Source: Candidatus Latescibacterota bacterium
Lineage (GTDB): Bacteria; Latescibacterota; UBA2968; UBA8231
DNA length: 64,000 nt
Direction: 5' to 3'
Assembly: GCA_965242865.1 (NCBI GenBank)
Contig: CBDETK010000013.1
Span: 1,216,001-1,280,000 of the forward strand
Both the position numbers and the translations under genes were made by a program. Shown one piece after another: positions 1 to 64,000 of this stretch (within the stretch, counting starts at the first letter, position 1; every line of letters begins with the position of its first letter). The notes beneath the pieces are model-generated. The model saw nothing but the letters and a program-made list of their open reading frames with translations, was not told the origin of the DNA and made no database searches.

Positions 1-9961: not shown

Positions 9962-10585
9962 TCAGCGCGGCGAAAAGCGCGGCTTGCGGCCGTAGCTTAC
10001 GCCGCCGGGGGCTGGCATAGCGGCGACGCCTAGGGCGTTTTGTTGGCTGCCGTGGATGGGGCCGATACAACTGGCTGGGATCTCTTCGGTTAGGACCACG
10101 GTGCCGCGGGCAAAAAAGCGACAGCCCTCCTCGTGGGCCTTGGCCGCGCGAATCTCCACCACGCAGGGGGTGTCGCGTTGGTGGCTGTGCGACTCGGCCG
10201 CCTCGCGCGTCAGCGACAGATGCACGTAATAGCGATCGCCGGCGGAAATGCCCTCGCGGGCAAAGTGCCGCGCCGCGCCGCGGGTCGTACCCATGTAGAG
10301 CCGATCGGGCGGCGGGTCCATAGGCTCGCCGTCCATATCGACGAAAAAACTGTGTCCGTACAGGGCGCGGATGCCGAACTCATTCAGCTCAAAGCGATAC
10401 TGCTCTGGGGCCTTGACTAGGCTGACGATTTCGGCCTCGGTCACCTCTGCGTAGCGTTTTTGTACTTCTTGTACCACCTGATCTAACGGCACGTAGCCGT
10501 ACGCATCAATCTCCAGTCCAAATTCGTCGGGCCGATGCCTGAGCATCAGCGAAAGCAATTTGGAAATGCGACTTGGATTGGCCAC
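9962..10585 (-). CDS. kptA: RNA 2'-phosphotransferase (Tpt1/KptA)
   Basis: SKLLSLMLRH.P, YRFEL, IRALYGHS and RYYVHLS motifs; the catalytic R-H-R-R set appears present. Confidence 0.88.
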   Translation of the reverse strand: MANPSRISKLLSLMLRHRPDEFGLEIDAYGYVPLDQVVQEVQKRYAEVTEAEIVSLVKAPEQYRFELNEFGIRALYGHSFFVDMDGEPMDPPPDRLYMGTTRGAARHFAREGISAGDRYYVHLSLTREAAESHSHQRDTPCVVEIRAAKAHEEGCRFFARGTVVLTEEIPASCIGPIHGSQQNALGVAAMPAPGGVSYGRKPRFSPR

Positions 10586-10636
10586 TGCTCATCGCGTCCT
10601 TTCAGCAATTAGTACGCCGGCCGAGCCGGCGCGGTC

Positions 10637-11092
10637 TTAGGGGTTCCACTGTGCGCGATAGGCTTCAATGGCTCGGGCAACCGCCTCGTCGGATAGGGCC
10701 ACGATTTGGGCTGCCAGCAGGGCCGCATTGCGGGCATTGTCAATGCCGACGGTCGCCACTGGGATTCCCGGGGGCATCTGTACGATGGAGTAGAGCGAAT
10801 CGACTCCCCCGAGCGCGCCCGAGGCAATGGGAACCCCGATGACCGGCAGCGTCGTATGCGCGGCCACGACCCCGGGCAGGGCCGCGGCCAAGCCGGCCCC
10901 GGCGATGATCACCTGAAGGCCACGGCCAGCGGCCTCGCCGGCCCAAGTAGCGGTGCGCTCGGGGTTGCGGTGGGCCGAAGATACGACCATCTCGTAGCCG
11001 AGGCCCAGCTCTTCGAGCACGGCCGCCCCCTTGCGCATGATGTCCTCATCCGAGGTACTGCCCATGATTACGCCAACGCGGATATCTGCCAT
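10637..11092 (-). CDS. purE: N5-CAIR mutase
   Basis: [37 protein letters not shown]. Confidence 0.95.
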
Positions 11093-11190
11093 TACATGCC
11101 CTCCCTGCAAATTCTATCCCGCACAGCAACGAGCGAGCGTTAAAATAAGCCAAATTGCACAGGTACGACAACTGCCCGCCGCTAGGAACG

Positions 11191-12387
11191 CTAAGAATTG
11201 TTCATCGTGCGGCGCAGGAAAGCGGGAATGTCCAAGTCGCCCGCGGCCGGGCGCGCGGGTTCCTCCTGATGCTCCTGAGGCGTACTGTGGCCCTGGCGCA
11301 GATACGTAGGCACGTCCAAGGAGGTGCCCCCAGTGCCGCCGACGAGGATCGGATTGCCCACGGTCAGCGGATCCGCGTCCGCGTCCTGTGCCGCCGCCTC
11401 GCGGGCCGACGCTTCGGGTTCGCTCTCCTTGTTTAGGTTGAAGCCCGTGGCGATGACCGTCACGCGAATGTTCTCGGTCAAGCTGTCGTCGATTACGGTG
11501 CCGAAGATGATCTCGGCATCCGAGCCGGTGGCCTCGTGGATCAGGGACATGACCTCGTTGGTCTCGTAGAGCGTGAGATTTTTGTCCCCGGCGATGTTGA
11601 TCAACACGCCCTTGGCCCCGGCGATCGACACGTCCTCCAAAAGCGGGCTGTTGATCGCCTTGCGCGCGGCCTCCACGGCCCGCTCTTCGCCGCTGTGCTC
11701 CCCAAGGCCCATAATCGCATCCCCGCCCTTGGAGATCACCGTGCGCACGTCGTTGAAGTCGAGATTGACCATGCCCGGGATCGTAATCAGGTCGGAAATG
11801 CCGCGCGTGGCCTGCATCAGCACTTCGTCGGCTTTGAGAAACGCCTCCTCGAGCGTGGTGTCGCGGCTGCAAACGGTCAGCAGGCGTTCGTTCTTGATGG
11901 TGATCAGGGTGTCCACTTGGTCCTTTAGCTCGGAGATTCCGCTTTTGGCGTTTTTCATCCGCGGCGAGCCTTCCATCAGAAAAGGCTCGGTGACGATGCC
12001 GACTGTCAGGCCCCCTTGCTCGCGGGCGACTTCCGCAACCACCGGGGCGGCCCCCGTGCCCGTGCCGCCCCCCATGCCGGCCGTGATGAAGATCAAGTCC
12101 GAGTCCTGGAGCTGCTTGGCGACCTTGTCGCGGTCTTCTTCAATGGCTTGCCGCCCCACTGCTGGGTCCGCACCCGCCCCCAAGCCCCGCGTGACGCTGC
12201 TGCCAACGCAAATGGGGAAGTCCGCACGCGAGGCTTCCAGCGCTTGGGCATCTGTGTTGACGGCCACGAATTCAACGCCGTGCATCCCGGACTCGATCAT
12301 GCGGTTGATGGCGTTGCCGCCGCTGCCTCCCACGCCGACGACCTTGATTCGCGCCCGATGCTCATTATCAATTAACCGAATTGCCAT
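11191..12387 (-). CDS. ftsZ: Cell division protein FtsZ
   Basis: GVGGSGGNA, AGMGGGTGTG and NLDFND motifs; C-terminal LDIPAFLRR peptide. Confidence 0.98.
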   Translation of the reverse strand: MAIRLIDNEHRARIKVVGVGGSGGNAINRMIESGMHGVEFVAVNTDAQALEASRADFPICVGSSVTRGLGAGADPAVGRQAIEEDRDKVAKQLQDSDLIFITAGMGGGTGTGAAPVVAEVAREQGGLTVGIVTEPFLMEGSPRMKNAKSGISELKDQVDTLITIKNERLLTVCSRDTTLEEAFLKADEVLMQATRGISDLITIPGMVNLDFNDVRTVISKGGDAIMGLGEHSGEERAVEAARKAINSPLLEDVSIAGAKGVLINIAGDKNLTLYETNEVMSLIHEATGSDAEIIFGTVIDDSLTENIRVTVIATGFNLNKESEPEASAREAAAQDADADPLTVGNPILVGGTGGTSLDVPTYLRQGHSTPQEHQEEPARPAAGDLDIPAFLRRTMNNS

Positions 12388-12424
12388 GAGTGTTCCTCCT
12401 CAATTTTCGGGACCCGCACCGCTG

Positions 12425-13597
12425 CTAGTCCCGGGGTTGTAACCACCTTTTTACGCGCCCTAGCACTGAATCGAAGGGGTCTTCAACCAGCACCGACGCC
12501 TCTTTTTGCTCGTTCTCCTGCTGGTGCTCCACTCCGTAGAGGAGCAGGCCCAGCGCCGCAGCATACGGCGGGCTAGCCAACTCGCCAGCCGCCTCAAACC
12601 CGACCGGGCCGCTCAGCCGCACCGGCAGGCCAAAGACCCGCTCGGCCACGGCCGCAGCGCCGGCGATTTGGGCGCCCCCGCCCGTGAGGACGATGCCCGC
12701 GCCCAGCTTGACATCGGGCAACGCGGCCCAGACCTGCCGGCGGGCTAGCGCCAATATCTCCTCCATCCGCGCCTCGACGATGTGGGCCACCGTCGCGCTC
12801 GGCGCGGCCATGCACTTGACCCGCTCGGCCTCGGCCCGCGTGGTGCCCAACCCAACGCCGAGGTCGTTGGTCACGTTCTGCCCGCCCAACCCGATGATGC
12901 CCGAATGGCGCAACCCTTGGCGGGCGAAGACCACCACCTCGGTCGTGCCGCCGCCAATATCGAGCAGGCAGACCCCCATCTGCTGCTCGTCCGCGCTGAG
13001 GACGGCATAGCTCGAAGCGAGTGGGCCGAGGACGACGCTCCGCACCTCAACGCCAGCGCGGAGAATGCAGTGGCAGATGTTCCGCACGGCCGCCGCCGAG
13101 CTGGTGACCACGTGTACACTCGCCTCTAAGCGCACTCCATACATCCCCACGGGATCGAGGATGCCCCGTTGGCCATTGACGGCAAATTCCTGGGGCAAAA
13201 CGTGCAGCACCTCGCGGTCGAACGGCACTTTGACCACGCCGGCCGCGGCGAGGACGCGGGCGCGGTCTTGGGCGCCGATCCAGCCGCCCTCGCCGTCGAT
13301 CGCGACCATGCCCGTGCTATTGAGGCTGGCGATGTATTCGCCCGCAATGCCGGTGTAAACCGAGTCGATTTCGACCCCGGCCATCAACTCGGCTTGGCGC
13401 ATGGCCTCGCCAATGGCATGCACGGTCTTTTCTGCATCCACAATCGCCCCGCGCTGGATCCCTTCCGAGCGGTGCTGGCCCATGCCGATAATCCGCAGCG
13501 GTCGCTCGGCCACCTGCTCGGCAATGACGGCGCAGACCTTGGTCGTGCCCAAGTCCAACCCGGCGATGATGGTGCCGCGCTCTTCGCCCCCGTTCAT
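12425..13597 (-). CDS. ftsA: Cell division protein FtsA
   Basis: GLDLGTTKV, DIGGGTT and LTGGG motifs; C-terminal amphipathic helix VLGRVKRWL; lies between ftsQ and ftsZ. Confidence 0.95.
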   Translation of the reverse strand: MNGGEERGTIIAGLDLGTTKVCAVIAEQVAERPLRIIGMGQHRSEGIQRGAIVDAEKTVHAIGEAMRQAELMAGVEIDSVYTGIAGEYIASLNSTGMVAIDGEGGWIGAQDRARVLAAAGVVKVPFDREVLHVLPQEFAVNGQRGILDPVGMYGVRLEASVHVVTSSAAAVRNICHCILRAGVEVRSVVLGPLASSYAVLSADEQQMGVCLLDIGGGTTEVVVFARQGLRHSGIIGLGGQNVTNDLGVGLGTTRAEAERVKCMAAPSATVAHIVEARMEEILALARRQVWAALPDVKLGAGIVLTGGGAQIAGAAAVAERVFGLPVRLSGPVGFEAAGELASPPYAAALGLLLYGVEHQQENEQKEASVLVEDPFDSVLGRVKRWLQPRD

Positions 13598-14406
13598 CCC
13601 GATTTGGCCCTCTTTTTTCCGACGACCAACTGGCCGGCGTAGCGCAAGTCGATATAGGCCGGATCGGGATGGTTTTGCTCAATGCGCGGCAGCAGCCGGC
13701 GAATGGTGCGGAGCGGGCGGGCCACCTCGTTTGCCGGCAAGCGGACTTCGAGGCCATCGTCGGCCATCCGCAAGCGAATGCCGCCCCCGGAAATCGGCTG
13801 GATACCGGCCACGTTGCGGCAGAACTCTGCGTCCGCGGCCGTGGCCTCCCCCCACCAGCGCAGGATGGCCAGCAGCGCGGAATCCAACACGGCCGCGCCT
13901 AGCTGTACTGAGTCGCCGCCGACAGCTAGCCCGGATATGACGGGCAAATGGCGTGCGGCTGCGCCCGCGGGGAGCAGGACGCCATCGGGCGCGACCCCGT
14001 AGGTTTGGCCCAAATCAACCCAAGCCATTTGGCGGTGCTCGACGATATGGATGGCAATGCGGTCGGGCGGCTTGCGCACCACAAAGGCTTGCTTGGTCCA
14101 ATCCATGGCTTCCACCTGCTGCGCGACCTCGTCCAAGTCAATGGCGAAAATGTTGGCATCGGCTTCAAGACCGCTGGCGGCCCGCACATCCTCCCCACTG
14201 AGCCGCTGCAACCCATCCACCTCAATGGCCTTGAGGCCAAACAGGGAGGCTCGGCCAAAGTAGGAGACCGCCTGATAGGCCGCTAGGGTCGTGCCTGAGA
14301 GCAAGAGCAAGAGCGCGACCCAAGGCCAGCGAGCCTTGCCGGCCTTAGTTGCGCCGCGCGAATCCAGAGTCAGCGGCTTCTTGGCCTTGGTTTTCTTGCG
14401 CTTCAC
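13594..14406 (-). CDS. ftsQ: Cell division protein FtsQ/DivIB
   Basis: Basic N-tail, one TM helix, POTRA domain, C-terminal YIDLRY. Confidence 0.9.
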   Translation of the reverse strand: MKRKKTKAKKPLTLDSRGATKAGKARWPWVALLLLLSGTTLAAYQAVSYFGRASLFGLKAIEVDGLQRLSGEDVRAASGLEADANIFAIDLDEVAQQVEAMDWTKQAFVVRKPPDRIAIHIVEHRQMAWVDLGQTYGVAPDGVLLPAGAAARHLPVISGLAVGGDSVQLGAAVLDSALLAILRWWGEATAADAEFCRNVAGIQPISGGGIRLRMADDGLEVRLPANEVARPLRTIRRLLPRIEQNHPDPAYIDLRYAGQLVVGKKRAKSG

Positions 14407-15791
14407 GACCGCGCTCCGGCGGTCAAGGCCGCAATCAGTTCGGCCGCGGCTTCGCCGATGTCCCCCGCGCCCATGATCAGCACCAAGTCGCCCGGGCGGC
14501 AGATGCCTATTACATGGGCGACGAGTTGGTCGCGGTCGGGCAGGTACTCCACCGCGCGGTGCCCGCGGGCGCGCAAGGCCGCGGCGATCCGCTCGGAGCC
14601 CACGCCCGGCAGCGGGGCCTCCCTAGCGGCATAGACCGCGGCCAGCACCACGCAATCGGCCGCGGCCAATTCGCGGGCAAAGGCCGCGCCCAACGCACGG
14701 GTGCGCGAGTACAGGTGGGGCTGAAACACCGCGATGACTCGGCGACCGCTCTGCCGCGCGGCCGCCAAGGCCGCGGCCAATTCGGCCGGATGATGGGCGT
14801 AGTCATCCACGACCAGCACGCCGGCAAATTCCCCCTTGCACTGAAAGCGCCGGTCGGCCCCGCCAAACTGCTCCAAGGCGTCGGCGATCGCGGCGAACTC
14901 CACTTGCAGGGCGCAGGTCAGGGCGGCGGCTCCAGCGGCATTGCGGACGTTGTGGACGCCGTGGACCTGCAACTCGATTTCGCCCAGCTTTTGCCCGTCA
15001 AAGCACAGGGCAAACCGGCTGCCCCAAGCTCGCTCTTCGAGCTCGGCAATCCGATAGTCGTTGTCGCCAGCCATGCCGTACGTTTGATGGGGGCGTTGCA
15101 AGCCGGCCCGCACCCGCTCGCCAACCAGCCCATCCCCGGCTAGGACGCTGCGGCCGCAGAAGGGCAGGCGGGCGAGAAATTGGCCGAAGGCCCGCTCTAG
15201 GGCCTCCAAGCTCCCGTAGTAATCGAGGTGTTCGGCCTCTACATTGGTCACCAAGGCGAGGCTCGGATACAGGTGCAAGAAGCCGCCGGCAAACTCGTCG
15301 GCCTCCACCACAAAGACCTCGCCGCGGCCCAGGGCCGCTTGGGGCCGCCCGTTTACCCAGCCGCCGATCGAGACTTGGGGCTCAAAGCCAGCGCGGCGCA
15401 AGACCGCGGCCACCATCGAAGCGGTCGTGGTTTTGCCGTGGGTGCCGGCGACCGCCAGGGTCAGGGGCGCACGGGACAGCTCCCCGAGCACCTCGGCGCG
15501 GCTCGCCGTGGGAATGCCCTCGCCGGCGGCCGCCCGCCGCTCGGGATTGTCGGCCGGCACCGCGGCCGAATACACCACCAGATCGACGCCGTGGACGAGC
15601 TGACTGTCGTGCCCGATTGCAACGGCGAATCCCTCTTGGCGCAGCAGCGCGACGCTGGGCGAGTCAGCCAGCTCCGAGCCGCTGACCACGCAGCCCTTGG
15701 CCGCCAAGAGTCGGGCCAAGCCCTCCATGCCCGCGCCGCCGATGCCGACGAGGTGGACGCGGCGATACTGGTCGAAAAGGGTCTTTATCAT
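14403..15791 (-). CDS. murC: UDP-N-acetylmuramate--L-alanine ligase
   Basis: HLVGIGGAGM, AGTHGKTTT, EADE, DDYAHHP and FQPH motifs. ATG 15791 overlaps the ftsW stop (ATGA). Confidence 0.95.
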   Translation of the reverse strand: MIKTLFDQYRRVHLVGIGGAGMEGLARLLAAKGCVVSGSELADSPSVALLRQEGFAVAIGHDSQLVHGVDLVVYSAAVPADNPERRAAAGEGIPTASRAEVLGELSRAPLTLAVAGTHGKTTTASMVAAVLRRAGFEPQVSIGGWVNGRPQAALGRGEVFVVEADEFAGGFLHLYPSLALVTNVEAEHLDYYGSLEALERAFGQFLARLPFCGRSVLAGDGLVGERVRAGLQRPHQTYGMAGDNDYRIAELEERAWGSRFALCFDGQKLGEIELQVHGVHNVRNAAGAAALTCALQVEFAAIADALEQFGGADRRFQCKGEFAGVLVVDDYAHHPAELAAALAAARQSGRRVIAVFQPHLYSRTRALGAAFARELAAADCVVLAAVYAAREAPLPGVGSERIAAALRARGHRAVEYLPDRDQLVAHVIGICRPGDLVLIMGAGDIGEAAAELIAALTAGARS

Positions 15792-16909
15792 GGCCGACGC
15801 ACCAAGCTCTCGCGAGGGCCGGGGACCGTGCGGGCCACGCCCAGCAAGATGCCGACCCCGGCCATGTTCCCCATCAGGGACGAGCCGCCGTAGCTGACAA
15901 AGGGCAGCGGCAAGCCGGTGGTGGGCAGCACCCCGACGACCACGCCGATGTTCAGCAGGGCGTATATCGAAATCATCGCCGTAATGCCAACGGCGACCAA
16001 AAAGCCATAAGCATCGCCGGCACGCGCCCCAATGCGCAGCCCGTAAAACGAGAACGCCACGAAAAGCCCCAATACCACCAAGGCCCCCACGAGCCCCATT
16101 TCCTCGCCGATGACCGAGAAGACAAAGTCGGTGTGCGGCTCGGGCAGGTAGTGCTCTTTTTGCATGCTGTTGCCCAAACCCACCCCCAACAGGCCGCCGT
16201 GGCCCATGCCGCACAGCGACTGCAAGAGTTGATAGGAGCCGGCCGGATCGCGCTCGGGGTCGATGAAGTTGACCAAGCGGCGCATCTGATAGCTCGAATG
16301 CATCAGGGAAAGCCCAACGCCCAACGCCGCCAGCAACCCGGCCCCCGCCAAGTGGTGCAAGCGCATTCCGCCGACCCACAGCATGGTCAGGGCAATCAGC
16401 CCCAGCGCAATCGTCGTCCCCAAGTCGGGCTGGAGGACGATGAGCACCAGCGCACAGCCGACGACCAACAACCGGGGGACAAATCCGTGGCGAAAATTGT
16501 GTAGCTCGTCGCGTTTGCGCACCAACACATCCGCCAAGTAGAGCACCAGCGCCAGCTTGGCGAACTCGGCCGGCTGAAAGGCTACGCTCCCGCCCAAGGC
16601 CGGAATGCTCAACCAGCGTTGGGCCGCGCCATGGCCCCACGCCAAGACCAGCAAGAGCAAGGCCAAGGCCACTAGCATGATCGGCCGCGAAAAGCGCGCC
16701 CACCAATGCAGGGGCAGCCGCGAGAACGCGATCATGAGCACCAAGCCGATGAAGACGCGGACGGACTGCTTCTTGAGGAAGAAGCCCGAATCGCCAAAGC
16801 GCACGTGGGCCAAGACCGAACTAGAGCTATAGACCATGACCAGTCCCAGACCTACCAGTATCAGGCAGATCAGCAACACGCACATGCTGTCGCGCTGAAC
16901 CGCTATCAT
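15788..16909 (-). CDS. ftsW: SEDS family peptidoglycan polymerase FtsW
   Basis: FQPAEFAK, LQPDLG, LPEPHTDF, GLPLPFVSYGGSS. Confidence 0.95.
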   Translation of the reverse strand: MIAVQRDSMCVLLICLILVGLGLVMVYSSSSVLAHVRFGDSGFFLKKQSVRVFIGLVLMIAFSRLPLHWWARFSRPIMLVALALLLLVLAWGHGAAQRWLSIPALGGSVAFQPAEFAKLALVLYLADVLVRKRDELHNFRHGFVPRLLVVGCALVLIVLQPDLGTTIALGLIALTMLWVGGMRLHHLAGAGLLAALGVGLSLMHSSYQMRRLVNFIDPERDPAGSYQLLQSLCGMGHGGLLGVGLGNSMQKEHYLPEPHTDFVFSVIGEEMGLVGALVVLGLFVAFSFYGLRIGARAGDAYGFLVAVGITAMISIYALLNIGVVVGVLPTTGLPLPFVSYGGSSLMGNMAGVGILLGVARTVPGPRESLVRRP

Positions 16910-16972
16910 CCGCGAGGAACTCTTAGGTTTTAGGAGATGGAGAATGCGCTCGGTGGGAGCGAGCGAGCTTCG

Positions 16973-18340
16973 CTACTGCAGAATGCGCTCAACGACTCGT
17001 TCAAAGGCCATCGCCCGGGAGGCCTTGACCAAGACCACGTCGCCGTGGCGCAAGTGCGCCGCCGTAAATTCCCCGAGCTGCTCGCGCCGCTCGAAGTGCC
17101 GCGCTACGTCTTGGCCCATGCCGGCGGCGCGGGCCGCGGCCACCAAGTGCGCGCTTTCGCAGCCGGCCGCCAGTACCATGTCGGCGCACTCGGCGGCCTT
17201 CGCGCCGACGACCGCGTGTAGCCGGCCGCTCTCCGCTCCGAGCTCCAGCATGTCGCCGAGCACGGCGATTTTCCGGCCCCCGGGCAGGGCACTGAGCAGG
17301 TCGAGCGCGGCCGACATCGAGTTGGGACTGGCGTTGTAGCAATCGTCAATGGCTGCGATCCCATTTTTGCGCACGATCTCGCCGCGCTGACTCACCGCCT
17401 CAAACTCGGCGAGGGCGCGCTGGATTCCGTCCCAAGGCACGCCGAGGCAGCGGCCGACCGCGGCCGCGGCCAAGGCATTGTACGCGTTGTGCCGCCCCGG
17501 AACCTTGAGCTCGATGGGAACATGATGTAGAAGGAAGTGGCCGCAGCCCTTCTGGTCGAGTACGAGCCTCTCCCCACGAAACTCGCTCTCACGCGCAAAA
17601 CCGAAGGTCAGGAGTCTCCCCTTTGTCCTCTTTACCTCCTGAGCCACGACACGGTCATCGGCGTTGACGAGAGCCGTTAAAGACTCGTCCAGATAATCCA
17701 GAAGCTCCCCTTTGGCCTTGGCCACTCCTTCTACAGACCCGAAAAACTCTATGTGTGCAGTCCCGATGTTGAGCAAAACCCCAACGGTCGGTTCGGCCAC
17801 CGAGCACAAATAGCGAATGTCCCCTACGCGCCGCGCTGCCAATTCCAACACCACCGCCTCGTGCCGCGGCGACAGGTGCAGCAACGTGCGGGGCACCCCG
17901 ATCTCGTTGTTCTCGCTGCCGATGGTTTTCAAAACGCAGTACCGCTGCCCCAAGACCGCGGCGATCATTTCCTTGGTCGTCGTCTTGCCCGCGCTGCCGA
18001 CGACCGCCACCACCGGAATCGCCCAACGCCGCCGATACGCCCGCGCTAAATCGCCCAGCGCGTGCAGCGTCGAGTCGACGGCCAACAGCGGACCAGCGGC
18101 CGCTTGGGCCAACCCGGGCCAGCCGCGTTCTACGACGGCGGCGCAGGCGCCGCGGGCAAAGGCCGCCTCGACGAAGTCGTGCCCGTCAAAGTGCTCGCCC
18201 CGCAGCGCGACGAACAACTCGCCCTCGGCCACGGACCGGCTATCGGTCGCCACCGCTTGCAGGGCGCGGTCCGGCTGGAGGCGGCCGACCGGATCGGCCC
18301 CTGTCCACTGCACCACCTCGTTCAGGGTCACGGCGCGCAT
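16973..18340 (-). CDS. murF: UDP-MurNAc-tripeptide--D-Ala-D-Ala ligase
   Basis: TDSR, FDGHDF, GSAGKTTTKE, NNEIGVP, DDCYNASP, GDMLELG, VKASR. Confidence 0.95.
   Translation of the reverse strand: MRAVTLNEVVQWTGADPVGRLQPDRALQAVATDSRSVAEGELFVALRGEHFDGHDFVEAAFARGACAAVVERGWPGLAQAAAGPLLAVDSTLHALGDLARAYRRRWAIPVVAVVGSAGKTTTKEMIAAVLGQRYCVLKTIGSENNEIGVPRTLLHLSPRHEAVVLELAARRVGDIRYLCSVAEPTVGVLLNIGTAHIEFFGSVEGVAKAKGELLDYLDESLTALVNADDRVVAQEVKRTKGRLLTFGFARESEFRGERLVLDQKGCGHFLLHHVPIELKVPGRHNAYNALAAAAVGRCLGVPWDGIQRALAEFEAVSQRGEIVRKNGIAAIDDCYNASPNSMSAALDLLSALPGGRKIAVLGDMLELGAESGRLHAVVGAKAAECADMVLAAGCESAHLVAAARAAGMGQDVARHFERREQLGEFTAAHLRHGDVVLVKASRAMAFERVVERILQ
17526..17735 (-). ncRNA. Putative structured RNA element embedded in murF mRNA
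   Basis: 16-bp long-range stem (17526-17542 with 17720-17735), inner 7-bp stem (17549-17555 with 17698-17704) and four internal hairpins. Atypical codons in this stretch. Folded by eye only. Confidence 0.55.
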
Positions 18341-19812
18341 AGCGGCGGCCTTTCTCCGGCGCACAAATCCCGCAACACGCGGCGCGCCACTTCGCGGTCG
18401 TCAAAGGCGACGACGCGGTCGGCTAGTTCCTGCTCTTGTTCGTGCCCCTTGCCGGCAATGACCACGACATCGCCGCGCCGCGCTGCGCCCAAGGCCACGG
18501 CAATGGCTGCGGCGCGATCGACTTCGCGGTGCATTGCACTGGGGTCGGGCATCCCCGCGGCCATCTCGTCCATGATGCGCTGCGGATCCTCGCTGCGCGG
18601 GTTGTCCGCAGTCAAGACCGTCCAATCGGCCTGCTCGCCCGCGACGCGGCCCATGAGCGACCGCTTGCCGCGGTCGCGATCGCCGCCGCACCCGCAGACG
18701 CAGATCAAGCGACCGCTTCCCAAGCTGCGGGCGGCCTGCAAAACCCGCTCCAGCGCGTCCGGGGTGTGAGCGTAATCCACGACGACCGCGAAGTCCTGCC
18801 CTTCGTCGATCGGTTCGCAACGGCCCGGGACATGGGCTAGCGCGGCCACGCCGCGGCGCAGGGCTTCGGCGTTCAAGTTTAGGGCCAACCCCGTGGCCAC
18901 GACGGCCATGGTATTGTAGTAGTTGAAGGGGCCGATCAACTGCGTTTGCACCTCAATGGGGCCGGCTGGGGTATCCAAGCTCAGGTGAGTCCCCTGCGGG
19001 CCGACCTCGGCGCGTTGCAACCGCACCTCGGCTTCGGGGCCGCAGCCGTACGTCACCACGCGGGCTTGGGTCCGGCGAGCTAACTCGTCGGCGTGGGCAT
19101 CGTCGGCGTTGAGCACTGCAATCGCGCCTTCTTGCAGCCCCTCAAAAAGCCGGGCTTTGGCCGCAAAGTACGCGTCCCAAGTCCCGTGAAAATCCAAGTG
19201 ATCGCGCGTCAAATTGGTAAAGATTGCCGCTTGGAAGGGAATGCCCTCTACCCTCTTTAAGGCCAGCCCATGGGAAGACACTTCTAGCACGGCCACGCGC
19301 GTACCCGCATCGACGAGCCGACGCAGGAAACCGTGTAGCTGGACGGCCTCGGGCGTCGTGTTATCCATCTTTTCCAATGCGCCAGCGCACCAAAACCCCA
19401 AGGTCCCTAAATACCCGCACGGCAGGCCAGCGGCTTCGAGGGCGTTCCTGAGCAGGAAGGCCGTCGTGGTCTTGCCGTTGGTGCCGGTGACGCCGACGTT
19501 GAGCAGCCCTCGGCCGGGAAAGGCGTAAAAGCGCGCCGCCATTCGGGCCAGCGCGGCCCGGCAGTCCGCCACCTGTACCTGCGTTACGCCCGGGCGAGCA
19601 ATCCGCTCCTCCACCATCACGGCGCGAGCGCCGCGGGCGATGGCGTGATCGACAAAGCGGTGCCGATCTTGCTCCTGTCCCCCGCGCACGGCCACGAAAA
19701 AGTCGCCTTCCTCCACGCAACGCGAATCGCAGCGGATTTGCCCTAGTTGAATGTCTCGGTCGCCCTCTACGCAGGCGTCGGGCAGCTCGTCGAGCAGGTA
19801 TTTTAGTTCCAT
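18328..19812 (-). CDS. murE: UDP-MurNAc-L-Ala-D-Glu--mDAP ligase
   Basis: GVTGTNGKTT, TTPE, EVSSH, NLTRDHLDFH and DYAHTPD motifs; DNPR indicates mDAP specificity. Confidence 0.96.
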   Translation of the reverse strand: MELKYLLDELPDACVEGDRDIQLGQIRCDSRCVEEGDFFVAVRGGQEQDRHRFVDHAIARGARAVMVEERIARPGVTQVQVADCRAALARMAARFYAFPGRGLLNVGVTGTNGKTTTAFLLRNALEAAGLPCGYLGTLGFWCAGALEKMDNTTPEAVQLHGFLRRLVDAGTRVAVLEVSSHGLALKRVEGIPFQAAIFTNLTRDHLDFHGTWDAYFAAKARLFEGLQEGAIAVLNADDAHADELARRTQARVVTYGCGPEAEVRLQRAEVGPQGTHLSLDTPAGPIEVQTQLIGPFNYYNTMAVVATGLALNLNAEALRRGVAALAHVPGRCEPIDEGQDFAVVVDYAHTPDALERVLQAARSLGSGRLICVCGCGGDRDRGKRSLMGRVAGEQADWTVLTADNPRSEDPQRIMDEMAAGMPDPSAMHREVDRAAAIAVALGAARRGDVVVIAGKGHEQEQELADRVVAFDDREVARRVLRDLCAGERPPLCAP

Positions 19813-21581
19813 CTAAATACCTCCCGACTGGGGGCGGCTGGCCCTGCGCCCGAAAGGGCGACCGGCCCTTCTTTCTGCAAGTGCTTGGCCGCGGGCTCGA
19901 CCAGCAAGCCGCCGGGCTGGGTGATGATTCGCTTCATCACGCGCTGGAAGGCCGGCGCCGCCACGTATCCCCCCCATCCGTTTACGCGGGGGTTTTCGAC
20001 CATGATCACGCACACGTACTGGGGATCGTCGGTCGGCAGGAAGCCGACAAACGAGGCAATGCTGGCGTTGGGGTCGTACCCGCTGCCACCCACTACCGCG
20101 CGCTGGGCCGTGCCCGTCTTGCCGGCCACGCCCACGCCCTGGATGCGGGCCTTTTGCCCAGTGCCCTTTTCCACCACCCCAGTCAGCACCTCGACCAGCG
20201 TCGACGCCGTCGCCCGACTCACCACCCGGCGTACCGCTTGGGGGCCGCCGCGACTGTTGAACTCACCGTCCGGGCCGATCGTCCCCGCGACGATTCGCGG
20301 GGCCATCAGGACGCCGCCGTTGGCAATGGCTCCGTACGCCATGGCGAGTTGTAGGGCGGTCACCCCGATTTCCTGCCCGATGGCGATGGTCGGCAGCGAG
20401 CGCTTGGACCACTGATCGACTTCCTGCAATAAGCCGGGCGTTTCGGCCGGCAAGTCAATGCCGGTGCGGATGGCAAAGCCAAAGTTGCGGATGTGCTCGT
20501 AAAAGCGGTGCTGCGACAGGCGCTGCGCCAACTTGATGGTGCCGATGTTGCTCGACTTTTCCAAAACCTGAGCAAAGAGCAAGTCGCCGCAGGGCTGGAC
20601 GTCGCGGATGAGGTCCCCATTGGCCAACCGGAACGTCCCCCACTCGCAAAAGACGCGGTCTTGCAGGCTGGTTAGCCGGTCTTCTAAGACGGAGGCAGCC
20701 GCGATAATTTTGAAGGTCGAACCGGGTTCGTACACGTCGGTTATCGCCCGGTTGCGCCGGAGTTCGGGCGAGGAGCGGGACGCCTTATTGGGGTCGAAAA
20801 GCGGCAGGTTGGCCATGGCCAACACCTCGCCGCTGCGCGGGGCGACGAGGACGCCCAAAGCACCTTGGGCCTTTGAGCCATCGATGGCGCGTTGCAGCTC
20901 CTCCTCGAGAATATCCTGATAGACCGCGTCTAGGGTCAGCACTAAGTCGCGACCGTGCTCGGGCTCCTCGCGTTGCTGCTGCCGCCCGGGCACCTGCTTG
21001 CCCTTTGCATCGACGTATCCGAGGATCGAGCCGTTCTTTTCGCGCAGCATGTCGTCAAAGGCCCGCTCAACCCCCTCGCGGCCGCTGTTGTCGATATTGG
21101 TGTGCCCGATGAGTTGACCGGCCAGCGGCCCCAAAGGGTACTCGCGGCGGGTCTCCGGGTGTTGGAACACGCCGGCGTACCCCACCTCGCCCCCATTTAC
21201 ATCAACCACTTGGCGCGCCAAATAGACGAACTGCTTGTCCCCGCGCAACTGGCGCTCAATGGACTCGGCCCGTTTATCGCTCAGCGGCGCGAAGTGGGCG
21301 GCTACGCCCTTGGGGTCCTCAATCTGCTTGGGATGGGCGTAAAACGACGTGGCTTGGACATCTACGGCCAAGTTGTTGCCGCGCCGATCGACGATCCGGC
21401 CCCGACTCGCTTTCAACTCGACGCGGTGCAGGTACTGCTCGATGGCCTTGGCGCTGTATGCCTCGTGCCGGAGGAGCTGGATTTGAACGAGGCGTCCAGA
21501 CAAACCCAACCACGCCAACGCGCCCAAAACCGCGATCCAACGCAGCCGGTTAACGCCCCTATGTTGCACCCGTGGCTCCAT
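19803..21581 (-). CDS. ftsI: Class B penicillin-binding protein FtsI
   Basis: RGRIVDR, EPGSTFK (SxxK), SSN, KTGT. Confidence 0.93.
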   Translation of the reverse strand: MEPRVQHRGVNRLRWIAVLGALAWLGLSGRLVQIQLLRHEAYSAKAIEQYLHRVELKASRGRIVDRRGNNLAVDVQATSFYAHPKQIEDPKGVAAHFAPLSDKRAESIERQLRGDKQFVYLARQVVDVNGGEVGYAGVFQHPETRREYPLGPLAGQLIGHTNIDNSGREGVERAFDDMLREKNGSILGYVDAKGKQVPGRQQQREEPEHGRDLVLTLDAVYQDILEEELQRAIDGSKAQGALGVLVAPRSGEVLAMANLPLFDPNKASRSSPELRRNRAITDVYEPGSTFKIIAAASVLEDRLTSLQDRVFCEWGTFRLANGDLIRDVQPCGDLLFAQVLEKSSNIGTIKLAQRLSQHRFYEHIRNFGFAIRTGIDLPAETPGLLQEVDQWSKRSLPTIAIGQEIGVTALQLAMAYGAIANGGVLMAPRIVAGTIGPDGEFNSRGGPQAVRRVVSRATASTLVEVLTGVVEKGTGQKARIQGVGVAGKTGTAQRAVVGGSGYDPNASIASFVGFLPTDDPQYVCVIMVENPRVNGWGGYVAAPAFQRVMKRIITQPGGLLVEPAAKHLQKEGPVALSGAGPAAPSREVFRWN

Positions 21582-21880
21582 CAATCGCCTTCCCAATGCG
21601 CCAACGCGCCACCCATTCTAGTTGTAATTTCCGCGGGATAGACCATGCCGAGCTGGCCGAGCGCCACTTTCTCGACAAAGCCGGAGTTTTTCTGCACCAA
21701 GATGGCCGTTAATAGCTTGTTGCGCGCGCTATCGAGCTCGACGATTTGCGTCTCAGCCGCGACGATGCCGCCGGCCACTCGGGCCATTTCGACTTTTTGC
21801 CAGACGTGGAACAGGGCCGCCCCGGCCAGCATGCCGATGAGGAGTACGCACTTCGCACAGGAAACTCCGCCGCTGCTCAT
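21581..21880 (-). CDS. ftsL: Cell division protein FtsL
   Basis: 99 aa with TM helix, coiled coil and VEKVA..LGMVYP; lies between rsmH and ftsI. Confidence 0.8.
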   Translation of the reverse strand: MSSGGVSCAKCVLLIGMLAGAALFHVWQKVEMARVAGGIVAAETQIVELDSARNKLLTAILVQKNSGFVEKVALGQLGMVYPAEITTRMGGALAHWEGD

Positions 21881-21881
21881 G

Positions 21882-22808
21882 TCAGCTTACCTCGGTTTTT
21901 TCGTAGATTCGCAAAACGGCGCTGCGCGCCCGAGCATTTTGCGCGACCTCGGCCGCGCTCGCCCGCTGCAGCTTGGGGCCTACTCGCTTGAACGATGGCT
22001 TGCGCCCGCAGGTGCAAACGGGCAGGCGCGGCGGACACATACAGCCGCGGACCAACGCCGCGAAATGCTGCTTGACGAGCCGATCCTCCAAGGAGTGATA
22101 CGCCACGACCGCCAGCCGCCCCCCGGGCTGCAACTCCGCCTCCACAGCCGTCAACCCCCCCTGCAACTGCCCCAACTCGTCGTTGACGGCAATGCGCAGC
22201 GCTTGGAACACGCGCGCCAGCGTCTTGTTGAGCCGCTGAGGCCGCGTGGCGGCTACGGCCTGCCGCAGCGCCTGCGTAGTGGTCAAGGGGCCGAGCCGCT
22301 GCTGCCGGCCGATCGAGCGTGCGATGCGCCGCGCCGCCCACTCTTCTCCGTAGCGCGCAATCAGAGCGGCGAGTTCGGCCTCGCTGCTCGCCGCGATCCA
22401 TTCGGCGGCTGTGGGGCCCACTGCCGCATCCATCCGCATGTCGAGGGGGCCGTCGGCCCGGTAGCTGAAGCCCCGGCCCGGGACGTCGATCTGATGCGAG
22501 GAAACCCCCAAGTCGAACAGGACGCCGCTCAACGGCCCGATTCCCGCCTGCGCCAGCAAGCCGCTCAATTCGGCAAAGCAGCCGCGCCGCACGACCGCCC
22601 GCGCATCGGCCGCCAACCGCGTGCGCGTGGCCGCTACGGCTTCCCCATCCCGATCCACGGCGAGCAGCCGGCCCTTGGGCCCGAGGGCTTGGAGCAGGGC
22701 CAAGCTGTGGCCGCCGCCGCCAGCCGTCGCATCTACGTACGCTCCGTCCGGGTCGGCGACCAATCCCGCGACCACTTCCGCGACCATGACTGGGAGGTGA
22801 TATGCCAT
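21882..22808 (-). CDS. rsmH: 16S rRNA m4C1402 methyltransferase
   Basis: HLPVM, DATAGGGGHS, DLGVSS, PLDMRM, FQALRIAVN, HSLEDR. Confidence 0.96.
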   Translation of the reverse strand: MAYHLPVMVAEVVAGLVADPDGAYVDATAGGGGHSLALLQALGPKGRLLAVDRDGEAVAATRTRLAADARAVVRRGCFAELSGLLAQAGIGPLSGVLFDLGVSSHQIDVPGRGFSYRADGPLDMRMDAAVGPTAAEWIAASSEAELAALIARYGEEWAARRIARSIGRQQRLGPLTTTQALRQAVAATRPQRLNKTLARVFQALRIAVNDELGQLQGGLTAVEAELQPGGRLAVVAYHSLEDRLVKQHFAALVRGCMCPPRLPVCTCGRKPSFKRVGPKLQRASAAEVAQNARARSAVLRIYEKTEVS

Positions 22809-22829
22809 GTTTTGGATTCATAAGGTTCG

Positions 22830-23273
22830 TTATAGCTCTATATCAAATTCGGCCAAGTCTTCCAGCGGTGGCGATTCCTCGCTGAATTCCTCGCTGTTTT
22901 TGGGACTCCAAAACTCCAACTTATCCAAGGCACCGATGATTACCATCTGATCGGTAATGCCGGCCTTTGCTAGGATCGGGCGCGGAATACTGACCCGGCC
23001 CTGCCGATCCATTTTGATTTCGGCTGAGTACGAAAGTTTCCAGCGAATGTAATCTCGCACCTTGCGATTGTTGTTCCGCAACTGGCGTAGCTGGGCGGCT
23101 TTCTCTTCCCAAATGTGCTGGGGATAGGCCTCTAGGCAACCGTCAAAATCTCGCATCACTACGAAGGTGTCGTCGGACTCTAGCGGCAGTTTTTTGCGGA
23201 ACTCCGCCGGCACGAAAATCCGCCCCTTGTCGTCGACGGGAACCTCGTGTCTGCCCGTGAAAAACTGTGCCAT
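22830..23273 (-). CDS. mraZ: Transcriptional regulator MraZ
   Basis: Two DxxGR motifs (DDKGRI, DRQGRV) and LEFW; first gene of the dcw cluster. Confidence 0.96.
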   Translation of the reverse strand: MAQFFTGRHEVPVDDKGRIFVPAEFRKKLPLESDDTFVVMRDFDGCLEAYPQHIWEEKAAQLRQLRNNNRKVRDYIRWKLSYSAEIKMDRQGRVSIPRPILAKAGITDQMVIIGALDKLEFWSPKNSEEFSEESPPLEDLAEFDIEL

Positions 23274-23302
23274 TTAATGCCCGCGCCAAGTTAAAATCTC
23301 CG

Positions 23303-23331
23303 TTCCACCACTTTCCACCACTTTCCACCAC
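23303..23331 (-). promoter_or_regulatory. MraZ binding site (three 10-bp direct repeats)
   Basis: Minus strand reads GTGGTGGAAA GTGGTGGAAA GTGGTGGAA, between the promoter and the mraZ ATG. Confidence 0.85.
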
Positions 23332-23336
23332 GCCCC

Positions 23337-23366
23337 AAAATACACCTGCATTAACGGGGCTGTCAA
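23337..23366 (-). promoter_or_regulatory. Sigma70-type dcw promoter
   Basis: TTGACA-N18-TATTTT on the minus strand, directly upstream of the MraZ boxes. Confidence 0.65.
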
Positions 23367-23506
23367 GCACATTTTTTCCATATTTTTCAAAGAGATATGG
23401 CCATTCCAAAGGCCGAGCACACTAATTTGTGCGATAAACACACTAATCTGTGTGTGAACTCCCTGCTATCCGCTCTCTTTAATTAACGCCTCCGCTGTCA
23501 TATTGA

Positions 23507-23551
23507 CACAAAAAGGGGGGCGACCAGTGCGTGGTCCACCCCCCTTTTGTG
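23507..23551 (-). terminator. Intrinsic terminator after trmB
   Basis: Inverted repeat CACAAAA..GGGGGG..GACCA / TGGTC..CCCCCCTTTTGTG with T-tracts. Confidence 0.65.
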
Positions 23552-23567
23552 CGCTCGACCGGTTTCT

Positions 23568-24179
23568 TTACGCCGGCAGCTTCTCCACGACCCAGCGATA
23601 GATCGGCTTGCCCTGCGCTAGGAATTTGTCCTCGTAATTCGTCCGCGCTCCCAACCACTCTGCATCCGCCTGCACCAAGCACGAGCTGGTTGCCAGTGCG
23701 GCGAGCATGACGTCGAAATAGTCGGCGTAATCCGTGGCGAGCCACAACCGCCCGCCCGCGCACAACGTGCGCTCGACTTCGCGCAGAAATTCCTCATTAA
23801 AGAGGCGTCGCTTGTGGTGCCGCTTCTTGGGCCAAGGATCGGGAAAGTAGATGTGATAGGCCCGCACGGACGCCGCGGCCACGAAGAATTCGACGAATTC
23901 CCGCGCATCCACGTGCGCGAACCGCACGTTGCCGAGCTGGCGGCGCACAGCGCGCTGGCGAGCGAGGCGCAAGTATTTAGCCGCCCATTCGATCCCGACG
24001 AAGTTCACGGCGGGCTGGCGGCCGGCGGCGTCGATGATAAAGCGGCCTTTGCCAATGCCGATTTCGATTTCCACCGGCTGGTCGTTGCCAAAAACTTCTC
24101 GCCAATCCAACGTCGGGTCTTGGTCTGGGTTATCCGGTAACGCCAAAAAACCCGAACCCGCCCCGGTCTGCTCCATCAA
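23568..24179 (-). CDS. trmB: tRNA (guanine-N7)-methyltransferase
   Basis: EIGIGKG, FPDPWPKKRHHKRRL, ATD, TNYE. Confidence 0.95.
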   Translation of the reverse strand: MMEQTGAGSGFLALPDNPDQDPTLDWREVFGNDQPVEIEIGIGKGRFIIDAAGRQPAVNFVGIEWAAKYLRLARQRAVRRQLGNVRFAHVDAREFVEFFVAAASVRAYHIYFPDPWPKKRHHKRRLFNEEFLREVERTLCAGGRLWLATDYADYFDVMLAALATSSCLVQADAEWLGARTNYEDKFLAQGKPIYRWVVEKLPA

Positions 24180-24193
24180 ATCAAATTATCCCC

Positions 24194-24228
24194 AAAGAAA
24201 AGGCGCTCCCCCGAGGTGAGGGAGCGCC
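24194..24228 (-). terminator. Intrinsic terminator after moeB
   Basis: GGCGCTCCC-loop-GGGAGCGCC followed by TTTTCTTT on the minus strand. Confidence 0.75.
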
Positions 24229-24253
24229 GCACGAGCAACCCTGCGAATCGAGC

Positions 24254-25441
24254 TTAACCAGCGGCCTCGCTATGCGAGGGCAGCCCGCAAAACTGCTCGT
24301 AGTCAATGAGCTCGGTGACGGTGGGGCTATCGCCACACACCGGGCACTCGCGGTCGTGCCGGAGCTTGAGTTCGCGGAACTTCATCTCCAGCGCGTCGTA
24401 GAGCATCACTCGCCCCACCAAGGAGGTGCCCTGCCCCAACAGCAACTTGACCACCTCGGTGGCCTGCACCAGCCCGATGATGCCGGGCAAGACCCCTAAG
24501 ACCCCGCCCTCGGCGCAGCTCGGCACCTCCCCGGGCGGCGGCGGCTCGGGATAGAGGCAGCGGTAGCACGGGCCGTCCCCGGGCACGTACACGGTGGCTT
24601 GGCCCTCAAAGCGAAAAATGCTGCCGTCGACCACGGGCTTTTTCTGCATGACGGCCGCGTCGTTGACCAAATAGCGGGTCGGGAAGTTGTCGCAGCCATT
24701 GACCACGATGTCGTAGCCATCCAGGACCGCAAAGATATTGTGCGAAGTCAGCAGCTCGTAGTGGGCGTGGATCTCGATGCCGGGGTTGATGTCGAGCAAC
24801 CGGTCGCGGGCGGCCTCGACCTTGGGCCGGCCGAGATCGGACTCGCCGAAAAGCACTTGCCGCTGCAAGTTGCTCTTATCGACCACATCGGCATCTACCA
24901 AGCCGATCTTGCCGACGCCAGCCGCGGCCAAGTACAGGGCCGTCGGGCATCCCAAGCCACCCGCCCCCACCAGCAACACCCGGCCCTTGAGCAACCGCTG
25001 CTGCCCCTTTTCCCCGACCTCGGGCAGGATGAGATGCCGGGCGTAGCGCTGGGAGTCCGCTTCGGAAAGCAGGCCGCCTTGCTCAATGGCATAGCCGGCG
25101 TCCTTCCAGCCCTTGAAGCCGCCGGTCATGGACTTGGCATGGGTGTAGCCCATAAAGGCCAAATCGCGCGCGGCCAAGGCCGAGCGGTTGCCCCCGGCGC
25201 AATAGAGCACAATTTCCGCGTCGCGATCCGCGGTCACGTCTTCTTCGATGTTGAGCTCCAAAAAACCGCGTGGAATCAACTCGGCCCCGGGGATATAACC
25301 GTCCATAACCTCTTCCCGCTCGCGCACATCCACGATGTGCAGGGGCCGACCGGCTTGGCGGGCGGCTTGGACCGCAGCCGGGGTCACTTCGGCAATGTCG
25401 GCCTTTACGCGCTCTAGCAGCTGATTGGATGTAACAGTCAT
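24254..25441 (-). CDS. moeB: Rhodanese-MoeB/ThiF fusion sulfur-carrier adenylyltransferase
   Basis: N-terminal rhodanese domain (DVRE, YCAGGNRS), then RYARHL, GAGGLG, SNLQRQ and CYRC/CPVC. Confidence 0.9.
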   Translation of the reverse strand: MTVTSNQLLERVKADIAEVTPAAVQAARQAGRPLHIVDVREREEVMDGYIPGAELIPRGFLELNIEEDVTADRDAEIVLYCAGGNRSALAARDLAFMGYTHAKSMTGGFKGWKDAGYAIEQGGLLSEADSQRYARHLILPEVGEKGQQRLLKGRVLLVGAGGLGCPTALYLAAAGVGKIGLVDADVVDKSNLQRQVLFGESDLGRPKVEAARDRLLDINPGIEIHAHYELLTSHNIFAVLDGYDIVVNGCDNFPTRYLVNDAAVMQKKPVVDGSIFRFEGQATVYVPGDGPCYRCLYPEPPPPGEVPSCAEGGVLGVLPGIIGLVQATEVVKLLLGQGTSLVGRVMLYDALEMKFRELKLRHDRECPVCGDSPTVTELIDYEQFCGLPSHSEAAG

Positions 25442-26610
25442 ACGCTCTCCTCGCTGGCTAATGCACCGGCGCGCACGCGCTCGACCTGCGCGACCGTGCA
25501 GTCGATGGCAAACTCCACTTCGGCCATCGTATTAAAACGCCCCAAGCCAAAGCGCAGGGAAGCCCGCGCCAAGTCGTCGCTCGCGCCGATGGCTTTGAGG
25601 ACGTGTGAGGGCGCGCTCGTCCGCGATGAACAGGCCGCGCCCGAAGACAGCGCGATTTCGCGCAATCCCAACAGCAGTTGGGTTCCGTCAACCCCGGGGA
25701 AGCTCACGTTGAGGGTGCCCGGTACGCGCTCGTCCGCGTGACCGTTGACGACCAAGGGACCGAGCGCGGCCTCTAGCCCGGCGCACAGCCGCTGGCGCAT
25801 CTGCACCAGCCGGGCCGCTTCCGCCGGCAGCTCCGCGCACCCCAACTGACAGGCGCGCCCCAACCCGACGATCCCCGGTACATTGAGGGTGCCGCCGCGC
25901 AGGCCGCGCTCCTGCTCGCCGCCTTCAACTTGGGCCTGCAAGCGCACGCGCGGCTTGCGCGAGCGCACATAGAGGAAGCCTACGCCCTTGGGCGCATAGA
26001 GCTTGTGGCCGGACGCCGAGAGCAGGTCCATGCCGAGGGCTTCCACATCGAGCGGCACCTTGCCGACAGCTTGGGCGGCGTCGCAATGCCACAAGACGCC
26101 GCGCTCGCGGGCCAGCCGCCCAATCGCCGCCAGCGGCTGCAAGACCCCAATCTCGTTGTTGGCGGCCATGAGTGAGATGAGGACCGTCCGCCGAGTGATG
26201 GCCGCGGCGAGTTGGTCGAGGTCGATCTGGCCGCTACGATCCACAGGCAGATACGTCACCTCCACTCCTTGCTTCTCCAAGGTGTGGCAACACGCCAACA
26301 CGGCCTTGTGCTCAATGGCGCAGGTGACGACGTGCGCCCCTGGGGGCGCTATCTGGACCGCGCCTTTTATGGCCAAATTATTGGCCTCGGTCGCGCCGGC
26401 CGTAAAGACGATCTCCTGCGCCCGCGCCCCGATCAGCCGAGCGACCTCTTCCCGCGCCTGCTCGACGGCGTCGGCCGCGGCCACACCAAAGGCGTGGGTC
26501 TTGCTGGCCGCATTGCCGAAGTGCGGGCCGAAGTACGGCAACATGGCCGTCAAGACCCGCGGATCAACCGGCGTGGTGGCCATGTTGTCCATATAGACGG
26601 GGATTTGCAC
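25438..26610 (-). CDS. iscS: Cysteine desulfurase (class I)
   Basis: YMDNMATTP, GATEANN, HCDAAQ, SGHKLY and SSGAACSS motifs; likely GTG start at 26610. Confidence 0.92.
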   Translation of the reverse strand: MQIPVYMDNMATTPVDPRVLTAMLPYFGPHFGNAASKTHAFGVAAADAVEQAREEVARLIGARAQEIVFTAGATEANNLAIKGAVQIAPPGAHVVTCAIEHKAVLACCHTLEKQGVEVTYLPVDRSGQIDLDQLAAAITRRTVLISLMAANNEIGVLQPLAAIGRLARERGVLWHCDAAQAVGKVPLDVEALGMDLLSASGHKLYAPKGVGFLYVRSRKPRVRLQAQVEGGEQERGLRGGTLNVPGIVGLGRACQLGCAELPAEAARLVQMRQRLCAGLEAALGPLVVNGHADERVPGTLNVSFPGVDGTQLLLGLREIALSSGAACSSRTSAPSHVLKAIGASDDLARASLRFGLGRFNTMAEVEFAIDCTVAQVERVRAGALASEESV

Positions 26611-26620
26611 CGCTCGTCGC

Positions 26621-26944
26621 TCAGGCGCTGAAGGACTCACCGCAGCCGCAGGTGGTGCGGGCGTTGGGGTTTTCGAGCTTAAAGCCCGCGCCCATCAGCC
26701 CGTCGTGGTAGTCGAGGGTCACGCCGTTGAGGTAAAGGCCGCTCTTCATGTCGATGAAAACTTTGACGCCGGCGATCTCAAAGACGTGGTCTAGGTCGCC
26801 GGCCCTCTCCTCAAAATCGAGCTTGTACTGGAACCCCGAACACCCTCCCCCCATCACGCCGAGGCGCAACCCGTGCCCTTCGTTGCCCTGTTCGCGGAGC
26901 AAGTTCTTGATCTTCTCGGCTGCAACTTCCGTTATAATTACCAT
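26621..26944 (-). CDS. iscA: A-type Fe-S carrier (IscA/ErpA/HesB)
   Basis: GGCSGFQY and NPNA..TCGCGESF; ATG at 26944. Confidence 0.9.
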   Translation of the reverse strand: MVIITEVAAEKIKNLLREQGNEGHGLRLGVMGGGCSGFQYKLDFEERAGDLDHVFEIAGVKVFIDMKSGLYLNGVTLDYHDGLMGAGFKLENPNARTTCGCGESFSA

Positions 26945-26984
26945 AGTAAGTATCCCCTCAACCGCGGCTAAAGTTCGGGCGAGC

Positions 26985-27013
26985 AATGTACTTGACGTAA
27001 ACGCAAGTGTCAA
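26985..27013 (-). promoter_or_regulatory. Sigma70 promoter of iscA-iscS-moeB with palindromic spacer
   Basis: TTGACA-N17-TACATT, with an overlapping TTGAC-N12-GTCAA inverted repeat. Confidence 0.65.
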
Positions 27014-27960
27014 CGAACCGACTCTGCGGACTCGATGAACCCATCGACGCTGAAATAGCGAAACCCCGTGTCGCAGAGCATGGTCACCAGCCGAGATTGC
27101 GGACCTAGGGCCTGGGCCACCTGCAAACAGGCCGCCACATTGGCCCCGGACGAAGGCCCCAACAGCAGCCCTTCCTCGCGGGCCAAGCGGCGGGTGTAGT
27201 GAAACGCCTCGTCGTCGTCGATCTGCACGATTTGGTCGATCCACTCCCGGTCGAGGACTTGGGGAACAAACCCCGCGCCAATTCCCTGAATACCGTGCAG
27301 GCCGGCCGCGCCCCCAGACAACACGGGCGAACGCTTGGGTTCAACCGCCACGATGCGCACGGCCGGCACGGCCTGCTTGAGCACCTCCCCCACGCCGCTT
27401 ATGGTGCCGCCGGTGCCCACCCCAGCGACAAAAGCGTCGAGCACTCCCCCGGTGGCCGCGAGGATTTCCTCGGCCGTGGCCCGGCGATGGGCCGCTGGGT
27501 TGGCCGGATTGGCAAACTGCTGGGGAATGAACACGCCTTCGGGATCGGCGGCCTTGAGCGCTTCGGCCTTGCGGATGGCCCCGGGCATGTCTTCGGCCGC
27601 GGGCGTCAGGGCGATCTCCGCGCCGTAACTGGCCATGACCTGCCGCCGCTCCAAGCTCATGCTCTCGGGCATGGTCAGCACCAGCCGGTAACCCAAGACG
27701 GCCGCAACGAGCGCCAGCGCGATCCCGGTGTTGCCGCTGGTCGGCTCGACAATGGTCATGCCCTTTTTGAGCTGGCCGGCCGCCTCAGCCGCGCGGATCA
27801 GGCCCACGCCGATGCGGTCTTTGACGCTGCCGGTTGGATTGCGCGCTTCGAGTTTGCCGTAGAGTTGGCTGCCGTTGGCCGGCGCGACCCGGTACAGGCG
27901 CACGAGGGGCGTGTCTCCCACCAGCTCCAACATGTCGTCTACGGTCTTGAGCCGGCTCAT
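27010..27960 (-). CDS. cysK: Cysteine synthase A
   Basis: [27 protein letters not shown] and GVGTGGT motifs; ATG at 27960. Confidence 0.95.
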
Positions 27961-30017
27961 GTTTCGGCCTTTAGCTCTTCCACCAAGTCGGCGACCGTGG
28001 CCAGCGGCCGCGAGCACGTCGAGTCGCGGCACACGTACGCCCGGCCGCCGACCGCTACCTTCCCCGCCAACAGCGGCCACTCGGCCGCGGCTTCCTCCTC
28101 CCCAGCCGCCGCGGCCAACACGACCTTATTGGGCAAAAAGCGCCGGTGCAGAGCCGCGGCAAAAGCACGGCATTCGGCCGGGCTACCCACCAAGGCGACC
28201 TCCGTGGGCTTAGCCAAGTACAAGTCGAGGGCACACAGCATCTGCGCTCCAGCGGCCGGCGCGCGGCGCAACAACGGCTCAAAGAGGACCAGCGTTTGCT
28301 CGCCTCGCTGCCACCAAGCCGGGTCGCCCTTCATCGCCCCCAAGCGCAAGAGCACCAACGCCCCTAGCGAGTTGCCCGAGGGCGTGGCGTTGTCAAATGG
28401 GTTCTTGGTGCGCACGATCAAGTCGGTCGCCTCGGCCCCCGCATAGAAGAACCCGCCGCGGTCCTCATCCCAAAACCGCGCCACCATCTCGGCCGCCCAG
28501 CGCTCGGCCGCGGCCAAGAAACGCCGTTCAAAACTCGCCTCGTACAGGTCGAGCAGGCCGTTGACCACCCCGGCGTAATCGTCCTGATAGGCCAGAATCT
28601 GCGCCCGACCGTCTTTGTACGTGTGCAGGAGGCGGCCCTCGCAGACCATGCGCTGCAAAATAAAGTCGGCCGCCGCTATGGCCGCTCGCAGGTAGCGGTC
28701 CGCCCCGGTGACTTGGTAGGCGCGGGCCATCGCGCTGATCATCAGCCCGTTCCACGCCGCCAGAATTTTGTCGTCGCGCCCGGGGGCCACGCGCTGTTGC
28801 CGCGCCGCCAGCAGCACCGCGCGACCGCGCTCTAGGACGCGCGCCAACCGCTCCGGCGCTACCCCGAGCAACCGCGCAACCCCCTCCAGCTCGTTTTCCA
28901 CGTGCAGGATATTGCGTCCGTGCTCAAAGTTGCCCTCCGGCACCACGCCGTAATAGCGGGCAAAGAGCGCGGCGTCTTCCTCGCCGAGCAGGTCCTCAAC
29001 CTCCTCCAACAGCCAAGTAAAAAACCGGCCTTCCTCGCCCTCGCTGTCCGCGTCCTGCGCCGCGTAAAAGCCGCCTTCGGGCTGGGTCATCTCGCGCAGC
29101 ACGTAGCCGAGGGTGTGCTCGACGACCGTGCGGTAGAATTCGTCTTGGGTCGCTTGATAGGCTTCGATATAGGTCCACACCAGCAAGGCATTGTCGTAGA
29201 GCATTTTTTCAAAGTGCGGGACGAGCCAGCGCTCATCTACGGAGTAGCGGTGAAACCCCCCGCCAAGCTGGTCGTACATCCCCCCCCTCGCCATGCGCTT
29301 GAGCGTGTGCTCCACGATTGCTAGGGCGCGCTGGTCGCCGCGTCTAACATAGCGGCGCAACAGCAGAGACAAGCTCATGCTCGGCGGAAATTTGGGCGCG
29401 CTGCCAAACCCGCCGTAGCGGGAGTCGTACGTGGATTTGAGCTGGTCACAGGCCCGGTCGAGGACCGCTTCGCCGGGGATGTCGCCCGGCGTTAAGAACT
29501 CGGCGTGCTGCTGGAGCGCGCGCATGAGCTCGGCGGTCTTTTCGGCGACGCCGGCGCGGTTTTCTCGGTAGTAATCCGCGATCGCTTGGAGCACCCGCGG
29601 AAAGCCCGGCCGCCCATAGCGGTCTTCGGGCGGGAAGTACGTCCCGCCGTAAAAGGGCTGCAAATCCGGCGTTAGAAACACCGTCATCGGCCAGCCGCCT
29701 TGGCCGGTCATGGCTTGCACGGCCGTCATGTAAATCTCATCGACATCGGGCCGCTCTTCGCGATCGACCTTGATGTTGATAAAGTGCTCGTTCATCCGCT
29801 GGGCGATGCGCTCGTCTTCAAAGGACTCGCGCTCCATGACATGGCACCAATGACAGGCCGAATACCCCACCGAGAGCAAGATGGGCCGGTCGGCCGCCCG
29901 TGCCGCGGCCAGTGCCTCCTCGCCCCAAGGATACCAATCGACCGGATTGTGGGCGTGTTGGCGCAAGTACGGACTGGATTCGCCAGCGAGGCGGTTGGTG
30001 TGCTTGGGAGCGGCCAT
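27957..30017 (-). CDS. YyaL/SSP411-like thioredoxin-domain protein
   Basis: [39 protein letters not shown]; ATG at 30017. Confidence 0.92.
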
Positions 30018-30037
30018 GGTAGGAATAATAATACGAC

Positions 30038-31531
30038 TCACGCGCCGTCGGCGGTAGCATCCGCCTTGCTTCCATGCGCCTGCAAGTACGCTTCGAGCTC
30101 GCCGACGATGGCGCGGAACGACCGTTCGGCCTCGGCGCGCACGGCCGCCTGCGCCCGGCCGCAGTGCAAAGGCCACACTTGCTCCCGATAGCGCGTTTCT
30201 AGGGCATCCTGATAGGCTGCGGGCACGGCCGCAATCTGCAAGGCGCGAATTTCGCCAAAGTTGATGTTCGGCGTCCCCACGCCGTTGGCCTGCGCGGCGA
30301 TCTGCGCCCGGCCCAGCCGCGTTTTGAAAAAAAACCAAGCGTAAAACGGATTGAGCCCGTCCAACCGGATCAGATCGACAAAGCAGCCCACATTGGCCGG
30401 CCCGCTCCCCACATACACTGCGAGGCGGTTCCGGCCCAACGCCCCGGCCCCAGACCGAGACAGCAGCAAATCCCCGGGGCGCACCCGGCTGCGCGGTGGG
30501 TCGTACGCGCCGGCCGGCGCAACGCGCAACAGCCTCTGCTCGTCGAGCCCGGTTTCGGCGATGTCGCCTTGGCGGATGACCGGCACACCGGCCTCTACGT
30601 GCTGCGGCCGGCACCCGGTGACAATCGGCCCGTACGTCAAATGGCAGATATATTCCTCCAACCGGACCAGTCGCAAGCGACCCGCCAAGCGGCGCACAAC
30701 CGCACGCCCTTGCCAGAAGCGCGGGTCCCAACGCCGAGCGTCCAACGCGCACTGGCCCACCCGCAAGAGAACGGCCTCTGGTCCGCGGCGCGCCGACGCC
30801 CCGAGCAAGCACCGGACGCGCTGGGCGTACTGGTCCACGCTCGGCCTCTTTCCGGTCGGCGCGAGCAGCCGGGCCTTAGTCCGGGCCAGCGGCTTGCTGC
30901 GGCGCAAGACGACCAAGGCCGTTTGCACCTGATTGAAGGCCCCCGGCAAGGCGACAACGGCCCGCACCTCAGCGCGCGCTAATAACCAGTCGCGCACGCC
31001 CTGCTGCCGGGCGTTGGCGAGGAATCCCTCGGGCAGGATTAGGGCCAGCCAGCCAGCGGCCCGGGTCAGTTGCAATGCGCGCTCGGCAAAAAGTGCCTCC
31101 ACCGGGAAGGCCGGCACCTGCTTTGGTCCAGCGAGCAGCCCGAAACGCTCGACCAAGCGGTCGGCCCCATCCGGCCCCAACCACGGCAGCAGCGGCCCCA
31201 CCTTGCCAAAGGGCGGGTTGGCCAACGCGCAATCAAACGACCCGTCTGCGACAGCGGGGAACGCGCCGAGCAAGCCGTCGCCGGTGTAAAAGCGGTCGGC
31301 CCGGCCACGGCCTTGCTCGGCCAACCGGCCGTCGATCTCAATACCCGTGGTCTGACAGGTGCGCCCGACGACGGCCAACAACGCCCCTTCGCCCGCCGCT
31401 GGATCGACCACGCGGGCGTCCGCTCCCAGCTCTTTTCCCGCCAGCGTCCGCACCGCGTCCCAAGCTAGTCGCGCTACCGCGGGCGGGGTAAAGTGCTGCG
31501 CTAGGGTTTTCGCGTTTCCCCTGTTACTCAT
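30038..31531 (-). CDS. Gamma-class N6-adenine DNA methyltransferase fused to an HsdS-like target recognition domain
   Basis: QHFTP, DPAAGEG (motif I), ANPPF (motif IV) and ILPEGFL; C-terminal GDLLLSRSG and [13 protein letters not shown] resemble an HsdS TRD. Confidence 0.8.
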
Positions 31532-31716
31532 TGGTGTATCCCATTTGGGGCAATGGCCGCTTATTGCGGCTCATCAACCAGCCCATATAACAAACTGCCG
31601 AACAAACCATTGGGTGCCCCAGCGGCTCGCTGGCACACTTTCTGCTAATTCCATTTCCAAGCGCCCACCACCGGGACGCCTCACTCGCTTAACTCATCCA
31701 TTCTCTGGAGGAATCC

Positions 31717-32118
31717 ATGCCGACCTTAAGGATGCCCAACATCAACCAAGTCGCCCTCAGCGGCCGCTTGGTGCAAGACCCCGACTTCCGCTTCATGGAC
31801 AACGGGGCCGCCCGCCTACGCGGGCGAATCGCCGTCAATCGCTCCTATCGCGACCGCAATCAAGAGTGGCAAGAGGAGACCTCCTTCTTCGACATCATCC
31901 TCTGGCAAAAGGCCGCCGAAACCTTGGCCAAGCGGCTGTACAAGGGCACGCCGGTCTTTGTCACGGGCCGCTTGCAAAGCCACTCTTGGCGCACCGACGA
32001 CGACCAGCTCCGCGTCCGCGTCCAAGTGCAGGTGCGGAACCTGCAAGTCCTAGAACGAGATGCGGAAGGCCTGCCGGCGGAAGACGCGCAGGAAGAGACC
32101 GCCCTCCGGGCGGCTTGA
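31717..32118 (+). CDS. ssb: Single-stranded DNA-binding protein
   Basis: INQVALSGRLVQDP, IAVNR, KGTPVFVTGRLQ. The canonical DDDIPF tail is absent. Confidence 0.9.
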   Translation: MPTLRMPNINQVALSGRLVQDPDFRFMDNGAARLRGRIAVNRSYRDRNQEWQEETSFFDIILWQKAAETLAKRLYKGTPVFVTGRLQSHSWRTDDDQLRVRVQVQVRNLQVLERDAEGLPAEDAQEETALRAA

Positions 32119-32194
32119 GCAAGGAGCAAGGAATGTGCGCGGGCCGGCGGGTGCAGTCGGCGGATGAACGAGACGCGCCGCGCCCAGCCCGCGC

Positions 32195-33376
32195 CTATTC
32201 CACTCGCTCAAAGAGCGCGGCAATGCCCATGCCCCCGCCAATGCACAGCGCGGCGATTCCCAGTCGGACGCCGGGCTGCTGCAGCTGGTGCAAAAGCGTG
32301 GTGGCAATGCGCGCCCCGCTGGCGCCGACGGCGTGGCCGATGGCAATGGCCCCGCCTTGGACGTTGACCTTATCCCAGTCCCAACCCAACGCCCGGCCCA
32401 CAGCCAAGCTCTGGGCGGCAAAGGCTTCGTTGAGTTCGATTCGGTCGATGGCTTCGAGCCGGGTCTCGGTTTGGGCCAACAGCTTGCGGATCGCCGGGGC
32501 TGGGCCGATGCCCATGATGCGGGGATCAACGCCCGCGCTGGCCGTTCCCCGCAGATAGGCCAGCGGCGTCAGCCCGCGTGCTTTGGCCCCCTCGGCGGTC
32601 ATCAACAGCAGCGCGGCCGCCCCATCGTTGATGCCCGAGGCATTGCCCGCGGTCACGGTGCCCTCTTTGGCAAACGCTGGTTTGAGCTGACTTAGCTGCT
32701 CGACAGTGGTCCCGGGGCGCGGATGCTCATCTATTGCAAAGAAGGCCTCCGCGCCTTTTTGCACGCTGGGTATGGGCACGATCTGGCTGGCAAACGCCTC
32801 CTGCGCTTGGGCGCAGGCCCACCGCTGTTGGCTCCGCGCGGCGAATTGGTCCTGCTCGGCGCGGGTAATTCCATATTCTGCGGCCAAGTTCTCGGCCGTA
32901 ATCCCCATGTGGCAGTCGTAAAAACAATCCCACAACCCGTCGAGCAGCAGCAGGTCTTCAACCGCGCCGTGCCCCAGCCGCTGCCCCCACCGCGCCCCGG
33001 GCAGGATATACGGTGCTTGGCTCATGTTTTCCATGCCCCCGGCCAGCACGACCTCGGCCTCGCCGGTCCGCAGGCTTTGGGCGGCCAGCCCGATGGCCTT
33101 CAGCCCCGACCCGCAGAGCTTGTTGACCGTCGTGGCTGGCACCTCGTATGGCAGCCCGGCCGCAATGGCCGCTTGGCGCGCCGGATTGGCCCCGGCTCCG
33201 CCCTGATACACCATGCCCATCAGCACTTCATCCACTTCGCGCCCTTCCACTTGGCACTCCGCCAAAGCCGCGGCGAGCACTTTGCCGCCGAGCTCGACCG
33301 CGGTCACGTCTTGCAATGCACCGCCAAAGCGGCCCGTGGCCGTGCGCCGAGCGCTGACTACCACTGGATCTGCCAT
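32195..33376 (-). CDS. Acetyl-CoA C-acetyltransferase (thiolase)
   Basis: NKLCGSGL, NEAFA, GHAVGASG, LCIGGG. Confidence 0.95.
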   Translation of the reverse strand: MADPVVVSARRTATGRFGGALQDVTAVELGGKVLAAALAECQVEGREVDEVLMGMVYQGGAGANPARQAAIAAGLPYEVPATTVNKLCGSGLKAIGLAAQSLRTGEAEVVLAGGMENMSQAPYILPGARWGQRLGHGAVEDLLLLDGLWDCFYDCHMGITAENLAAEYGITRAEQDQFAARSQQRWACAQAQEAFASQIVPIPSVQKGAEAFFAIDEHPRPGTTVEQLSQLKPAFAKEGTVTAGNASGINDGAAALLLMTAEGAKARGLTPLAYLRGTASAGVDPRIMGIGPAPAIRKLLAQTETRLEAIDRIELNEAFAAQSLAVGRALGWDWDKVNVQGGAIAIGHAVGASGARIATTLLHQLQQPGVRLGIAALCIGGGMGIAALFERVE

Positions 33377-33405
33377 GTTCCACCTTTCGCTTATGCGCGA
33401 CCGCG

Positions 33406-33434
33406 TTGACGCGGTGCGGCCGCGAACTTAACTT
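33406..33434 (+). promoter_or_regulatory. Sigma70 promoter of tRNA-Ala
   Basis: TTGACG-N17-TAACTT, 16 nt upstream of the tRNA. Confidence 0.65.
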
Positions 33435-33450
33435 TTTGCTCAACTGGTAT

Positions 33451-33526
33451 GGGGCTGTAGCTCAGTTGGGAGAGCGCGGGCTTTGCAAGCCTGAGGTCGT
33501 CGGTTCGATCCCGATCAGCTCCACCA
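33451..33526 (+). tRNA. tRNA-Ala(TGC)
   Basis: GGGGCTG...CAGCTCCACCA cloverleaf with G3:U70, anticodon TGC, TTCGATC T-loop and encoded CCA. Confidence 0.98.
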
Positions 33527-33674
33527 AATTCTTCCCTCCCTCGCTCCATGCTCTTACCTCAAAAAATAAACCAAACCTCGCTCAACCTAAAGGCGAGAGC
33601 TTGCCCCGCTCCCCAAGACGCCATGTCGCCCCATCCAAGTGGTCGCTTTTCTAACCACGCGACCTATGATATAA

Positions 33675-35723
33675 ATGAAGTGCTCCGCATTTGATCGGAT
33701 CGCCCGGTTCGGCTTTATCCTGCTCATCGTCGTCCTCGCCGGGCTGGGCACCGCCCACATCCTCGTCCGCACGGCCACCTACGGCACCGCGTTCGGCACG
33801 GACTCCGCACTTTTCCTGTCCACGGCCCTGAACTTCCTCGCCGGCGAGGGCTGGCGGGATTTCGGAGGGGCCCCGCTGGTGGGCTGGCCGCCGTTGTTCC
33901 CCCTGCTGCTGGCGGCCTTCGGTTGGGTTGGCATCGAGCCGCTGGAGGCAGGGCGGTGGATCAACGCCGCGGCCTTTGGGCTGACCATCTTGGTAGCCGG
34001 CCTCTATCTGCGCTCCCAGCTCCGGTTGCAGGGGCTGGCGCTGGCCGCCAGCGTGGTCATCGCGGCCTCCGTTCCCCTGAGCTATTTCGCGGCAGGCTTC
34101 TTGACCGATCCCCTCTTCGTCTTGTTTACGCTCCTCGCCTTGATCCAGTTGGCGGCCTTCCTCCAGCGCGGTGGGTGGACGCCCCTGCTGTGGGGCGCGG
34201 TGTTTACCGCCTTAGCCGCGCTGACCCGCTATCCGGGCGTGGTGCTGATCAGCACCGGCGTCCTCCTGCTTGCTCCCCTCGCCCGGCTAAGGCACACCCT
34301 CGCCTTTGGCGCGTGCTCGTCCCTGCCCTTGTTGCCGGTATTGGCGCACAATTGGACGGTCTCCGGGTCCCTCGCAGGGGTGCGAAAAGGCTCGGCTCAA
34401 CCCCTATCCGAGGGGCTGAGCCAGACAGCCAATATATTCTGGAAATGGGCCATTCCCCCGCACAGGCCGGACGAACTAGTCGATTATCTCCTGTGGAGGG
34501 TGACCGGGCTGGGTGCGCCGGACTGGTTCGGTTCTCTCCTATGGACGACGACCGGGCTGGTTGTTGCGGCGGCGGTGGCGGTTGTCGTGCTATCTGGGCG
34601 CGGCTTAGGCATGGGCGAAAATCGGACCGCGCCGGCGTATTTCGGCCTAGCACCGGCTCTACTTTTCGGGGGGTTCGCCAGCGTTTACCTCGCATGCATG
34701 GTAGTAGTCTTTCCAATAATGCTCCCGGTGGCAATCTACGACCGCTACCTGCTGCCGGTGTATGTGCCGTTGCTGTTAGCGGCCGTGTTGCTGCTCGATC
34801 GGTTCCTGTCCATTGAGGTTGCGGGCCGGGTGGCCGTGGCTAAGTGGGGTCTGGCATCCCTCGTCTTGCTGGGGACCCTCGCCCACATCGGCTTCTCGGC
34901 GCAGAGAAATCTCCATCTTACCACCCAAGCGTATGTATCCGGGTTCCCAGAGGATGGGGCTTACAACGTCGCCTATTGGCGACATCACGCGACCCTGAAT
35001 TACGTTAAGGCCCACCTCCGCGATGGCAGGATTTACAGCAACAACCCATTCGTTGTCTATTTTGCCGCTCGGACCGCCGCCTTCGGCCAACCGCCGAATT
35101 TGCCGAGTGAGCTACGCAATTGGACGCAGGATGCGAGGTGGTGGGTCGAAGGCGGCGAAGACGAAGTGTATATCGTCTGGATCAAAGGCGACTATCGGGC
35201 TCAGTATCACGACTACAACCACTTTGACATTCGCTTCCTGCCCGGCGTAGAGGTGGTGGCCGACTTGTCCGACGGCGTGGTCTTCCGCGTAACGGCGGTC
35301 AAACCGTTCGATGAAGACAGGGTTCGCGCCGAGAAAAAACGCTACCAAGAACGCTACGTGGAGCAACTCCTCGCACAGGCCGGCGAGCGGGTGGTTCGCG
35401 CCGACTGGGACGTGTACCGCAAGGGACACAAGCTGACCTACTTCAAAAAGCCGTGTGCCCCGGCCGACGTGCAGGCCAAGTTCATTTTGCACATCTACCC
35501 CGCCGACCCGGGCGTCCTTTCCATCGCCCGCAGGCGGCACGGCTTTGACAACCTCGGCTTCCATTTCGACCAACTCAGCGCACTACACGCCATGCAGGTC
35601 GCCGACCAGTGTATCGCGATCGTCGAGCTGCCCGACTACGCCATCGACCGCATCCGGGTCGGCCAATGGATTGCCAACGAGAACCGCACCCGCTGGGATG
35701 CGGAGTTTCCGGCGAGCCGGTGA
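33675..35723 (+). CDS. GT-C (ArnT/PMT-like) membrane glycosyltransferase, paralog 1
   Basis: About 11-13 TM helices; TDS..FLSTALN..AGEG, WPPLFPLLL, LTDPLF, ALTRYPG and RYLLP motifs; soluble C-terminal domain with KKPC/FDNLGF. Confidence 0.75.
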   Translation: MKCSAFDRIARFGFILLIVVLAGLGTAHILVRTATYGTAFGTDSALFLSTALNFLAGEGWRDFGGAPLVGWPPLFPLLLAAFGWVGIEPLEAGRWINAAAFGLTILVAGLYLRSQLRLQGLALAASVVIAASVPLSYFAAGFLTDPLFVLFTLLALIQLAAFLQRGGWTPLLWGAVFTALAALTRYPGVVLISTGVLLLAPLARLRHTLAFGACSSLPLLPVLAHNWTVSGSLAGVRKGSAQPLSEGLSQTANIFWKWAIPPHRPDELVDYLLWRVTGLGAPDWFGSLLWTTTGLVVAAAVAVVVLSGRGLGMGENRTAPAYFGLAPALLFGGFASVYLACMVVVFPIMLPVAIYDRYLLPVYVPLLLAAVLLLDRFLSIEVAGRVAVAKWGLASLVLLGTLAHIGFSAQRNLHLTTQAYVSGFPEDGAYNVAYWRHHATLNYVKAHLRDGRIYSNNPFVVYFAARTAAFGQPPNLPSELRNWTQDARWWVEGGEDEVYIVWIKGDYRAQYHDYNHFDIRFLPGVEVVADLSDGVVFRVTAVKPFDEDRVRAEKKRYQERYVEQLLAQAGERVVRADWDVYRKGHKLTYFKKPCAPADVQAKFILHIYPADPGVLSIARRRHGFDNLGFHFDQLSALHAMQVADQCIAIVELPDYAIDRIRVGQWIANENRTRWDAEFPASR

Positions 35724-35826
35724 TACCGGACGCCGCGTCGCCCGGTGCATTCCGAGCCGCTGGATAACCGCATAGAGGGCAGAAGATCGCCCTAACTTGC
35801 GGGGCATCTATGAGGGAGAGAATTTG

Positions 35827-38148
35827 ATGAAGTGCTCTGCATTTGAGCGGCTCGCCCGGTTGGGGCGCGACCCCTTCGCGCTGCTCATCGCCATCCTCGC
35901 CGGGCTGGGCACCGTCCACATCCTCGTCCGCACCGCCACCTACGGCGCCGCGGTCACCTACGACTCCTCATTTCTTCTGTCCACGGCCATAAACTGCCTC
36001 GCCGGCGAGGGTTGGCGGAACTTCACGGGCTACCCGCTGGTAGGATGGGCGCCCTTGTTTCCCCTGCTGCTGGCGGCCTTGGGTTGGCTTGGCATTGAGC
36101 CGTTTGAGGCGGGTCGGCTGCTCAACGCCACCGCCTTCGGGCTGACCATCTTCGCCGCGGGCGACTATCTGCGCTCGCATCTCCGGTCGCGGGGGCTGGT
36201 GCTGGCCGCGACCGCGACCATCGCGGTTTCCCTGCCCTTGAGCGATCTCGCGTCCCACTTCTTGACCGATTCCCTCTTCGTCCTGTGGACGCTCCTCGCC
36301 TTGATCCAATTGGCGTCCTTCCTCCAGCGCGGCGAGCGGACGCCCCTGCTGTTAGGCGCGGTTTTCGCTACGCTGGCCGCGCTGACCCGCTACCCGGGCG
36401 TGGTCCTGATCGGCGCCGGCGTCTTGTTGCTGCTGGTGCGACGCCCCCTGCCGCTGGCCGCCCGGTTGAAAGACGCCATCGTATTTGGGGCCGTCTCATC
36501 CTTGCCCCTCGCCGGGGTGCTGACGCGCAACTGGGCGGTCTCTGGAACCCTGACCGGGTATAGGAAAGGGGCGGGGCGGTCCCTGTTCGATGGGCTGGGC
36601 CAAGTGGCCGAGGTGTTCCGGGCGTGGGTGATTCCCCCGAATGCGCCGGACGGGGTTGGTGCTCTCCTGTGGATAGCGGCCGGGCTGGTGGTGGCAGCGG
36701 GGGCGGTCGTCGTGGTATCCGGTCGCGGCTTCGGCCTGAGCAAGCAGGACCGCGGCGCGCTCTTGGGGTTCCCATTCGCGGTGTTCACCGTAGCCTACCT
36801 CCTGTTCATAGTCGCCATCGTGCCGCTGGTGATCCACTCTCAGATCCCCGCCCGCTACCTGCTGCCGGTGTATGTGCCGCTGCTGTTGGCCGCGGCGTTG
36901 CTGCTCGACCGGTTCCTGTCCATTGAGGCGGCGAGCTGGATGGCAGCCGCCAAGTGGGGGCTGGCGTCCCTCGTCCTGCTGGGCACCCTCGCCCACGTCG
37001 GCTTCTCGGCGCACAGGAACCTGACTATTACCGCCGAAGCACGAGTAGCCGGGTTTGAACGCTGGACGTTCAATGGCTCCTACTGGGCATCTTCCGAGAC
37101 CCTGCAGTACGTCAGAACCAACCTTCGCGCTGGGACGATTTACAGCAACGGCCCCACCTTGGTGTGGTTTTGGGATCGGACCGCGGCCCCGGGAAAGCAC
37201 CAAAAAATCCCGGACGGGCTTCACCATTTGACGTCGGCCCTACTGGCGTGGAGCACTGACGGCAGCCCATATATCGCATGGATTCGGAGTGAAGAGTCTT
37301 TTTACGCCTACGACGACTTCGACCTCCGCTGCCTGCCCGGGGTGGAACCCGTGGCCGAACTGGCCGACGGGGTTGTATTCCGCGTAACGGCGACCGAACC
37401 GTTCGATGCGGACCGGCATCTCGCCCGCAAACAACGCTACGTGCAGCAACTCATCGAACAGGCCGGCGAGCAGGTGGGCCGCTCCGACTGGGACGTGTAC
37501 CGCAAGGGACGCACGCTGACCTACCACAAAAAGCCGTGTGCCCCCGCCGATGTGCAGGCGTATTTCGTGTTGCAAATCATCCCCGACGACCCAGCCGACC
37601 TGCCAGCCGACCGCCAGCCATACGGATCGGACTGGCTCGCCTTCGATTTCCACAGACGCGGCGGCATCCGGCTCGACGACCAGTGTGTGGTGAGCACCCA
37701 ACTCCCCGACTACGCCACCCGCCACATCCAAGTCGGCCAGTGGCAGGCCAGCGACAACCGCATGCTCTGGCAAATGAAGGCCGAGGGCACGATGGAGCAA
37801 CTCATCGAGCAGGCCAGCGAGCGAGTGGTCCGCGCCGGCTGGAGCGTGTACCGCAGGGAACGCGAGCTGATTTACCGCAAGCAGCCGTGTACCGCGGCCG
37901 ATGTGCAGGCGAAGTTCGTTTTGCACATCGTCCCGGCCGACCCGGCCGACCTGCCAGCCCACCGCAAACAGTACGATTCTGAGAATCTCGACTTCTATTT
38001 CGACCAGTTCGGCCTCCGGCTCGACGACCAATGTACGGTGCTCGCCCCGCTCCCCTCCTACCCCATCCGCACCATCTATATCGGCCAGTGGATTGCCGCC
38101 GAGAACCGCACCCTCTGGGAAGCGGAGTTGTCCGGGGCCGGAGATTGA
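35827..38148 (+). CDS. GT-C glycosyltransferase paralog 2 (C-terminal domain duplicated)
   Basis: Same motifs as paralog 1, with two tandem EQLIEQA...LW domains. Confidence 0.75.
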   Translation: MKCSAFERLARLGRDPFALLIAILAGLGTVHILVRTATYGAAVTYDSSFLLSTAINCLAGEGWRNFTGYPLVGWAPLFPLLLAALGWLGIEPFEAGRLLNATAFGLTIFAAGDYLRSHLRSRGLVLAATATIAVSLPLSDLASHFLTDSLFVLWTLLALIQLASFLQRGERTPLLLGAVFATLAALTRYPGVVLIGAGVLLLLVRRPLPLAARLKDAIVFGAVSSLPLAGVLTRNWAVSGTLTGYRKGAGRSLFDGLGQVAEVFRAWVIPPNAPDGVGALLWIAAGLVVAAGAVVVVSGRGFGLSKQDRGALLGFPFAVFTVAYLLFIVAIVPLVIHSQIPARYLLPVYVPLLLAAALLLDRFLSIEAASWMAAAKWGLASLVLLGTLAHVGFSAHRNLTITAEARVAGFERWTFNGSYWASSETLQYVRTNLRAGTIYSNGPTLVWFWDRTAAPGKHQKIPDGLHHLTSALLAWSTDGSPYIAWIRSEESFYAYDDFDLRCLPGVEPVAELADGVVFRVTATEPFDADRHLARKQRYVQQLIEQAGEQVGRSDWDVYRKGRTLTYHKKPCAPADVQAYFVLQIIPDDPADLPADRQPYGSDWLAFDFHRRGGIRLDDQCVVSTQLPDYATRHIQVGQWQASDNRMLWQMKAEGTMEQLIEQASERVVRAGWSVYRRERELIYRKQPCTAADVQAKFVLHIVPADPADLPAHRKQYDSENLDFYFDQFGLRLDDQCTVLAPLPSYPIRTIYIGQWIAAENRTLWEAELSGAGD

Positions 38149-40067
38149 AACGGCTCATCGCCATCCTCGCCGGGCTGGGCACCGTCCACATCCTCGCCCG
38201 CACCGCCACCTACGGTGCCGCGGTCAACGCAGACACCACACTTCACCTCTCTACGGCCCTGAATTTCCTCGCCGGAGAGGGCTGGCAGGATTTCACGGGC
38301 GTACAGGCGGTGGAGTGGCCGCCCGGGTTCACCCTGCTGCTGGCGTTTGGCGGGCTTTTGGGCATTGAGCCGTGGGCGGCGGGTCGGCTGCTTAACGCCG
38401 CGGCCTTCGGGCTGACCATCCACGCCGCGGGCAACTATCTGCACTCGAATCTCCGGTCGCGGGGGCTGGCACTGGCCGCGTCCATGGCCATCGCGGCGTC
38501 CCTGCCGCTCACCTATTTCGCGTCCTACTGCATCACCGAGCCGCTCTTCGTCCTGTTCGCGCTCCTCGCCTTGATCCAACTGGCGACTTTCCTCCAGCGC
38601 GGCGAGCGGAGGCCCCTGCTATGGGCGGCGGTTTTCACTGCGCTGACCGCGCTGACCCGCTACCCGGGCGTGGTCCTGATCGGCACCGGCGTCCTCCTGC
38701 TGGTGCGACGCCCCCTGCCGCTGGCCGCCCGGCTGAAAGACGCCGTTGTATTTGGGGCCATCTCATCCTTGCCCCTCGCCGGTGTGCTGACGCACAACTG
38801 GGCGGTCTCCGGGACCTTGACCGGACGAAGAGATGGCTCGGGTCAGTCCCTAGCCGAGGGGTTGAGCCAAGTGGCCGAGGCATTCCGCGAGTGGGTCGTC
38901 CCCCCGAACGCGCCGGATGGGTTGGCGTATCTGCTGTGGCTGGCGGTCGGGTTAGTCGGGCTAGCCGGCGCGGTGGTCGTCCTGCGCCCCACCCGAAAGG
39001 GAGCGCCGCCGCCATCCTTTAGGTTGGAGCCGGCGCTCCCTTTCGGAGCGTTCGCCTTGATGTACCTCGTATTCATAATCGCCATCGTGCCCTTCACGGT
39101 GGGGTATGGCATCGACAGCCGCTACCTGCTGCCGGTGTACATGCCGCTGCTGTTGGTCGCGGTGTTCCTGCTCGATCGGTTCCTGTCCATCGAGACTACG
39201 GGCTGGATGGCTGCCGCCAAGTGGGGGCTGGCGTCCCTCGTCCTGCTAGGAGGCCTCGTCCACATCGGCTACTCGGCGCACGGGAACCTGACCATCACCG
39301 ACCAAGCCCGAGTAGCCGGGTTCGAGAACTGGACGTACAACGGGTCCTACTGGGAATCCTCCGAGACCCTGAAGTACATCCGAGATACCCGCATGGATGG
39401 CCGGATGTACAGCAACAACGCGTATCTTGCTTGGTTTGCAGACCGGACCGCGGCCCCGGGCAAGCACCAGCATCTCCCGGACGAGATTCACCGTTTGACG
39501 GCGGCCATACTGGAATGGAGCGCTGACGACAGCCCGTATATCGCATGGCTCCGGCGTGAAAAGTCTTTTTACGCCTACGACGAATTCGACCTCCGCTGCC
39601 TGCCCGGGGTGGAACCCGTGGCCGAACTGGACGATGGCGTCGTCTTCCGCGTAACGGCCGCCGAACCGTTCGATGCGGCAAGGCACCGCGCCCGCAAACA
39701 ACGCTACGTGCAGCAACTCGTCGAACAAGCCAGCGAGCGAGTAGGCCGCGCTGGCTGGGACGTGTACCGCACGGGACGCAAGCTGATTTACCGCAAACAG
39801 CCGTGCGCTTCCGCCGACGTGCAGGCCAAGCTCGTTTTGCACGTCATCCCCGTCGATCCGGCCGACTTGCCGACCGACCGCAAGCAGTACGGTTACGACA
39901 GCCTCGGCTTCTATTTCGACCAGCGCGAGAGCTTCTGGCTCGGCGACCAGTGCGTCGCGATCACCCAACTCCCCGCCTACCCCATCGGCCTCATCCGGGT
40001 CGGCCAGTGGATTTCTGTCGAGAACCGCACCCTCTGGGCAGCGGAGTTGTCCGGGGCCGAAGATTGA
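38145..40067 (+). CDS. GT-C glycosyltransferase paralog 3
   Basis: TTG start overlaps the previous TGA (TTGA). Same motifs. Confidence 0.75.
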   Translation: MKRLIAILAGLGTVHILARTATYGAAVNADTTLHLSTALNFLAGEGWQDFTGVQAVEWPPGFTLLLAFGGLLGIEPWAAGRLLNAAAFGLTIHAAGNYLHSNLRSRGLALAASMAIAASLPLTYFASYCITEPLFVLFALLALIQLATFLQRGERRPLLWAAVFTALTALTRYPGVVLIGTGVLLLVRRPLPLAARLKDAVVFGAISSLPLAGVLTHNWAVSGTLTGRRDGSGQSLAEGLSQVAEAFREWVVPPNAPDGLAYLLWLAVGLVGLAGAVVVLRPTRKGAPPPSFRLEPALPFGAFALMYLVFIIAIVPFTVGYGIDSRYLLPVYMPLLLVAVFLLDRFLSIETTGWMAAAKWGLASLVLLGGLVHIGYSAHGNLTITDQARVAGFENWTYNGSYWESSETLKYIRDTRMDGRMYSNNAYLAWFADRTAAPGKHQHLPDEIHRLTAAILEWSADDSPYIAWLRREKSFYAYDEFDLRCLPGVEPVAELDDGVVFRVTAAEPFDAARHRARKQRYVQQLVEQASERVGRAGWDVYRTGRKLIYRKQPCASADVQAKLVLHVIPVDPADLPTDRKQYGYDSLGFYFDQRESFWLGDQCVAITQLPAYPIGLIRVGQWISVENRTLWAAELSGAED

Positions 40068-42049
40068 AACGACTCGTCGCCATCCTCGCCGGGCTGGGCA
40101 CCGTCCACATCCTCGTCCGCACCGCCACCTACGGCCCGGCCGTCGGCACGGACTCCGTAATTCTCCTGTCTGCGGTCATGAGCTTCCTCGCCGGCGAGGG
40201 TTGGCGGGTTTTCACGGGCGGCGCGCTGGTGGGATGGCCGCCCTTGTTCCCCCTGCTGTTGGCGGCTGGGGGTTGGACCGGCCTCGATCTGCTGGCGGCC
40301 GGTCGGTGGATCAACGCCATCGCCTTCGGGCTGACCATCTTCGTCGCGGGGAACTATCTGCGCACCAATCTCCGGTCGCGGGGGTTGGTTCTCGTCGCCA
40401 CCGGGGCCATCGCGGCGTCCCTGCCCTTGAGCGATTTAGCGTCCAGCCTCCTGACCGAGCCGCTCTTCGTCCTGTTCGCACTCCTCGCCTTGATCCAGTT
40501 GGCGGCCTTCCTCCAGCGCGGCGGGCGGACGCCCCTGCTGTGGGGCGCGGTCTGCACCTCCTTAGCCGCGCTGACCCGCTGGCCGGGCGTGGTCCTGATC
40601 GGCACCGGCGTCCTGCTGCTGTTGCTGCGACGCACCCCACCGCTGGCCGCCCGCTTAAAACACGCCATCGTATATGGCACCGTCTCGTTCTTGCCCCTCG
40701 CGGTGGTGCTGACGCGCAACTTTATTCTCTACAATACCTGGACCGGGCGAGACGGCGGGGCGGGACAGTCCCTGTCCGAGGGGCTGAACCAAGTGGTGGC
40801 TGTATTCCGAGAGTGGGCGATTCCCCAAGACGCGCTGGACGGGTTTGACTATCTCCTGTGGAGGGCGACCGGGCTGAGCGCACCGGATGGGTTCGGTACT
40901 CTCCTGTGGGCGACGATTGGGTTGGTTGGGGTAGCGGCGGTTGGGGTGCTCGCTGTGGGCGGCGGGGAAAGGTCGTTGTCTTTCGGGTTGGGGCCGGTGC
41001 TCCCATTCGGGGGGTTCGCCCTAGCGTACCTCCTATTCATCGTCGCCATCGTACCCCTCACGGTTTATCAGCCGATCGACAGCCGCTACCTGCTGCCGGT
41101 GTACATGCCGCTGCTGTTGGGCGCGGTGTTCCTGCTCGATCGGTTCCTGTCCATTGAGGCGGCGGGATGGGTGGCCGTGGCCAAGTGGGGGCTGGCGTCC
41201 CTCGTCTTGCTGGGGGGCCTCGCCCACCTCGGCTTCTCGACGCAGAAGAATCTCCGTCTTACCGCCGAAGCCTATGGCTCTGGGTATCTGGACAGGACGT
41301 ACAACACCGCCTACTGGCAACATTCCGCGACCCTGCAGTACCTCAGGAATAACCGCATGGAGGGCAAAATTTATAGCAACAACTCGTCCCTCGTCTGGTT
41401 TGCGAATAGGACCATCGTCTATAAAAAGTATTGCAGGCTTCCCTATGAACTACGCGATGGCGATTGGACGCGGGAGCTGAGACAATGGTTCGAAGCGGGC
41501 GAAGACGTCCATATCGTCTGGATCAAAAACAGCTTTCGATCTGTTTATTTTGACTACGACGACCTCGACCTCCGCTTGCTGCCCGGCGTGGAGACGGTGG
41601 CCGAGTCGCCCGATGGCGTGGTCTTCCGCGCAACAGCGGCGATAACCGAGCCATTCAATGCGGACCAGCATCGCGCCCGCAAGCAACGCTACTTAAGGCA
41701 ACTCGTCGAACAGGCCGGCGAGCCGGTGGTGCGCGCCCGTTATGACGTGTACCGCAACGGACGCGAGCTGATTTACTTCAAACAGCCCTGTACCCCCGCG
41801 GACACGCAGGCCAAGTTCATTTTGCACGTCACCCCGGCCACCCCAAGCGTCCTGCCCAGCGCCCGCAAGCGGTATGGCTTTGACAACCTCGGCTTCCATT
41901 TCGACCGGCGCGGCGTGCAGGTCGGCGACCTGTGTATGGCGACCGCCCAACTCCCCGCCTATCCCATCGGCCGCATCCGGGTCGGCCAGTGGAGTTCCAG
42001 CGACAACCGCACCCTCTGGGACGCGGAGTTTTCCGGGATCGGGGATTGA
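40064..42049 (+). CDS. GT-C glycosyltransferase paralog 4
   Basis: TTGA-coupled start. Same motifs. Confidence 0.75.
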   Translation: MKRLVAILAGLGTVHILVRTATYGPAVGTDSVILLSAVMSFLAGEGWRVFTGGALVGWPPLFPLLLAAGGWTGLDLLAAGRWINAIAFGLTIFVAGNYLRTNLRSRGLVLVATGAIAASLPLSDLASSLLTEPLFVLFALLALIQLAAFLQRGGRTPLLWGAVCTSLAALTRWPGVVLIGTGVLLLLLRRTPPLAARLKHAIVYGTVSFLPLAVVLTRNFILYNTWTGRDGGAGQSLSEGLNQVVAVFREWAIPQDALDGFDYLLWRATGLSAPDGFGTLLWATIGLVGVAAVGVLAVGGGERSLSFGLGPVLPFGGFALAYLLFIVAIVPLTVYQPIDSRYLLPVYMPLLLGAVFLLDRFLSIEAAGWVAVAKWGLASLVLLGGLAHLGFSTQKNLRLTAEAYGSGYLDRTYNTAYWQHSATLQYLRNNRMEGKIYSNNSSLVWFANRTIVYKKYCRLPYELRDGDWTRELRQWFEAGEDVHIVWIKNSFRSVYFDYDDLDLRLLPGVETVAESPDGVVFRATAAITEPFNADQHRARKQRYLRQLVEQAGEPVVRARYDVYRNGRELIYFKQPCTPADTQAKFILHVTPATPSVLPSARKRYGFDNLGFHFDRRGVQVGDLCMATAQLPAYPIGRIRVGQWSSSDNRTLWDAEFSGIGD

Positions 42050-42075
42050 ATGTGTTTGCCGCCAAAGAAGGTTTT

Positions 42076-43761
42076 ATGAAAAACGTGCTGGCTTCGCCAC
42101 GGCTGCCGCTCGCGCTGCTGCTGCTCGCGCTATCGACGATGTTCCTGTTCGGCAACGACCGGGGCCACTTCTACCGGCCTGGGGCCCACGATTGGAATTC
42201 GTCAAGGGGGCTGGCGATCGCCGAAAACCTATCCTTCAAACACAACCTCCTGCTGTTCGACTTTCAAACCGTCGATGCAGAAGGCACGCCGCTCTACGTG
42301 CCATACGCCCGCTATCCGCTGGGCAGCTACGCGCTCATCAAGCTGGCCATCCTGCCCTTCGGACAGGACCTGTCGGCAAAAATCTACGCCGGCCGGATCC
42401 TGATGCTGCTGTTGTTTGCCGCGATGGTCGTCTTGGCGTACCACGCGCTGGCCCGGCTCACGGCCAATCGGTGGATCGGCCTGACCGCTACGCTCTTGGC
42501 CTTCTCCTCGCACTACTTCCTGTACTACAGCGACAAAATTTCCAATGGGGTGACGATGGGCCTTTTGGGGATCATGCTGACCTTCCACGGGATGGTCTTC
42601 TTCGTCTTGGAGGGCCGCTTCCGGCCGCTGCTGCTCAAGACGGGCGCGGCCCTGCTGCTGGGCTGGCATGTCTTCGCGCTGCTGCTCGCTTTCATCGTTG
42701 GCGGCTTGGTGAAGGAGAGCGTCCGGGCGCGGTCCGCGTTCGGTTGGCTTAATAGCTTGATTCGCAGCCGGTACGTGCGGCTCGGCGGCGTCGCGCTGCT
42801 TTTTGGCCTAGCGGTTCTGAGCTTCAACCTCGCCAACGAATACTTCATGCTGGACGACGGAAGGGCCCTGACGGAGGTGCCGACGCTCCTATCGCTGCAG
42901 AGTCGCATCGGCGCAAACGACGAGCACGACCCTTATTACGACGACTATCTGGCGTGGAAGCCTTTTTTACAAGAACAGTTCCACCGCATCGGCGTAATGT
43001 CCCTGCCCGCCGCGCTGCCGGGCTATGTGATCAATGTGATGGGCAACAGCCCGAATGCGGCACTGGAAAAATTGCAGGGTACTGCCATTGGAATTTTTGC
43101 GACCGGCGCGTGTTTGGTTGGTCTGGCCTTCGGCCCCCATAAGACCTTACTGGCACCCCTAGCCCTGTTCGGCTTTTGCTGGGCACTGCCGCTGCGCTAC
43201 TCCGTCTATGCCCATAGCCACGAGGGCCTGTTCTACATCGGCATCCCCCTCGTCCTGTTCTCGCTGGTCCTGCTATACCTGCGCAAGCTGGCCAAGGACG
43301 ACCGGCTCATCGCCTGCTTTGCGGCCGCGGCCGTGGGCATATTCGTTCTGTCCAGCTTCCGCACCAGTCTAATCGGCCACGACGCCAAAGCCGCCCAATT
43401 CCACGCAACCATGATTGCCGACTTTGAGGCTATCCGCGAAATAACGCGCGGGAAGGTCGTTTTTGTTCCCGCATCCTCCTCCGACGAGATGCAGCGGTTT
43501 GTCGGAGCGCGGTCGGCGTTGGATTACTACCTCGCCGGGAGTTTCATCCTATATAACGAACACCCGGGCCACGCCGACTTCGTTCTCAGCCGCGAACGCA
43601 AGGAGGGGCCGACACTGCTCACCCCAAACAACCGGCTGATGTTCCTATACGACGGGCCGTTTGCGTTTACGACAGCGAGTAGCCCCGATACTACATCGCT
43701 TCGGAGGCCGAGCCGTTCGGCTCCACCTGCCGATAGAACTTCTTCGCGCCCTTCTCAATAG
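42076..43761 (+). CDS. Distinct polytopic membrane protein, probable GT-C glycosyltransferase
   Basis: Multi-TM; HDWNS..LAIAENL and YARYPLG in the first loop. Not a close paralog. The 3' end overlaps the convergent gene. Confidence 0.6.
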   Translation: MKNVLASPRLPLALLLLALSTMFLFGNDRGHFYRPGAHDWNSSRGLAIAENLSFKHNLLLFDFQTVDAEGTPLYVPYARYPLGSYALIKLAILPFGQDLSAKIYAGRILMLLLFAAMVVLAYHALARLTANRWIGLTATLLAFSSHYFLYYSDKISNGVTMGLLGIMLTFHGMVFFVLEGRFRPLLLKTGAALLLGWHVFALLLAFIVGGLVKESVRARSAFGWLNSLIRSRYVRLGGVALLFGLAVLSFNLANEYFMLDDGRALTEVPTLLSLQSRIGANDEHDPYYDDYLAWKPFLQEQFHRIGVMSLPAALPGYVINVMGNSPNAALEKLQGTAIGIFATGACLVGLAFGPHKTLLAPLALFGFCWALPLRYSVYAHSHEGLFYIGIPLVLFSLVLLYLRKLAKDDRLIACFAAAAVGIFVLSSFRTSLIGHDAKAAQFHATMIADFEAIREITRGKVVFVPASSSDEMQRFVGARSALDYYLAGSFILYNEHPGHADFVLSRERKEGPTLLTPNNRLMFLYDGPFAFTTASSPDTTSLRRPSRSAPPADRTSSRPSQ

Positions 43762-44854
43762 TCATAATGACCGCACTTTTGGTGGGATGGCGGTTTTCGT
43801 CGTAGCGAGCAATGCGCGTGGCCCCCGCGTACTGTTCCGTCGCGACCAACTGCCGCCGCACCGCGTCTGGGTCGAGGCGGCCCGCGCGTGCGGCCGCTTC
43901 CAAGAACAAGCGCACCGCATCGTAACTCACCGCATCGCCGCCGGTGGGCACTATTCCGTACCGGGCTTGATATGCGTCGATGAACGCCCGCGCACTCGGC
44001 TCGTCCGTGTCGGGCGAAAAGTGGCTGCTAAAAAAGCTACCCTCAACCGCGGCGGCTTCGTTGTCTAACAGCGTCGGATTGTCCCAAGCATCGGCTCCGA
44101 GAAAAATCGTGAGGTCCCCGGCCGCGGTTTGCAGCGGCCAAGCCCGCGCCTGCTCGGTCACCCGCGCGACTTCGGGCGGCAGCCCCGACAGGAAGATCGC
44201 CTCGGGAGCCGCGCCCGCGATGCGGCTCAATTGCTCGGCAAAATCCGTCGCTCCCCTCTCGTAGAACTCGTCGGCCACGATCGCTCCCCCCAAGCCGCTA
44301 AAATGGGCGGTAAAAAATTCAGCGATCCCCTCGCTATAGACCTCTCCGCGCTGGGTCAAAACAGCGGCCGCCTGCACCCCGAGCGTCTCTTTGGCAAACT
44401 GCGCCACGACGCGCCCCTGAAACTGGTCGGTGAAAGCGGCCATAAAGACAAAATCGCCGGCCGAGGTCACGGCTGGATTGGTCGCGGCCGTGGCAATCAT
44501 GGGCACGCCGTGGCGCTGGGCTACGGCCCCCACCGCAATGGCGTGCGAGGAGCGGTTGGGGCCGATGACGGCGACGACTTCGTCGGTGGAGATCATGGCC
44601 TCAGCGGCCTGCACGGCAACCTCGGCTTCCTGTAGGTCAAACTGGACGACCAATTCGACGGACCGGCCCAACAGCCCTCCGCGCTCGTTGACTTCGTCCA
44701 CCGCAATGTTCGCTCCATTCGGATAGGTGATGCGGTCGCCCGAGACGAGGAACCCAATTTTAACGGGGGCCGCAGCCGGGGAAGACACAGAATCCTTCTC
44801 CGCGCAAGCGGCCAACGCGAGGGCCGCAGCACCGGCGATGTACAACCATTTCAT
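43691..44854 (-). CDS. ABC transporter substrate-binding lipoprotein (LivJ/LivK-like)
   Basis: LAAC lipobox; INERGGLLGR-like motif, AVIGP, DFVF, YDAV. Confidence 0.88.
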   Translation of the reverse strand: MKWLYIAGAAALALAACAEKDSVSSPAAAPVKIGFLVSGDRITYPNGANIAVDEVNERGGLLGRSVELVVQFDLQEAEVAVQAAEAMISTDEVVAVIGPNRSSHAIAVGAVAQRHGVPMIATAATNPAVTSAGDFVFMAAFTDQFQGRVVAQFAKETLGVQAAAVLTQRGEVYSEGIAEFFTAHFSGLGGAIVADEFYERGATDFAEQLSRIAGAAPEAIFLSGLPPEVARVTEQARAWPLQTAAGDLTIFLGADAWDNPTLLDNEAAAVEGSFFSSHFSPDTDEPSARAFIDAYQARYGIVPTGGDAVSYDAVRLFLEAAARAGRLDPDAVRRQLVATEQYAGATRIARYDENRHPTKSAVIMTIEKGAKKFYRQVEPNGSASEAM

Positions 44855-45032
44855 GGCATATTCTCTTCTAAGGAAGTGGATGGCTAAAGCCGGTATTCGC
44901 CGCGGGCATTCCTTGCGGCGCGGCGACCGACGACGAGGGCACTCGCAAAAACGACGCGAACGACCCGCTTGTCAATCGGACTTTGGCCCTTCTAACTATG
45001 CAAATATAACATGTTGCGTTACATTTACACGG

Positions 45033-46199
45033 ATGATAGCCCGCACCATCAAGCCGACCCTAAACCATCTGCTGGATAGCAACCCGGCGGTGGTCTTGAT
45101 CGGGCCGCGCCAAGTCGGCAAGACGACGCTCGCCCGGGAAATCGCCGACGAGCGCGATGCCCTCTACCTAGACCTAGAACGCCCCAGCGATCGGGCCAAG
45201 ATCGCCGACATCGAGCAATACTGCGCTGAAAACGCCAACCACTTGCTCATTCTCGACGAGGTACATCGCGCACCCGGCTTGTTCGCTCCGTTGCGCGGCG
45301 TCATAGACGAACACCGGCGGGCCGGCCGGCGGACGGGGCTGTTCCTGCTGCTCGGGTCGGCCTCCATCGATCTGCTACAACAGTCGAGCGAGACGCTGGC
45401 GGGCCGCGTCGCTTACTGCGAGTTGCATCCGGTCAATGCGCGCGAGGTGCCTGTGAGCGCGTTGCGCCAACTTTGGTGTAGAGGCGGTTTCCCGGAGAGC
45501 TACCTCGCCCCAAGCGACGCGGCGAGCCTCGACTGGCGGCTCTCCTTCATCCGCACGTATCTCGAGCGCGACATCCCCCAACTCGGGCCGCGCATTCCCG
45601 CCGAGACCTTGCGCCGGTTCTGGACCATGCTCGCCCACAATCAGGGGCAGACCCACAACGCGGCCGCTCTCGCCCGAGGCCTCGATGTCAGCGGCGTCAC
45701 CATCGCCCGCTATCTGGATTTGCTGGCCGACCTCCTGCTGGTCCGCCGCCTGCCGCCTTGGACCAGCAACGTGGGCAGGCGACTCGTCAAGGCCCCCAAG
45801 GTATATGTCAGAGATAGTGGGATTTGTCACGCGCTGCTCGGCATTGAGACGCTCGACGACCTGCTCGGGCATCCGGTCATCGGCGGCAGTTGGGAAGGCT
45901 ACGTCATCGAGAACATCGCCGGTGCCCTGCCGAGACGGGCGTCCTGCGGCTACTACCGCACGGCCGGCGGCGCGGAAGTTGATCTAGTGGTCCATCTCGG
46001 CGCGGGCGCAATCTGGGCCATCGAGATCAAGCACAGCTCGGCCCCCAAGGTCTCCAAGGGGTTCCACAGTGCCTGCGAAGACCTACGGCCCGACCAGAAG
46101 TTCGTCGTTCACGCTGGCAGCGAAAGTTTCCCACTGGCCAAGGACATCCGCGCCGTGACGCTGCCGGCCATCGTCCAACTCCTGAAGCAATCGCGTTGA
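45033..46199 (+). CDS. AAA_14 ATPase with DUF4143 domain
   Basis: GPRQVGKTT (Walker A), LILDEVH (Walker B), ETLAGR, GGFP, KAPKVY.RDSG, EVDL...IEIK. Confidence 0.9.
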   Translation: MIARTIKPTLNHLLDSNPAVVLIGPRQVGKTTLAREIADERDALYLDLERPSDRAKIADIEQYCAENANHLLILDEVHRAPGLFAPLRGVIDEHRRAGRRTGLFLLLGSASIDLLQQSSETLAGRVAYCELHPVNAREVPVSALRQLWCRGGFPESYLAPSDAASLDWRLSFIRTYLERDIPQLGPRIPAETLRRFWTMLAHNQGQTHNAAALARGLDVSGVTIARYLDLLADLLLVRRLPPWTSNVGRRLVKAPKVYVRDSGICHALLGIETLDDLLGHPVIGGSWEGYVIENIAGALPRRASCGYYRTAGGAEVDLVVHLGAGAIWAIEIKHSSAPKVSKGFHSACEDLRPDQKFVVHAGSESFPLAKDIRAVTLPAIVQLLKQSR

Positions 46200-46205
46200 C
46201 CCATG

Positions 46206-47105
46206 CTACTCGGCTTGGTCTAACAGGGGTCTAAAGGCTTCGAGGCTGGCCACCTGTATGGCCGCCCGATGCAACTGCTTGAGACGCTGCACATCGTCGA
46301 TGCCCCCAATGCGAGCGGCCAACGGATCCGACGCAGCCAGCCCAAAGCGAATCGCTAGTACCTCGAGCAGAGCTTCAATGGCGCGTTCTCGGCCGCCTCG
46401 CTCGATGCCCTGCTCGATGCCCTGCTCAATGCCCTTTTCCGTGAAATACTGCACTACCGACGACTCGTACATGGTCTCCTCCGCGATGATGGTCGTAATC
46501 GTGTCTAAGTTATACACCAACCCGCTCAATATCGCAAGATTGGCCAAGTAATTGGCCCGGCGGGATTCGGCCAGCGGCACCTGCTGTGCCCGGTTGACAC
46601 ACTGGCGCAACCACCCTTCGGCATCCATCCCTGCGGGCGGCTGCATCAACGGCGCAAACGGCAGCAAGCCCGAAGGCCCCTCCTCAAGTATGCGTTGGCC
46701 ATCGAGCTCAATCAGCCGACTCACCTTGTATTGCACCAACACCCGGTAGCCGGGTTGCTCTTGGAGATAATACCCCGGATCGTGCCGGCCGGCGTCCGGC
46801 CGCAAGTAGATGACGTTGGAGTAGATCGGGCACTTGTGCTGCTCAATGCCGCGTCCGATATAGCCGACCATGCGGAGAGGCATGGGCGGTTTGCTGTCGG
46901 TGGTTTGGAACTCGTGATGGACCAACGCCTCCACGCCATCGACATGGACGCGAATGAGGCTATCGGTGCGATGGGTTTCGACGGTGGTTTGCTCGGTCTC
47001 GACGCCGCCGCGGACTTGGATGTCGTCTTGTTGGAGGGCGAATCGGGCGAAGTCCGTTGGGTAGGTGTGGATGAGGTGTTTGGCGATGGTATCGAATTCA
47101 GCCAT
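46206..47105 (-). CDS. Rpn family recombination-promoting nuclease / putative transposase
   Basis: FDTIAK, RTDSL, HHEFQT (PD-(D/E)XK-like), GLLPFAPL and GIEQ repeats; ATG at 47105. Confidence 0.85.
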   Translation of the reverse strand: MAEFDTIAKHLIHTYPTDFARFALQQDDIQVRGGVETEQTTVETHRTDSLIRVHVDGVEALVHHEFQTTDSKPPMPLRMVGYIGRGIEQHKCPIYSNVIYLRPDAGRHDPGYYLQEQPGYRVLVQYKVSRLIELDGQRILEEGPSGLLPFAPLMQPPAGMDAEGWLRQCVNRAQQVPLAESRRANYLANLAILSGLVYNLDTITTIIAEETMYESSVVQYFTEKGIEQGIEQGIERGGRERAIEALLEVLAIRFGLAASDPLAARIGGIDDVQRLKQLHRAAIQVASLEAFRPLLDQAE

Positions 47106-47325
47106 GGGTTCTGCCTTGGTTGCGGGTGGGATGGGTGGTATCCGCAACTGGCAAAAATCGTGCCACGGCGTCGGCTCAGAGGGGCGGCTTGGGATCGGCG
47201 GCGTGGGTGTGTAGCGAAAAGGGTACAGGTGTGGGACGTTAGGGAAAAAGCGGCACACCGTCCGTTAGAAGCGGTCTGAAGACTCTGGTGGTCGTCCCCT
47301 GCGTCTAAACGCCAAACGATCCCGG

Positions 47326-47381
47326 CTGGATTCCCGCCCTGTGTCGGGGCACGGGGTGACGTTCTTTCGCGGGCAGGACGG
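47326..47381. repeat. REP-like palindromic element
   Basis: CTGGATTCCCGCC...TTCGCGGGCAGGACG resembles the widespread GTCATTCCCGC/GCGGGAATCCAG repeat family. Confidence 0.4.
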
Positions 47382-47434
47382 AGACCGGCTCTACGGCTTG
47401 TTCAACACGATCCAAGGGGGGTTCAGATAGCTTT

Positions 47435-47740
47435 TTAAGCGACGTATTTCTGGATGCCGACGACGAGGGCGATGCTCAGGGCCGAGATCAGCGCGACCCC
47501 GACGAGCGTGACGAGCAGAATTTTGCCCGTGAGGTAAATCCCCAAACCCATGAGGCAGGCCACCACTCCCACCCAGAAAATCATCAGCCCCACCCACTAA
47601 GCCAACCCGTCCTTGTCGGCGACCCGGTCCGGGTTGAGGCCGGAGATTAGGCCGATGCGTTTTTTAACCCCGATCAGATAGGCGATGACATAGAGCGGCA
47701 GAGCGGAGAGTAGCATGACGAGGAAGATGAGGGTGTTCAT
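47435..47740 (-). pseudogene. Small 3-TM membrane protein (DUF3784-like) with in-frame TAG
   Basis: MNTLIFLVMLLSALPLYVIAYLIGVKKRIGLISGLNPDRVADKDGLA*WVGLMIFW...IQKYVA*. TAG at 47597-47599. Confidence 0.65.
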
Positions 47741-47852
47741 TTGAGAATCCTCTTATATACGAGGTTAGAGAAGCTCACATGCCGTAGTCGTGGTTCGGTT
47801 CCTTATGAACCAAGCCGGTCCTGTTGGGCCAAACAAAAAACAGCGGACACGA

Positions 47853-48875
47853 CTAATTCCTAATGACGACCTGCCGATAGTAAATCGGGATACGGAACTC
47901 TTCGCGCAGGATATGAAGGTATTCTTCCGCGTCCCCATCAAGGGATGGTTCTCCGACAACAAAGAGTTTCGCAGGGCGCGGAGCACCGGGCCAAAAACCA
48001 TACTCTATAAGCTGACCGAGAGCTTGGCGGATACACGAACGTGCGGAACCGCCAAGCTTGATCTCATAGAATTCAAGATCGTCCCTACGCTGGGCAATCA
48101 AATCTACGCGACCGCCGACTCCGTCCGGGTGCTCCGATGCCACCTGATTTCCGACCTCGGAACGAAGCTCCTGCTCGAGAGCATCCTGTATCAGGCTATG
48201 TCGGAGGTTCACTTCGTTCTGGCCTGTTACTCGCGTTGCCTCTGTCCGGTATCGTCTTTTCGGTCTATCCGGTTGATATTTCGGTCTGAAGGTGAAGCCG
48301 GATTCGTCGTCGAGGATGGGAAAACTAGACGACTCGGACTCGACATATTTATAGAGGGGCAGTAACACGTCGAAATCGCGGAGGATAGTATCAGCGTCGA
48401 AGTTGTCAATCTGTTCGTATTTTCCGAGAAAGATAAAGACTCCCTCAGTATATAAACGCCGAGGAACGACTTCTGGAGAGCGATCATCGCTCCGGCTGTC
48501 TTCGTGCCAGTGCCACATCAGGAACTCACTCAGGTGGTCATCCCTATGTATTCGGATGAACTCGTTCAGATTGTCGATCTTGAGAGATAGTATCTCTACT
48601 GGGTTAGACATCGATCGACTCGCTTGCAATGAGATCGCAACACCCCAACGAAGGCTCTCCTCATCGCATTCAAAACCGACGTTGAACTGTAGTTCATCAC
48701 GCCCCCCGACATGATAGGCATAACCTCTATCGGGGAACGTAGCCTGCCGACCGAATGGCGTTCGACATGGCTTTCTCCGAAGCGAGCGGTGCTCTTTTCG
48801 GATATCTTGAAGCTTGCCAAATTCAAATCGGTCAGATTCATCGTTCAGTATCTGCACAATTTCTTCGATATCCAT
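47853..48875 (-). CDS. Hypothetical protein with C-terminal PD-(D/E)XK nuclease-like domain
   Basis: RVDLIAQRRDDLEFYEIK...IRQALGQLIEY. Visibly lower GC than the flanks. Start uncertain (48875 or 48920). Confidence 0.7.
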   Translation of the reverse strand: MDIEEIVQILNDESDRFEFGKLQDIRKEHRSLRRKPCRTPFGRQATFPDRGYAYHVGGRDELQFNVGFECDEESLRWGVAISLQASRSMSNPVEILSLKIDNLNEFIRIHRDDHLSEFLMWHWHEDSRSDDRSPEVVPRRLYTEGVFIFLGKYEQIDNFDADTILRDFDVLLPLYKYVESESSSFPILDDESGFTFRPKYQPDRPKRRYRTEATRVTGQNEVNLRHSLIQDALEQELRSEVGNQVASEHPDGVGGRVDLIAQRRDDLEFYEIKLGGSARSCIRQALGQLIEYGFWPGAPRPAKLFVVGEPSLDGDAEEYLHILREEFRIPIYYRQVVIRN

Positions 48876-48959
48876 TTTAAGAAACTCCCTTGGGTAAGAT
48901 GGTTTACTCGATGCCACCATGAGCGCGTAGATAAAGGACTACTTCTTTGTACTTTTCCC

Positions 48960-49325
48960 AGAACGTTTAATGGCTTGACCAAAGGCGTCTGGTTACGCTT
49001 ATCACGGGCGTTTACGTAGGCTCCTTGTTCTACCAGAAAACGCACTACCTCTATATGACCTCCATCAGCCGCATAATGCAAAGCCGTAGTACCCCTATCA
49101 CGGGCGTTTATGTAGGCTCTCTGTTCTACCAGAAAGCGTACTATCTCTATACGGCCTAATTTAGCCACCTCATACAAAGCCGTTTCACCGCGTTTATTAT
49201 GGGTATTGGTATCAGCCCCTGTTCTACCAGAAAGCGTATTACCTCTAAACTGCCGCCCCCAGCCGCATCATGCAAAGCCGTGCTAAGGTATTTATCACGG
49301 GCATTGATATCAGCCCCTTGTCTTG
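48960..49325 (-). pseudogene. Degraded ankyrin-repeat gene
   Basis: TALHYAADGGHIEVVRFLVEQGAYVNARD, plus an upstream frameshifted STALHDAAGGGSLEVIRFLVEQG. AT-rich. Confidence 0.7.
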
Positions 49326-49470
49326 CCTAAAGGCAGTTTCACAAAAAAAGGGGCACGGGAATCTCGGAATTTTGAAGTCTTACTCGCAGGCTCTGAAGAA
49401 GTACCGTTCCAAGACGCCGCCGAAAAACCTAAATCCCCTACGGCTGTGGTCGTCTAGCCAGACAGATAAG

Positions 49471-49667
49471 GATCAAGCAGCGCGTAACTTTTCAGCCGGC
49501 AGTTCCAAGGCTCGCTCCCCGTCGCCCATTTTGACGACGATTCGGAATAGCTGACGTCCCCTACCCCGATTCGTCCTCTATCCTCAACGACCGTCCCCGT
49601 CACGATCCGATTGCCAAAGCTCAAGGCTCAAGCGGACCTTGTCTCCAATGCAGAATTTCGTAGCCAT
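49471..49667 (-). pseudogene. Frameshifted small hypothetical (SH3/KOW-like) gene
   Basis: MATKFCIGDKVRL, then in shifted frames FGNRIVTGTVVEDRGRIGVG and LELPAEKLRAA*. Confidence 0.35.
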
Positions 49668-49686
49668 GATTGTCCTGCCTAATGCG

Positions 49687-51663
49687 TCACGACGGAAACG
49701 GCACGGGAATCCCCTCTCCGTGCCACGGGAAAGCATAGCTCGGCGCGTTGCAAAAGCGGTCTAGCCCGGCGCCGATGCGAATCGCCGTGGACGGCGGCAG
49801 TTTCACCGAGAAATACTTCCCTTGTACAGCGGTCACCACCTCGCCATCCTTCCCTGCGGCGCGATACCTGAGCTGAGTAAAGCGGTGCTCGCCAAAGGCC
49901 CCGGCCTGCACGATGAGGCGGCGCGGCTCGTGCCGCGACGTGTTGACGATCTGGATGCCGACCACGGCCGGCCCCAGTTCATCCACCAAGGCGGCCACGT
50001 CTAACGGCAGCCCCGGACGCCGGCGGTCGGCGTCGAAGTAGCGCACGGTGGCGCGCAACAGGCCGCCGTTATAGACCGACTGCGGCGCCCCCAACGCCAC
50101 TTGGGTCAGCCCCTTGGTCAACACCGGCTGCGACGGGAGCCGATTGGTCGCAATGATCTCCAAAGGACTGCGCTCGTCGGCCCGCATGGTCTCGTAAGTC
50201 TCTAACGCCTGCTGGTACTCGGCTCGCAGAATCTGCTCGGGCCAACCCGGATTCTTGCCGTCGTAGTACTGGAAGCGGGCGAATTCGGTATTGCCCCAAT
50301 TCTTCTCGCCCAAAGCCGTGCCCACGTCGTTCCAGTCGCGCTCTACGTCGCCATCGCGCACCGCGGTAATCAACTCGTAGTCCTGCTGGGCCATCGAAGC
50401 GTGATACAGGTGCATGATGTCCTGACCCCGCAGCGGCGTAGGCTCCAGCCAGTAGCCGCGCATCTCAATGCCGTCGCTTACGTGCAGCCCCGGCGCTGGA
50501 TTCCAGTCCCAGCCATCCGGCCCATAGCGCACCGGCACGAGGAATTGCCCGTCCTCCCGCTTCCGGCCGTTATCGACTTGCAACTTGATTTGCGAGCGCA
50601 AAAAGTCGAGATAGCCGTGGTCGCCGGTGAGCAGTTGGGCGCATTCGACCGCGATGTTGATGCCGTGGAACAGGATGTTGTAGCCCTGATAGTGATTCCA
50701 GCCGTACTGGCCGCCCCACCACACGCCCTCGCGGCCCCCGCCGATGACGCCTTGGGCATCGACGTTGTCCGGGCAGATCCCGCCGTTTTGCTCGGTGCGC
50801 TCCATCCACGCCTCCGTGTAGTCGAGCACCCACTGTTTGTACTGGTTGTCGCCGGTGTACAGATAGGCGTTGGTCACCAGCGCGGTGGCTGCGAGGCTGT
50901 TGGGCGTGTCGCACTGCAAGACGAGCCGGTCGAACAGCTCGACAATTTGCCGGCGGCGCACGGGGTTTTCAAACCAGCGGGTCTCCAAGTTTTTGACGAT
51001 GGGATACAGGCTGGCGCGCACTCCGTAGTAGTTGGCTTGGCCGCCCAGCCCGCGGCCGGCCAGCAGCATGGTGTTGGCGTATTCCGCGTCCGCGTGGAGC
51101 TTGGGCCCCTGACTCGAATGGAAGGGCGAGCGCAGAATGCGGTAGTTGGGGTCCCAGTTGGGAGCGTGGGGATCTTCGCCGATGAACAGGGCCGCAAAGC
51201 TCCGCGCCCGCCGCACGTTTTCCGATACCGTGGGATCGGCCACCCCAAAGTCGTACAAGGCCATATTGCCCTCGCCCAAGTGGTGCCACTCCATGGCTTG
51301 GTCGAGGTTCCAAAACTCGTTGTGGATGGACGGCCGGAAGACCTTGGCGTGGTCGTTGTGGCGCGTGCGGTGCTCAAAGCGGTCGTCGCTGATGCGGGTG
51401 ACGGCGTTCCAGTTGCGGAAGTGGAGGTCGAGCAAATCGTCGGCCGCGCCCAGTGCGTAGAACAGGCCAAAGTTGTACATCTGCTCGTAGAGATCATCGA
51501 CATCCTCGGCCAGCAAGGTGCCGCCGCCGCGCTCGAAGTAGCGCCGGGCGAACAGACGCCCCGACTCCTCCATCAGCGCGATTAGATTCCGCTCCATCAA
51601 GGCCCACGCCGGCGGGGCCGCCACCTCGGTCGCTTCAATCCCAATCACATTGTTTGCTGTCAT
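49687..51663 (-). CDS. Large hypothetical protein (possible carbohydrate-active enzyme)
   Basis: Long ORF with strong codon bias and an AGGAGG RBS before ATG 51663. Rich in Trp/Tyr/Asp. Function not assignable. Confidence 0.7.
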   Translation of the reverse strand: MTANNVIGIEATEVAAPPAWALMERNLIALMEESGRLFARRYFERGGGTLLAEDVDDLYEQMYNFGLFYALGAADDLLDLHFRNWNAVTRISDDRFEHRTRHNDHAKVFRPSIHNEFWNLDQAMEWHHLGEGNMALYDFGVADPTVSENVRRARSFAALFIGEDPHAPNWDPNYRILRSPFHSSQGPKLHADAEYANTMLLAGRGLGGQANYYGVRASLYPIVKNLETRWFENPVRRRQIVELFDRLVLQCDTPNSLAATALVTNAYLYTGDNQYKQWVLDYTEAWMERTEQNGGICPDNVDAQGVIGGGREGVWWGGQYGWNHYQGYNILFHGINIAVECAQLLTGDHGYLDFLRSQIKLQVDNGRKREDGQFLVPVRYGPDGWDWNPAPGLHVSDGIEMRGYWLEPTPLRGQDIMHLYHASMAQQDYELITAVRDGDVERDWNDVGTALGEKNWGNTEFARFQYYDGKNPGWPEQILRAEYQQALETYETMRADERSPLEIIATNRLPSQPVLTKGLTQVALGAPQSVYNGGLLRATVRYFDADRRRPGLPLDVAALVDELGPAVVGIQIVNTSRHEPRRLIVQAGAFGEHRFTQLRYRAAGKDGEVVTAVQGKYFSVKLPPSTAIRIGAGLDRFCNAPSYAFPWHGEGIPVPFPS

Positions 51664-51812
51664 CGCTTGCACCTCCTGTGCGCGAGAAAGGGTCGGACGT
51701 AATTCTAGGCGGCGACCAGCAGGCGGGCAAGCGGCCTGCTTGCCGCTCCAGCCGCATCTCTTACCTTAATAAAGACGTGAACAGTAACCCACCCCACTCA
51801 GGAGGAACCATC

Positions 51813-52175
51813 ATGCAGCACCCCCCCGAAGTCAGCCCTGATCTCGCGCACGTAGAGTTGTCCAAGCGGTTAGACAGCATTGAGCGCCGCCTCGACCGCA
51901 TGGAGACCAATCAACGCGAGGACAACGCCCAACTGCGGCAGGATATGAACCAAGCCAACGTCCAACTGCGGCAAGACAATGTCCAACTGCGGCAGGACAT
52001 GCAGCAAGACAATGCCCAACTGCGGCAGGATATGAACCAAGCCAACGCTCAACTGCGGCAGGAAATAGCGGAGACCAACCGCCGCATTGACCGATTAACC
52101 CGCTGGGTTATCGGCATTCAGCTTACAACGCTGATTGCCTTAGGCACCCTGATCTTGACGCGCCTGCCGGGCTAA
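51813..52175 (+). CDS. Tail-anchored coiled-coil protein (CCDC90/DUF1640-like), copy 1, 120 aa
   Basis: AGGAGG RBS, NxQLRQD(MNQA) repeats, C-terminal TM WVIGIQLTTLIALGTLIL. Confidence 0.75.
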   Translation: MQHPPEVSPDLAHVELSKRLDSIERRLDRMETNQREDNAQLRQDMNQANVQLRQDNVQLRQDMQQDNAQLRQDMNQANAQLRQEIAETNRRIDRLTRWVIGIQLTTLIALGTLILTRLPG

Positions 52176-52313
52176 TAAACCACCCTAGTCCACCGTGCTA
52201 ATAAAAAGCGGTTGGATGGCGTGGTGATCATTGAAGATTTGAATAAAAAAGCCGCGACGCCTCTTAAGTATCAACGAATAATAAATACATAAGTGATTGT
52301 TTTTAATAAATTT

Positions 52314-54981
52314 ATGAAGTGGGGGGGGAATTGCCTTCCTCGCCATCTTGGGCACCGCCCACATCCTCGTCCGTACCGCCACCTACGGCGCGGTCATCGG
52401 CACGGACTCCATAGTTTTCCTGTCCACGGCCCTGAACTTCCTCGCCGGCGAAGGCTGGCGAGATTTCGGGGGCAAACTGATGGTGGGCTGGCCGCCCTTG
52501 TTCCCCCTGCTGCTGGCGGCTCTCGGTTGGGTAGGCATCGAGCCGCTGGAAGCAGGGCGACTGATCAACGCCGCGGCCTTCGGGCTGACCATCCTCGCCG
52601 CGGGATGCTGGCTGCGCTCGAATCTCCGGTCGCGGTGGCTGGCACTGGCCGCCACTGCGACCCTCGCGGCCTCCCTGCCCTTGAGCAATTGGGCGTCCCA
52701 CTTCATGACCGATCCCCTCTTCGTCTTGTTTACGCTCCTCGCCTTGAGCCAGTTGGCGGCCTTTCTCAACCGAAAGACGGACGCGCCCCTGTGGTGGGCG
52801 GCGGTGTTCACCGCCTTAGCCGCGCTGACCCGCTATCCGGGCGTGGTGCTCATCGGTGCCGGCGTTCTCATGCTGCTGCCCCTCGCCCGGCTAAGACACA
52901 CCCTCGTCTTTGCCGCGGTCTCGTCCCTGCCCTTGCTCGCGGTATTGGCACGCAATTGGACGGTCTCCGAGACCTTGACTGGGCGAGATACGAAGGGCTC
53001 GGGGCAGTCCCTATCCGAGGGGCTAAGCCAGACTGTCAAGGTATTCCGCGAGTGGGTCGTCCCCCCGAACGCGCCGGATGGGCTCGCATATCTGCTGTGG
53101 CTGGCGGTCGGGTTGGTGGGGTTGGCTGGCGCGGTGGTCGCCCTGCGCGGTCGCCAGCCCCAGAGGCCGGCGTATTTCCGCTTGGGGCCGGTGCTCCCTT
53201 TCGGGGTGTTCGCCCTAGCTTACCTCGTATTCAAAGTCACTGTCGTGCCCTTCACGGTTGCTCATGGCATCTCCGACCGTTACCTGCTGCCGGTGCATGT
53301 ACCGCTGCTGTTGGCGGCGGTGTTCCTGCTCGATCGGTTCCTGTCCATACAGGCGGCGGGCGGAATGGCCACGGCCCGTTACGGGCTGGCGGCCCTCGTC
53401 ATTGCTGGCGCCTTCGCCCACACCGGCTTCTCGGCGCGAGAAAACCTCCGTCTTACCGCCCAAGGACGGGTAGCCGGATACCATTATGAAAGCGTCCGTT
53501 ATCAGCATTCCGAGACCCTGAATTACATCAGGACCCATCTTAGCAATGGTAGGATTTACAGCAACCACCCCGTCCTTGCTTGGTTTTGGGATCGGACTGC
53601 GGTCCCGAGAAAGCACCAGTCTATCCCGGACGAGATTCACCATTTGACGTCGTCCATAATGTATTGGACCGATGGAGACGGTGCATATATCGTATGGCTA
53701 AAGCATCTTTCCGACTACGACTACGACTACGACTACGACTACGACGACTTTGACATCCGCTACCTGCCCGGGGTGGAACCCGTGGCCGAGCTAGCCGATG
53801 GCGTGGTATTCCGCGTAACGGCCGCCGAACCATTCGATGCGGAAAAGCATCGCGCCCGCAAACAACGCTACGTGCAGCAACTCATCGAACAGGCTGGCGA
53901 GCGAGTGGTCCACGCCGGCTGGGACGTATACCGCAACGGACGCACGCTGACCTACCACAAACAGCCGTGTGCCCCCGACGATGTGCAGGCGAATTTCGTG
54001 TTGCACGTCATCCCCGCCGACCCAGCCGACCTGCCAGCCGACCGCCAGCAGCACGGCTATGAAGGCTTCGGCTTCAACTTTCACACCCGCGGCGGCTTAC
54101 AGATCGACGATCAGTGTATGGCGACCACCCAACTCCCCGACTACCCCATCGGCCTCATCCGGGTCGGCCGGTGGATTGCCAAAGAGGACCGCACCGTGTT
54201 GGGAGCGGAGTTTTCGGGCACCGGGGATGGATCCTACGGGGAATTCTCCGAGATCCTGAAGTACATCCGAGACCACCGCATGGACGGCCCGATATACAGC
54301 AACCACCACCACCTTGCTTGGTTTTGGGATCGGACCGCGACCCCGGGAAAGCACCAGCCTCTCCCGGACGAGATTCACCATTTGCCGTCGGCCATAATGC
54401 AGTCCGGCGACAGCGTGCATATCGCATGGCTCCGAAAGAAAAAGACTTTGTACGACTACAACGACCTCTGCATCCGCTTGCTGCCCGGCGTGGAACCCGT
54501 GGCCGAGCTAGCCGATGGGGTGGTCTTCCGCGTAACGGCCGCCGAACCGTTCGATGCGGCAAGGCATCGCACCCGCAAACAACGCTATGTGCAGCAACTC
54601 ATCCAACAGGCCGGCGAGCGAGTGGTCCACGCCGACTCGACTTGGCCGGTCAGCACTTGGGGCGCAGAACCGGCTGGCGAGCAGGTGGTTCGCGCCGGCT
54701 GGGACGTGTACCGCAACGGACGCACCCTGACCTACCGCAAACAGCCGTGTGCCCCCGCCGACGTGCAGACCGATCTCCTTTTACAAGTCATCCCCGACGA
54801 CCCGGCCGACCTACAGGCCGACTTTGACAACCTCGACTTCAATTTCCACGCCCACGGCGGCGTGCGGCTCGACGACCAGTGTGTGGCAACCGCCCAACTC
54901 CCCGACTACCCCATCGGACGCACCTATATTGGCCGGTGGATTGCCGGCAACAGCCGCACCCTCTGGGACGTGGATTTTTAG
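52314..54981 (+). CDS. GT-C glycosyltransferase paralog 5; 5' G8 tract puts ATG 52314 out of frame; extracytoplasmic region duplicated
   Basis: ATG AAG T-G8-AATTGCC. The body is open from before 52348 to 54981 with all family motifs. Confidence 0.7.
53713..53742 (+). repeat. (GACTAC)5 microsatellite encoding DYDYDYDYDY
   Basis: Read directly from the sequence. Confidence 0.9.
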
Positions 54982-54985
54982 GAAT

Positions 54986-55019
54986 CCCGAGTATGCCGGA
55001 CGTCCTCGGCATACTCGGG
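54986..55019. terminator. 13-bp perfect hairpin between convergent genes (degenerate copy at 56047-56080)
   Basis: CCCGAGTATGCCG-GACGTCCT-CGGCATACTCGGG. Confidence 0.6.
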
Positions 55020-55078
55020 CTATGGGGTATTCGCTGGCTATGTAGGAGCAGCCGAAGGGCATTCGACCGCGACGGAGC

Positions 55079-55477
55079 CTAGACGAATACTGCGGGGGAA
55101 ACGCCGAACCGATTGGACAAAGCACGTATCTGCCGGACGTTCAGCACCCGCTTGCCGCCGAGGACCGCCGAAACAACCCCTTGCGAACCCACCTCTGGCA
55201 AGTCCGCCTCGGTCAGATCGTGCTCCTCCATGAGAAAACAAAGGGCCTCCACCCCCTCCAGCTCGGGCATGGGATGGTGTTGTTCCTCCCAAGCATGGAC
55301 AACCGCACCCAACGTATCGAGCAGAGAATACAGGGGATGCTGCTCATCCGTGCCCACTTCGTCGATCAGGCGGTTGAGACGCACCAGTGCCAAGTCATAT
55401 TCCTGCTCGTCCCGAATGCTGAGTAAGGCACTTACTTGCGTCCAAGATTGCTGAAGCGGCGGGGCGATGACACTCAT
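55079..55477 (-). CDS. higA: HigA family antitoxin
   Basis: IRDEQEYD.AL, LMEEHDLT..DL, GSQGVVS.VL.GKR.LN..QIRAL..RF.VSPAVF. Confidence 0.85.
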   Translation of the reverse strand: MSVIAPPLQQSWTQVSALLSIRDEQEYDLALVRLNRLIDEVGTDEQHPLYSLLDTLGAVVHAWEEQHHPMPELEGVEALCFLMEEHDLTEADLPEVGSQGVVSAVLGGKRVLNVRQIRALSNRFGVSPAVFV

Positions 55478-55590
55478 GTCGTCCATTCTCCACGGTCGTA
55501 GGCTGGGTGCGTAAGGACATGGCGGATATATACTTTTCCCCGATTGAAGTGAATAGAGGCAATCAGGCGATACTTATTGCCGGCGATACG
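55474..55590 (-). pseudogene. higB: C-terminal remnant of HigB toxin
   Basis: IAGNKYRLIASIHFNRGKVYIRHVLTHPAYDRGEWTT*. An in-frame stop lies shortly upstream and the N-half is missing. ATGA overlap with higA. Confidence 0.8.
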
Positions 55591-55659
55591 GTATCGCAAT
55601 CTGCGATATATTGCAATAAGCGGTCAGTCCGCCGCGATGCGGTTGAGAAACCTCGGCGG

Positions 55660-56042
55660 GCCGTAGACTCCATAACTTTTCTGTCCACGGCCACGAACTT
55701 CCTCGCGGGAGAGGGCTGGTGGGATGTCAGGGGCGACCCGCTGGTGGGATGGCCGCCGTTGTTCCCCCTGCTGCTGGCGGCCTCGGGTTGGGTCGGCCTT
55801 GATGCAGACCGGACCGCCGCCTCGGGAAAACACCAGCGTCTCCCGGACGAGCTTCACGATGTGATACCTCACATAATGGCGACATGGCGACCGGCGGCAC
55901 CGGCGCGCATATCGTTTGGTTCAGGAGGCAAAAGAATTTTTACGACGACGACGACATGAACCTCCGTCTCCTGCCCGGCGTGGAACCCGTGGCCAAACTG
56001 GCCGATGGCGTAGTATTCCGCGTCTGGGACGTGGACTTTTAG
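55660..56042 (+). pseudogene. Internally deleted GT-C paralog remnant
   Basis: DSITFLSTATNFLAGEGW..WPPLFPLLL is joined directly to ADRTAASGKHQRLPDE, then LPGVEPVAKLADGVVFRV is joined to WDVDF*. Confidence 0.8.
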
Positions 56043-56171
56043 GGATCCCGTTGATGCCGGACGTCCTCGGCATACTCGGGCTATGGGGTGTTTGGGACTG
56101 GATGTTCGATGGCTAGGTAGGCGGGCAAGCGGCCTGCTTGCCGCTCCAGCCGCATCTCTTACCTTATAAAC

Positions 56172-56957
56172 GTGAACAGTAAAGACTATCTGCACGCCCT
56201 CTTCGCCTGCGAGGGCCGCCACGCTATTGTCACGGGGGCCTCCAGCGGCTTAGGCGCCGAAATGGCCCGCGTCCTCGTCTCAGCGGGCGCGGACGTCCTC
56301 GCGGTCGCCCGCCGCCAAGAGCGTCTCCAAGCATTGGCCGACCAAGTGCAAGACCGCGCCGGAACCATCCACGTACACGCGGCCGACCTCAGCGACACCG
56401 CCGCCATCGCCGCCCTGCCCGAGCAGGCGCAGGCGCGGCTCGGCGGCTGCGACATCTTGGTCGCCAATGCTGGCACCGCCACCCGCGTCCGCCTCGAAGA
56501 CATGGCCGAGCAGGACTTTGCCGTGGTCGTCGATCTCAACCTCAAGGCTCAGTGGCTACTCGCCAAAGCCTGCTTCCCCTTGCTTTGCCAATCGGGCACC
56601 GGCCGCATCGTCAACATCGCCTCGATTTACGGCTTGGGGGCCTCGGTGATCAACGGCCTGAGTGCGTACACCGCCAGCAAACACGGGCTCGTGGGGCTGA
56701 CGCGCTCGCAGGCGGTGGAGTGGAGCCGGCACGGCATCACCGCAAACGCCATCGCCCCGAGCTACTTTCCCACCGAATTGACCGAGACCGCGCTCGACAA
56801 CGAGAAGATGAGCACTCGCCTGCGTAGCTTTACGCCACAGGGCCGCTTTGGCCAGCCGGCCGAGCTGGCTACCACCCTACTCTTCTTGTGCTCAAAGGCC
56901 AGTGGCTACGTCAACGGGGCCGTCGTCCCCGTAGATGGCGGCTGGACGGCGTGGTGA
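56172..56957 (+). CDS. Short-chain dehydrogenase/reductase
   Basis: TGASSGLG, NAG, YTASK and DGG motifs. GTG start 6 nt after a TACCTT -10 box, so possibly leaderless. Confidence 0.92.
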   Translation: MNSKDYLHALFACEGRHAIVTGASSGLGAEMARVLVSAGADVLAVARRQERLQALADQVQDRAGTIHVHAADLSDTAAIAALPEQAQARLGGCDILVANAGTATRVRLEDMAEQDFAVVVDLNLKAQWLLAKACFPLLCQSGTGRIVNIASIYGLGASVINGLSAYTASKHGLVGLTRSQAVEWSRHGITANAIAPSYFPTELTETALDNEKMSTRLRSFTPQGRFGQPAELATTLLFLCSKASGYVNGAVVPVDGGWTAW

Positions 56958-57011
56958 TAATGGCCACTGGCCGGAAGCCCTGGAGACCCACCCTACTCAG
57001 GAGGAACCATC

Positions 57012-57308
57012 ATGCAGCATCCCCCCGAAGTCAGCCCTGATCTCGCGCACGTGGAGTTGTCCAAGCGGCTAGACAGCATTGAGCGCCGCCTCGACCGCAT
57101 GGAGACCAACCAACGCGAGGATAACGCCCAACTGCGGCAGGACAATGTCCAACTGCGGCAAGATATGAACCAAGCCAACGCCCAACTGCGGCAGGAAATA
57201 GCGGAGACCAACCGCCGCATTGACCGATTAACCCGCTGGATGATCGGCATTCAGCTTACAACGCTGATTGCATTGGGCACCCTGATCTTAACTCGTTTGC
57301 CGGGCTAA
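57012..57308 (+). CDS. Tail-anchored coiled-coil protein, copy 2, 98 aa
   Basis: Near-identical to copy 1 with fewer repeats. Confidence 0.75.
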   Translation: MQHPPEVSPDLAHVELSKRLDSIERRLDRMETNQREDNAQLRQDNVQLRQDMNQANAQLRQEIAETNRRIDRLTRWMIGIQLTTLIALGTLILTRLPG

Positions 57309-57406
57309 TGAACCACCCCGTCCCCGTAGATGGCGGCTGGACGGCGTGGTGATAATGGCCACTGGCCGGAAGCCCTAGAGACTCACCCCACTCAGGAGGA
57401 ACCATC

Positions 57407-57682
57407 ATGCAGCATCCCCCCGAAGTCAGCCCTGATCTCGCGCACGTGGAGTTGTCCAAGCGGCTAGACAGCATTGAGCGCCGCCTCGACCGCATGGAGA
57501 CCAACCAACGCGAGGACAACGCCCAACTGCGACAAGATATGAACCAAGCTAACGCCCAACTGCGGCAGGAAATAGCGGAGACCAACCGCCGCATTGACCG
57601 ATTAACCCGCTGGATGATCGGCATTCAGCTTACAACGCTGATTGCATTGGGCACCCTGATCTTGACGCGCTTGCCGGGCTAA
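57407..57682 (+). CDS. Tail-anchored coiled-coil protein, copy 3, 91 aa
   Basis: Tandem duplicate of copy 2 at 395-bp period. Confidence 0.75.
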   Translation: MQHPPEVSPDLAHVELSKRLDSIERRLDRMETNQREDNAQLRQDMNQANAQLRQEIAETNRRIDRLTRWMIGIQLTTLIALGTLILTRLPG

Positions 57683-57838
57683 TGAACCACCTAGTCCACC
57701 GTGCGGAGCGAAGATTGCCGAGCGAATAAAAAGCGGTTGGACGGCGTGGTGATCATTGAAGATTTGAATAAAAAAGCCGCGACGCATCCTGAGTATCAAC
57801 GAATAATAAATACGTAAGTGATTGTTTTTAATAAACTT

Positions 57839-59803
57839 ATGAAACGAGGGGGGGGGGGGGGAATTGCCTTCCTCGCCATCTTGGGCACCGCCCACATCCT
57901 CGTCCGCACCGCCCCCTCCGGAGCACTGCGCGGTGCCGACTCCATGAAATTCCTATACACCGCCATGAACTTCCTCGCGGGAGAAGGCTGGCAGGATTTC
58001 ATGGGCCTCCCGCTGACAGGATGGCCGCCCTTGTTCCCTCTGCTGCTGGCGGCCAGTGCCTGGGTTGGCATTGAGCCGGTGGAGGCGGGTCGGTGGATCA
58101 ACGCCACCGCCTTCGGGCTGACCATCCTCGCCGCGGGATGCTGGCTGTGCACGAATCTCCGGTCGCGGTGGCTGGTGCTGGCCACCACCGCGGTCGCGGC
58201 CTCCCTGCCCTTGAGCTATGAAGCGTCACGCTTCATTACCGAGCCCCTCTTCGTCCTGTTTACGCTCCTCGCCTTGATGCACTTGGCGTCCTTCCTCCAC
58301 CGGCGGACGGACGCGCCCCTGTGGTGGGCGGCGGGTTTCACCGCGCTGGCCGCGCTGACCCGCTATCCGGGCGTGGTGCTAATCGGCACCGGCGTCCTGC
58401 TGCTGCTGCCCCGCGCCCGGCTCAAGCAGACCCTCGGCTTTGGCGCGATCTCGTCCCTGCCCTTGCTGGCGGTATTGGTGCATAATTGGGCGGTCTCCGA
58501 GACCCTGACCGGGAGACCTACGAAGACCTCGGGACAGTCCCTATCCGCTGGGCTGAGCCAGATCGTTGATGTATTCAGTGAGTGGGTCGTCCCTCCGAAC
58601 GCACCGGATGGGGTGGCGTATCTGCTGTGGCTGGCGGTCGGGTTGGTCGGGCTGGCCGGCGCGGCGGTCGTCCTGCACCGGTCGCCAGCCGGACCCAGGG
58701 CCGCGCCGGCGTATTTCCGCTTGGAGCCGGCTATCCCATTCGGGGTATTCGCCGTAGCCTACTCCGTATCTCTGGTCGCTGTCGTGCCCTTCACGGTAAC
58801 TCAGATCGTCGACAGCCGCTACCTGCTGCCGGTGTATGTGCCGCTGCTATTGACGGCGGTGTTGCTGTTGGACCGGTTCCTGTCCATCGAGATGTGGGTC
58901 GGAGGGGTTGCCATCCGGTACGGTCTGGCGTCCCTCGTCTTGCTGGCGTCCCTCGCCCACACCGGCTTCTCAGCGCGAAGAAACCTCCAAATTACCGCCA
59001 GAATATTGGAAGGCGGGTGGGTTCCTCGCACTCCCTCGCAGGCAACTCATGCCTCTTGGCCACATTCCGATTGGCAATATTCCGAGACCCTGATGTACTT
59101 TAGGACCAACCGCATGGATGGCAGGATTTACACCAACGACATCGGATTCCTCGCTTGGTCTGAGGATTGGCTCACCGCCCCAGGAGAGTACCGAAAGTAC
59201 CGACAAATCCCGCGCGGGAAGCCAAACAGGAAGGGATGGACCGAGATCGAGGCCGGAGCCTATATCGTTTGGTTTGACAGAGCCCATGATCCAGTTCATT
59301 ATCGCTACGATGCCCTTGATTACCGTCTCCTGCCTGGCGTGGAAACCGTGGCCGAACTGGCCGACGGCGTGGTCCTCCGCGTACTCCGCCAAACGACAGC
59401 CGAACCCTTCGAGACACAAAGGCATCGCGCCCGCAAACAACGCTACATCAACCAACTCATCCAACAGGCTAACGAGCGAGTAGAGCGCGCTGGCTGGACC
59501 GTGTACCGCACCGGACGCAAGCTGACCTACTTCAAAAAGCCGTGTACCCGCGCCGATGTGCAGGCCAAGTTCGTCTTGCACGTCACCCCCGCCGATTTGG
59601 CCGACCTGCTCGCCCACCGTCAGCGATACGGCTTTGACAATCTCGACTTCTATTTCGACCGGCACGACGTCCGGCTCTACAACGAGTGTGTGGAGGTCAT
59701 CCGCCTCCCCCCTTACCCCATCGACCGTATCCGGGTCGGCCAGTGGATTTCCGCCGAGAACCGCACCCTCTGGGACGCAGAATTTGCGGGGGCCGGGGAT
59801 TGA
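57839..59803 (+). CDS. GT-C glycosyltransferase paralog 6; 5' G14 tract in frame
   Basis: ATG AAA CGA G14 AATTGCC reads MKRGGGGGIAFLAILG. All family motifs present. Confidence 0.75.
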   Translation: MKRGGGGGIAFLAILGTAHILVRTAPSGALRGADSMKFLYTAMNFLAGEGWQDFMGLPLTGWPPLFPLLLAASAWVGIEPVEAGRWINATAFGLTILAAGCWLCTNLRSRWLVLATTAVAASLPLSYEASRFITEPLFVLFTLLALMHLASFLHRRTDAPLWWAAGFTALAALTRYPGVVLIGTGVLLLLPRARLKQTLGFGAISSLPLLAVLVHNWAVSETLTGRPTKTSGQSLSAGLSQIVDVFSEWVVPPNAPDGVAYLLWLAVGLVGLAGAAVVLHRSPAGPRAAPAYFRLEPAIPFGVFAVAYSVSLVAVVPFTVTQIVDSRYLLPVYVPLLLTAVLLLDRFLSIEMWVGGVAIRYGLASLVLLASLAHTGFSARRNLQITARILEGGWVPRTPSQATHASWPHSDWQYSETLMYFRTNRMDGRIYTNDIGFLAWSEDWLTAPGEYRKYRQIPRGKPNRKGWTEIEAGAYIVWFDRAHDPVHYRYDALDYRLLPGVETVAELADGVVLRVLRQTTAEPFETQRHRARKQRYINQLIQQANERVERAGWTVYRTGRKLTYFKKPCTRADVQAKFVLHVTPADLADLLAHRQRYGFDNLDFYFDRHDVRLYNECVEVIRLPPYPIDRIRVGQWISAENRTLWDAEFAGAGD

Positions 59804-59806
59804 ACG

Positions 59807-61819
59807 ATGAAGTCCTCCGCCATCGAGCGGCTCACCCGGTTCGGACGCGACCCCTTCATGCTGCTTACCGCCTTGATCGCCGGGCTGGGCACTGCCCACA
59901 TCCTCGTCCGCACCGCCACCTACGGAGCGAAGACCACCTACGACTCCGTATATTTCCTGTACACGGCCCTGAATTTCCTCACCGGAGAGGGCTGGCGGGA
60001 TCTCTCAGACACCCCGCTGGTCGTATGGCCGCCCTTGTTTCCCCTGCTGCTAGCGGCCGGTGGCTGGGTTCGCATCGATCCGGTGGAGGCGGGTCGGTTT
60101 ATCAACGCCACCGCCTTCGGGCTGACCATCCTCGCCGCCGGGTGCTGGCTGCGCTCAAATCTCCGGTTGCAGTGGCTGGCACTGGCCGCCACCGCGACCA
60201 TCGCGGCGTCCTTGCCTTTGAGCCATTTCGCGTCGTGGATCAAGACCGACTTCCTCTTCGTCCTGTTGACGCTCCTCGCCTTGGTCCAGTTGGCGGCCTT
60301 CCTGCATCGCGGCGGGCGGACGCTGCTGCTGCTGGGCGCGGTTTGCACCGCGCTGGCCGCGGTGACCCGCTATCCGGGCGTGGTCTTGATAGGCGTCGGC
60401 GTCCTCATACTGCTGGGGCGGCGCACCCCGCCGCTGGCCGCCCGGTTGAAAGACGCCGTCGCATTTGGGGCTGTCTCATCCTTGCCCCTCTCCGGAGTGC
60501 TGATGTACAACTGGACGGTCTCCGGCACCCTGACCGGGGGGAGAAGCGGGGCGGGGCAGTCCCTGTCCGCTGGGCTGAACCAAGTGGCGGATGTATTCAG
60601 GGAGTGGGTGATTCCCCCGAATGTGCCAGACGGGTTTGGCTATCTCCTGTGGACCGCGGCTGGGCTGGTTGTAGCAGCGGGGGTGGTCGTCGTGGTGGTC
60701 GGTCGCGGCTTAGGCCTGGGAGGAAAGAATCGGCCGGCGTCGCCGTTCTTAGGGTTGGGGCCGGCACTCCCATTCGGGGGGTTCGCCGTAGCTTACCTCG
60801 GATTCATGGTCGCCATCGTGCCCTTCACGGTTTATCAGGGCATCGACAGCCGCTACCTGCTGCCGGTCTATGTCCCGCTGCTGTTGACGGTCGTGTTCTT
60901 GCTGGATCGGTTCCTGTCCATCGAGGCGACAGGTCGGATAGCCGCGGTCCGGTCCGGTCTGGCGTCCCTCGTCCTGCTGGCCGCCCTCGCCCACACCGGC
61001 TTCTCGGCGCACAGAAACCTCCGCATTACCGCCGCAGCTTATGTAGCCGGGTTCGAAAGCTGGACGCTCAATGGCTCCTACTGGGAACCTTCCGAGACCC
61101 TGAAGTACATCAGAACCCGCCTTAGCGATGGCAGGATTTTCAGCAACAACCCCCACCTTGCTTGGTTTTGGGATCGGACCGCCGCCCTCGGAAAGCACCG
61201 GGGGCTCCCGGGCAGGCTTCACAAGGTGATACCGCGCATAATGCGGAGTACCGAGGGCGACGGCGCACATATCGTTTGGCTCCATAATGAAAAACCAGGC
61301 TCTCTTCACGACGACGACCGGCACTACTACGATGCTCTGGACATCCGCTGCCTGCCCGGCGTGGAACCCGTGGCCGAGCTATCCGACGGGGTGGTGTTCC
61401 GCGTAACGGCGGCGACCGAACCGTTCGATGCGGACCGGCATCGCGCCCGGAGACAACGCTACTTAGACCAACTCCTCGAACCGGCCGGCGAGCGGGTGGT
61501 CCGCGCCGACTGGGACGTGTACCGCAACGGACGCAAGCTGACCTATCTCAAAAAGCCATGTACACCAGCCGATGTGCAGGCCAAGTTCGTTTTGCGCGTC
61601 ATCCCGGCCGACCCAGCCGATCTGCCAGCCTCCCGCCAGCGGTACGGCTTTGACAACCTCGGCTTCTATTTCGACCGGCGCGGCTTCCGGCACGGCGACC
61701 AGTGTATGGCGACCGTTCATCTACCCACCTACGCCATCGGCCACATCCGGGTCGGTCAGTGGATTTCCGCCGAGAACCGCACCCTCTGGGAAGCGGAGTT
61801 TGCGGGGGCCGGGGATTGA
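59807..61819 (+). CDS. GT-C glycosyltransferase paralog 7
   Basis: Starts 3 nt after the paralog 6 stop. All family motifs present. Confidence 0.75.
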   Translation: MKSSAIERLTRFGRDPFMLLTALIAGLGTAHILVRTATYGAKTTYDSVYFLYTALNFLTGEGWRDLSDTPLVVWPPLFPLLLAAGGWVRIDPVEAGRFINATAFGLTILAAGCWLRSNLRLQWLALAATATIAASLPLSHFASWIKTDFLFVLLTLLALVQLAAFLHRGGRTLLLLGAVCTALAAVTRYPGVVLIGVGVLILLGRRTPPLAARLKDAVAFGAVSSLPLSGVLMYNWTVSGTLTGGRSGAGQSLSAGLNQVADVFREWVIPPNVPDGFGYLLWTAAGLVVAAGVVVVVVGRGLGLGGKNRPASPFLGLGPALPFGGFAVAYLGFMVAIVPFTVYQGIDSRYLLPVYVPLLLTVVFLLDRFLSIEATGRIAAVRSGLASLVLLAALAHTGFSAHRNLRITAAAYVAGFESWTLNGSYWEPSETLKYIRTRLSDGRIFSNNPHLAWFWDRTAALGKHRGLPGRLHKVIPRIMRSTEGDGAHIVWLHNEKPGSLHDDDRHYYDALDIRCLPGVEPVAELSDGVVFRVTAATEPFDADRHRARRQRYLDQLLEPAGERVVRADWDVYRNGRKLTYLKKPCTPADVQAKFVLRVIPADPADLPASRQRYGFDNLGFYFDRRGFRHGDQCMATVHLPTYAIGHIRVGQWISAENRTLWEAEFAGAGD

Positions 61820-61996
61820 CCCTCTTTTGGGGACACCCCTATCTTTAGACAGGGCGGCGAAAATAGGTTGTACCTCCGTAGCCCCGGCACGGGCAGGCTC
61901 GGATGCGGATGGCACTAGACTAAGAATAATAACATAAGTGATTGTTTTTACTGAATTTATGATGGGGAGGGGGGGGGGAGATTTACCCTCTCCACG

Positions 61997-64000
61997 GTGA
62001 AGTCCTCCGCATTCGAGCGGCTCGCCCGGTTCGGGCGCGACCCCTTCATGCTGCTCATCGTCGTCCTCGCCGGGCTAGGCACCGCCCACATCCTCGTCCG
62101 CACCGCCGCCTATGGTGGGGGAGGCCACTACGACTCCGTGCGCTTCCTGTCCACAGCCATGAACTTCCTCGCCGGCGAGGGCTGGCGGGATTTCAGGGGC
62201 GAACCGATGACGCAGTGGCCGCCTTTGTTCCCTCTGCTGCTGGCGGCTCTCGGTTGGGTGGGCATCGAGCCGCAGGCGGCGGGTCGGTTTATCAACGCCA
62301 CGGCCTTTGGGCTGACTATCCTCGCCGCGGGCTGCTGGCTACGCTCAAATCTCCGGTCGCAGTGGCTGGCAGTGGTCGCCACCGCGACCATCGCGGCTTC
62401 CCTGCCCTTGAGCAAACTCGCGTCCTACTTCTTTAACGACTCCCTCTTCGTCCTGTTTACGCTCCTCGCCTTGATGCACTTGGCGTCCTTCCTCCATCGG
62501 CGGACGACCGCGCCCCTGTGGTGGGCGGCGGGTTTCACCGCGCTGGCCGCGCTGACCCGCTATCCGGGCGTGGCCCTGATCGGCGTCGGCGTCCTGCTGC
62601 TGCTGCCCCGCGCCCGGCTCAAGCAGACCCTCGGCTTTGGCGCGATCTCGTCCCTGCCCTTGCTGGGAGTATTGGCGCACAACTGGGCGGTCACCGGGCA
62701 CCTGACCCGGGCAACAAGGAACACCCTATCGGCTGGGATGAGCCAGACCGTCAAGGTGTTCGGCGAGTGGATCGTCCGGGCAACAGGGAACAGAACAAAT
62801 GCTACCGGGCAGTCCCTATCCGAGGGACTAAGCCAGACTGTCAATGTGTTTCGCGAGTGGGTCGTCCCCGCGAACGCGCCGGATGGGGTGGCGTATCTGC
62901 TGTGGCTGGCGGTCGCCGCAGTCGGGCTGGCCGGTGCCGCGGTCGTCCTGCACACCACCCGAATGCGAAGCGACGACAGCGGGAGAGCCCACGCATCGTA
63001 TTTCCATTTAGGGCCGGTTATCCCTTTCGGGGTGTTCGCCCTAGCCTATCCCGTATTCATGGTCGCTGTCGTGCCCTTAACGATTGATCAAGGCATCGAC
63101 AGCCGCTACCTGCTGCCGGTGTATGTGCCCCCGCTATTGGCGGCGGTGTTCCTGCTGGACCGGTTCCTGTCCATTGAGGCGGCAGGCTGGAGGGTTGCCG
63201 TCCGGTACGGTCTGGCGTCCCTCATCCTGCTCGGTGCCCTCGCCCACACCGGCTTATCGGCGCACAGAAACCTCCGTATTACCGCCAGAGCATTGGAAGA
63301 CGGGTACTTAGGGTTCTGGGCGGACAATACCTTTTGGCAACCTTCCGAGACCCTGAATTACATTAGGACCAACCACATGGACGGCAGGATTTACAGCAAC
63401 GATCCCTTCCTCGCTTGGTCTGAGGAGAAGATCGCCGCCCCGGGCAAGTACCGAATGATCCCGCACGGGAAGTCAAAGCAGAAGGGATGGACCGAGATCG
63501 AGGCCGGAGCCTATATCGTTTGGTTTGACAGACTCCATAATCCAAGGGGGCTTCGCTACGACTCCTTTGACTTCCGTCTGCTGCCCGACGTGGAAACCGT
63601 GGCCGAACTGGCCGACGGCGTGGTACTCCGCGTACTCCGCCGAACAACAGTCGGATCCCTCGATATACAAAGGCACGCCCGCAAACAACGCTACGTGGAC
63701 CAACTCATCCAACAGGCCAGCCAGCGAGTCGAGCGCGCCGGCTGGACCGTGTGCCGCACCGGACGCAAGCTGACCTACTTCAAAAACCCGTGTACCCTCG
63801 CCGACGTGCAGGCCAAGTTCGTCTTGCACGTCACCCCCGCCGACTTGGCCGACCTGCCCGCCTACCGCCAGCGATACGGCTTTGACAATCTCGACTTCTA
63901 TTTTGACCGGAGCGATGTCCGACGCGATAACCCGTGTGTGGAGATCATCCGACTCCCCGCTTACCCCATCGGTCGCATCCGAGTCGGTCAGTGGATTTCC
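61997..64000 (+). CDS. GT-C glycosyltransferase paralog 8 (runs off window end); G10 tract upstream
   Basis: GTG AAG TCC TCC GCA TTC GAG CGG. The same frame is kept at 63602 and 63962. Missed by the ORF track because there is no stop in the window. Confidence 0.75.
   Translation, partial: MKSSAFERLARFGRDPFMLLIVVLAGLGTAHILVRTAAYGGGGHYDSVRFLSTAMNFLAGEGWRDFRGEPMTQWPPLFPLLLAALGWVGIEPQAAGRFINATAFGLTILAAGCWLRSNLRSQWLAVVATATIAASLPLSKLASYFFNDSLFVLFTLLALMHLASFLHRRTTAPLWWAAGFTALAALTRYPGVALIGVGVLLLLPRARLKQTLGFGAISSLPLLGVLAHNWAVTGHLTRATRNTLSAGMSQTVKVFGEWIVRATGNRTNATGQSLSEGLSQTVNVFREWVVPANAPDGVAYLLWLAVAAVGLAGAAVVLHTTRMRSDDSGRAHASYFHLGPVIPFGVFALAYPVFMVAVVPLTIDQGIDSRYLLPVYVPPLLAAVFLLDRFLSIEAAGWRVAVRYGLASLILLGALAHTGLSAHRNLRITARALEDGYLGFWADNTFWQPSETLNYIRTNHMDGRIYSNDPFLAWSEEKIAAPGKYRMIPHGKSKQKGWTEIEAGAYIVWFDRLHNPRGLRYDSFDFRLLPDVETVAELADGVVLRVLRRTTVGSLDIQRHARKQRYVDQLIQQASQRVERAGWTVCRTGRKLTYFKNPCTLADVQAKFVLHVTPADLADLPAYRQRYGFDNLDFYFDRSDVRRDNPCVEIIRLPAYPIGRIRVGQWIS

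Follow-up and report, generated by a model that had tools for sequence, protein, structure and literature searches.

ORF-internal small RNAs are regarded as rare, given that a single sequence must serve two functions. FtsO is a short, Hfq-associated sRNA, CsrB/RsmZ-type RNAs form a protein-sequestering class, and RNase III processing stems are known from rRNA and phage T7 precursors. FtsO lies inside E. coli ftsI, sponges RybB with one unstructured seed, and is presented as the first ORF-internal sRNA of bacteria whose regulatory role has been documented (Adams et al. 2021 eLife, PMC7815308). The same study gives a wobble conservation of 91% versus 67%, reads that exceed the ftsI mRNA by orders of magnitude, a 5′ end thought to arise by RNase processing of the mRNA, and conservation shown for 18 gammaproteobacterial species (PMC7815308).

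Here, we describe a structured element within the murF gene of a Latescibacterota genome, in a stretch of 64,000 nucleotides that was analysed as a whole (the window). The earlier note on this DNA had proposed an undescribed, dual-coding RNA on the mRNA strand, and the suppression of synonymous change, the compensatory and G–U pairing, and the lack of an Rfam match uphold that proposal. On comparative grounds, both nucleotide-level selection and conserved pairing in the element are demonstrated. The features are as follows.

16973..18364, minus strand: murF CDS, UDP-MurNAc-pentapeptide synthetase, 463 aa, which hosts the RNA element (ORF list and translation)
17526..17737, minus strand, murF sense: whole P1-closed RNA domain, ~212 nt (covariance model and diversity trough)
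17538..17726, minus strand: putative accumulating core, ~185 nt (metatranscriptome contig depth and ends)
17721..17735, minus strand: P1 5′ arm GUAGAAGGAGUGGC (A1 columns 30–44 with 227–242; 97.6% of cells paired)
17526..17541, minus strand: P1 3′ arm GCCACUUCCUUCUACA, with one bulged U (consensus fold and pair counts)
17714..17717, minus strand: P1b 5′ arm (A1 columns 48–51 with 220–223; 95.7% of cells paired)
17545..17548, minus strand: P1b 3′ arm, pairing with 17714..17717
17705..17713, minus strand: invariant motif 1 AAAGGGGAG, a bulge separating P1b from P2 that the consensus fold leaves unpaired
17698..17704, minus strand: P2 5′ arm CUUCUGG (A1 columns 61–67 with 213–219)
17549..17555, minus strand: P2 3′ arm CCAGAAG, pairing with 17698..17704
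17680..17690, minus strand: P3 5′ arm GGACGAGUCUU (A1 columns 78–88 with 198–208)
17560..17570, minus strand: P3 3′ arm, pairing with 17680..17690
17570..17577, minus strand: invariant motif 3 GUGGGGAG, partly within the short helix P3b, invariant in 47/47 sequences and itself part of the exact pattern located in 106 genome and 72 metagenome loci
17608..17642, minus strand: P4 hairpin, with a CAAGGAG/CUCCUUG-type stem and a 21-nt loop (A1 columns 126–132 with 154–160)
17616–17624, minus strand: invariant motif 2 AAAGGGGAG in the P4 loop, unpaired in the consensus fold

Host gene and conserved fold

Orthologues of murF were found in all 41 of the related genomes. The AKGE..KGRLL motifs were present at 105 of the 106 genome loci, in ORFs that share the reading frame of its KGRLL codons, and 71 of the 72 metagenome loci passed a laxer version of this test, in which AKGE was waived where the upstream sequence was short; the MurF-like character of the genome and metagenome translations was judged by inspection and by these motifs. 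The composition changes locally, with a GC content of 0.54–0.58 at positions 17500–17850 versus 0.65–0.76 in the flanks. The shift to unusual codons noticed earlier is apparent as a fall in GC3 from ~0.87 to 0.47–0.67 in the element region of murF, and the codons TCT, GTA, AGA, and CTA are kept between families.

The consensus fold of the element is rod-like and consists of P1 (a closing helix of 15 bp), P1b, P2, P3, and, in the apical region, P4, with about 49 conserved base pairs, and P1 and P1b together form a duplex of ~19 bp with one bulge. Covariance model R1 matched the window at 17524–17737 (234.8 bits, E = 7e-66), which was the only match in the genome at E ≤ 1. Both stems that had been proposed to enclose the domain are present: TGTAGAAGGAAGTGGCC (17526–17542) pairs with GGCCACTCCTTCTACA (17720–17735) with one bulged base, and CTTCTGG (17549–17555) is complementary to CCAGAAG (17698–17704). 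The outer stem was absent among the best 25 of the 32 inverted repeats reported by an ungapped repeat finder, because the bulge splits it. Among the four inner hairpins of the earlier proposal, that at 17608–17642 belongs to the conserved consensus as P4; the other three dropped out, since the segments 17562–17586 and 17666–17689 pair with each other as P3 in both the single-sequence MFE structure and the consensus fold, and the hairpin at 17643–17662 showed no conservation. The repeated 10-mer (plus strand, CTCCCCTTTG) occurs at 17616–17625 and 17705–17714, and its copies do lie in different reading frames (GCC AAA GGG GAG vs ACA AAG GGG AGA). In motif 1, A1 columns 52–59 (AAAGGGGA) are invariant in 47/47 sequences and column 60 is A or G. 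Three invariant GGGGAG motifs were recognised in total, of which two are unpaired in the consensus and the third is partly inside P3b.

Standard pairs filled 97.0% of 2209 pair cells across 47 sequences, compared with 41–52% when the partners were slid, and double changes were seen at 15 pairs, a number reached by 0 of 500 shuffles. The proportion of paired cells was 95.1% of 6016 among 128 unique sequences and 93.2% of 2842 among 58 further metagenome sequences. Pair 36:236 of P1, for example, was GC in 37, AU in 8, and GU in 2 of the 47 sequences (GC 88, AU 36, and GU 3 among the 128), and pair 63:217 of P2 was CG in 37 and UA in 10 (CG 75 and UA 52 among the 128, with zero mismatches), while pair 126:160 of P4 was CG in 29, UA in 11, and UG in 6 of the 47. 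The inner seven pairs of P3 were ~100% paired and the outer four were often mismatched. On the tree, pair 63:217 changed three times, both sides each time together, and one further independent compensatory event was counted at each of 64:216 and 35:237 and about one at 36:236. Because these independent events are so few, sign tests of covariation on independent pairs fell short of significance (p = 0.5–1, none significant). At one locus (L070), the alignment can be read as a change from HF to SL in the protein with the P1 helix kept and its bulge relocated.

The consensus fold contains many G–U pairs of the kind claimed to form on the mRNA strand alone; pairs 37:235, 43:228, 87:199, 88:198, and 92:194 are frequently G–U, and these would be A–C mismatches on the other strand. 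In the centre of the rod, many alternative helices are equally conserved (e.g., an 8-bp helix of columns 82–89 with 149–156, which excludes P4), because GGAG-like and CUCC-like tracts repeat, and a scan for additional centre helices returned mutually exclusive pairings of invariant tracts, with no covariation. The fold predicted for the centre is accordingly provisional.

Synonymous constraint and distribution

The synonymous-site suppression that the earlier proposal implied for murF orthologues is present as a strong dip in the element. Among 23 same-genus orthologues, examined in 15-codon windows, the synonymous pairwise diversity was 0.01–0.09 within 17510–17704 and 0.22–0.39 elsewhere in murF; between families, the corresponding values were 0.11–0.40 and 0.6–0.88. 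The element is also the sole deep trough of diversity in 4.4 kb of the dcw cluster (0.03–0.06 vs 0.10–0.27). Folding energy gave a more divided result. Dinucleotide shuffles yielded z-scores of −1.81 (sense strand) and −2.27 (antisense strand), and on either strand 7 of 200 shuffles did equally well. The unusually low energy anticipated against codon-preserving controls was obtained when synonymous codons were permuted within the element (z = −3.64; 0 of 300 as low), whereas it disappeared in a GC-matched resampling of codons from the usage of the whole gene (z = −0.66; 70 of 300 as low). On these sequence data, the beyond-chance status of the fold rests on the comparative evidence, folding energy by itself being weak. 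The G–U pairs make an antisense RNA less likely, even though the z-scores of the two strands are similar.

These observations bear on the proposition that there is no functional RNA here and that the region reflects MurF protein constraint, a DNA site, a foreign patch, or an overlapping frame, which we consider very improbable. Part of the region encodes GSxEGxAxAKxEL, which we take to be a generally conserved MurF motif, but protein constraint cannot remove synonymous change; moreover, outgroup MurF proteins vary freely at the same residues, and rare codons (TCT, GTA, AGA, and CTA) are retained between families whose MurF proteins are 46–49% identical to that of the window. A DNA site leaves the G–U-only pairing unexplained. 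The locally low GC content resembles that of a foreign patch, which the earlier note had named as its own refuting alternative; such a patch does not fit, because the alignment with outgroup MurF is free of indels and the element is kept across four families only 46–49% identical in MurF, and a recent patch cannot explain retention and compensatory changes across 124 of 131 genomes. An overlapping gene was rejected because the five other frames contain stops in 45–47 of the 47 sequences (0–2 open). The RNA requirement dictates codon choice and some of the MurF residues in the element.

In families f1–f4, the element was detected by blastn in 124 of 131 genomes and by the covariance model in 109 of 114, with one match per genome except in G134, where the match was split across contig ends, and G129, which had one extra weak match. 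It occurs as a single copy, in every case within murF, and is restricted to these four families of one class in the uncultured Latescibacterota. In the outgroup families f5, f6, f8, and f10, murF aligns without indels and the conserved blocks are missing, and in the sister family f9, P4 is the only helix kept. The JGI metagenome records contained no short RNA-like or permuted contigs, all 72 matches being on contigs of at least 1.1 kb. The RNA domain may have evolved in place within murF, in one class-level clade of the Latescibacterota.

Apparent accumulation of the core in metatranscriptomes

In two sponge metatranscriptome studies, the summed contig depth over 17540–17731 was about 10^2–10^4 times that of flanking murF, as measured from assembled contigs, with one figure per contig summed over organisms, which is a poor measure of expression. 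In run X8, the depth was 4.4e3–5.5e5 over 17540–17731, versus 16–35 at 17300–17515 and ~20 at ≥17948; in run X6, it was 2.0e3–3.6e3 over the element versus 0–73 in the flanks. RNA libraries carry an excess of depth over the element. The excess was not uniform: run X2 showed a flat depth of 36.5 over 17430–17937, with no peak, and the abundant contig of run X4 (depth 605) covered 17641–17836, extending 100 nt upstream of the element. Among the 24 runs listed, 15 were recorded as RNA, and these held 0.17–0.23 of the sampled words of 17300–18000; runs X3, X5, X7, and X9–X18, with <0.2 of the sampled words, are left out of the expression and habitat evidence.

The no-RNA proposition would treat this depth as a pile-up artefact. 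Conserved sequence does gather contigs from many species, so that the summed depth is inflated, but a pile-up of species cannot yield factors of at least 10^3, and one X6 contig of 185 nt corresponds exactly to 17542–17726 and is identical to the window at all 185 bases. Contigs of run X8 were joined to sequencing adapters at 17538 and at 17720/17722; the adapter orientation was consistent among the six adapter-joined contigs listed and, for a stranded library of the common type, fits RNA from the murF strand. Together, the ends 17722 and 17538 would give a 2-nt 3′ overhang on the pair G17722–C17540. The ends differ between contigs, and further ones were seen at 17725/17726, 17541/17542, and 17737/17526. 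A head-to-tail junction of 17737 with 17526 was seen in one contig (depth 294, about 86% alike), and no such junction was present among the matches listed for run X8.

This apparent accumulation of a discrete RNA, far in excess of the murF flanks, suggests a small RNA internal to the ORF. This is where the cis-regulatory dcw site originally suggested falls short as a full account, while a cis effect of cleavage is possible. Taken jointly, the data are best explained by a selected, rod-shaped RNA domain of murF whose core is excised, is abundant, and acts in trans, and we hold this to be moderately probable. Under such a scheme, the ~185-nt core (about 17538–17726) would accumulate as a discrete, very abundant species after being cut from the murF/dcw transcript by an RNase III-like double-strand cut inside P1, with putative termini taken from the contig ends. 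The excised core may be stabilised by its own fold, probably with a bound protein, and might serve as a sponge or scaffold in trans, using the invariant purine motifs that are single-stranded. One murF message would be lost with every cut.

Several of the same features would also suit a purely cis element (processing, stability, or ribosome pausing) that sets MurF and the downstream mraY, with the fragment an inert, nuclease-resistant decay product. The element sits within a long operon transcript, and scans of 17400–18100 for consensus signals, from which the promoters of these organisms may differ, found zero sigma-70-like promoters and zero intrinsic terminators; an endonuclease specific for double strands could act on the ~19-bp duplex of P1 and P1b, the overhang noted above would result from the adapter-joined ends 17722 and 17538, and cutting in P1 necessarily inactivates the murF message. 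A processing stem, however, needs helices, not three GGGGAG motifs invariant across four families, and an inert by-product is unlikely to reach 10^2–10^4 times the flanks in two studies. FtsO, the nearest precedent with the same signature, acts in trans. We therefore judge the purely cis reading unlikely, albeit with an appreciable chance of being right.

Relation to known RNAs

The RNA could also be this clade's version of a known class, such as a 6S-like decoy, a CsrB-like sponge, a CRISPR-associated RNA, or a closed circular RNA, which we regard as improbable. Its rod shape, its ~185–212 nt, and its great abundance would suit such a class, and 6S matches were found in 0 of 114 genomes of f1–f4. 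Nevertheless, outgroup families without the element likewise yielded no 6S, and no match to the model RF00013 appeared on the element (E ≤ 10) or in the genome as a whole (E ≤ 1). Sub-threshold 6S matches were obtained in 6 of 151 genomes of the phylum, all in families f11 and f12, whose 6S-like RNAs look unlike the element; there were none in the element-bearing families or in most of the element-free ones. Since 6S goes undetected both with and without the element, no complementary pattern emerges and the phylum survey is uninformative. As the earlier note had supposed, no Rfam 15 family matched at its gathering threshold, the best score being a noise-level 17 bits against the 60 needed (ZNRD1-AS1_2).

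The several GGA-containing purine motifs recall a CsrA sponge; this candidate was rejected, PF02599 having 0 matches in the genome (93.6% complete). The 10-mer AAGGGGAGAC is common to the element and the genome's CRISPR repeat, but that repeat family occurs in only 13 of the 132 genomes of the class, with 0 of 53 in f2 and f4, whereas the element occurs in 124 of 131, so a CRISPR-associated RNA was also discarded. When the genome was scanned for the motifs and for their complement, repeat arrays alone were returned, one of them the CRISPR array. The head-to-tail junction would suit a circle, but it stands as a single contig about 86% alike, and an RtcB-made circle was rejected, no RtcB gene having been found. 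An anti-Shine–Dalgarno sponge was likewise dropped: the 3′ end of the 16S rRNA is canonical, and the best duplexes of 12-nt windows with this end were an unremarkable −7 to −12 kcal/mol versus −18 for a perfect site.

A more far-reaching possibility, which we put forward tentatively and consider rather doubtful, is that the whole class makes a housekeeping-grade RNP or decoy RNA, among its most abundant non-ribosomal RNAs, within the murF frame. Such an RNA might have a 6S-like role or be a scaffold whose three GGGGAG motifs are the sites of binding; RNA requirements would have overwritten about 70 MurF codons, and RNA production would be stoichiometrically coupled to the destruction of murF messages. 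If so, cell-wall precursor synthesis would be linked to a global regulatory RNA. The murF element is a clean natural example of RNA constraint shaping the protein evolution of an essential enzyme. If the abundance holds at the level of reads, sponge-associated Latescibacterota would have in it a major transcript that has gone unrecognised, one that could mark the lineage in metatranscriptomes and be a candidate for a new Rfam family. Gene-centred expression analyses would mistake this RNA for extreme murF expression.

The element shares features with several described systems. Like CsrB/RsmZ-type RNAs, it would be a structured and abundant RNA that exposes several GGA-containing purine motifs in loops or bulges; its motif is GGGGAG rather than A(N)GGA, however, with only three copies and no CsrA gene found. 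It resembles 6S RNA (RF00013) in size, apparent abundance, and a rod shape with paired termini, but lies inside a CDS and has neither a score with the 6S model nor a clear central bubble. In common with RNase III processing stems, the domain is closed by a long, irregular helix with the apparent ends inside it and a possible 2-nt 3′ overhang, although the murF ends are deduced from contigs and are inconsistent between runs. The closest likeness is to FtsO, as portrayed in the report cited above: both are encoded in sense, wholly within an essential gene of the dcw cell-wall/division cluster, and the same DNA has two products; in both, wobble or synonymous positions show much stronger conservation than elsewhere in the gene. 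The RNA signal of the murF element, as judged from contigs, may like that of FtsO exceed the host mRNA by orders of magnitude, and its 5′ end may likewise come from RNase processing of the mRNA. Unlike FtsO, the murF RNA has ~185–212 nt, about 49 conserved base pairs, and three GGGGAG motifs across four families, and it visibly constrains the protein sequence. In our reading, the murF element would be an ORF-internal, stable small RNA of the FtsO kind that is larger and more structured.

Nucleotide-level constraint within murF

The element occupies the central part of a minus-strand ORF of 463 codons (window 16973–18364), whose translation is MurF and which is flanked by murE-like and mraY-like ORFs, one on each side, in the dcw cluster. 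The strings on which the earlier note had built its claim were present: an outer inverted repeat (17526–17542 and 17720–17735) with one bulged base, a second inverted repeat (17549–17555 and 17698–17704), and two copies of a 10-mer (17616–17625 and 17705–17714). The GC content was 0.54–0.58 over 17500–17850, whereas that of the surroundings was 0.65–0.76.

A MurF orthologue was present in every related genome searched (41 of 41). In a codon alignment of 30 sequences (the window, 22 loci of the same genus with 71–90% amino acid identity, and seven from other families with 46–49%), synonymous change was nearly nil over about 17530–17740, bearing out the expectation of suppressed synonymous sites. 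Specifically, the within-genus synonymous pairwise diversity was 0.01–0.09 in 15-codon windows within 17510–17704, compared with 0.22–0.39 over most of murF, and the between-family diversity was 0.11–0.40 in the element stretch, compared with 0.6–0.88 elsewhere. GC3 dropped from ~0.87 to 0.47–0.67 in the same stretch, and the rare codons TCT, GTA, AGA, and CTA were retained even across families. When 22 genus loci were aligned over 4.4 kb (L019 was left out for its short contig), the element formed the single deep trough, with a nucleotide diversity of 0.03–0.06 against 0.10–0.27 elsewhere.

Three further features were observed in these genes. A stretch of ~270 nt on the upstream side of the element (17740–18010) had a within-genus diversity of 0.10–0.14, compared with 0.15–0.26 farther off, and a stepwise raised contig depth (113–479 vs ~20) in the sponge RNA sequencing run X8; this may stem from the usual constraint on the protein's central domain, or from the RNA itself, as a precursor or a 5′-extended form. 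A second, shallow dip, far weaker than the trough in murF, occurred in the upstream murE-like gene (window 19150–19240; diversity 0.10–0.11, GC 0.55–0.58). The genome search also found one in-frame TAG in the murF match of L019 (genome G008), which could reflect a sequencing error, gene decay, or recoding.

Consensus fold and covariation

To the loci at hand, 40 more were added by fetching; L069 and L096, whose frames were broken in extraction, were left out. RNAalifold, applied to an alignment of 47 of the 76 available sequences (picked to thin the genus), returned a rod with the following helices.

17721–17735 with 17526–17541, minus strand: helix P1
P1b and P2, minus strand: further helices of the rod
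17680–17690 with 17560–17570, minus strand: helix P3
P3b, minus strand: short helix
17608–17642, minus strand: hairpin P4

Standard pairs occupied 97.0% of the 2209 pair cells, whereas only 41–52% did so when the partners were slid by 1–3 columns. Changes on both sides were seen in 15 of the 47 pairs, and the observed values were reached by none of 500 shuffles. Pairing persisted in a larger set to which 106 loci from a species-genome collection were added (128 unique of 179 sequences after deduplication, with L089 dropped for lacking the pattern; 95.1% of 6016 cells) and in 58 unique metagenome sequences from 70 of 72 contigs (93.2% of 2842 cells). The cleanest covariation was at columns 63:217 in P2 (CG 75, UA 52, mismatches 0), where the substitution in the 5′ arm is silent (CTC/CTT) and that in the 3′ arm exchanges Glu and Lys; in a tree inferred from flanking sequence alone, the two columns each changed three times, always jointly. 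Pair 36:236 in P1 was GC in 88 sequences, AU in 36, and GU in three. In locus L070, the residues HF are replaced by SL and, as read from the alignment, P1 is retained with its bulge shifted. The proposal that several stems need G-U pairs available only on the mRNA strand also held: pairs 37:235, 43:228, 87:199, 88:198, and 92:194 were G-U in most sequences, indicating that the fold belongs to that strand.

The observation is thus real and strongly non-random. Independent double events numbered only about six, and sign tests on independent pairs were powerless (p 0.5–1). The outer four pairs of P3 were often broken, and numerous alternative helices, allowed by many GGAG-like and CUCC-like tracts, were equally conserved; one of these, an 8-bp pairing of columns 82–89 with 149–156, competes with P3 and P4. 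Of four inner hairpins predicted from the single sequence, that at 17608–17642 survived as P4 and the other three were absent from the conserved fold.

Folding energy gave a divided answer. The sense strand folded at −102 kcal/mol (z −1.81) and the antisense strand had a z of −2.27, with 7 of 200 dinucleotide shuffles as good in each case. Permuting synonymous codons inside the element set it well apart (z −3.64; 0 of 300 as low), whereas redrawing codons from the GC-rich usage of the whole gene did not (z −0.66; 70 of 300 as low). Single-sequence folding is only mildly unusual, and the claim could not stand on energy alone.

Distribution and origin

With the 226-nt element as a blastn query, matches were found in 130 of 168 genomes of the phylum. 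Those in the four element-bearing families, f1–f4, were full length with 70–100% identity (71/75, 28/31, 3/3, and 22/22 genomes; 124/131 together), and only short or partial matches occurred outside them. A covariance model (33 sequences, 214 positions, 49 pairs) had one match in the window's genome, at window 17524–17737 (234.8 bits), and nothing at E ≤ 1 in the rest of that genome. It matched 61/63, 27/30, 2/2, and 19/19 genomes of f1–f4; elsewhere in the phylum, it scored 88–91 bits in family f9 (2/2) and 45 bits in f11, and other families were marginal or empty. In f9, the sister family, P4 and its AAAGGGGAGA loop were the only intact parts (for example, within murF at locus L207, 2052–2265, minus strand, where P1–P3 are not pairable). 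The hairpin therefore appears to be older than the rod, which suggests that the RNA grew stepwise from a single hairpin.

The exact two-block pattern was found at the 106 species-genome loci, labelled by their submitters mostly as Latescibacterota MAGs, with a minority of Gemmatimonadota, Handelsmanbacteria, Planctomycetota, and plain bacterium, and on the 72 metagenome contigs. The ORF sharing the frame of the pattern carried AKGE..KGRLL motifs at 105 of 106 genome loci; 71 of 72 metagenome loci passed a laxer form of this test, with AKGE waived where the upstream sequence was short. The element's host is thus taken to be an uncultured member of the Latescibacterota (WS3).

An overlapping gene is rejected: none of the five other frames is open, these being stop-free in only 0, 0, 0, 2, and 2 of 47 sequences. 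The recombined foreign murF patch considered in the earlier note, or any insertion, is contradicted by outgroup MurF (f5, f6, f8, and f10), which can be aligned through this stretch with no indel. The outgroups have ordinary variable residues there and none of the nucleotide blocks, and the covariance model had no match there at E ≤ 1. Only RNA-bearing lineages conserve residue runs such as FRGEGLxLDQEGCGHFSLQ, which therefore look like marks left on the protein by the RNA. No Rfam 15 family matched, whether 2.5 kb or the element alone was searched.

Likely RNA accumulation, proposed processing, and possible function

RNA was on record for 15 of 24 listed runs, comprising sponge, coral, and other metatranscriptomes. 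These RNA runs contained just 0.17–0.23 of the sampled words of 17300–18000, about the element's share of that stretch. Logan contigs from four RNA runs of four studies were placed on the window. In X8, the summed contig depth was 4,397–549,901 over 17540–17731, compared with 16–35 downstream (17300–17515) and, upstream, 325–479 at 17732–17851, 113–171 at 17852–17947, and about 20 from 17948 up. X6, from a second sponge study, had depths of 1,992–3,629 over the element and 0–73 in the flanks; X4 had a 196-nt contig of depth 605 on 17641–17836, with 3–35 nearby. The coral run X2 showed no peak over the element, only one contig, whose depth was level at 36.5. Because contig depth is a poor measure and conserved sequence gathers contigs of several organisms, accumulation as a discrete RNA is likely but not proven.

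One X6 contig of 185 nt lay exactly on 17542–17726; another matched 185/185 bases over 17541–17725 and then ran into unrelated sequence, and is probably a chimera. X8 contigs were joined directly to Illumina adapters at 17538 on one side and 17720/17722 on the other. The adapter orientation was identical among the adapter-joined contigs listed (6 of 12 loose-end rows), which, given the usual stranded chemistry, assigns the RNA to the strand of murF. If the termini are 17722 and 17538, the pair G17722–C17540 would carry a 3′ overhang of 2 nt, only a hint of a double-strand endonuclease. In one further X6 contig (depth 294, about 86% alike), 17737 was joined head to tail via two letters to 17526, at the very base of P1, as might result from a circular molecule, a tandem copy, or template switching as an artefact. 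No head-to-tail joint occurred among the X8 matches listed, and no RtcB gene was found in the genome.

A scan of 17400–18100 found no sigma-70-like promoter or intrinsic terminator, making excision from the murF mRNA the simplest route. We commit to the general mechanism, in which an ORF-internal RNA would be processed out and stabilised by its structure, and hold its specific function loosely. The GGGGAG motif, present in three invariant copies of which the consensus fold leaves two unpaired, may be the business end and would most likely engage a protein or RNA partner.

Named candidates fared poorly. For a 6S-like role, no match was found in the window's genome; the six sub-threshold matches among 151 genomes of the phylum were all in f11 and f12, whose RNAs look different, and most families, element-bearing or element-free, had none. 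A CsrA sponge is opposed by the failure to find CsrA in the genome (93.6% complete). The 10-mer AAGGGGAGAC is common to the element and the genome's CRISPR repeat; a link was rejected because the repeat family was confined to 13 of the 132 genomes of the class, with 0 of 53 in f2 and f4. For an anti-Shine-Dalgarno sponge, the 16S 3′ end is canonical, and the element's purine tracts pair with it only moderately (−7 to −12 kcal/mol, vs −18 for a perfect site).

These searches also yielded separate observations. The f11 and f12 loci L212–L217 are full-length 6S-like RNAs (22.7–43.2 bits against a cut-off of 46.4) with the closing stem GUCCUGCA...UGCAGGAC, the only 6S candidates in the 151-genome sample. 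The CRISPR array lies outside the window on the same contig (3522935 to about 3525500), where a 37-nt repeat recurs every ~72 nt (41 forward copies within three mismatches); its reverse complement has ATTGAAAC as its final bases. The motif-cluster scan found a GC-rich tandem array of ~66-nt units (…CCCCAATCCGGGCTCCCCGGGTCTTCCCGTGCCGGCGGGACGCCGGCGTACCCGGGGCGGGGCGG…) on contig C3 of this genome at about 5950–6640.

A full-text literature search, mostly at the level of abstract openings, returned no description of this RNA, which is new, structured, dual-coding, and deeply conserved. The earlier interpretation as a cis-regulatory RNA was half right: the undescribed dual-coding structure stands, and the element most likely also occurs as a separate, abundant small RNA. 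The closest precedent is FtsO, which is embedded in E. coli ftsI, likewise a dcw gene, and acts as a sponge of RybB (PMC7815308). Its wobble identity is 91%, compared with 67% for the gene, its reads exceed the ftsI mRNA by orders of magnitude, and an RNase probably generates its 5′ end. Of these traits, the murF RNA has the wobble conservation, likely also the excess over the host mRNA (here, as contig depth), and a putative RNase-made 5′ end; unlike FtsO, it is far larger, with about 49 pairs, is conserved across four families, and constrains the protein.

What the first reader, a model, noticed from the sequence alone, without database searches (positions are those of the whole stretch)
33675..64000. 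Large tandem array of diversified GT-C membrane glycosyltransferases: candidate variable surface-glycosylation system
Seen: at least 8 full paralogs (640-880 aa), 1 deleted remnant and 1 distant relative, all on the + strand. The array starts 150 bp after tRNA-Ala, several genes are translationally coupled (TTGA), and it is still running at the window edge. Known: the D-S-x-x-F/Y...WPP, LT[DE], LTR[YP] and RYxLP pattern typifies ArnT/PMT-type GT-C enzymes that transfer sugars from polyprenyl-phosphate donors outside the membrane. Inference: this is a repertoire locus that expands and contracts by recombination and generates variable envelope decoration for host or phage evasion. I do not recognise the fused ~110-aa Cys-pair C-terminal domain (K[KQ]PC..AD.QAKF.LHV.P..FDNL.F..C...LP.YPI..IRVGQW) as a characterised family.
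Basis: partly seen in the sequence, partly recalled or inferred. Interest (0 to 1): 0.85.

Follow-up and report, generated by a model that had tools for sequence, protein, structure and literature searches.

The report
Switchable membrane glycosyltransferase gene repertoire
An uncultured sponge-associated bacterium carries 34 diverged copies of a membrane sugar-transferase gene, and many start with a slippage-prone run of G's that is in frame in some copies and out of frame in others, the pattern pathogens use to vary their surface sugars at random.

Summary
The window has 8 full paralogs, 1 frameshifted remnant and an unrelated-by-sequence GT-C-like gene, all on the + strand, starting 148 nt after tRNA-Ala. 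The array is interrupted by 8.6 kb of other genes. Genome-wide there are 34 intact paralogs; a related Latescibacterota MAG has at least 42.

An AlphaFold model (pLDDT 89) matches only GT-C enzymes, ArnT best. After the membrane part come an alpha/beta periplasmic domain like those of PglB/AglB and an Ig-like Cys-pair domain with no Pfam family.

New here: unit-head genes share an AT-rich start encoding M-I/V-V-F-N-K-F-M, followed by a poly-G tract of G8 to G19. Of the 10 genes with tracts of 8 or more, 4 are in frame and 6 out. All 8 genes with decayed tracts are in frame. Every downstream frame is intact. Tracts of 12 or more number 31 against 5 expected.

I read this as a phase-variable surface-glycosylation repertoire. 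Tract-length variation within a population could not be tested, because only contigs were available. Recombination-driven expansion is not shown.

This scan noted similar poly-G/C switches in GT-C genes of other genomes (e1-3177536, e1-748898, e1-4623985). A sequence look-up linked none of them to this family.

The parts
33451..33526 (+). tRNA-Ala(TGC), 148 nt upstream of the first paralog
   Evidence: ARAGORN
33675..35723 (+). g1, 682-aa GT-C paralog (TM part, periplasmic alpha/beta domain, one Ig-like Cys-pair domain); no leader and no tract
   Evidence: model pLDDT 89; Foldseek hits all GT-C, ArnT best
35827..38148 (+). g2, 773-aa paralog from the ATG at 35827 (ORF listing starts it at TTG 35797), with two C-terminal Ig-like domains; upstream is a decayed leader-like stretch
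38145..40067 (+). g3, 640-aa paralog; its TTG start overlaps the TGA stop of g2
40064..42049 (+). g4, 661-aa paralog; its TTG start overlaps the TGA stop of g3. Same length and N-terminus as database protein P0108
42073..43761 (+). g5, 562-aa multi-TM protein 24 nt after g4; not a family member by sequence, probably a different PMT_2-type GT-C (lead only)
52293..52328 (+). g7 switch region: GTG at 52293, conserved AT-rich start (22-nt core 52295-52316), G8 tract at 52321-52328. As assembled the start is out of frame with the enzyme; G7 or G10 would restore the frame
52329..54981 (+). g7 body, about 880-aa paralog with a duplicated periplasmic plus Ig-like module; the frame is intact
55582..56024 (+). 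frameshifted remnant of the N-terminal part of a paralog, in two tblastn pieces of 100 and 68 aa (a piece matching g1 residues 32-88 at 67% identity)
57818..59803 (+). g8, 661-aa paralog: GTG at 57818, leader core 57820-57841, G14 tract 57848-57861, in frame as assembled
59807..61819 (+). g9, 670-aa paralog; its ATG lies 3 nt after the g8 stop
61938..61978 (+). g10 switch region: GTG at 61938, leader core 61940-61961, then G4-A-G10 (G10 at 61969-61978). Out of frame as assembled; one more G, or two fewer, would restore the frame
61997..64000 (+). g10 body; runs 51 nt past the window end and is followed by a coupled paralog (TGATG junction)

Best explanation
Each gene encodes an inner-membrane GT-C glycosyltransferase. 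An ArnT-like membrane core carries an invariant Asp in the first periplasmic loop. It is followed by a periplasmic alpha/beta domain and one or more disulfide-bearing Ig-like domains. By analogy with all solved GT-C enzymes, it takes a sugar from a lipid-phosphate-linked donor and puts it on an envelope acceptor outside the cytoplasmic membrane. This step is inferred.

The 34 paralogs differ most in a loop at residues 221-320 and in the periplasmic alpha/beta domain. They probably differ in acceptor or linkage; this too is inferred.

Expression is switched stochastically. Genes at the head of a transcription unit begin with a conserved AT-rich start (RTG, then M-I/V-V-F-N-K-F-M) followed by a poly-G tract. 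Slipped-strand mispairing would change the tract length and move the enzyme in or out of frame. The sequence design is shown; the switching itself is not. Downstream paralogs with overlapping stop and start codons may follow the state of the head gene (inferred).

The population would then carry many combinations of envelope glycan decorations. In a sponge symbiont this plausibly serves against phages or host recognition (inferred).
For: Fold:
- The model has pLDDT 89.1 and pTM 0.89.
- All 40 Foldseek PDB matches at E <= 0.001 are GT-C enzymes: ArnT 5f15/5ezm (E 2.5e-7), then STT3, Pmt4, ALG12/9, AftB, PglB, AglB, Emb, AftD and DPY19.
- D43, R357, C594 and C646 are invariant across 40 sequences.
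- In the periplasmic part, residues 432-540 resemble the AglB-S2 and PglB C-terminal domains (Z 6.8 and 6.5) and residues 576-682 form an Ig/FN3-like sandwich (Z up to 7.4).

Repertoire:
- 34 intact frames of 657 aa or more, with no internal stops.
- Median pairwise identity is 62%, dN/dS 0.52-0.64 and dS 0.46.

Switch:
- The 22-nt leader core matches 15 times in the genome at up to 3 mismatches. All 15 are at family 5' ends, and the reversed control gives 0.
- Of leader-bearing genes with G >= 8, 4 of 10 are in frame and 6 of 10 out. With tracts of G <= 5, 8 of 8 are in frame. The hand-computed hypergeometric probability is 0.011.
- The g7 and g8 flanks are 93% identical, yet the tracts are G8 and G14.
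- Genome-wide, G/C runs of 12 or more number 31 against 5 expected from composition, while runs of 7 to 9 or more are about 3-fold depleted.
- The same leader-plus-tract design occurs in another species, G031: G11-A-G9 in frame, G26 out of frame, and short tracts in frame.
Against: No read-level or strain-level evidence shows that the tracts change length.
- All 11 runs found were held as contigs only.
- The four runs laid showed no insertion or deletion at the three tracts, which proves nothing either way.
- No near-identical ortholog of g8 exists in the protein collection; the best non-self match is 77% identical.

The assembly has one 5.6-Mb contig and may come from long reads, whose homopolymer lengths are error-prone, so individual ON/OFF calls may be wrong. 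MutS and MutL are present.

Pfam PMT_2/PMT hits are all below the gathering score (16.7-21.7 bits against 26.1; PMT 20.7 against 22.7). Donor, acceptor and any effect on the surface are untested. No GtrA/GtrB-type donor genes sit beside the arrays examined; the one GtrA-like gene lies at 3.57 Mb.
Confidence: 0.6

Rival explanations
1. A constitutive enzyme set. The paralogs are ordinary, always-expressed GT-C enzymes that together build one complex glycan or glycosylate many different surface proteins. The G runs merely encode a short glycine linker after a conserved N-terminal peptide, and the out-of-frame states are homopolymer errors of the assembly.
For: In-frame copies encode runs of 2-6 Gly after M-I/V-V-F-N-K-F-M. 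MMR genes are present. No read evidence for length variation exists. Earlier notes on the same genome report about thirty lectin-type surface cassettes as possible acceptors or partners (unchecked).
Against: A glycine linker does not need pure GGG codons 8-19 nt long (26 in G031). Six of 10 long tracts are out of frame against 0 of 8 decayed tracts. The excess of runs of 12 or more (31 against 5 expected) falls mostly into three gene-family 5' contexts, about 37 of the 44 runs of 10 or more. One of those contexts is non-coding, lying 363 nt upstream of the start in the one case measured. Tracts differ by 6 nt between 93%-identical flanks.
Confidence: 0.2
2. Same switchable enzymes, but the acceptors are proteins. 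This would be periplasmic O- or N-type protein glycosylation, like PMT or oligosaccharyltransferases, of the genome's many secreted and eukaryote-like surface proteins, rather than of LPS or polysaccharide.
For: The domain after the last TM helix resembles the AglB/PglB periplasmic domains (Z 6.5-6.8, about 102 residues aligned). Pmt4 and STT3 are among the top fold matches. The weak Pfam hits are to PMT_2 and PMT.
Against: The WWDYG-type motif of oligosaccharyltransferases is found in 0 of 34 paralogs. The best fold match is ArnT, a lipid A transferase. Z values under 8 are in the range of common arrangements (note). No MIR domain or TPR repeats turned up in Pfam.
Confidence: 0.25
3. Assembly artefact. 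The array is a chimera of strain variants collapsed or concatenated by the assembler.
For: Metagenome contigs over the paralogs are short and show many joints between paralogs. Bin contamination is estimated at 6.84%.
Against: Paralogs are only 55-92% identical in protein, far beyond strain variation. Two runs give contigs of 4086 and 4373 nt with 0 differences across the inter-array genes. An independent single-contig 5.38-Mb MAG has still larger arrays of the same family, about 23 genes in a 48-kb run. Stop/start overlaps join neighbouring copies precisely.
Confidence: 0.02

Closest known systems
ArnT (lipid A aminoarabinose transferase, GT83; PDB 5f15, 5ezm)
   Same: Best structural match (Foldseek E 2.5e-7, TM-score 0.53 on the target). 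Multi-helix GT-C core followed by a periplasmic alpha/beta domain. An acidic residue sits in the first periplasmic loop (the role of that residue in ArnT is recalled, not tested here).
   Different: 14-16% identity only. No sequence-level PDB hit to the membrane part. Extra Ig-like Cys-pair domain(s). 34 paralogs instead of one gene. No arn-type neighbours were seen among the window ORFs scanned.
gtrABC O-antigen glucosylation operons of Salmonella and their phages (GtrC), phase-variable through Dam/OxyR (PMC2909390 and PMC3688519; search listing and abstracts seen)
   Same: Several horizontally variable operons per genome, switched on and off stochastically, that modify O-antigen (abstracts). 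PMC12541327 (abstract) links such phase variation to coexistence with phages. That GtrC is a serotype-specific membrane transferase using a lipid-linked sugar is recalled, not taken from these abstracts.
   Different: That switch is epigenetic, not a homopolymer. Each gtr operon has gtrA and gtrB (recalled); here no such neighbours were found and the single GtrA-like gene is far from any array. The scale is a handful there against 34-42+ copies here.
Poly-G/C contingency genes for surface glycans in Campylobacter, Neisseria and Haemophilus (PMC8355987 and PMC5084427; abstracts seen)
   Same: A G/C homopolymer inside the 5' coding region, ON/OFF by frame, many loci per genome, glycan-related genes.
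   Different: Those glycosyltransferases are mostly soluble or peripheral GT-A/GT-B enzymes (recalled), and the organisms are low-GC pathogens (recalled). Here it is one expanded GT-C family in a 63% GC symbiont, with a shared conserved N-terminal peptide and leader, and translationally coupled downstream paralogs.
Oligosaccharyltransferases PglB/AglB/STT3
   Same: GT-C core. The periplasmic domain right after the last TM helix resembles 3vu0 and 3aag (Z 6.8 and 6.5).
   Different: WWDYG motif in 0 of 34 paralogs; low Z values; ArnT ranks higher.
Mycobacterial Emb/AftD arabinosyltransferases
   Same: GT-C core with added C-terminal beta-sandwich, carbohydrate-binding-type domains; present among the fold hits.
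   Different: Much lower TM-scores (0.22-0.25 on the target). A different domain order, and no AcpM context, is recalled rather than tested.

Membership tests
GT-C superfamily (ArnT/PMT/STT3-like, GT-C_A) | GT-C membrane fold | tested here: met
   Model pLDDT 89, pTM 0.89. All 40 Foldseek PDB matches at E <= 0.001 are GT-C enzymes.
GT-C superfamily (ArnT/PMT/STT3-like, GT-C_A) | Conserved acidic catalytic residue in the first extracytoplasmic loop | tested here: inconclusive
   D43 is invariant in 40 sequences and lies just after TM1 (helix 5-32) in the model. Its equivalence to the catalytic Asp of ArnT, PglB or PMT was not checked by superposition.
GT-C superfamily (ArnT/PMT/STT3-like, GT-C_A) | Use of a polyprenyl-phosphate-linked donor | not testable with these tools
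   Needs biochemistry.
Pfam PMT_2 (PF13231) / PMT (PF02366) | Score at or above the gathering threshold | tested here: not met
   Five of the 8 window paralogs give only sub-threshold hits (16.7-21.7 bits against 26.1; PMT 20.7 against 22.7) and 3 give none. Some database relatives do carry precomputed PF02366/PF13231 labels.
Oligosaccharyltransferase (STT3/PglB/AglB) | WWDYG-type motif in the periplasmic domain | tested here: not met
   The pattern WW[DE][YFW]G is found in 0 of 34 paralogs.
gtr-type O-antigen modification operon | GT-C gene preceded by gtrA (flippase) and gtrB (GT2) genes | tested here: inconclusive
   PF04138 gives one match in the genome, at 3.57 Mb, not beside any array. 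GT2 neighbours were not searched systematically, and small ORFs in the window were not scanned.
Simple-sequence contingency locus (slipped-strand phase variation) | Long homopolymer in the 5' coding region or promoter, over-represented against the genome background | tested here: met
   G8-G19 lies within about 10 codons of the start in 10 family genes. Runs of 12 or more: 31 observed against 5 expected.
Simple-sequence contingency locus (slipped-strand phase variation) | Both in-frame and out-of-frame alleles with an otherwise intact gene | tested here: met
   4 in frame and 6 out among 10 genes; all downstream frames are 657 aa or longer without stops. Individual states depend on assembly accuracy.
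Simple-sequence contingency locus (slipped-strand phase variation) | Tract length varies within a population or between near-identical strains | tested here: inconclusive
   Only contigs were available and no indel was reported at the tracts. Indirect support: paralogous flanks 93% identical with G8 against G14.

The most novel reading that the evidence does not exclude
The GT-C repertoire may be one arm of a genome-wide contingency system in a sponge symbiont. About 37 of the 44 G/C runs of 10 nt or more sit at the 5' ends of three multi-copy families: these glycosyltransferases, about 21 LRR/YWTD 'eukaryote-like' lipoproteins, and 8 secreted enzymes. Each run adjoins the same 25-nt quasi-palindromic AT-rich motif. 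That motif could be a dedicated cis element that sets or promotes slippage. The cell would then shuffle glycans and host-mimicking surface proteins together, producing a combinatorial surface identity in a mutualist rather than a pathogen.
Probability: 0.3. Interest if true: 0.85.

Novelty: new variant of a known kind. Interest (0 to 1): 0.72.

Why it matters
Homopolymer phase variation of surface glycans is textbook biology for a few host-adapted pathogens. Here the same logic appears in an uncultured, high-GC sponge-associated Latescibacterota lineage, at an unusual scale: one GT-C family with 34 to more than 42 copies, and runs of about 23 genes.

If confirmed, stochastic surface-glycan diversification would be a general strategy of animal symbionts, relevant to phage pressure and to how sponges tell symbionts from food.

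The locus also offers a natural library of related GT-C enzymes whose variable periplasmic parts could reveal how acceptor specificity is encoded. It defines a new periplasmic Cys-pair Ig-like module that occurs in up to about 10 copies per protein.

None of my five topical full-text searches found this described, and the one paper on sponge Latescibacterota that I opened mentions glycosyltransferases only as a CAZyme class.

Tried and rejected
1. Reads at the tracts. All 11 runs found are kept as contigs. Laying X7, X8, X10 and X1 on 44001-64000 gave no indel rows at 52321-52328, 57848-57861 or 61969-61978. Contigs over the paralogs are only a few hundred nt long, so nothing can be said about tract variation. 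Joints between paralogs, such as 59803 to 61998 in X1 or 53110 to 58645 in X7 and X8, could be strain rearrangements or assembly across shared words; I do not use them.

2. Metagenome scan. None of the 119 loci carried a family 5' end. That scan is spent.

3. Locus search. The search for related loci with alignment A1 failed for lack of a conserved stretch. Repeated with g1 alone, it gave one locus, in a record titled Candidatus Latescibacterota bacterium.

4. Strain orthologs of g8. The best non-self protein is 77% identical, so no near-identical strain could be compared.

5. Sequence-level searches. PDB by phmmer and by profile gave nothing for the membrane part. NCBIfam gave nothing near its cut-offs.

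6. Gene conversion at the 5' end. TM1 DNA looks almost identical across paralogs. But synonymous-codon identity is 0.80-0.84 there against 0.50-0.87 elsewhere, so there is no distinct hot spot. Amino-acid conservation plus codon bias suffices.

7. g5 as a family member. Rejected by hhalign and tblastn.

8. Loss of mismatch repair as the cause. Rejected: mutS and mutL are present.

9. ESM Atlas for the C-terminal domain. Scores of 0.82 or less to unnamed clusters; lead only.

10. Hairpin reading of the 25-nt motif. By eye it pairs well at the lipoprotein loci but poorly in the GT leaders. It was not folded, and I dropped it.

Full report
WHAT IS THERE

The window is G000:C13:1216001-1280000 of a 6.0-Mb, 13-contig genome of about 63% GC. 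tRNA-Ala lies at 33451-33526. After it come four same-strand paralogs:
- g1 33675-35723
- g2 35827-38148
- g3 38145-40067
- g4 40064-42049

Next is a different multi-TM gene, g5 (42073-43761). Then follow 8.6 kb of unrelated genes on both strands:
- a Peripla_BP_6 protein
- a DUF4143 ATPase that matches the candidate defence family PDC-S01
- three proteins with no Pfam hit

The family resumes with g7 (52293-54981), a frameshifted N-terminal remnant (55582-56024), an SDR gene (56172-56957), g8 (57818-59803), g9 (59807-61819) and g10 (61938 to 51 nt beyond the window). One more coupled paralog follows outside the window.

'One tandem array' is too simple.

The 'distant relative' g5 is not related by sequence. 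hhalign gives a probability of about 1%, and its only tblastn hits come from an out-of-frame overlap with the previous gene's 3' end. Language-model features place it among PMT_2-type clusters (0.98-0.99), which is a lead only.

Upstream of the tRNA the window holds housekeeping genes: the dcw cluster with ftsZ, ftsA, ftsQ, mur ligases and a PBP, plus glnE. It also holds an ankyrin-repeat protein.

SIZE OF THE FAMILY

tblastn against the whole genome finds 34 stop-to-stop frames with 600 aa or more of match. All are on C13 and all are free of internal stops, and there are several fragments besides. The copies sit in clusters of 6, 4, 4, 4, 3 and 2, plus eleven single genes.

Pairwise protein identity (33 paralogs, 528 pairs; the 39%-identical copy at 4,888 kb left out) ranges from 55 to 92%, median 62%.

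The family is large in public data. There are 619 proteins at E <= 1e-3 among 8000 scored candidates, and none of the 120 listed carries a name. Among 50%-identity cluster representatives, 681 have E <= 1e-30.

In the 30 relatives searched, the family was found at E <= 1e-20 in 2 of 18 same-genus genomes, with 2 matches each. It was also found in 2 of 12 other genomes of the class (8 and 21 matches), against 42 matches in this genome.

A public MAG whose record title reads 'Candidatus Latescibacterota bacterium' (5.38 Mb) has 71 matches. At least 42 of them are near full length, and about 23 genes lie in one 48-kb run on one strand.

Copy number is thus strongly lineage-dependent.

WHAT THE PROTEIN IS

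Sequence methods barely see it.
- Pfam PMT_2/PMT hits are sub-threshold in 5 of the 8 window paralogs and absent in 3.
- NCBIfam gives nothing near its cut-offs.
- PDB sequence and profile searches find nothing for the membrane part.

An AlphaFold2 model of g1, built from a 40-sequence alignment, is confident (pLDDT 89.1, pTM 0.89). Foldseek against the PDB returns only GT-C enzymes at E <= 0.001 (40 matches). ArnT is first at E 2.5e-7, followed by STT3, Pmt4, ALG12/ALG9, AftB, AftA, PglB, AglB, Emb, AftD and DPY19. The GT-C fold is therefore met.

D43, R357, C594 and C646 are invariant. P72, P73, R185, Y186, P361 and D375 are conserved in 90% or more of sequences. That they 'typify' ArnT/PMT is recalled knowledge, not something I tested.

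A separate model of residues 425-682 (pLDDT 90.4) was compared with 48,161 PDB representatives.
- Residues 432-540 resemble the C-terminal globular domains of AglB-S2 (3vu0, Z 6.8, 103 aligned) and PglB (3aag, Z 6.5, 102 aligned).
- Residues 576-682 form an Ig/FN3-like beta-sandwich (best Z 7.4). This is a generic match, so the fold class is known but the family is not.

The oligosaccharyltransferase WWDYG motif is present in 0 of 34 paralogs, so I do not file the family under OSTs.

The Cys-pair domain has no Pfam match. It is doubled in g2 and g7 and occurs in up to about 10 stretches in relatives, for example in an 1851-aa protein.

WHERE THE PARALOGS DIFFER

The membrane core is the most conserved part; majority residue frequency is about 0.75-0.88 through residues 21-220 and 361-380. 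The most variable parts are residues 221-320, which are indel-rich and of low pLDDT, and the periplasmic alpha/beta domain at 421-520.

Nei-Gojobori estimates give median dN 0.28, dS 0.46 and dN/dS 0.59. By region dN/dS is 0.52-0.64. From recalled typical values, that is high for a polytopic enzyme. It fits fast diversification, although codon bias and conversion can distort dS.

THE NEW OBSERVATION: A POLY-G SWITCH

Aligning the DNA upstream of all 34 genes revealed a conserved AT-rich start in 17 of them. It is an RTG codon followed by codons reading I/V-V-F-N-K-F-M, then 2-3 codons, then a run of G's.

The 22-nt core occurs 15 times in the genome at up to 3 mismatches. Every occurrence is at a family 5' end, and the reversed control gives 0. 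Three occurrences are in the window (52295, 57820 and 61940), where 0 are expected by shuffling.

The G runs are:
- G8 (g7, and the copy at 4,637 kb)
- G9
- G10 (g10, and the copy at 286 kb)
- G13 (two copies)
- G14 (g8)
- G16
- G19

Among these 10 genes with G >= 8, the start is in frame with the enzyme in 4 and out of frame in 6. Among the 8 leader-bearing genes whose tract has decayed to G <= 5 or is interrupted, all 8 are in frame. The chance that all six out-of-frame genes fall in the long-tract group is 210/18564 = 0.011, computed by hand.

In every out-of-frame gene the enzyme frame downstream stays open for more than 650 codons. g7 and g8 have flanks 93% identical but tracts of G8 and G14.

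Genome-wide, G/C runs are bimodal. The counts are 401, 116, 24, 8, 5 and 3 for lengths 7-12, then 6, 6, 4, 2, 5, 2, 2 and 1 for lengths 13, 14, 15, 16, 17, 19, 20 and 22. Runs of 12 or more number 31 against 5 expected from composition, while runs of at least 7, 8 or 9 are about three-fold under-represented.

The related MAG has the same leader five times, four of them at family genes. Those four carry G11-A-G9 (in frame), G26 (out of frame) and two short tracts (in frame). The fifth carries G10 in front of a different membrane protein.

Database relatives from other assemblies also start with M-I-V-F-N-K-F-M-R-G-G or M-R-G-G.

This is the anatomy of a slipped-strand contingency locus. The defining behaviour, tract length varying within a population, could not be tested. 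All runs holding the locus are stored as contigs, and these showed nothing at the tracts. Because the assembly may be long-read based, single ON/OFF calls may be wrong. The presence, position and conservation of the tracts do not depend on that.

MECHANISM PROPOSED

- Shown: the GT-C fold; periplasmic domains with an invariant Cys pair; the diversified repertoire; 5' homopolymers with mixed frame states; stop/start overlaps between neighbouring paralogs.
- Inferred: a lipid-phosphate-sugar donor; an envelope acceptor; specificity encoded in the variable periplasmic parts; ON/OFF switching by slippage; polar or coupled co-switching of downstream paralogs; benefit against phages or host recognition.

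The organism or close relatives occur in runs labelled sponge metagenome. X1 gave contigs up to 2.3 kb at about 97.5% identity.

The closest functional analogue is the phase-variable gtr O-antigen glucosylation operons of Salmonella (PMC2909390, PMC3688519 and PMC12541327; abstracts). Those use a Dam/OxyR switch and carry gtrA/gtrB neighbours. Here the only GtrA-like gene is far from any array.

The closest mechanistic analogue is the poly-G glycan genes of Campylobacter and Neisseria (PMC8355987 and PMC5084427; abstracts).

RIVALS

- A constitutive enzyme set with glycine linkers and assembly errors. It is not excluded (0.2), but it fits poorly with the frame statistics and with the non-coding tracts of a second family.
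- Protein rather than lipid or polysaccharide acceptors remain open (0.25).
- An assembly chimera is very unlikely (0.02). The paralogs are too divergent, contigs from two runs match the inter-array genes without a single difference over 4.1 and 4.4 kb, and an independent single-contig genome has larger arrays.

NOVELTY

Five topical full-text searches found no description of this family or of homopolymer phase variation in sponge symbionts. The one paper on sponge-associated Latescibacterota that I opened mentions glycosyltransferases only as a CAZyme class; I saw its passages for four search terms. Subscription journals and supplements were not searched.

Earlier AI notes of this scan report poly-G/C switches in GT-C genes of other genomes, and in a giant surface-protein gene on another piece of this assembly. 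A sequence look-up found no link between them and this family.

I rate this a new variant of a known kind. The switch logic and the fold class are known. The family, its domain make-up, its scale and its host lineage are new.

Noticed in passing
genome C13, e.g. 29160-29172 (outside the window); about 21 loci: A second class of long tracts. G11-G22 on one strand sits between '...GAGAATTTTC' and a 25-nt AT-rich motif. In the one case measured it lies 363 nt upstream of the start, on the opposite strand, of a roughly 550-600-aa lipoprotein with LRR and LDL-receptor class B (YWTD) repeats. About 1.4 kb of gene 5' part plus upstream DNA is repeated at 85-92% identity.
   Followed up: partly
genome C13 2707756, 3302172, 3887772, 3892157, 4675744, 1636418, 2391609; C7 3165: A third class. 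Poly-C of 10-19 nt lies inside the N-terminal coding region, read as a proline run after K-S-L-K-N-N-K-L, of secreted proteins of 465-1068 aa. One is arylsulfotransferase-like; another is an fn3-GSDH-cytochrome c protein.
   Followed up: partly
window 52290-52316, 57815-57841, 61935-61961, and the class b/c loci: The same quasi-palindromic 25-nt motif (TAAGT, 2 nt, TTGTTTTT, then a variable AT-rich part ending in TTA) adjoins the tract in all three gene families. It lies upstream of the G run in the GT genes and downstream of it, on the G strand, in the other two. In two of the families it is coding. No explanation found.
   Followed up: partly
30 relatives searched (31 genomes with this one): Runs of 12 or more G/C occur in 23 of the 31 genomes, in very different numbers. 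Long tracts are therefore a trait of the wider group, not of this genome alone.
   Followed up: no
G031:C1:1453852-1502248: About 23 consecutive paralogs of the family lie on one strand in 48 kb of a related single-contig MAG. Only 5 leader matches were found in that whole genome.
   Followed up: partly
window 3572-5581 (-): A 669-aa protein made almost wholly of ankyrin repeats (Ank_4 E 1.3e-108, 11 stretches).
   Followed up: no
window 44727-46199 (+): An AAA_14/DUF4143 ATPase matching the candidate defence family PDC-S01 (E 1.5e-92), sitting between the two halves of the array.
   Followed up: no
window 46002-48002 and 48000-50000: Contig depth is several-fold higher at 46-48 kb in all four runs laid, which suggests a repeat or mobile DNA. 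GC falls to 0.527 at 48-50 kb. The ORFs at 46206-47258 and 47853-48920 have no Pfam or PADLOC hit.
   Followed up: no
window 49687-51672 (-): A 661-aa protein with no family hit but six paralogs elsewhere in the assembly at 30-35% identity (five on C13, one on C8).
   Followed up: no
window 51453-52175 (+) and the upstream region of g8: A 240-aa protein with Q/N-rich heptad-like repeats and a C-terminal TM helix ends just before the g7 leader. The DNA of its 3' end is repeated before the g8 leader, so the duplicated unit included it.
   Followed up: no
contigs C5, C7, C8, C10: The small contigs also carry G/C runs of 10-19 nt. Bin contamination is estimated at 6.84%, and earlier notes assign some small pieces to another organism.
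   Followed up: no
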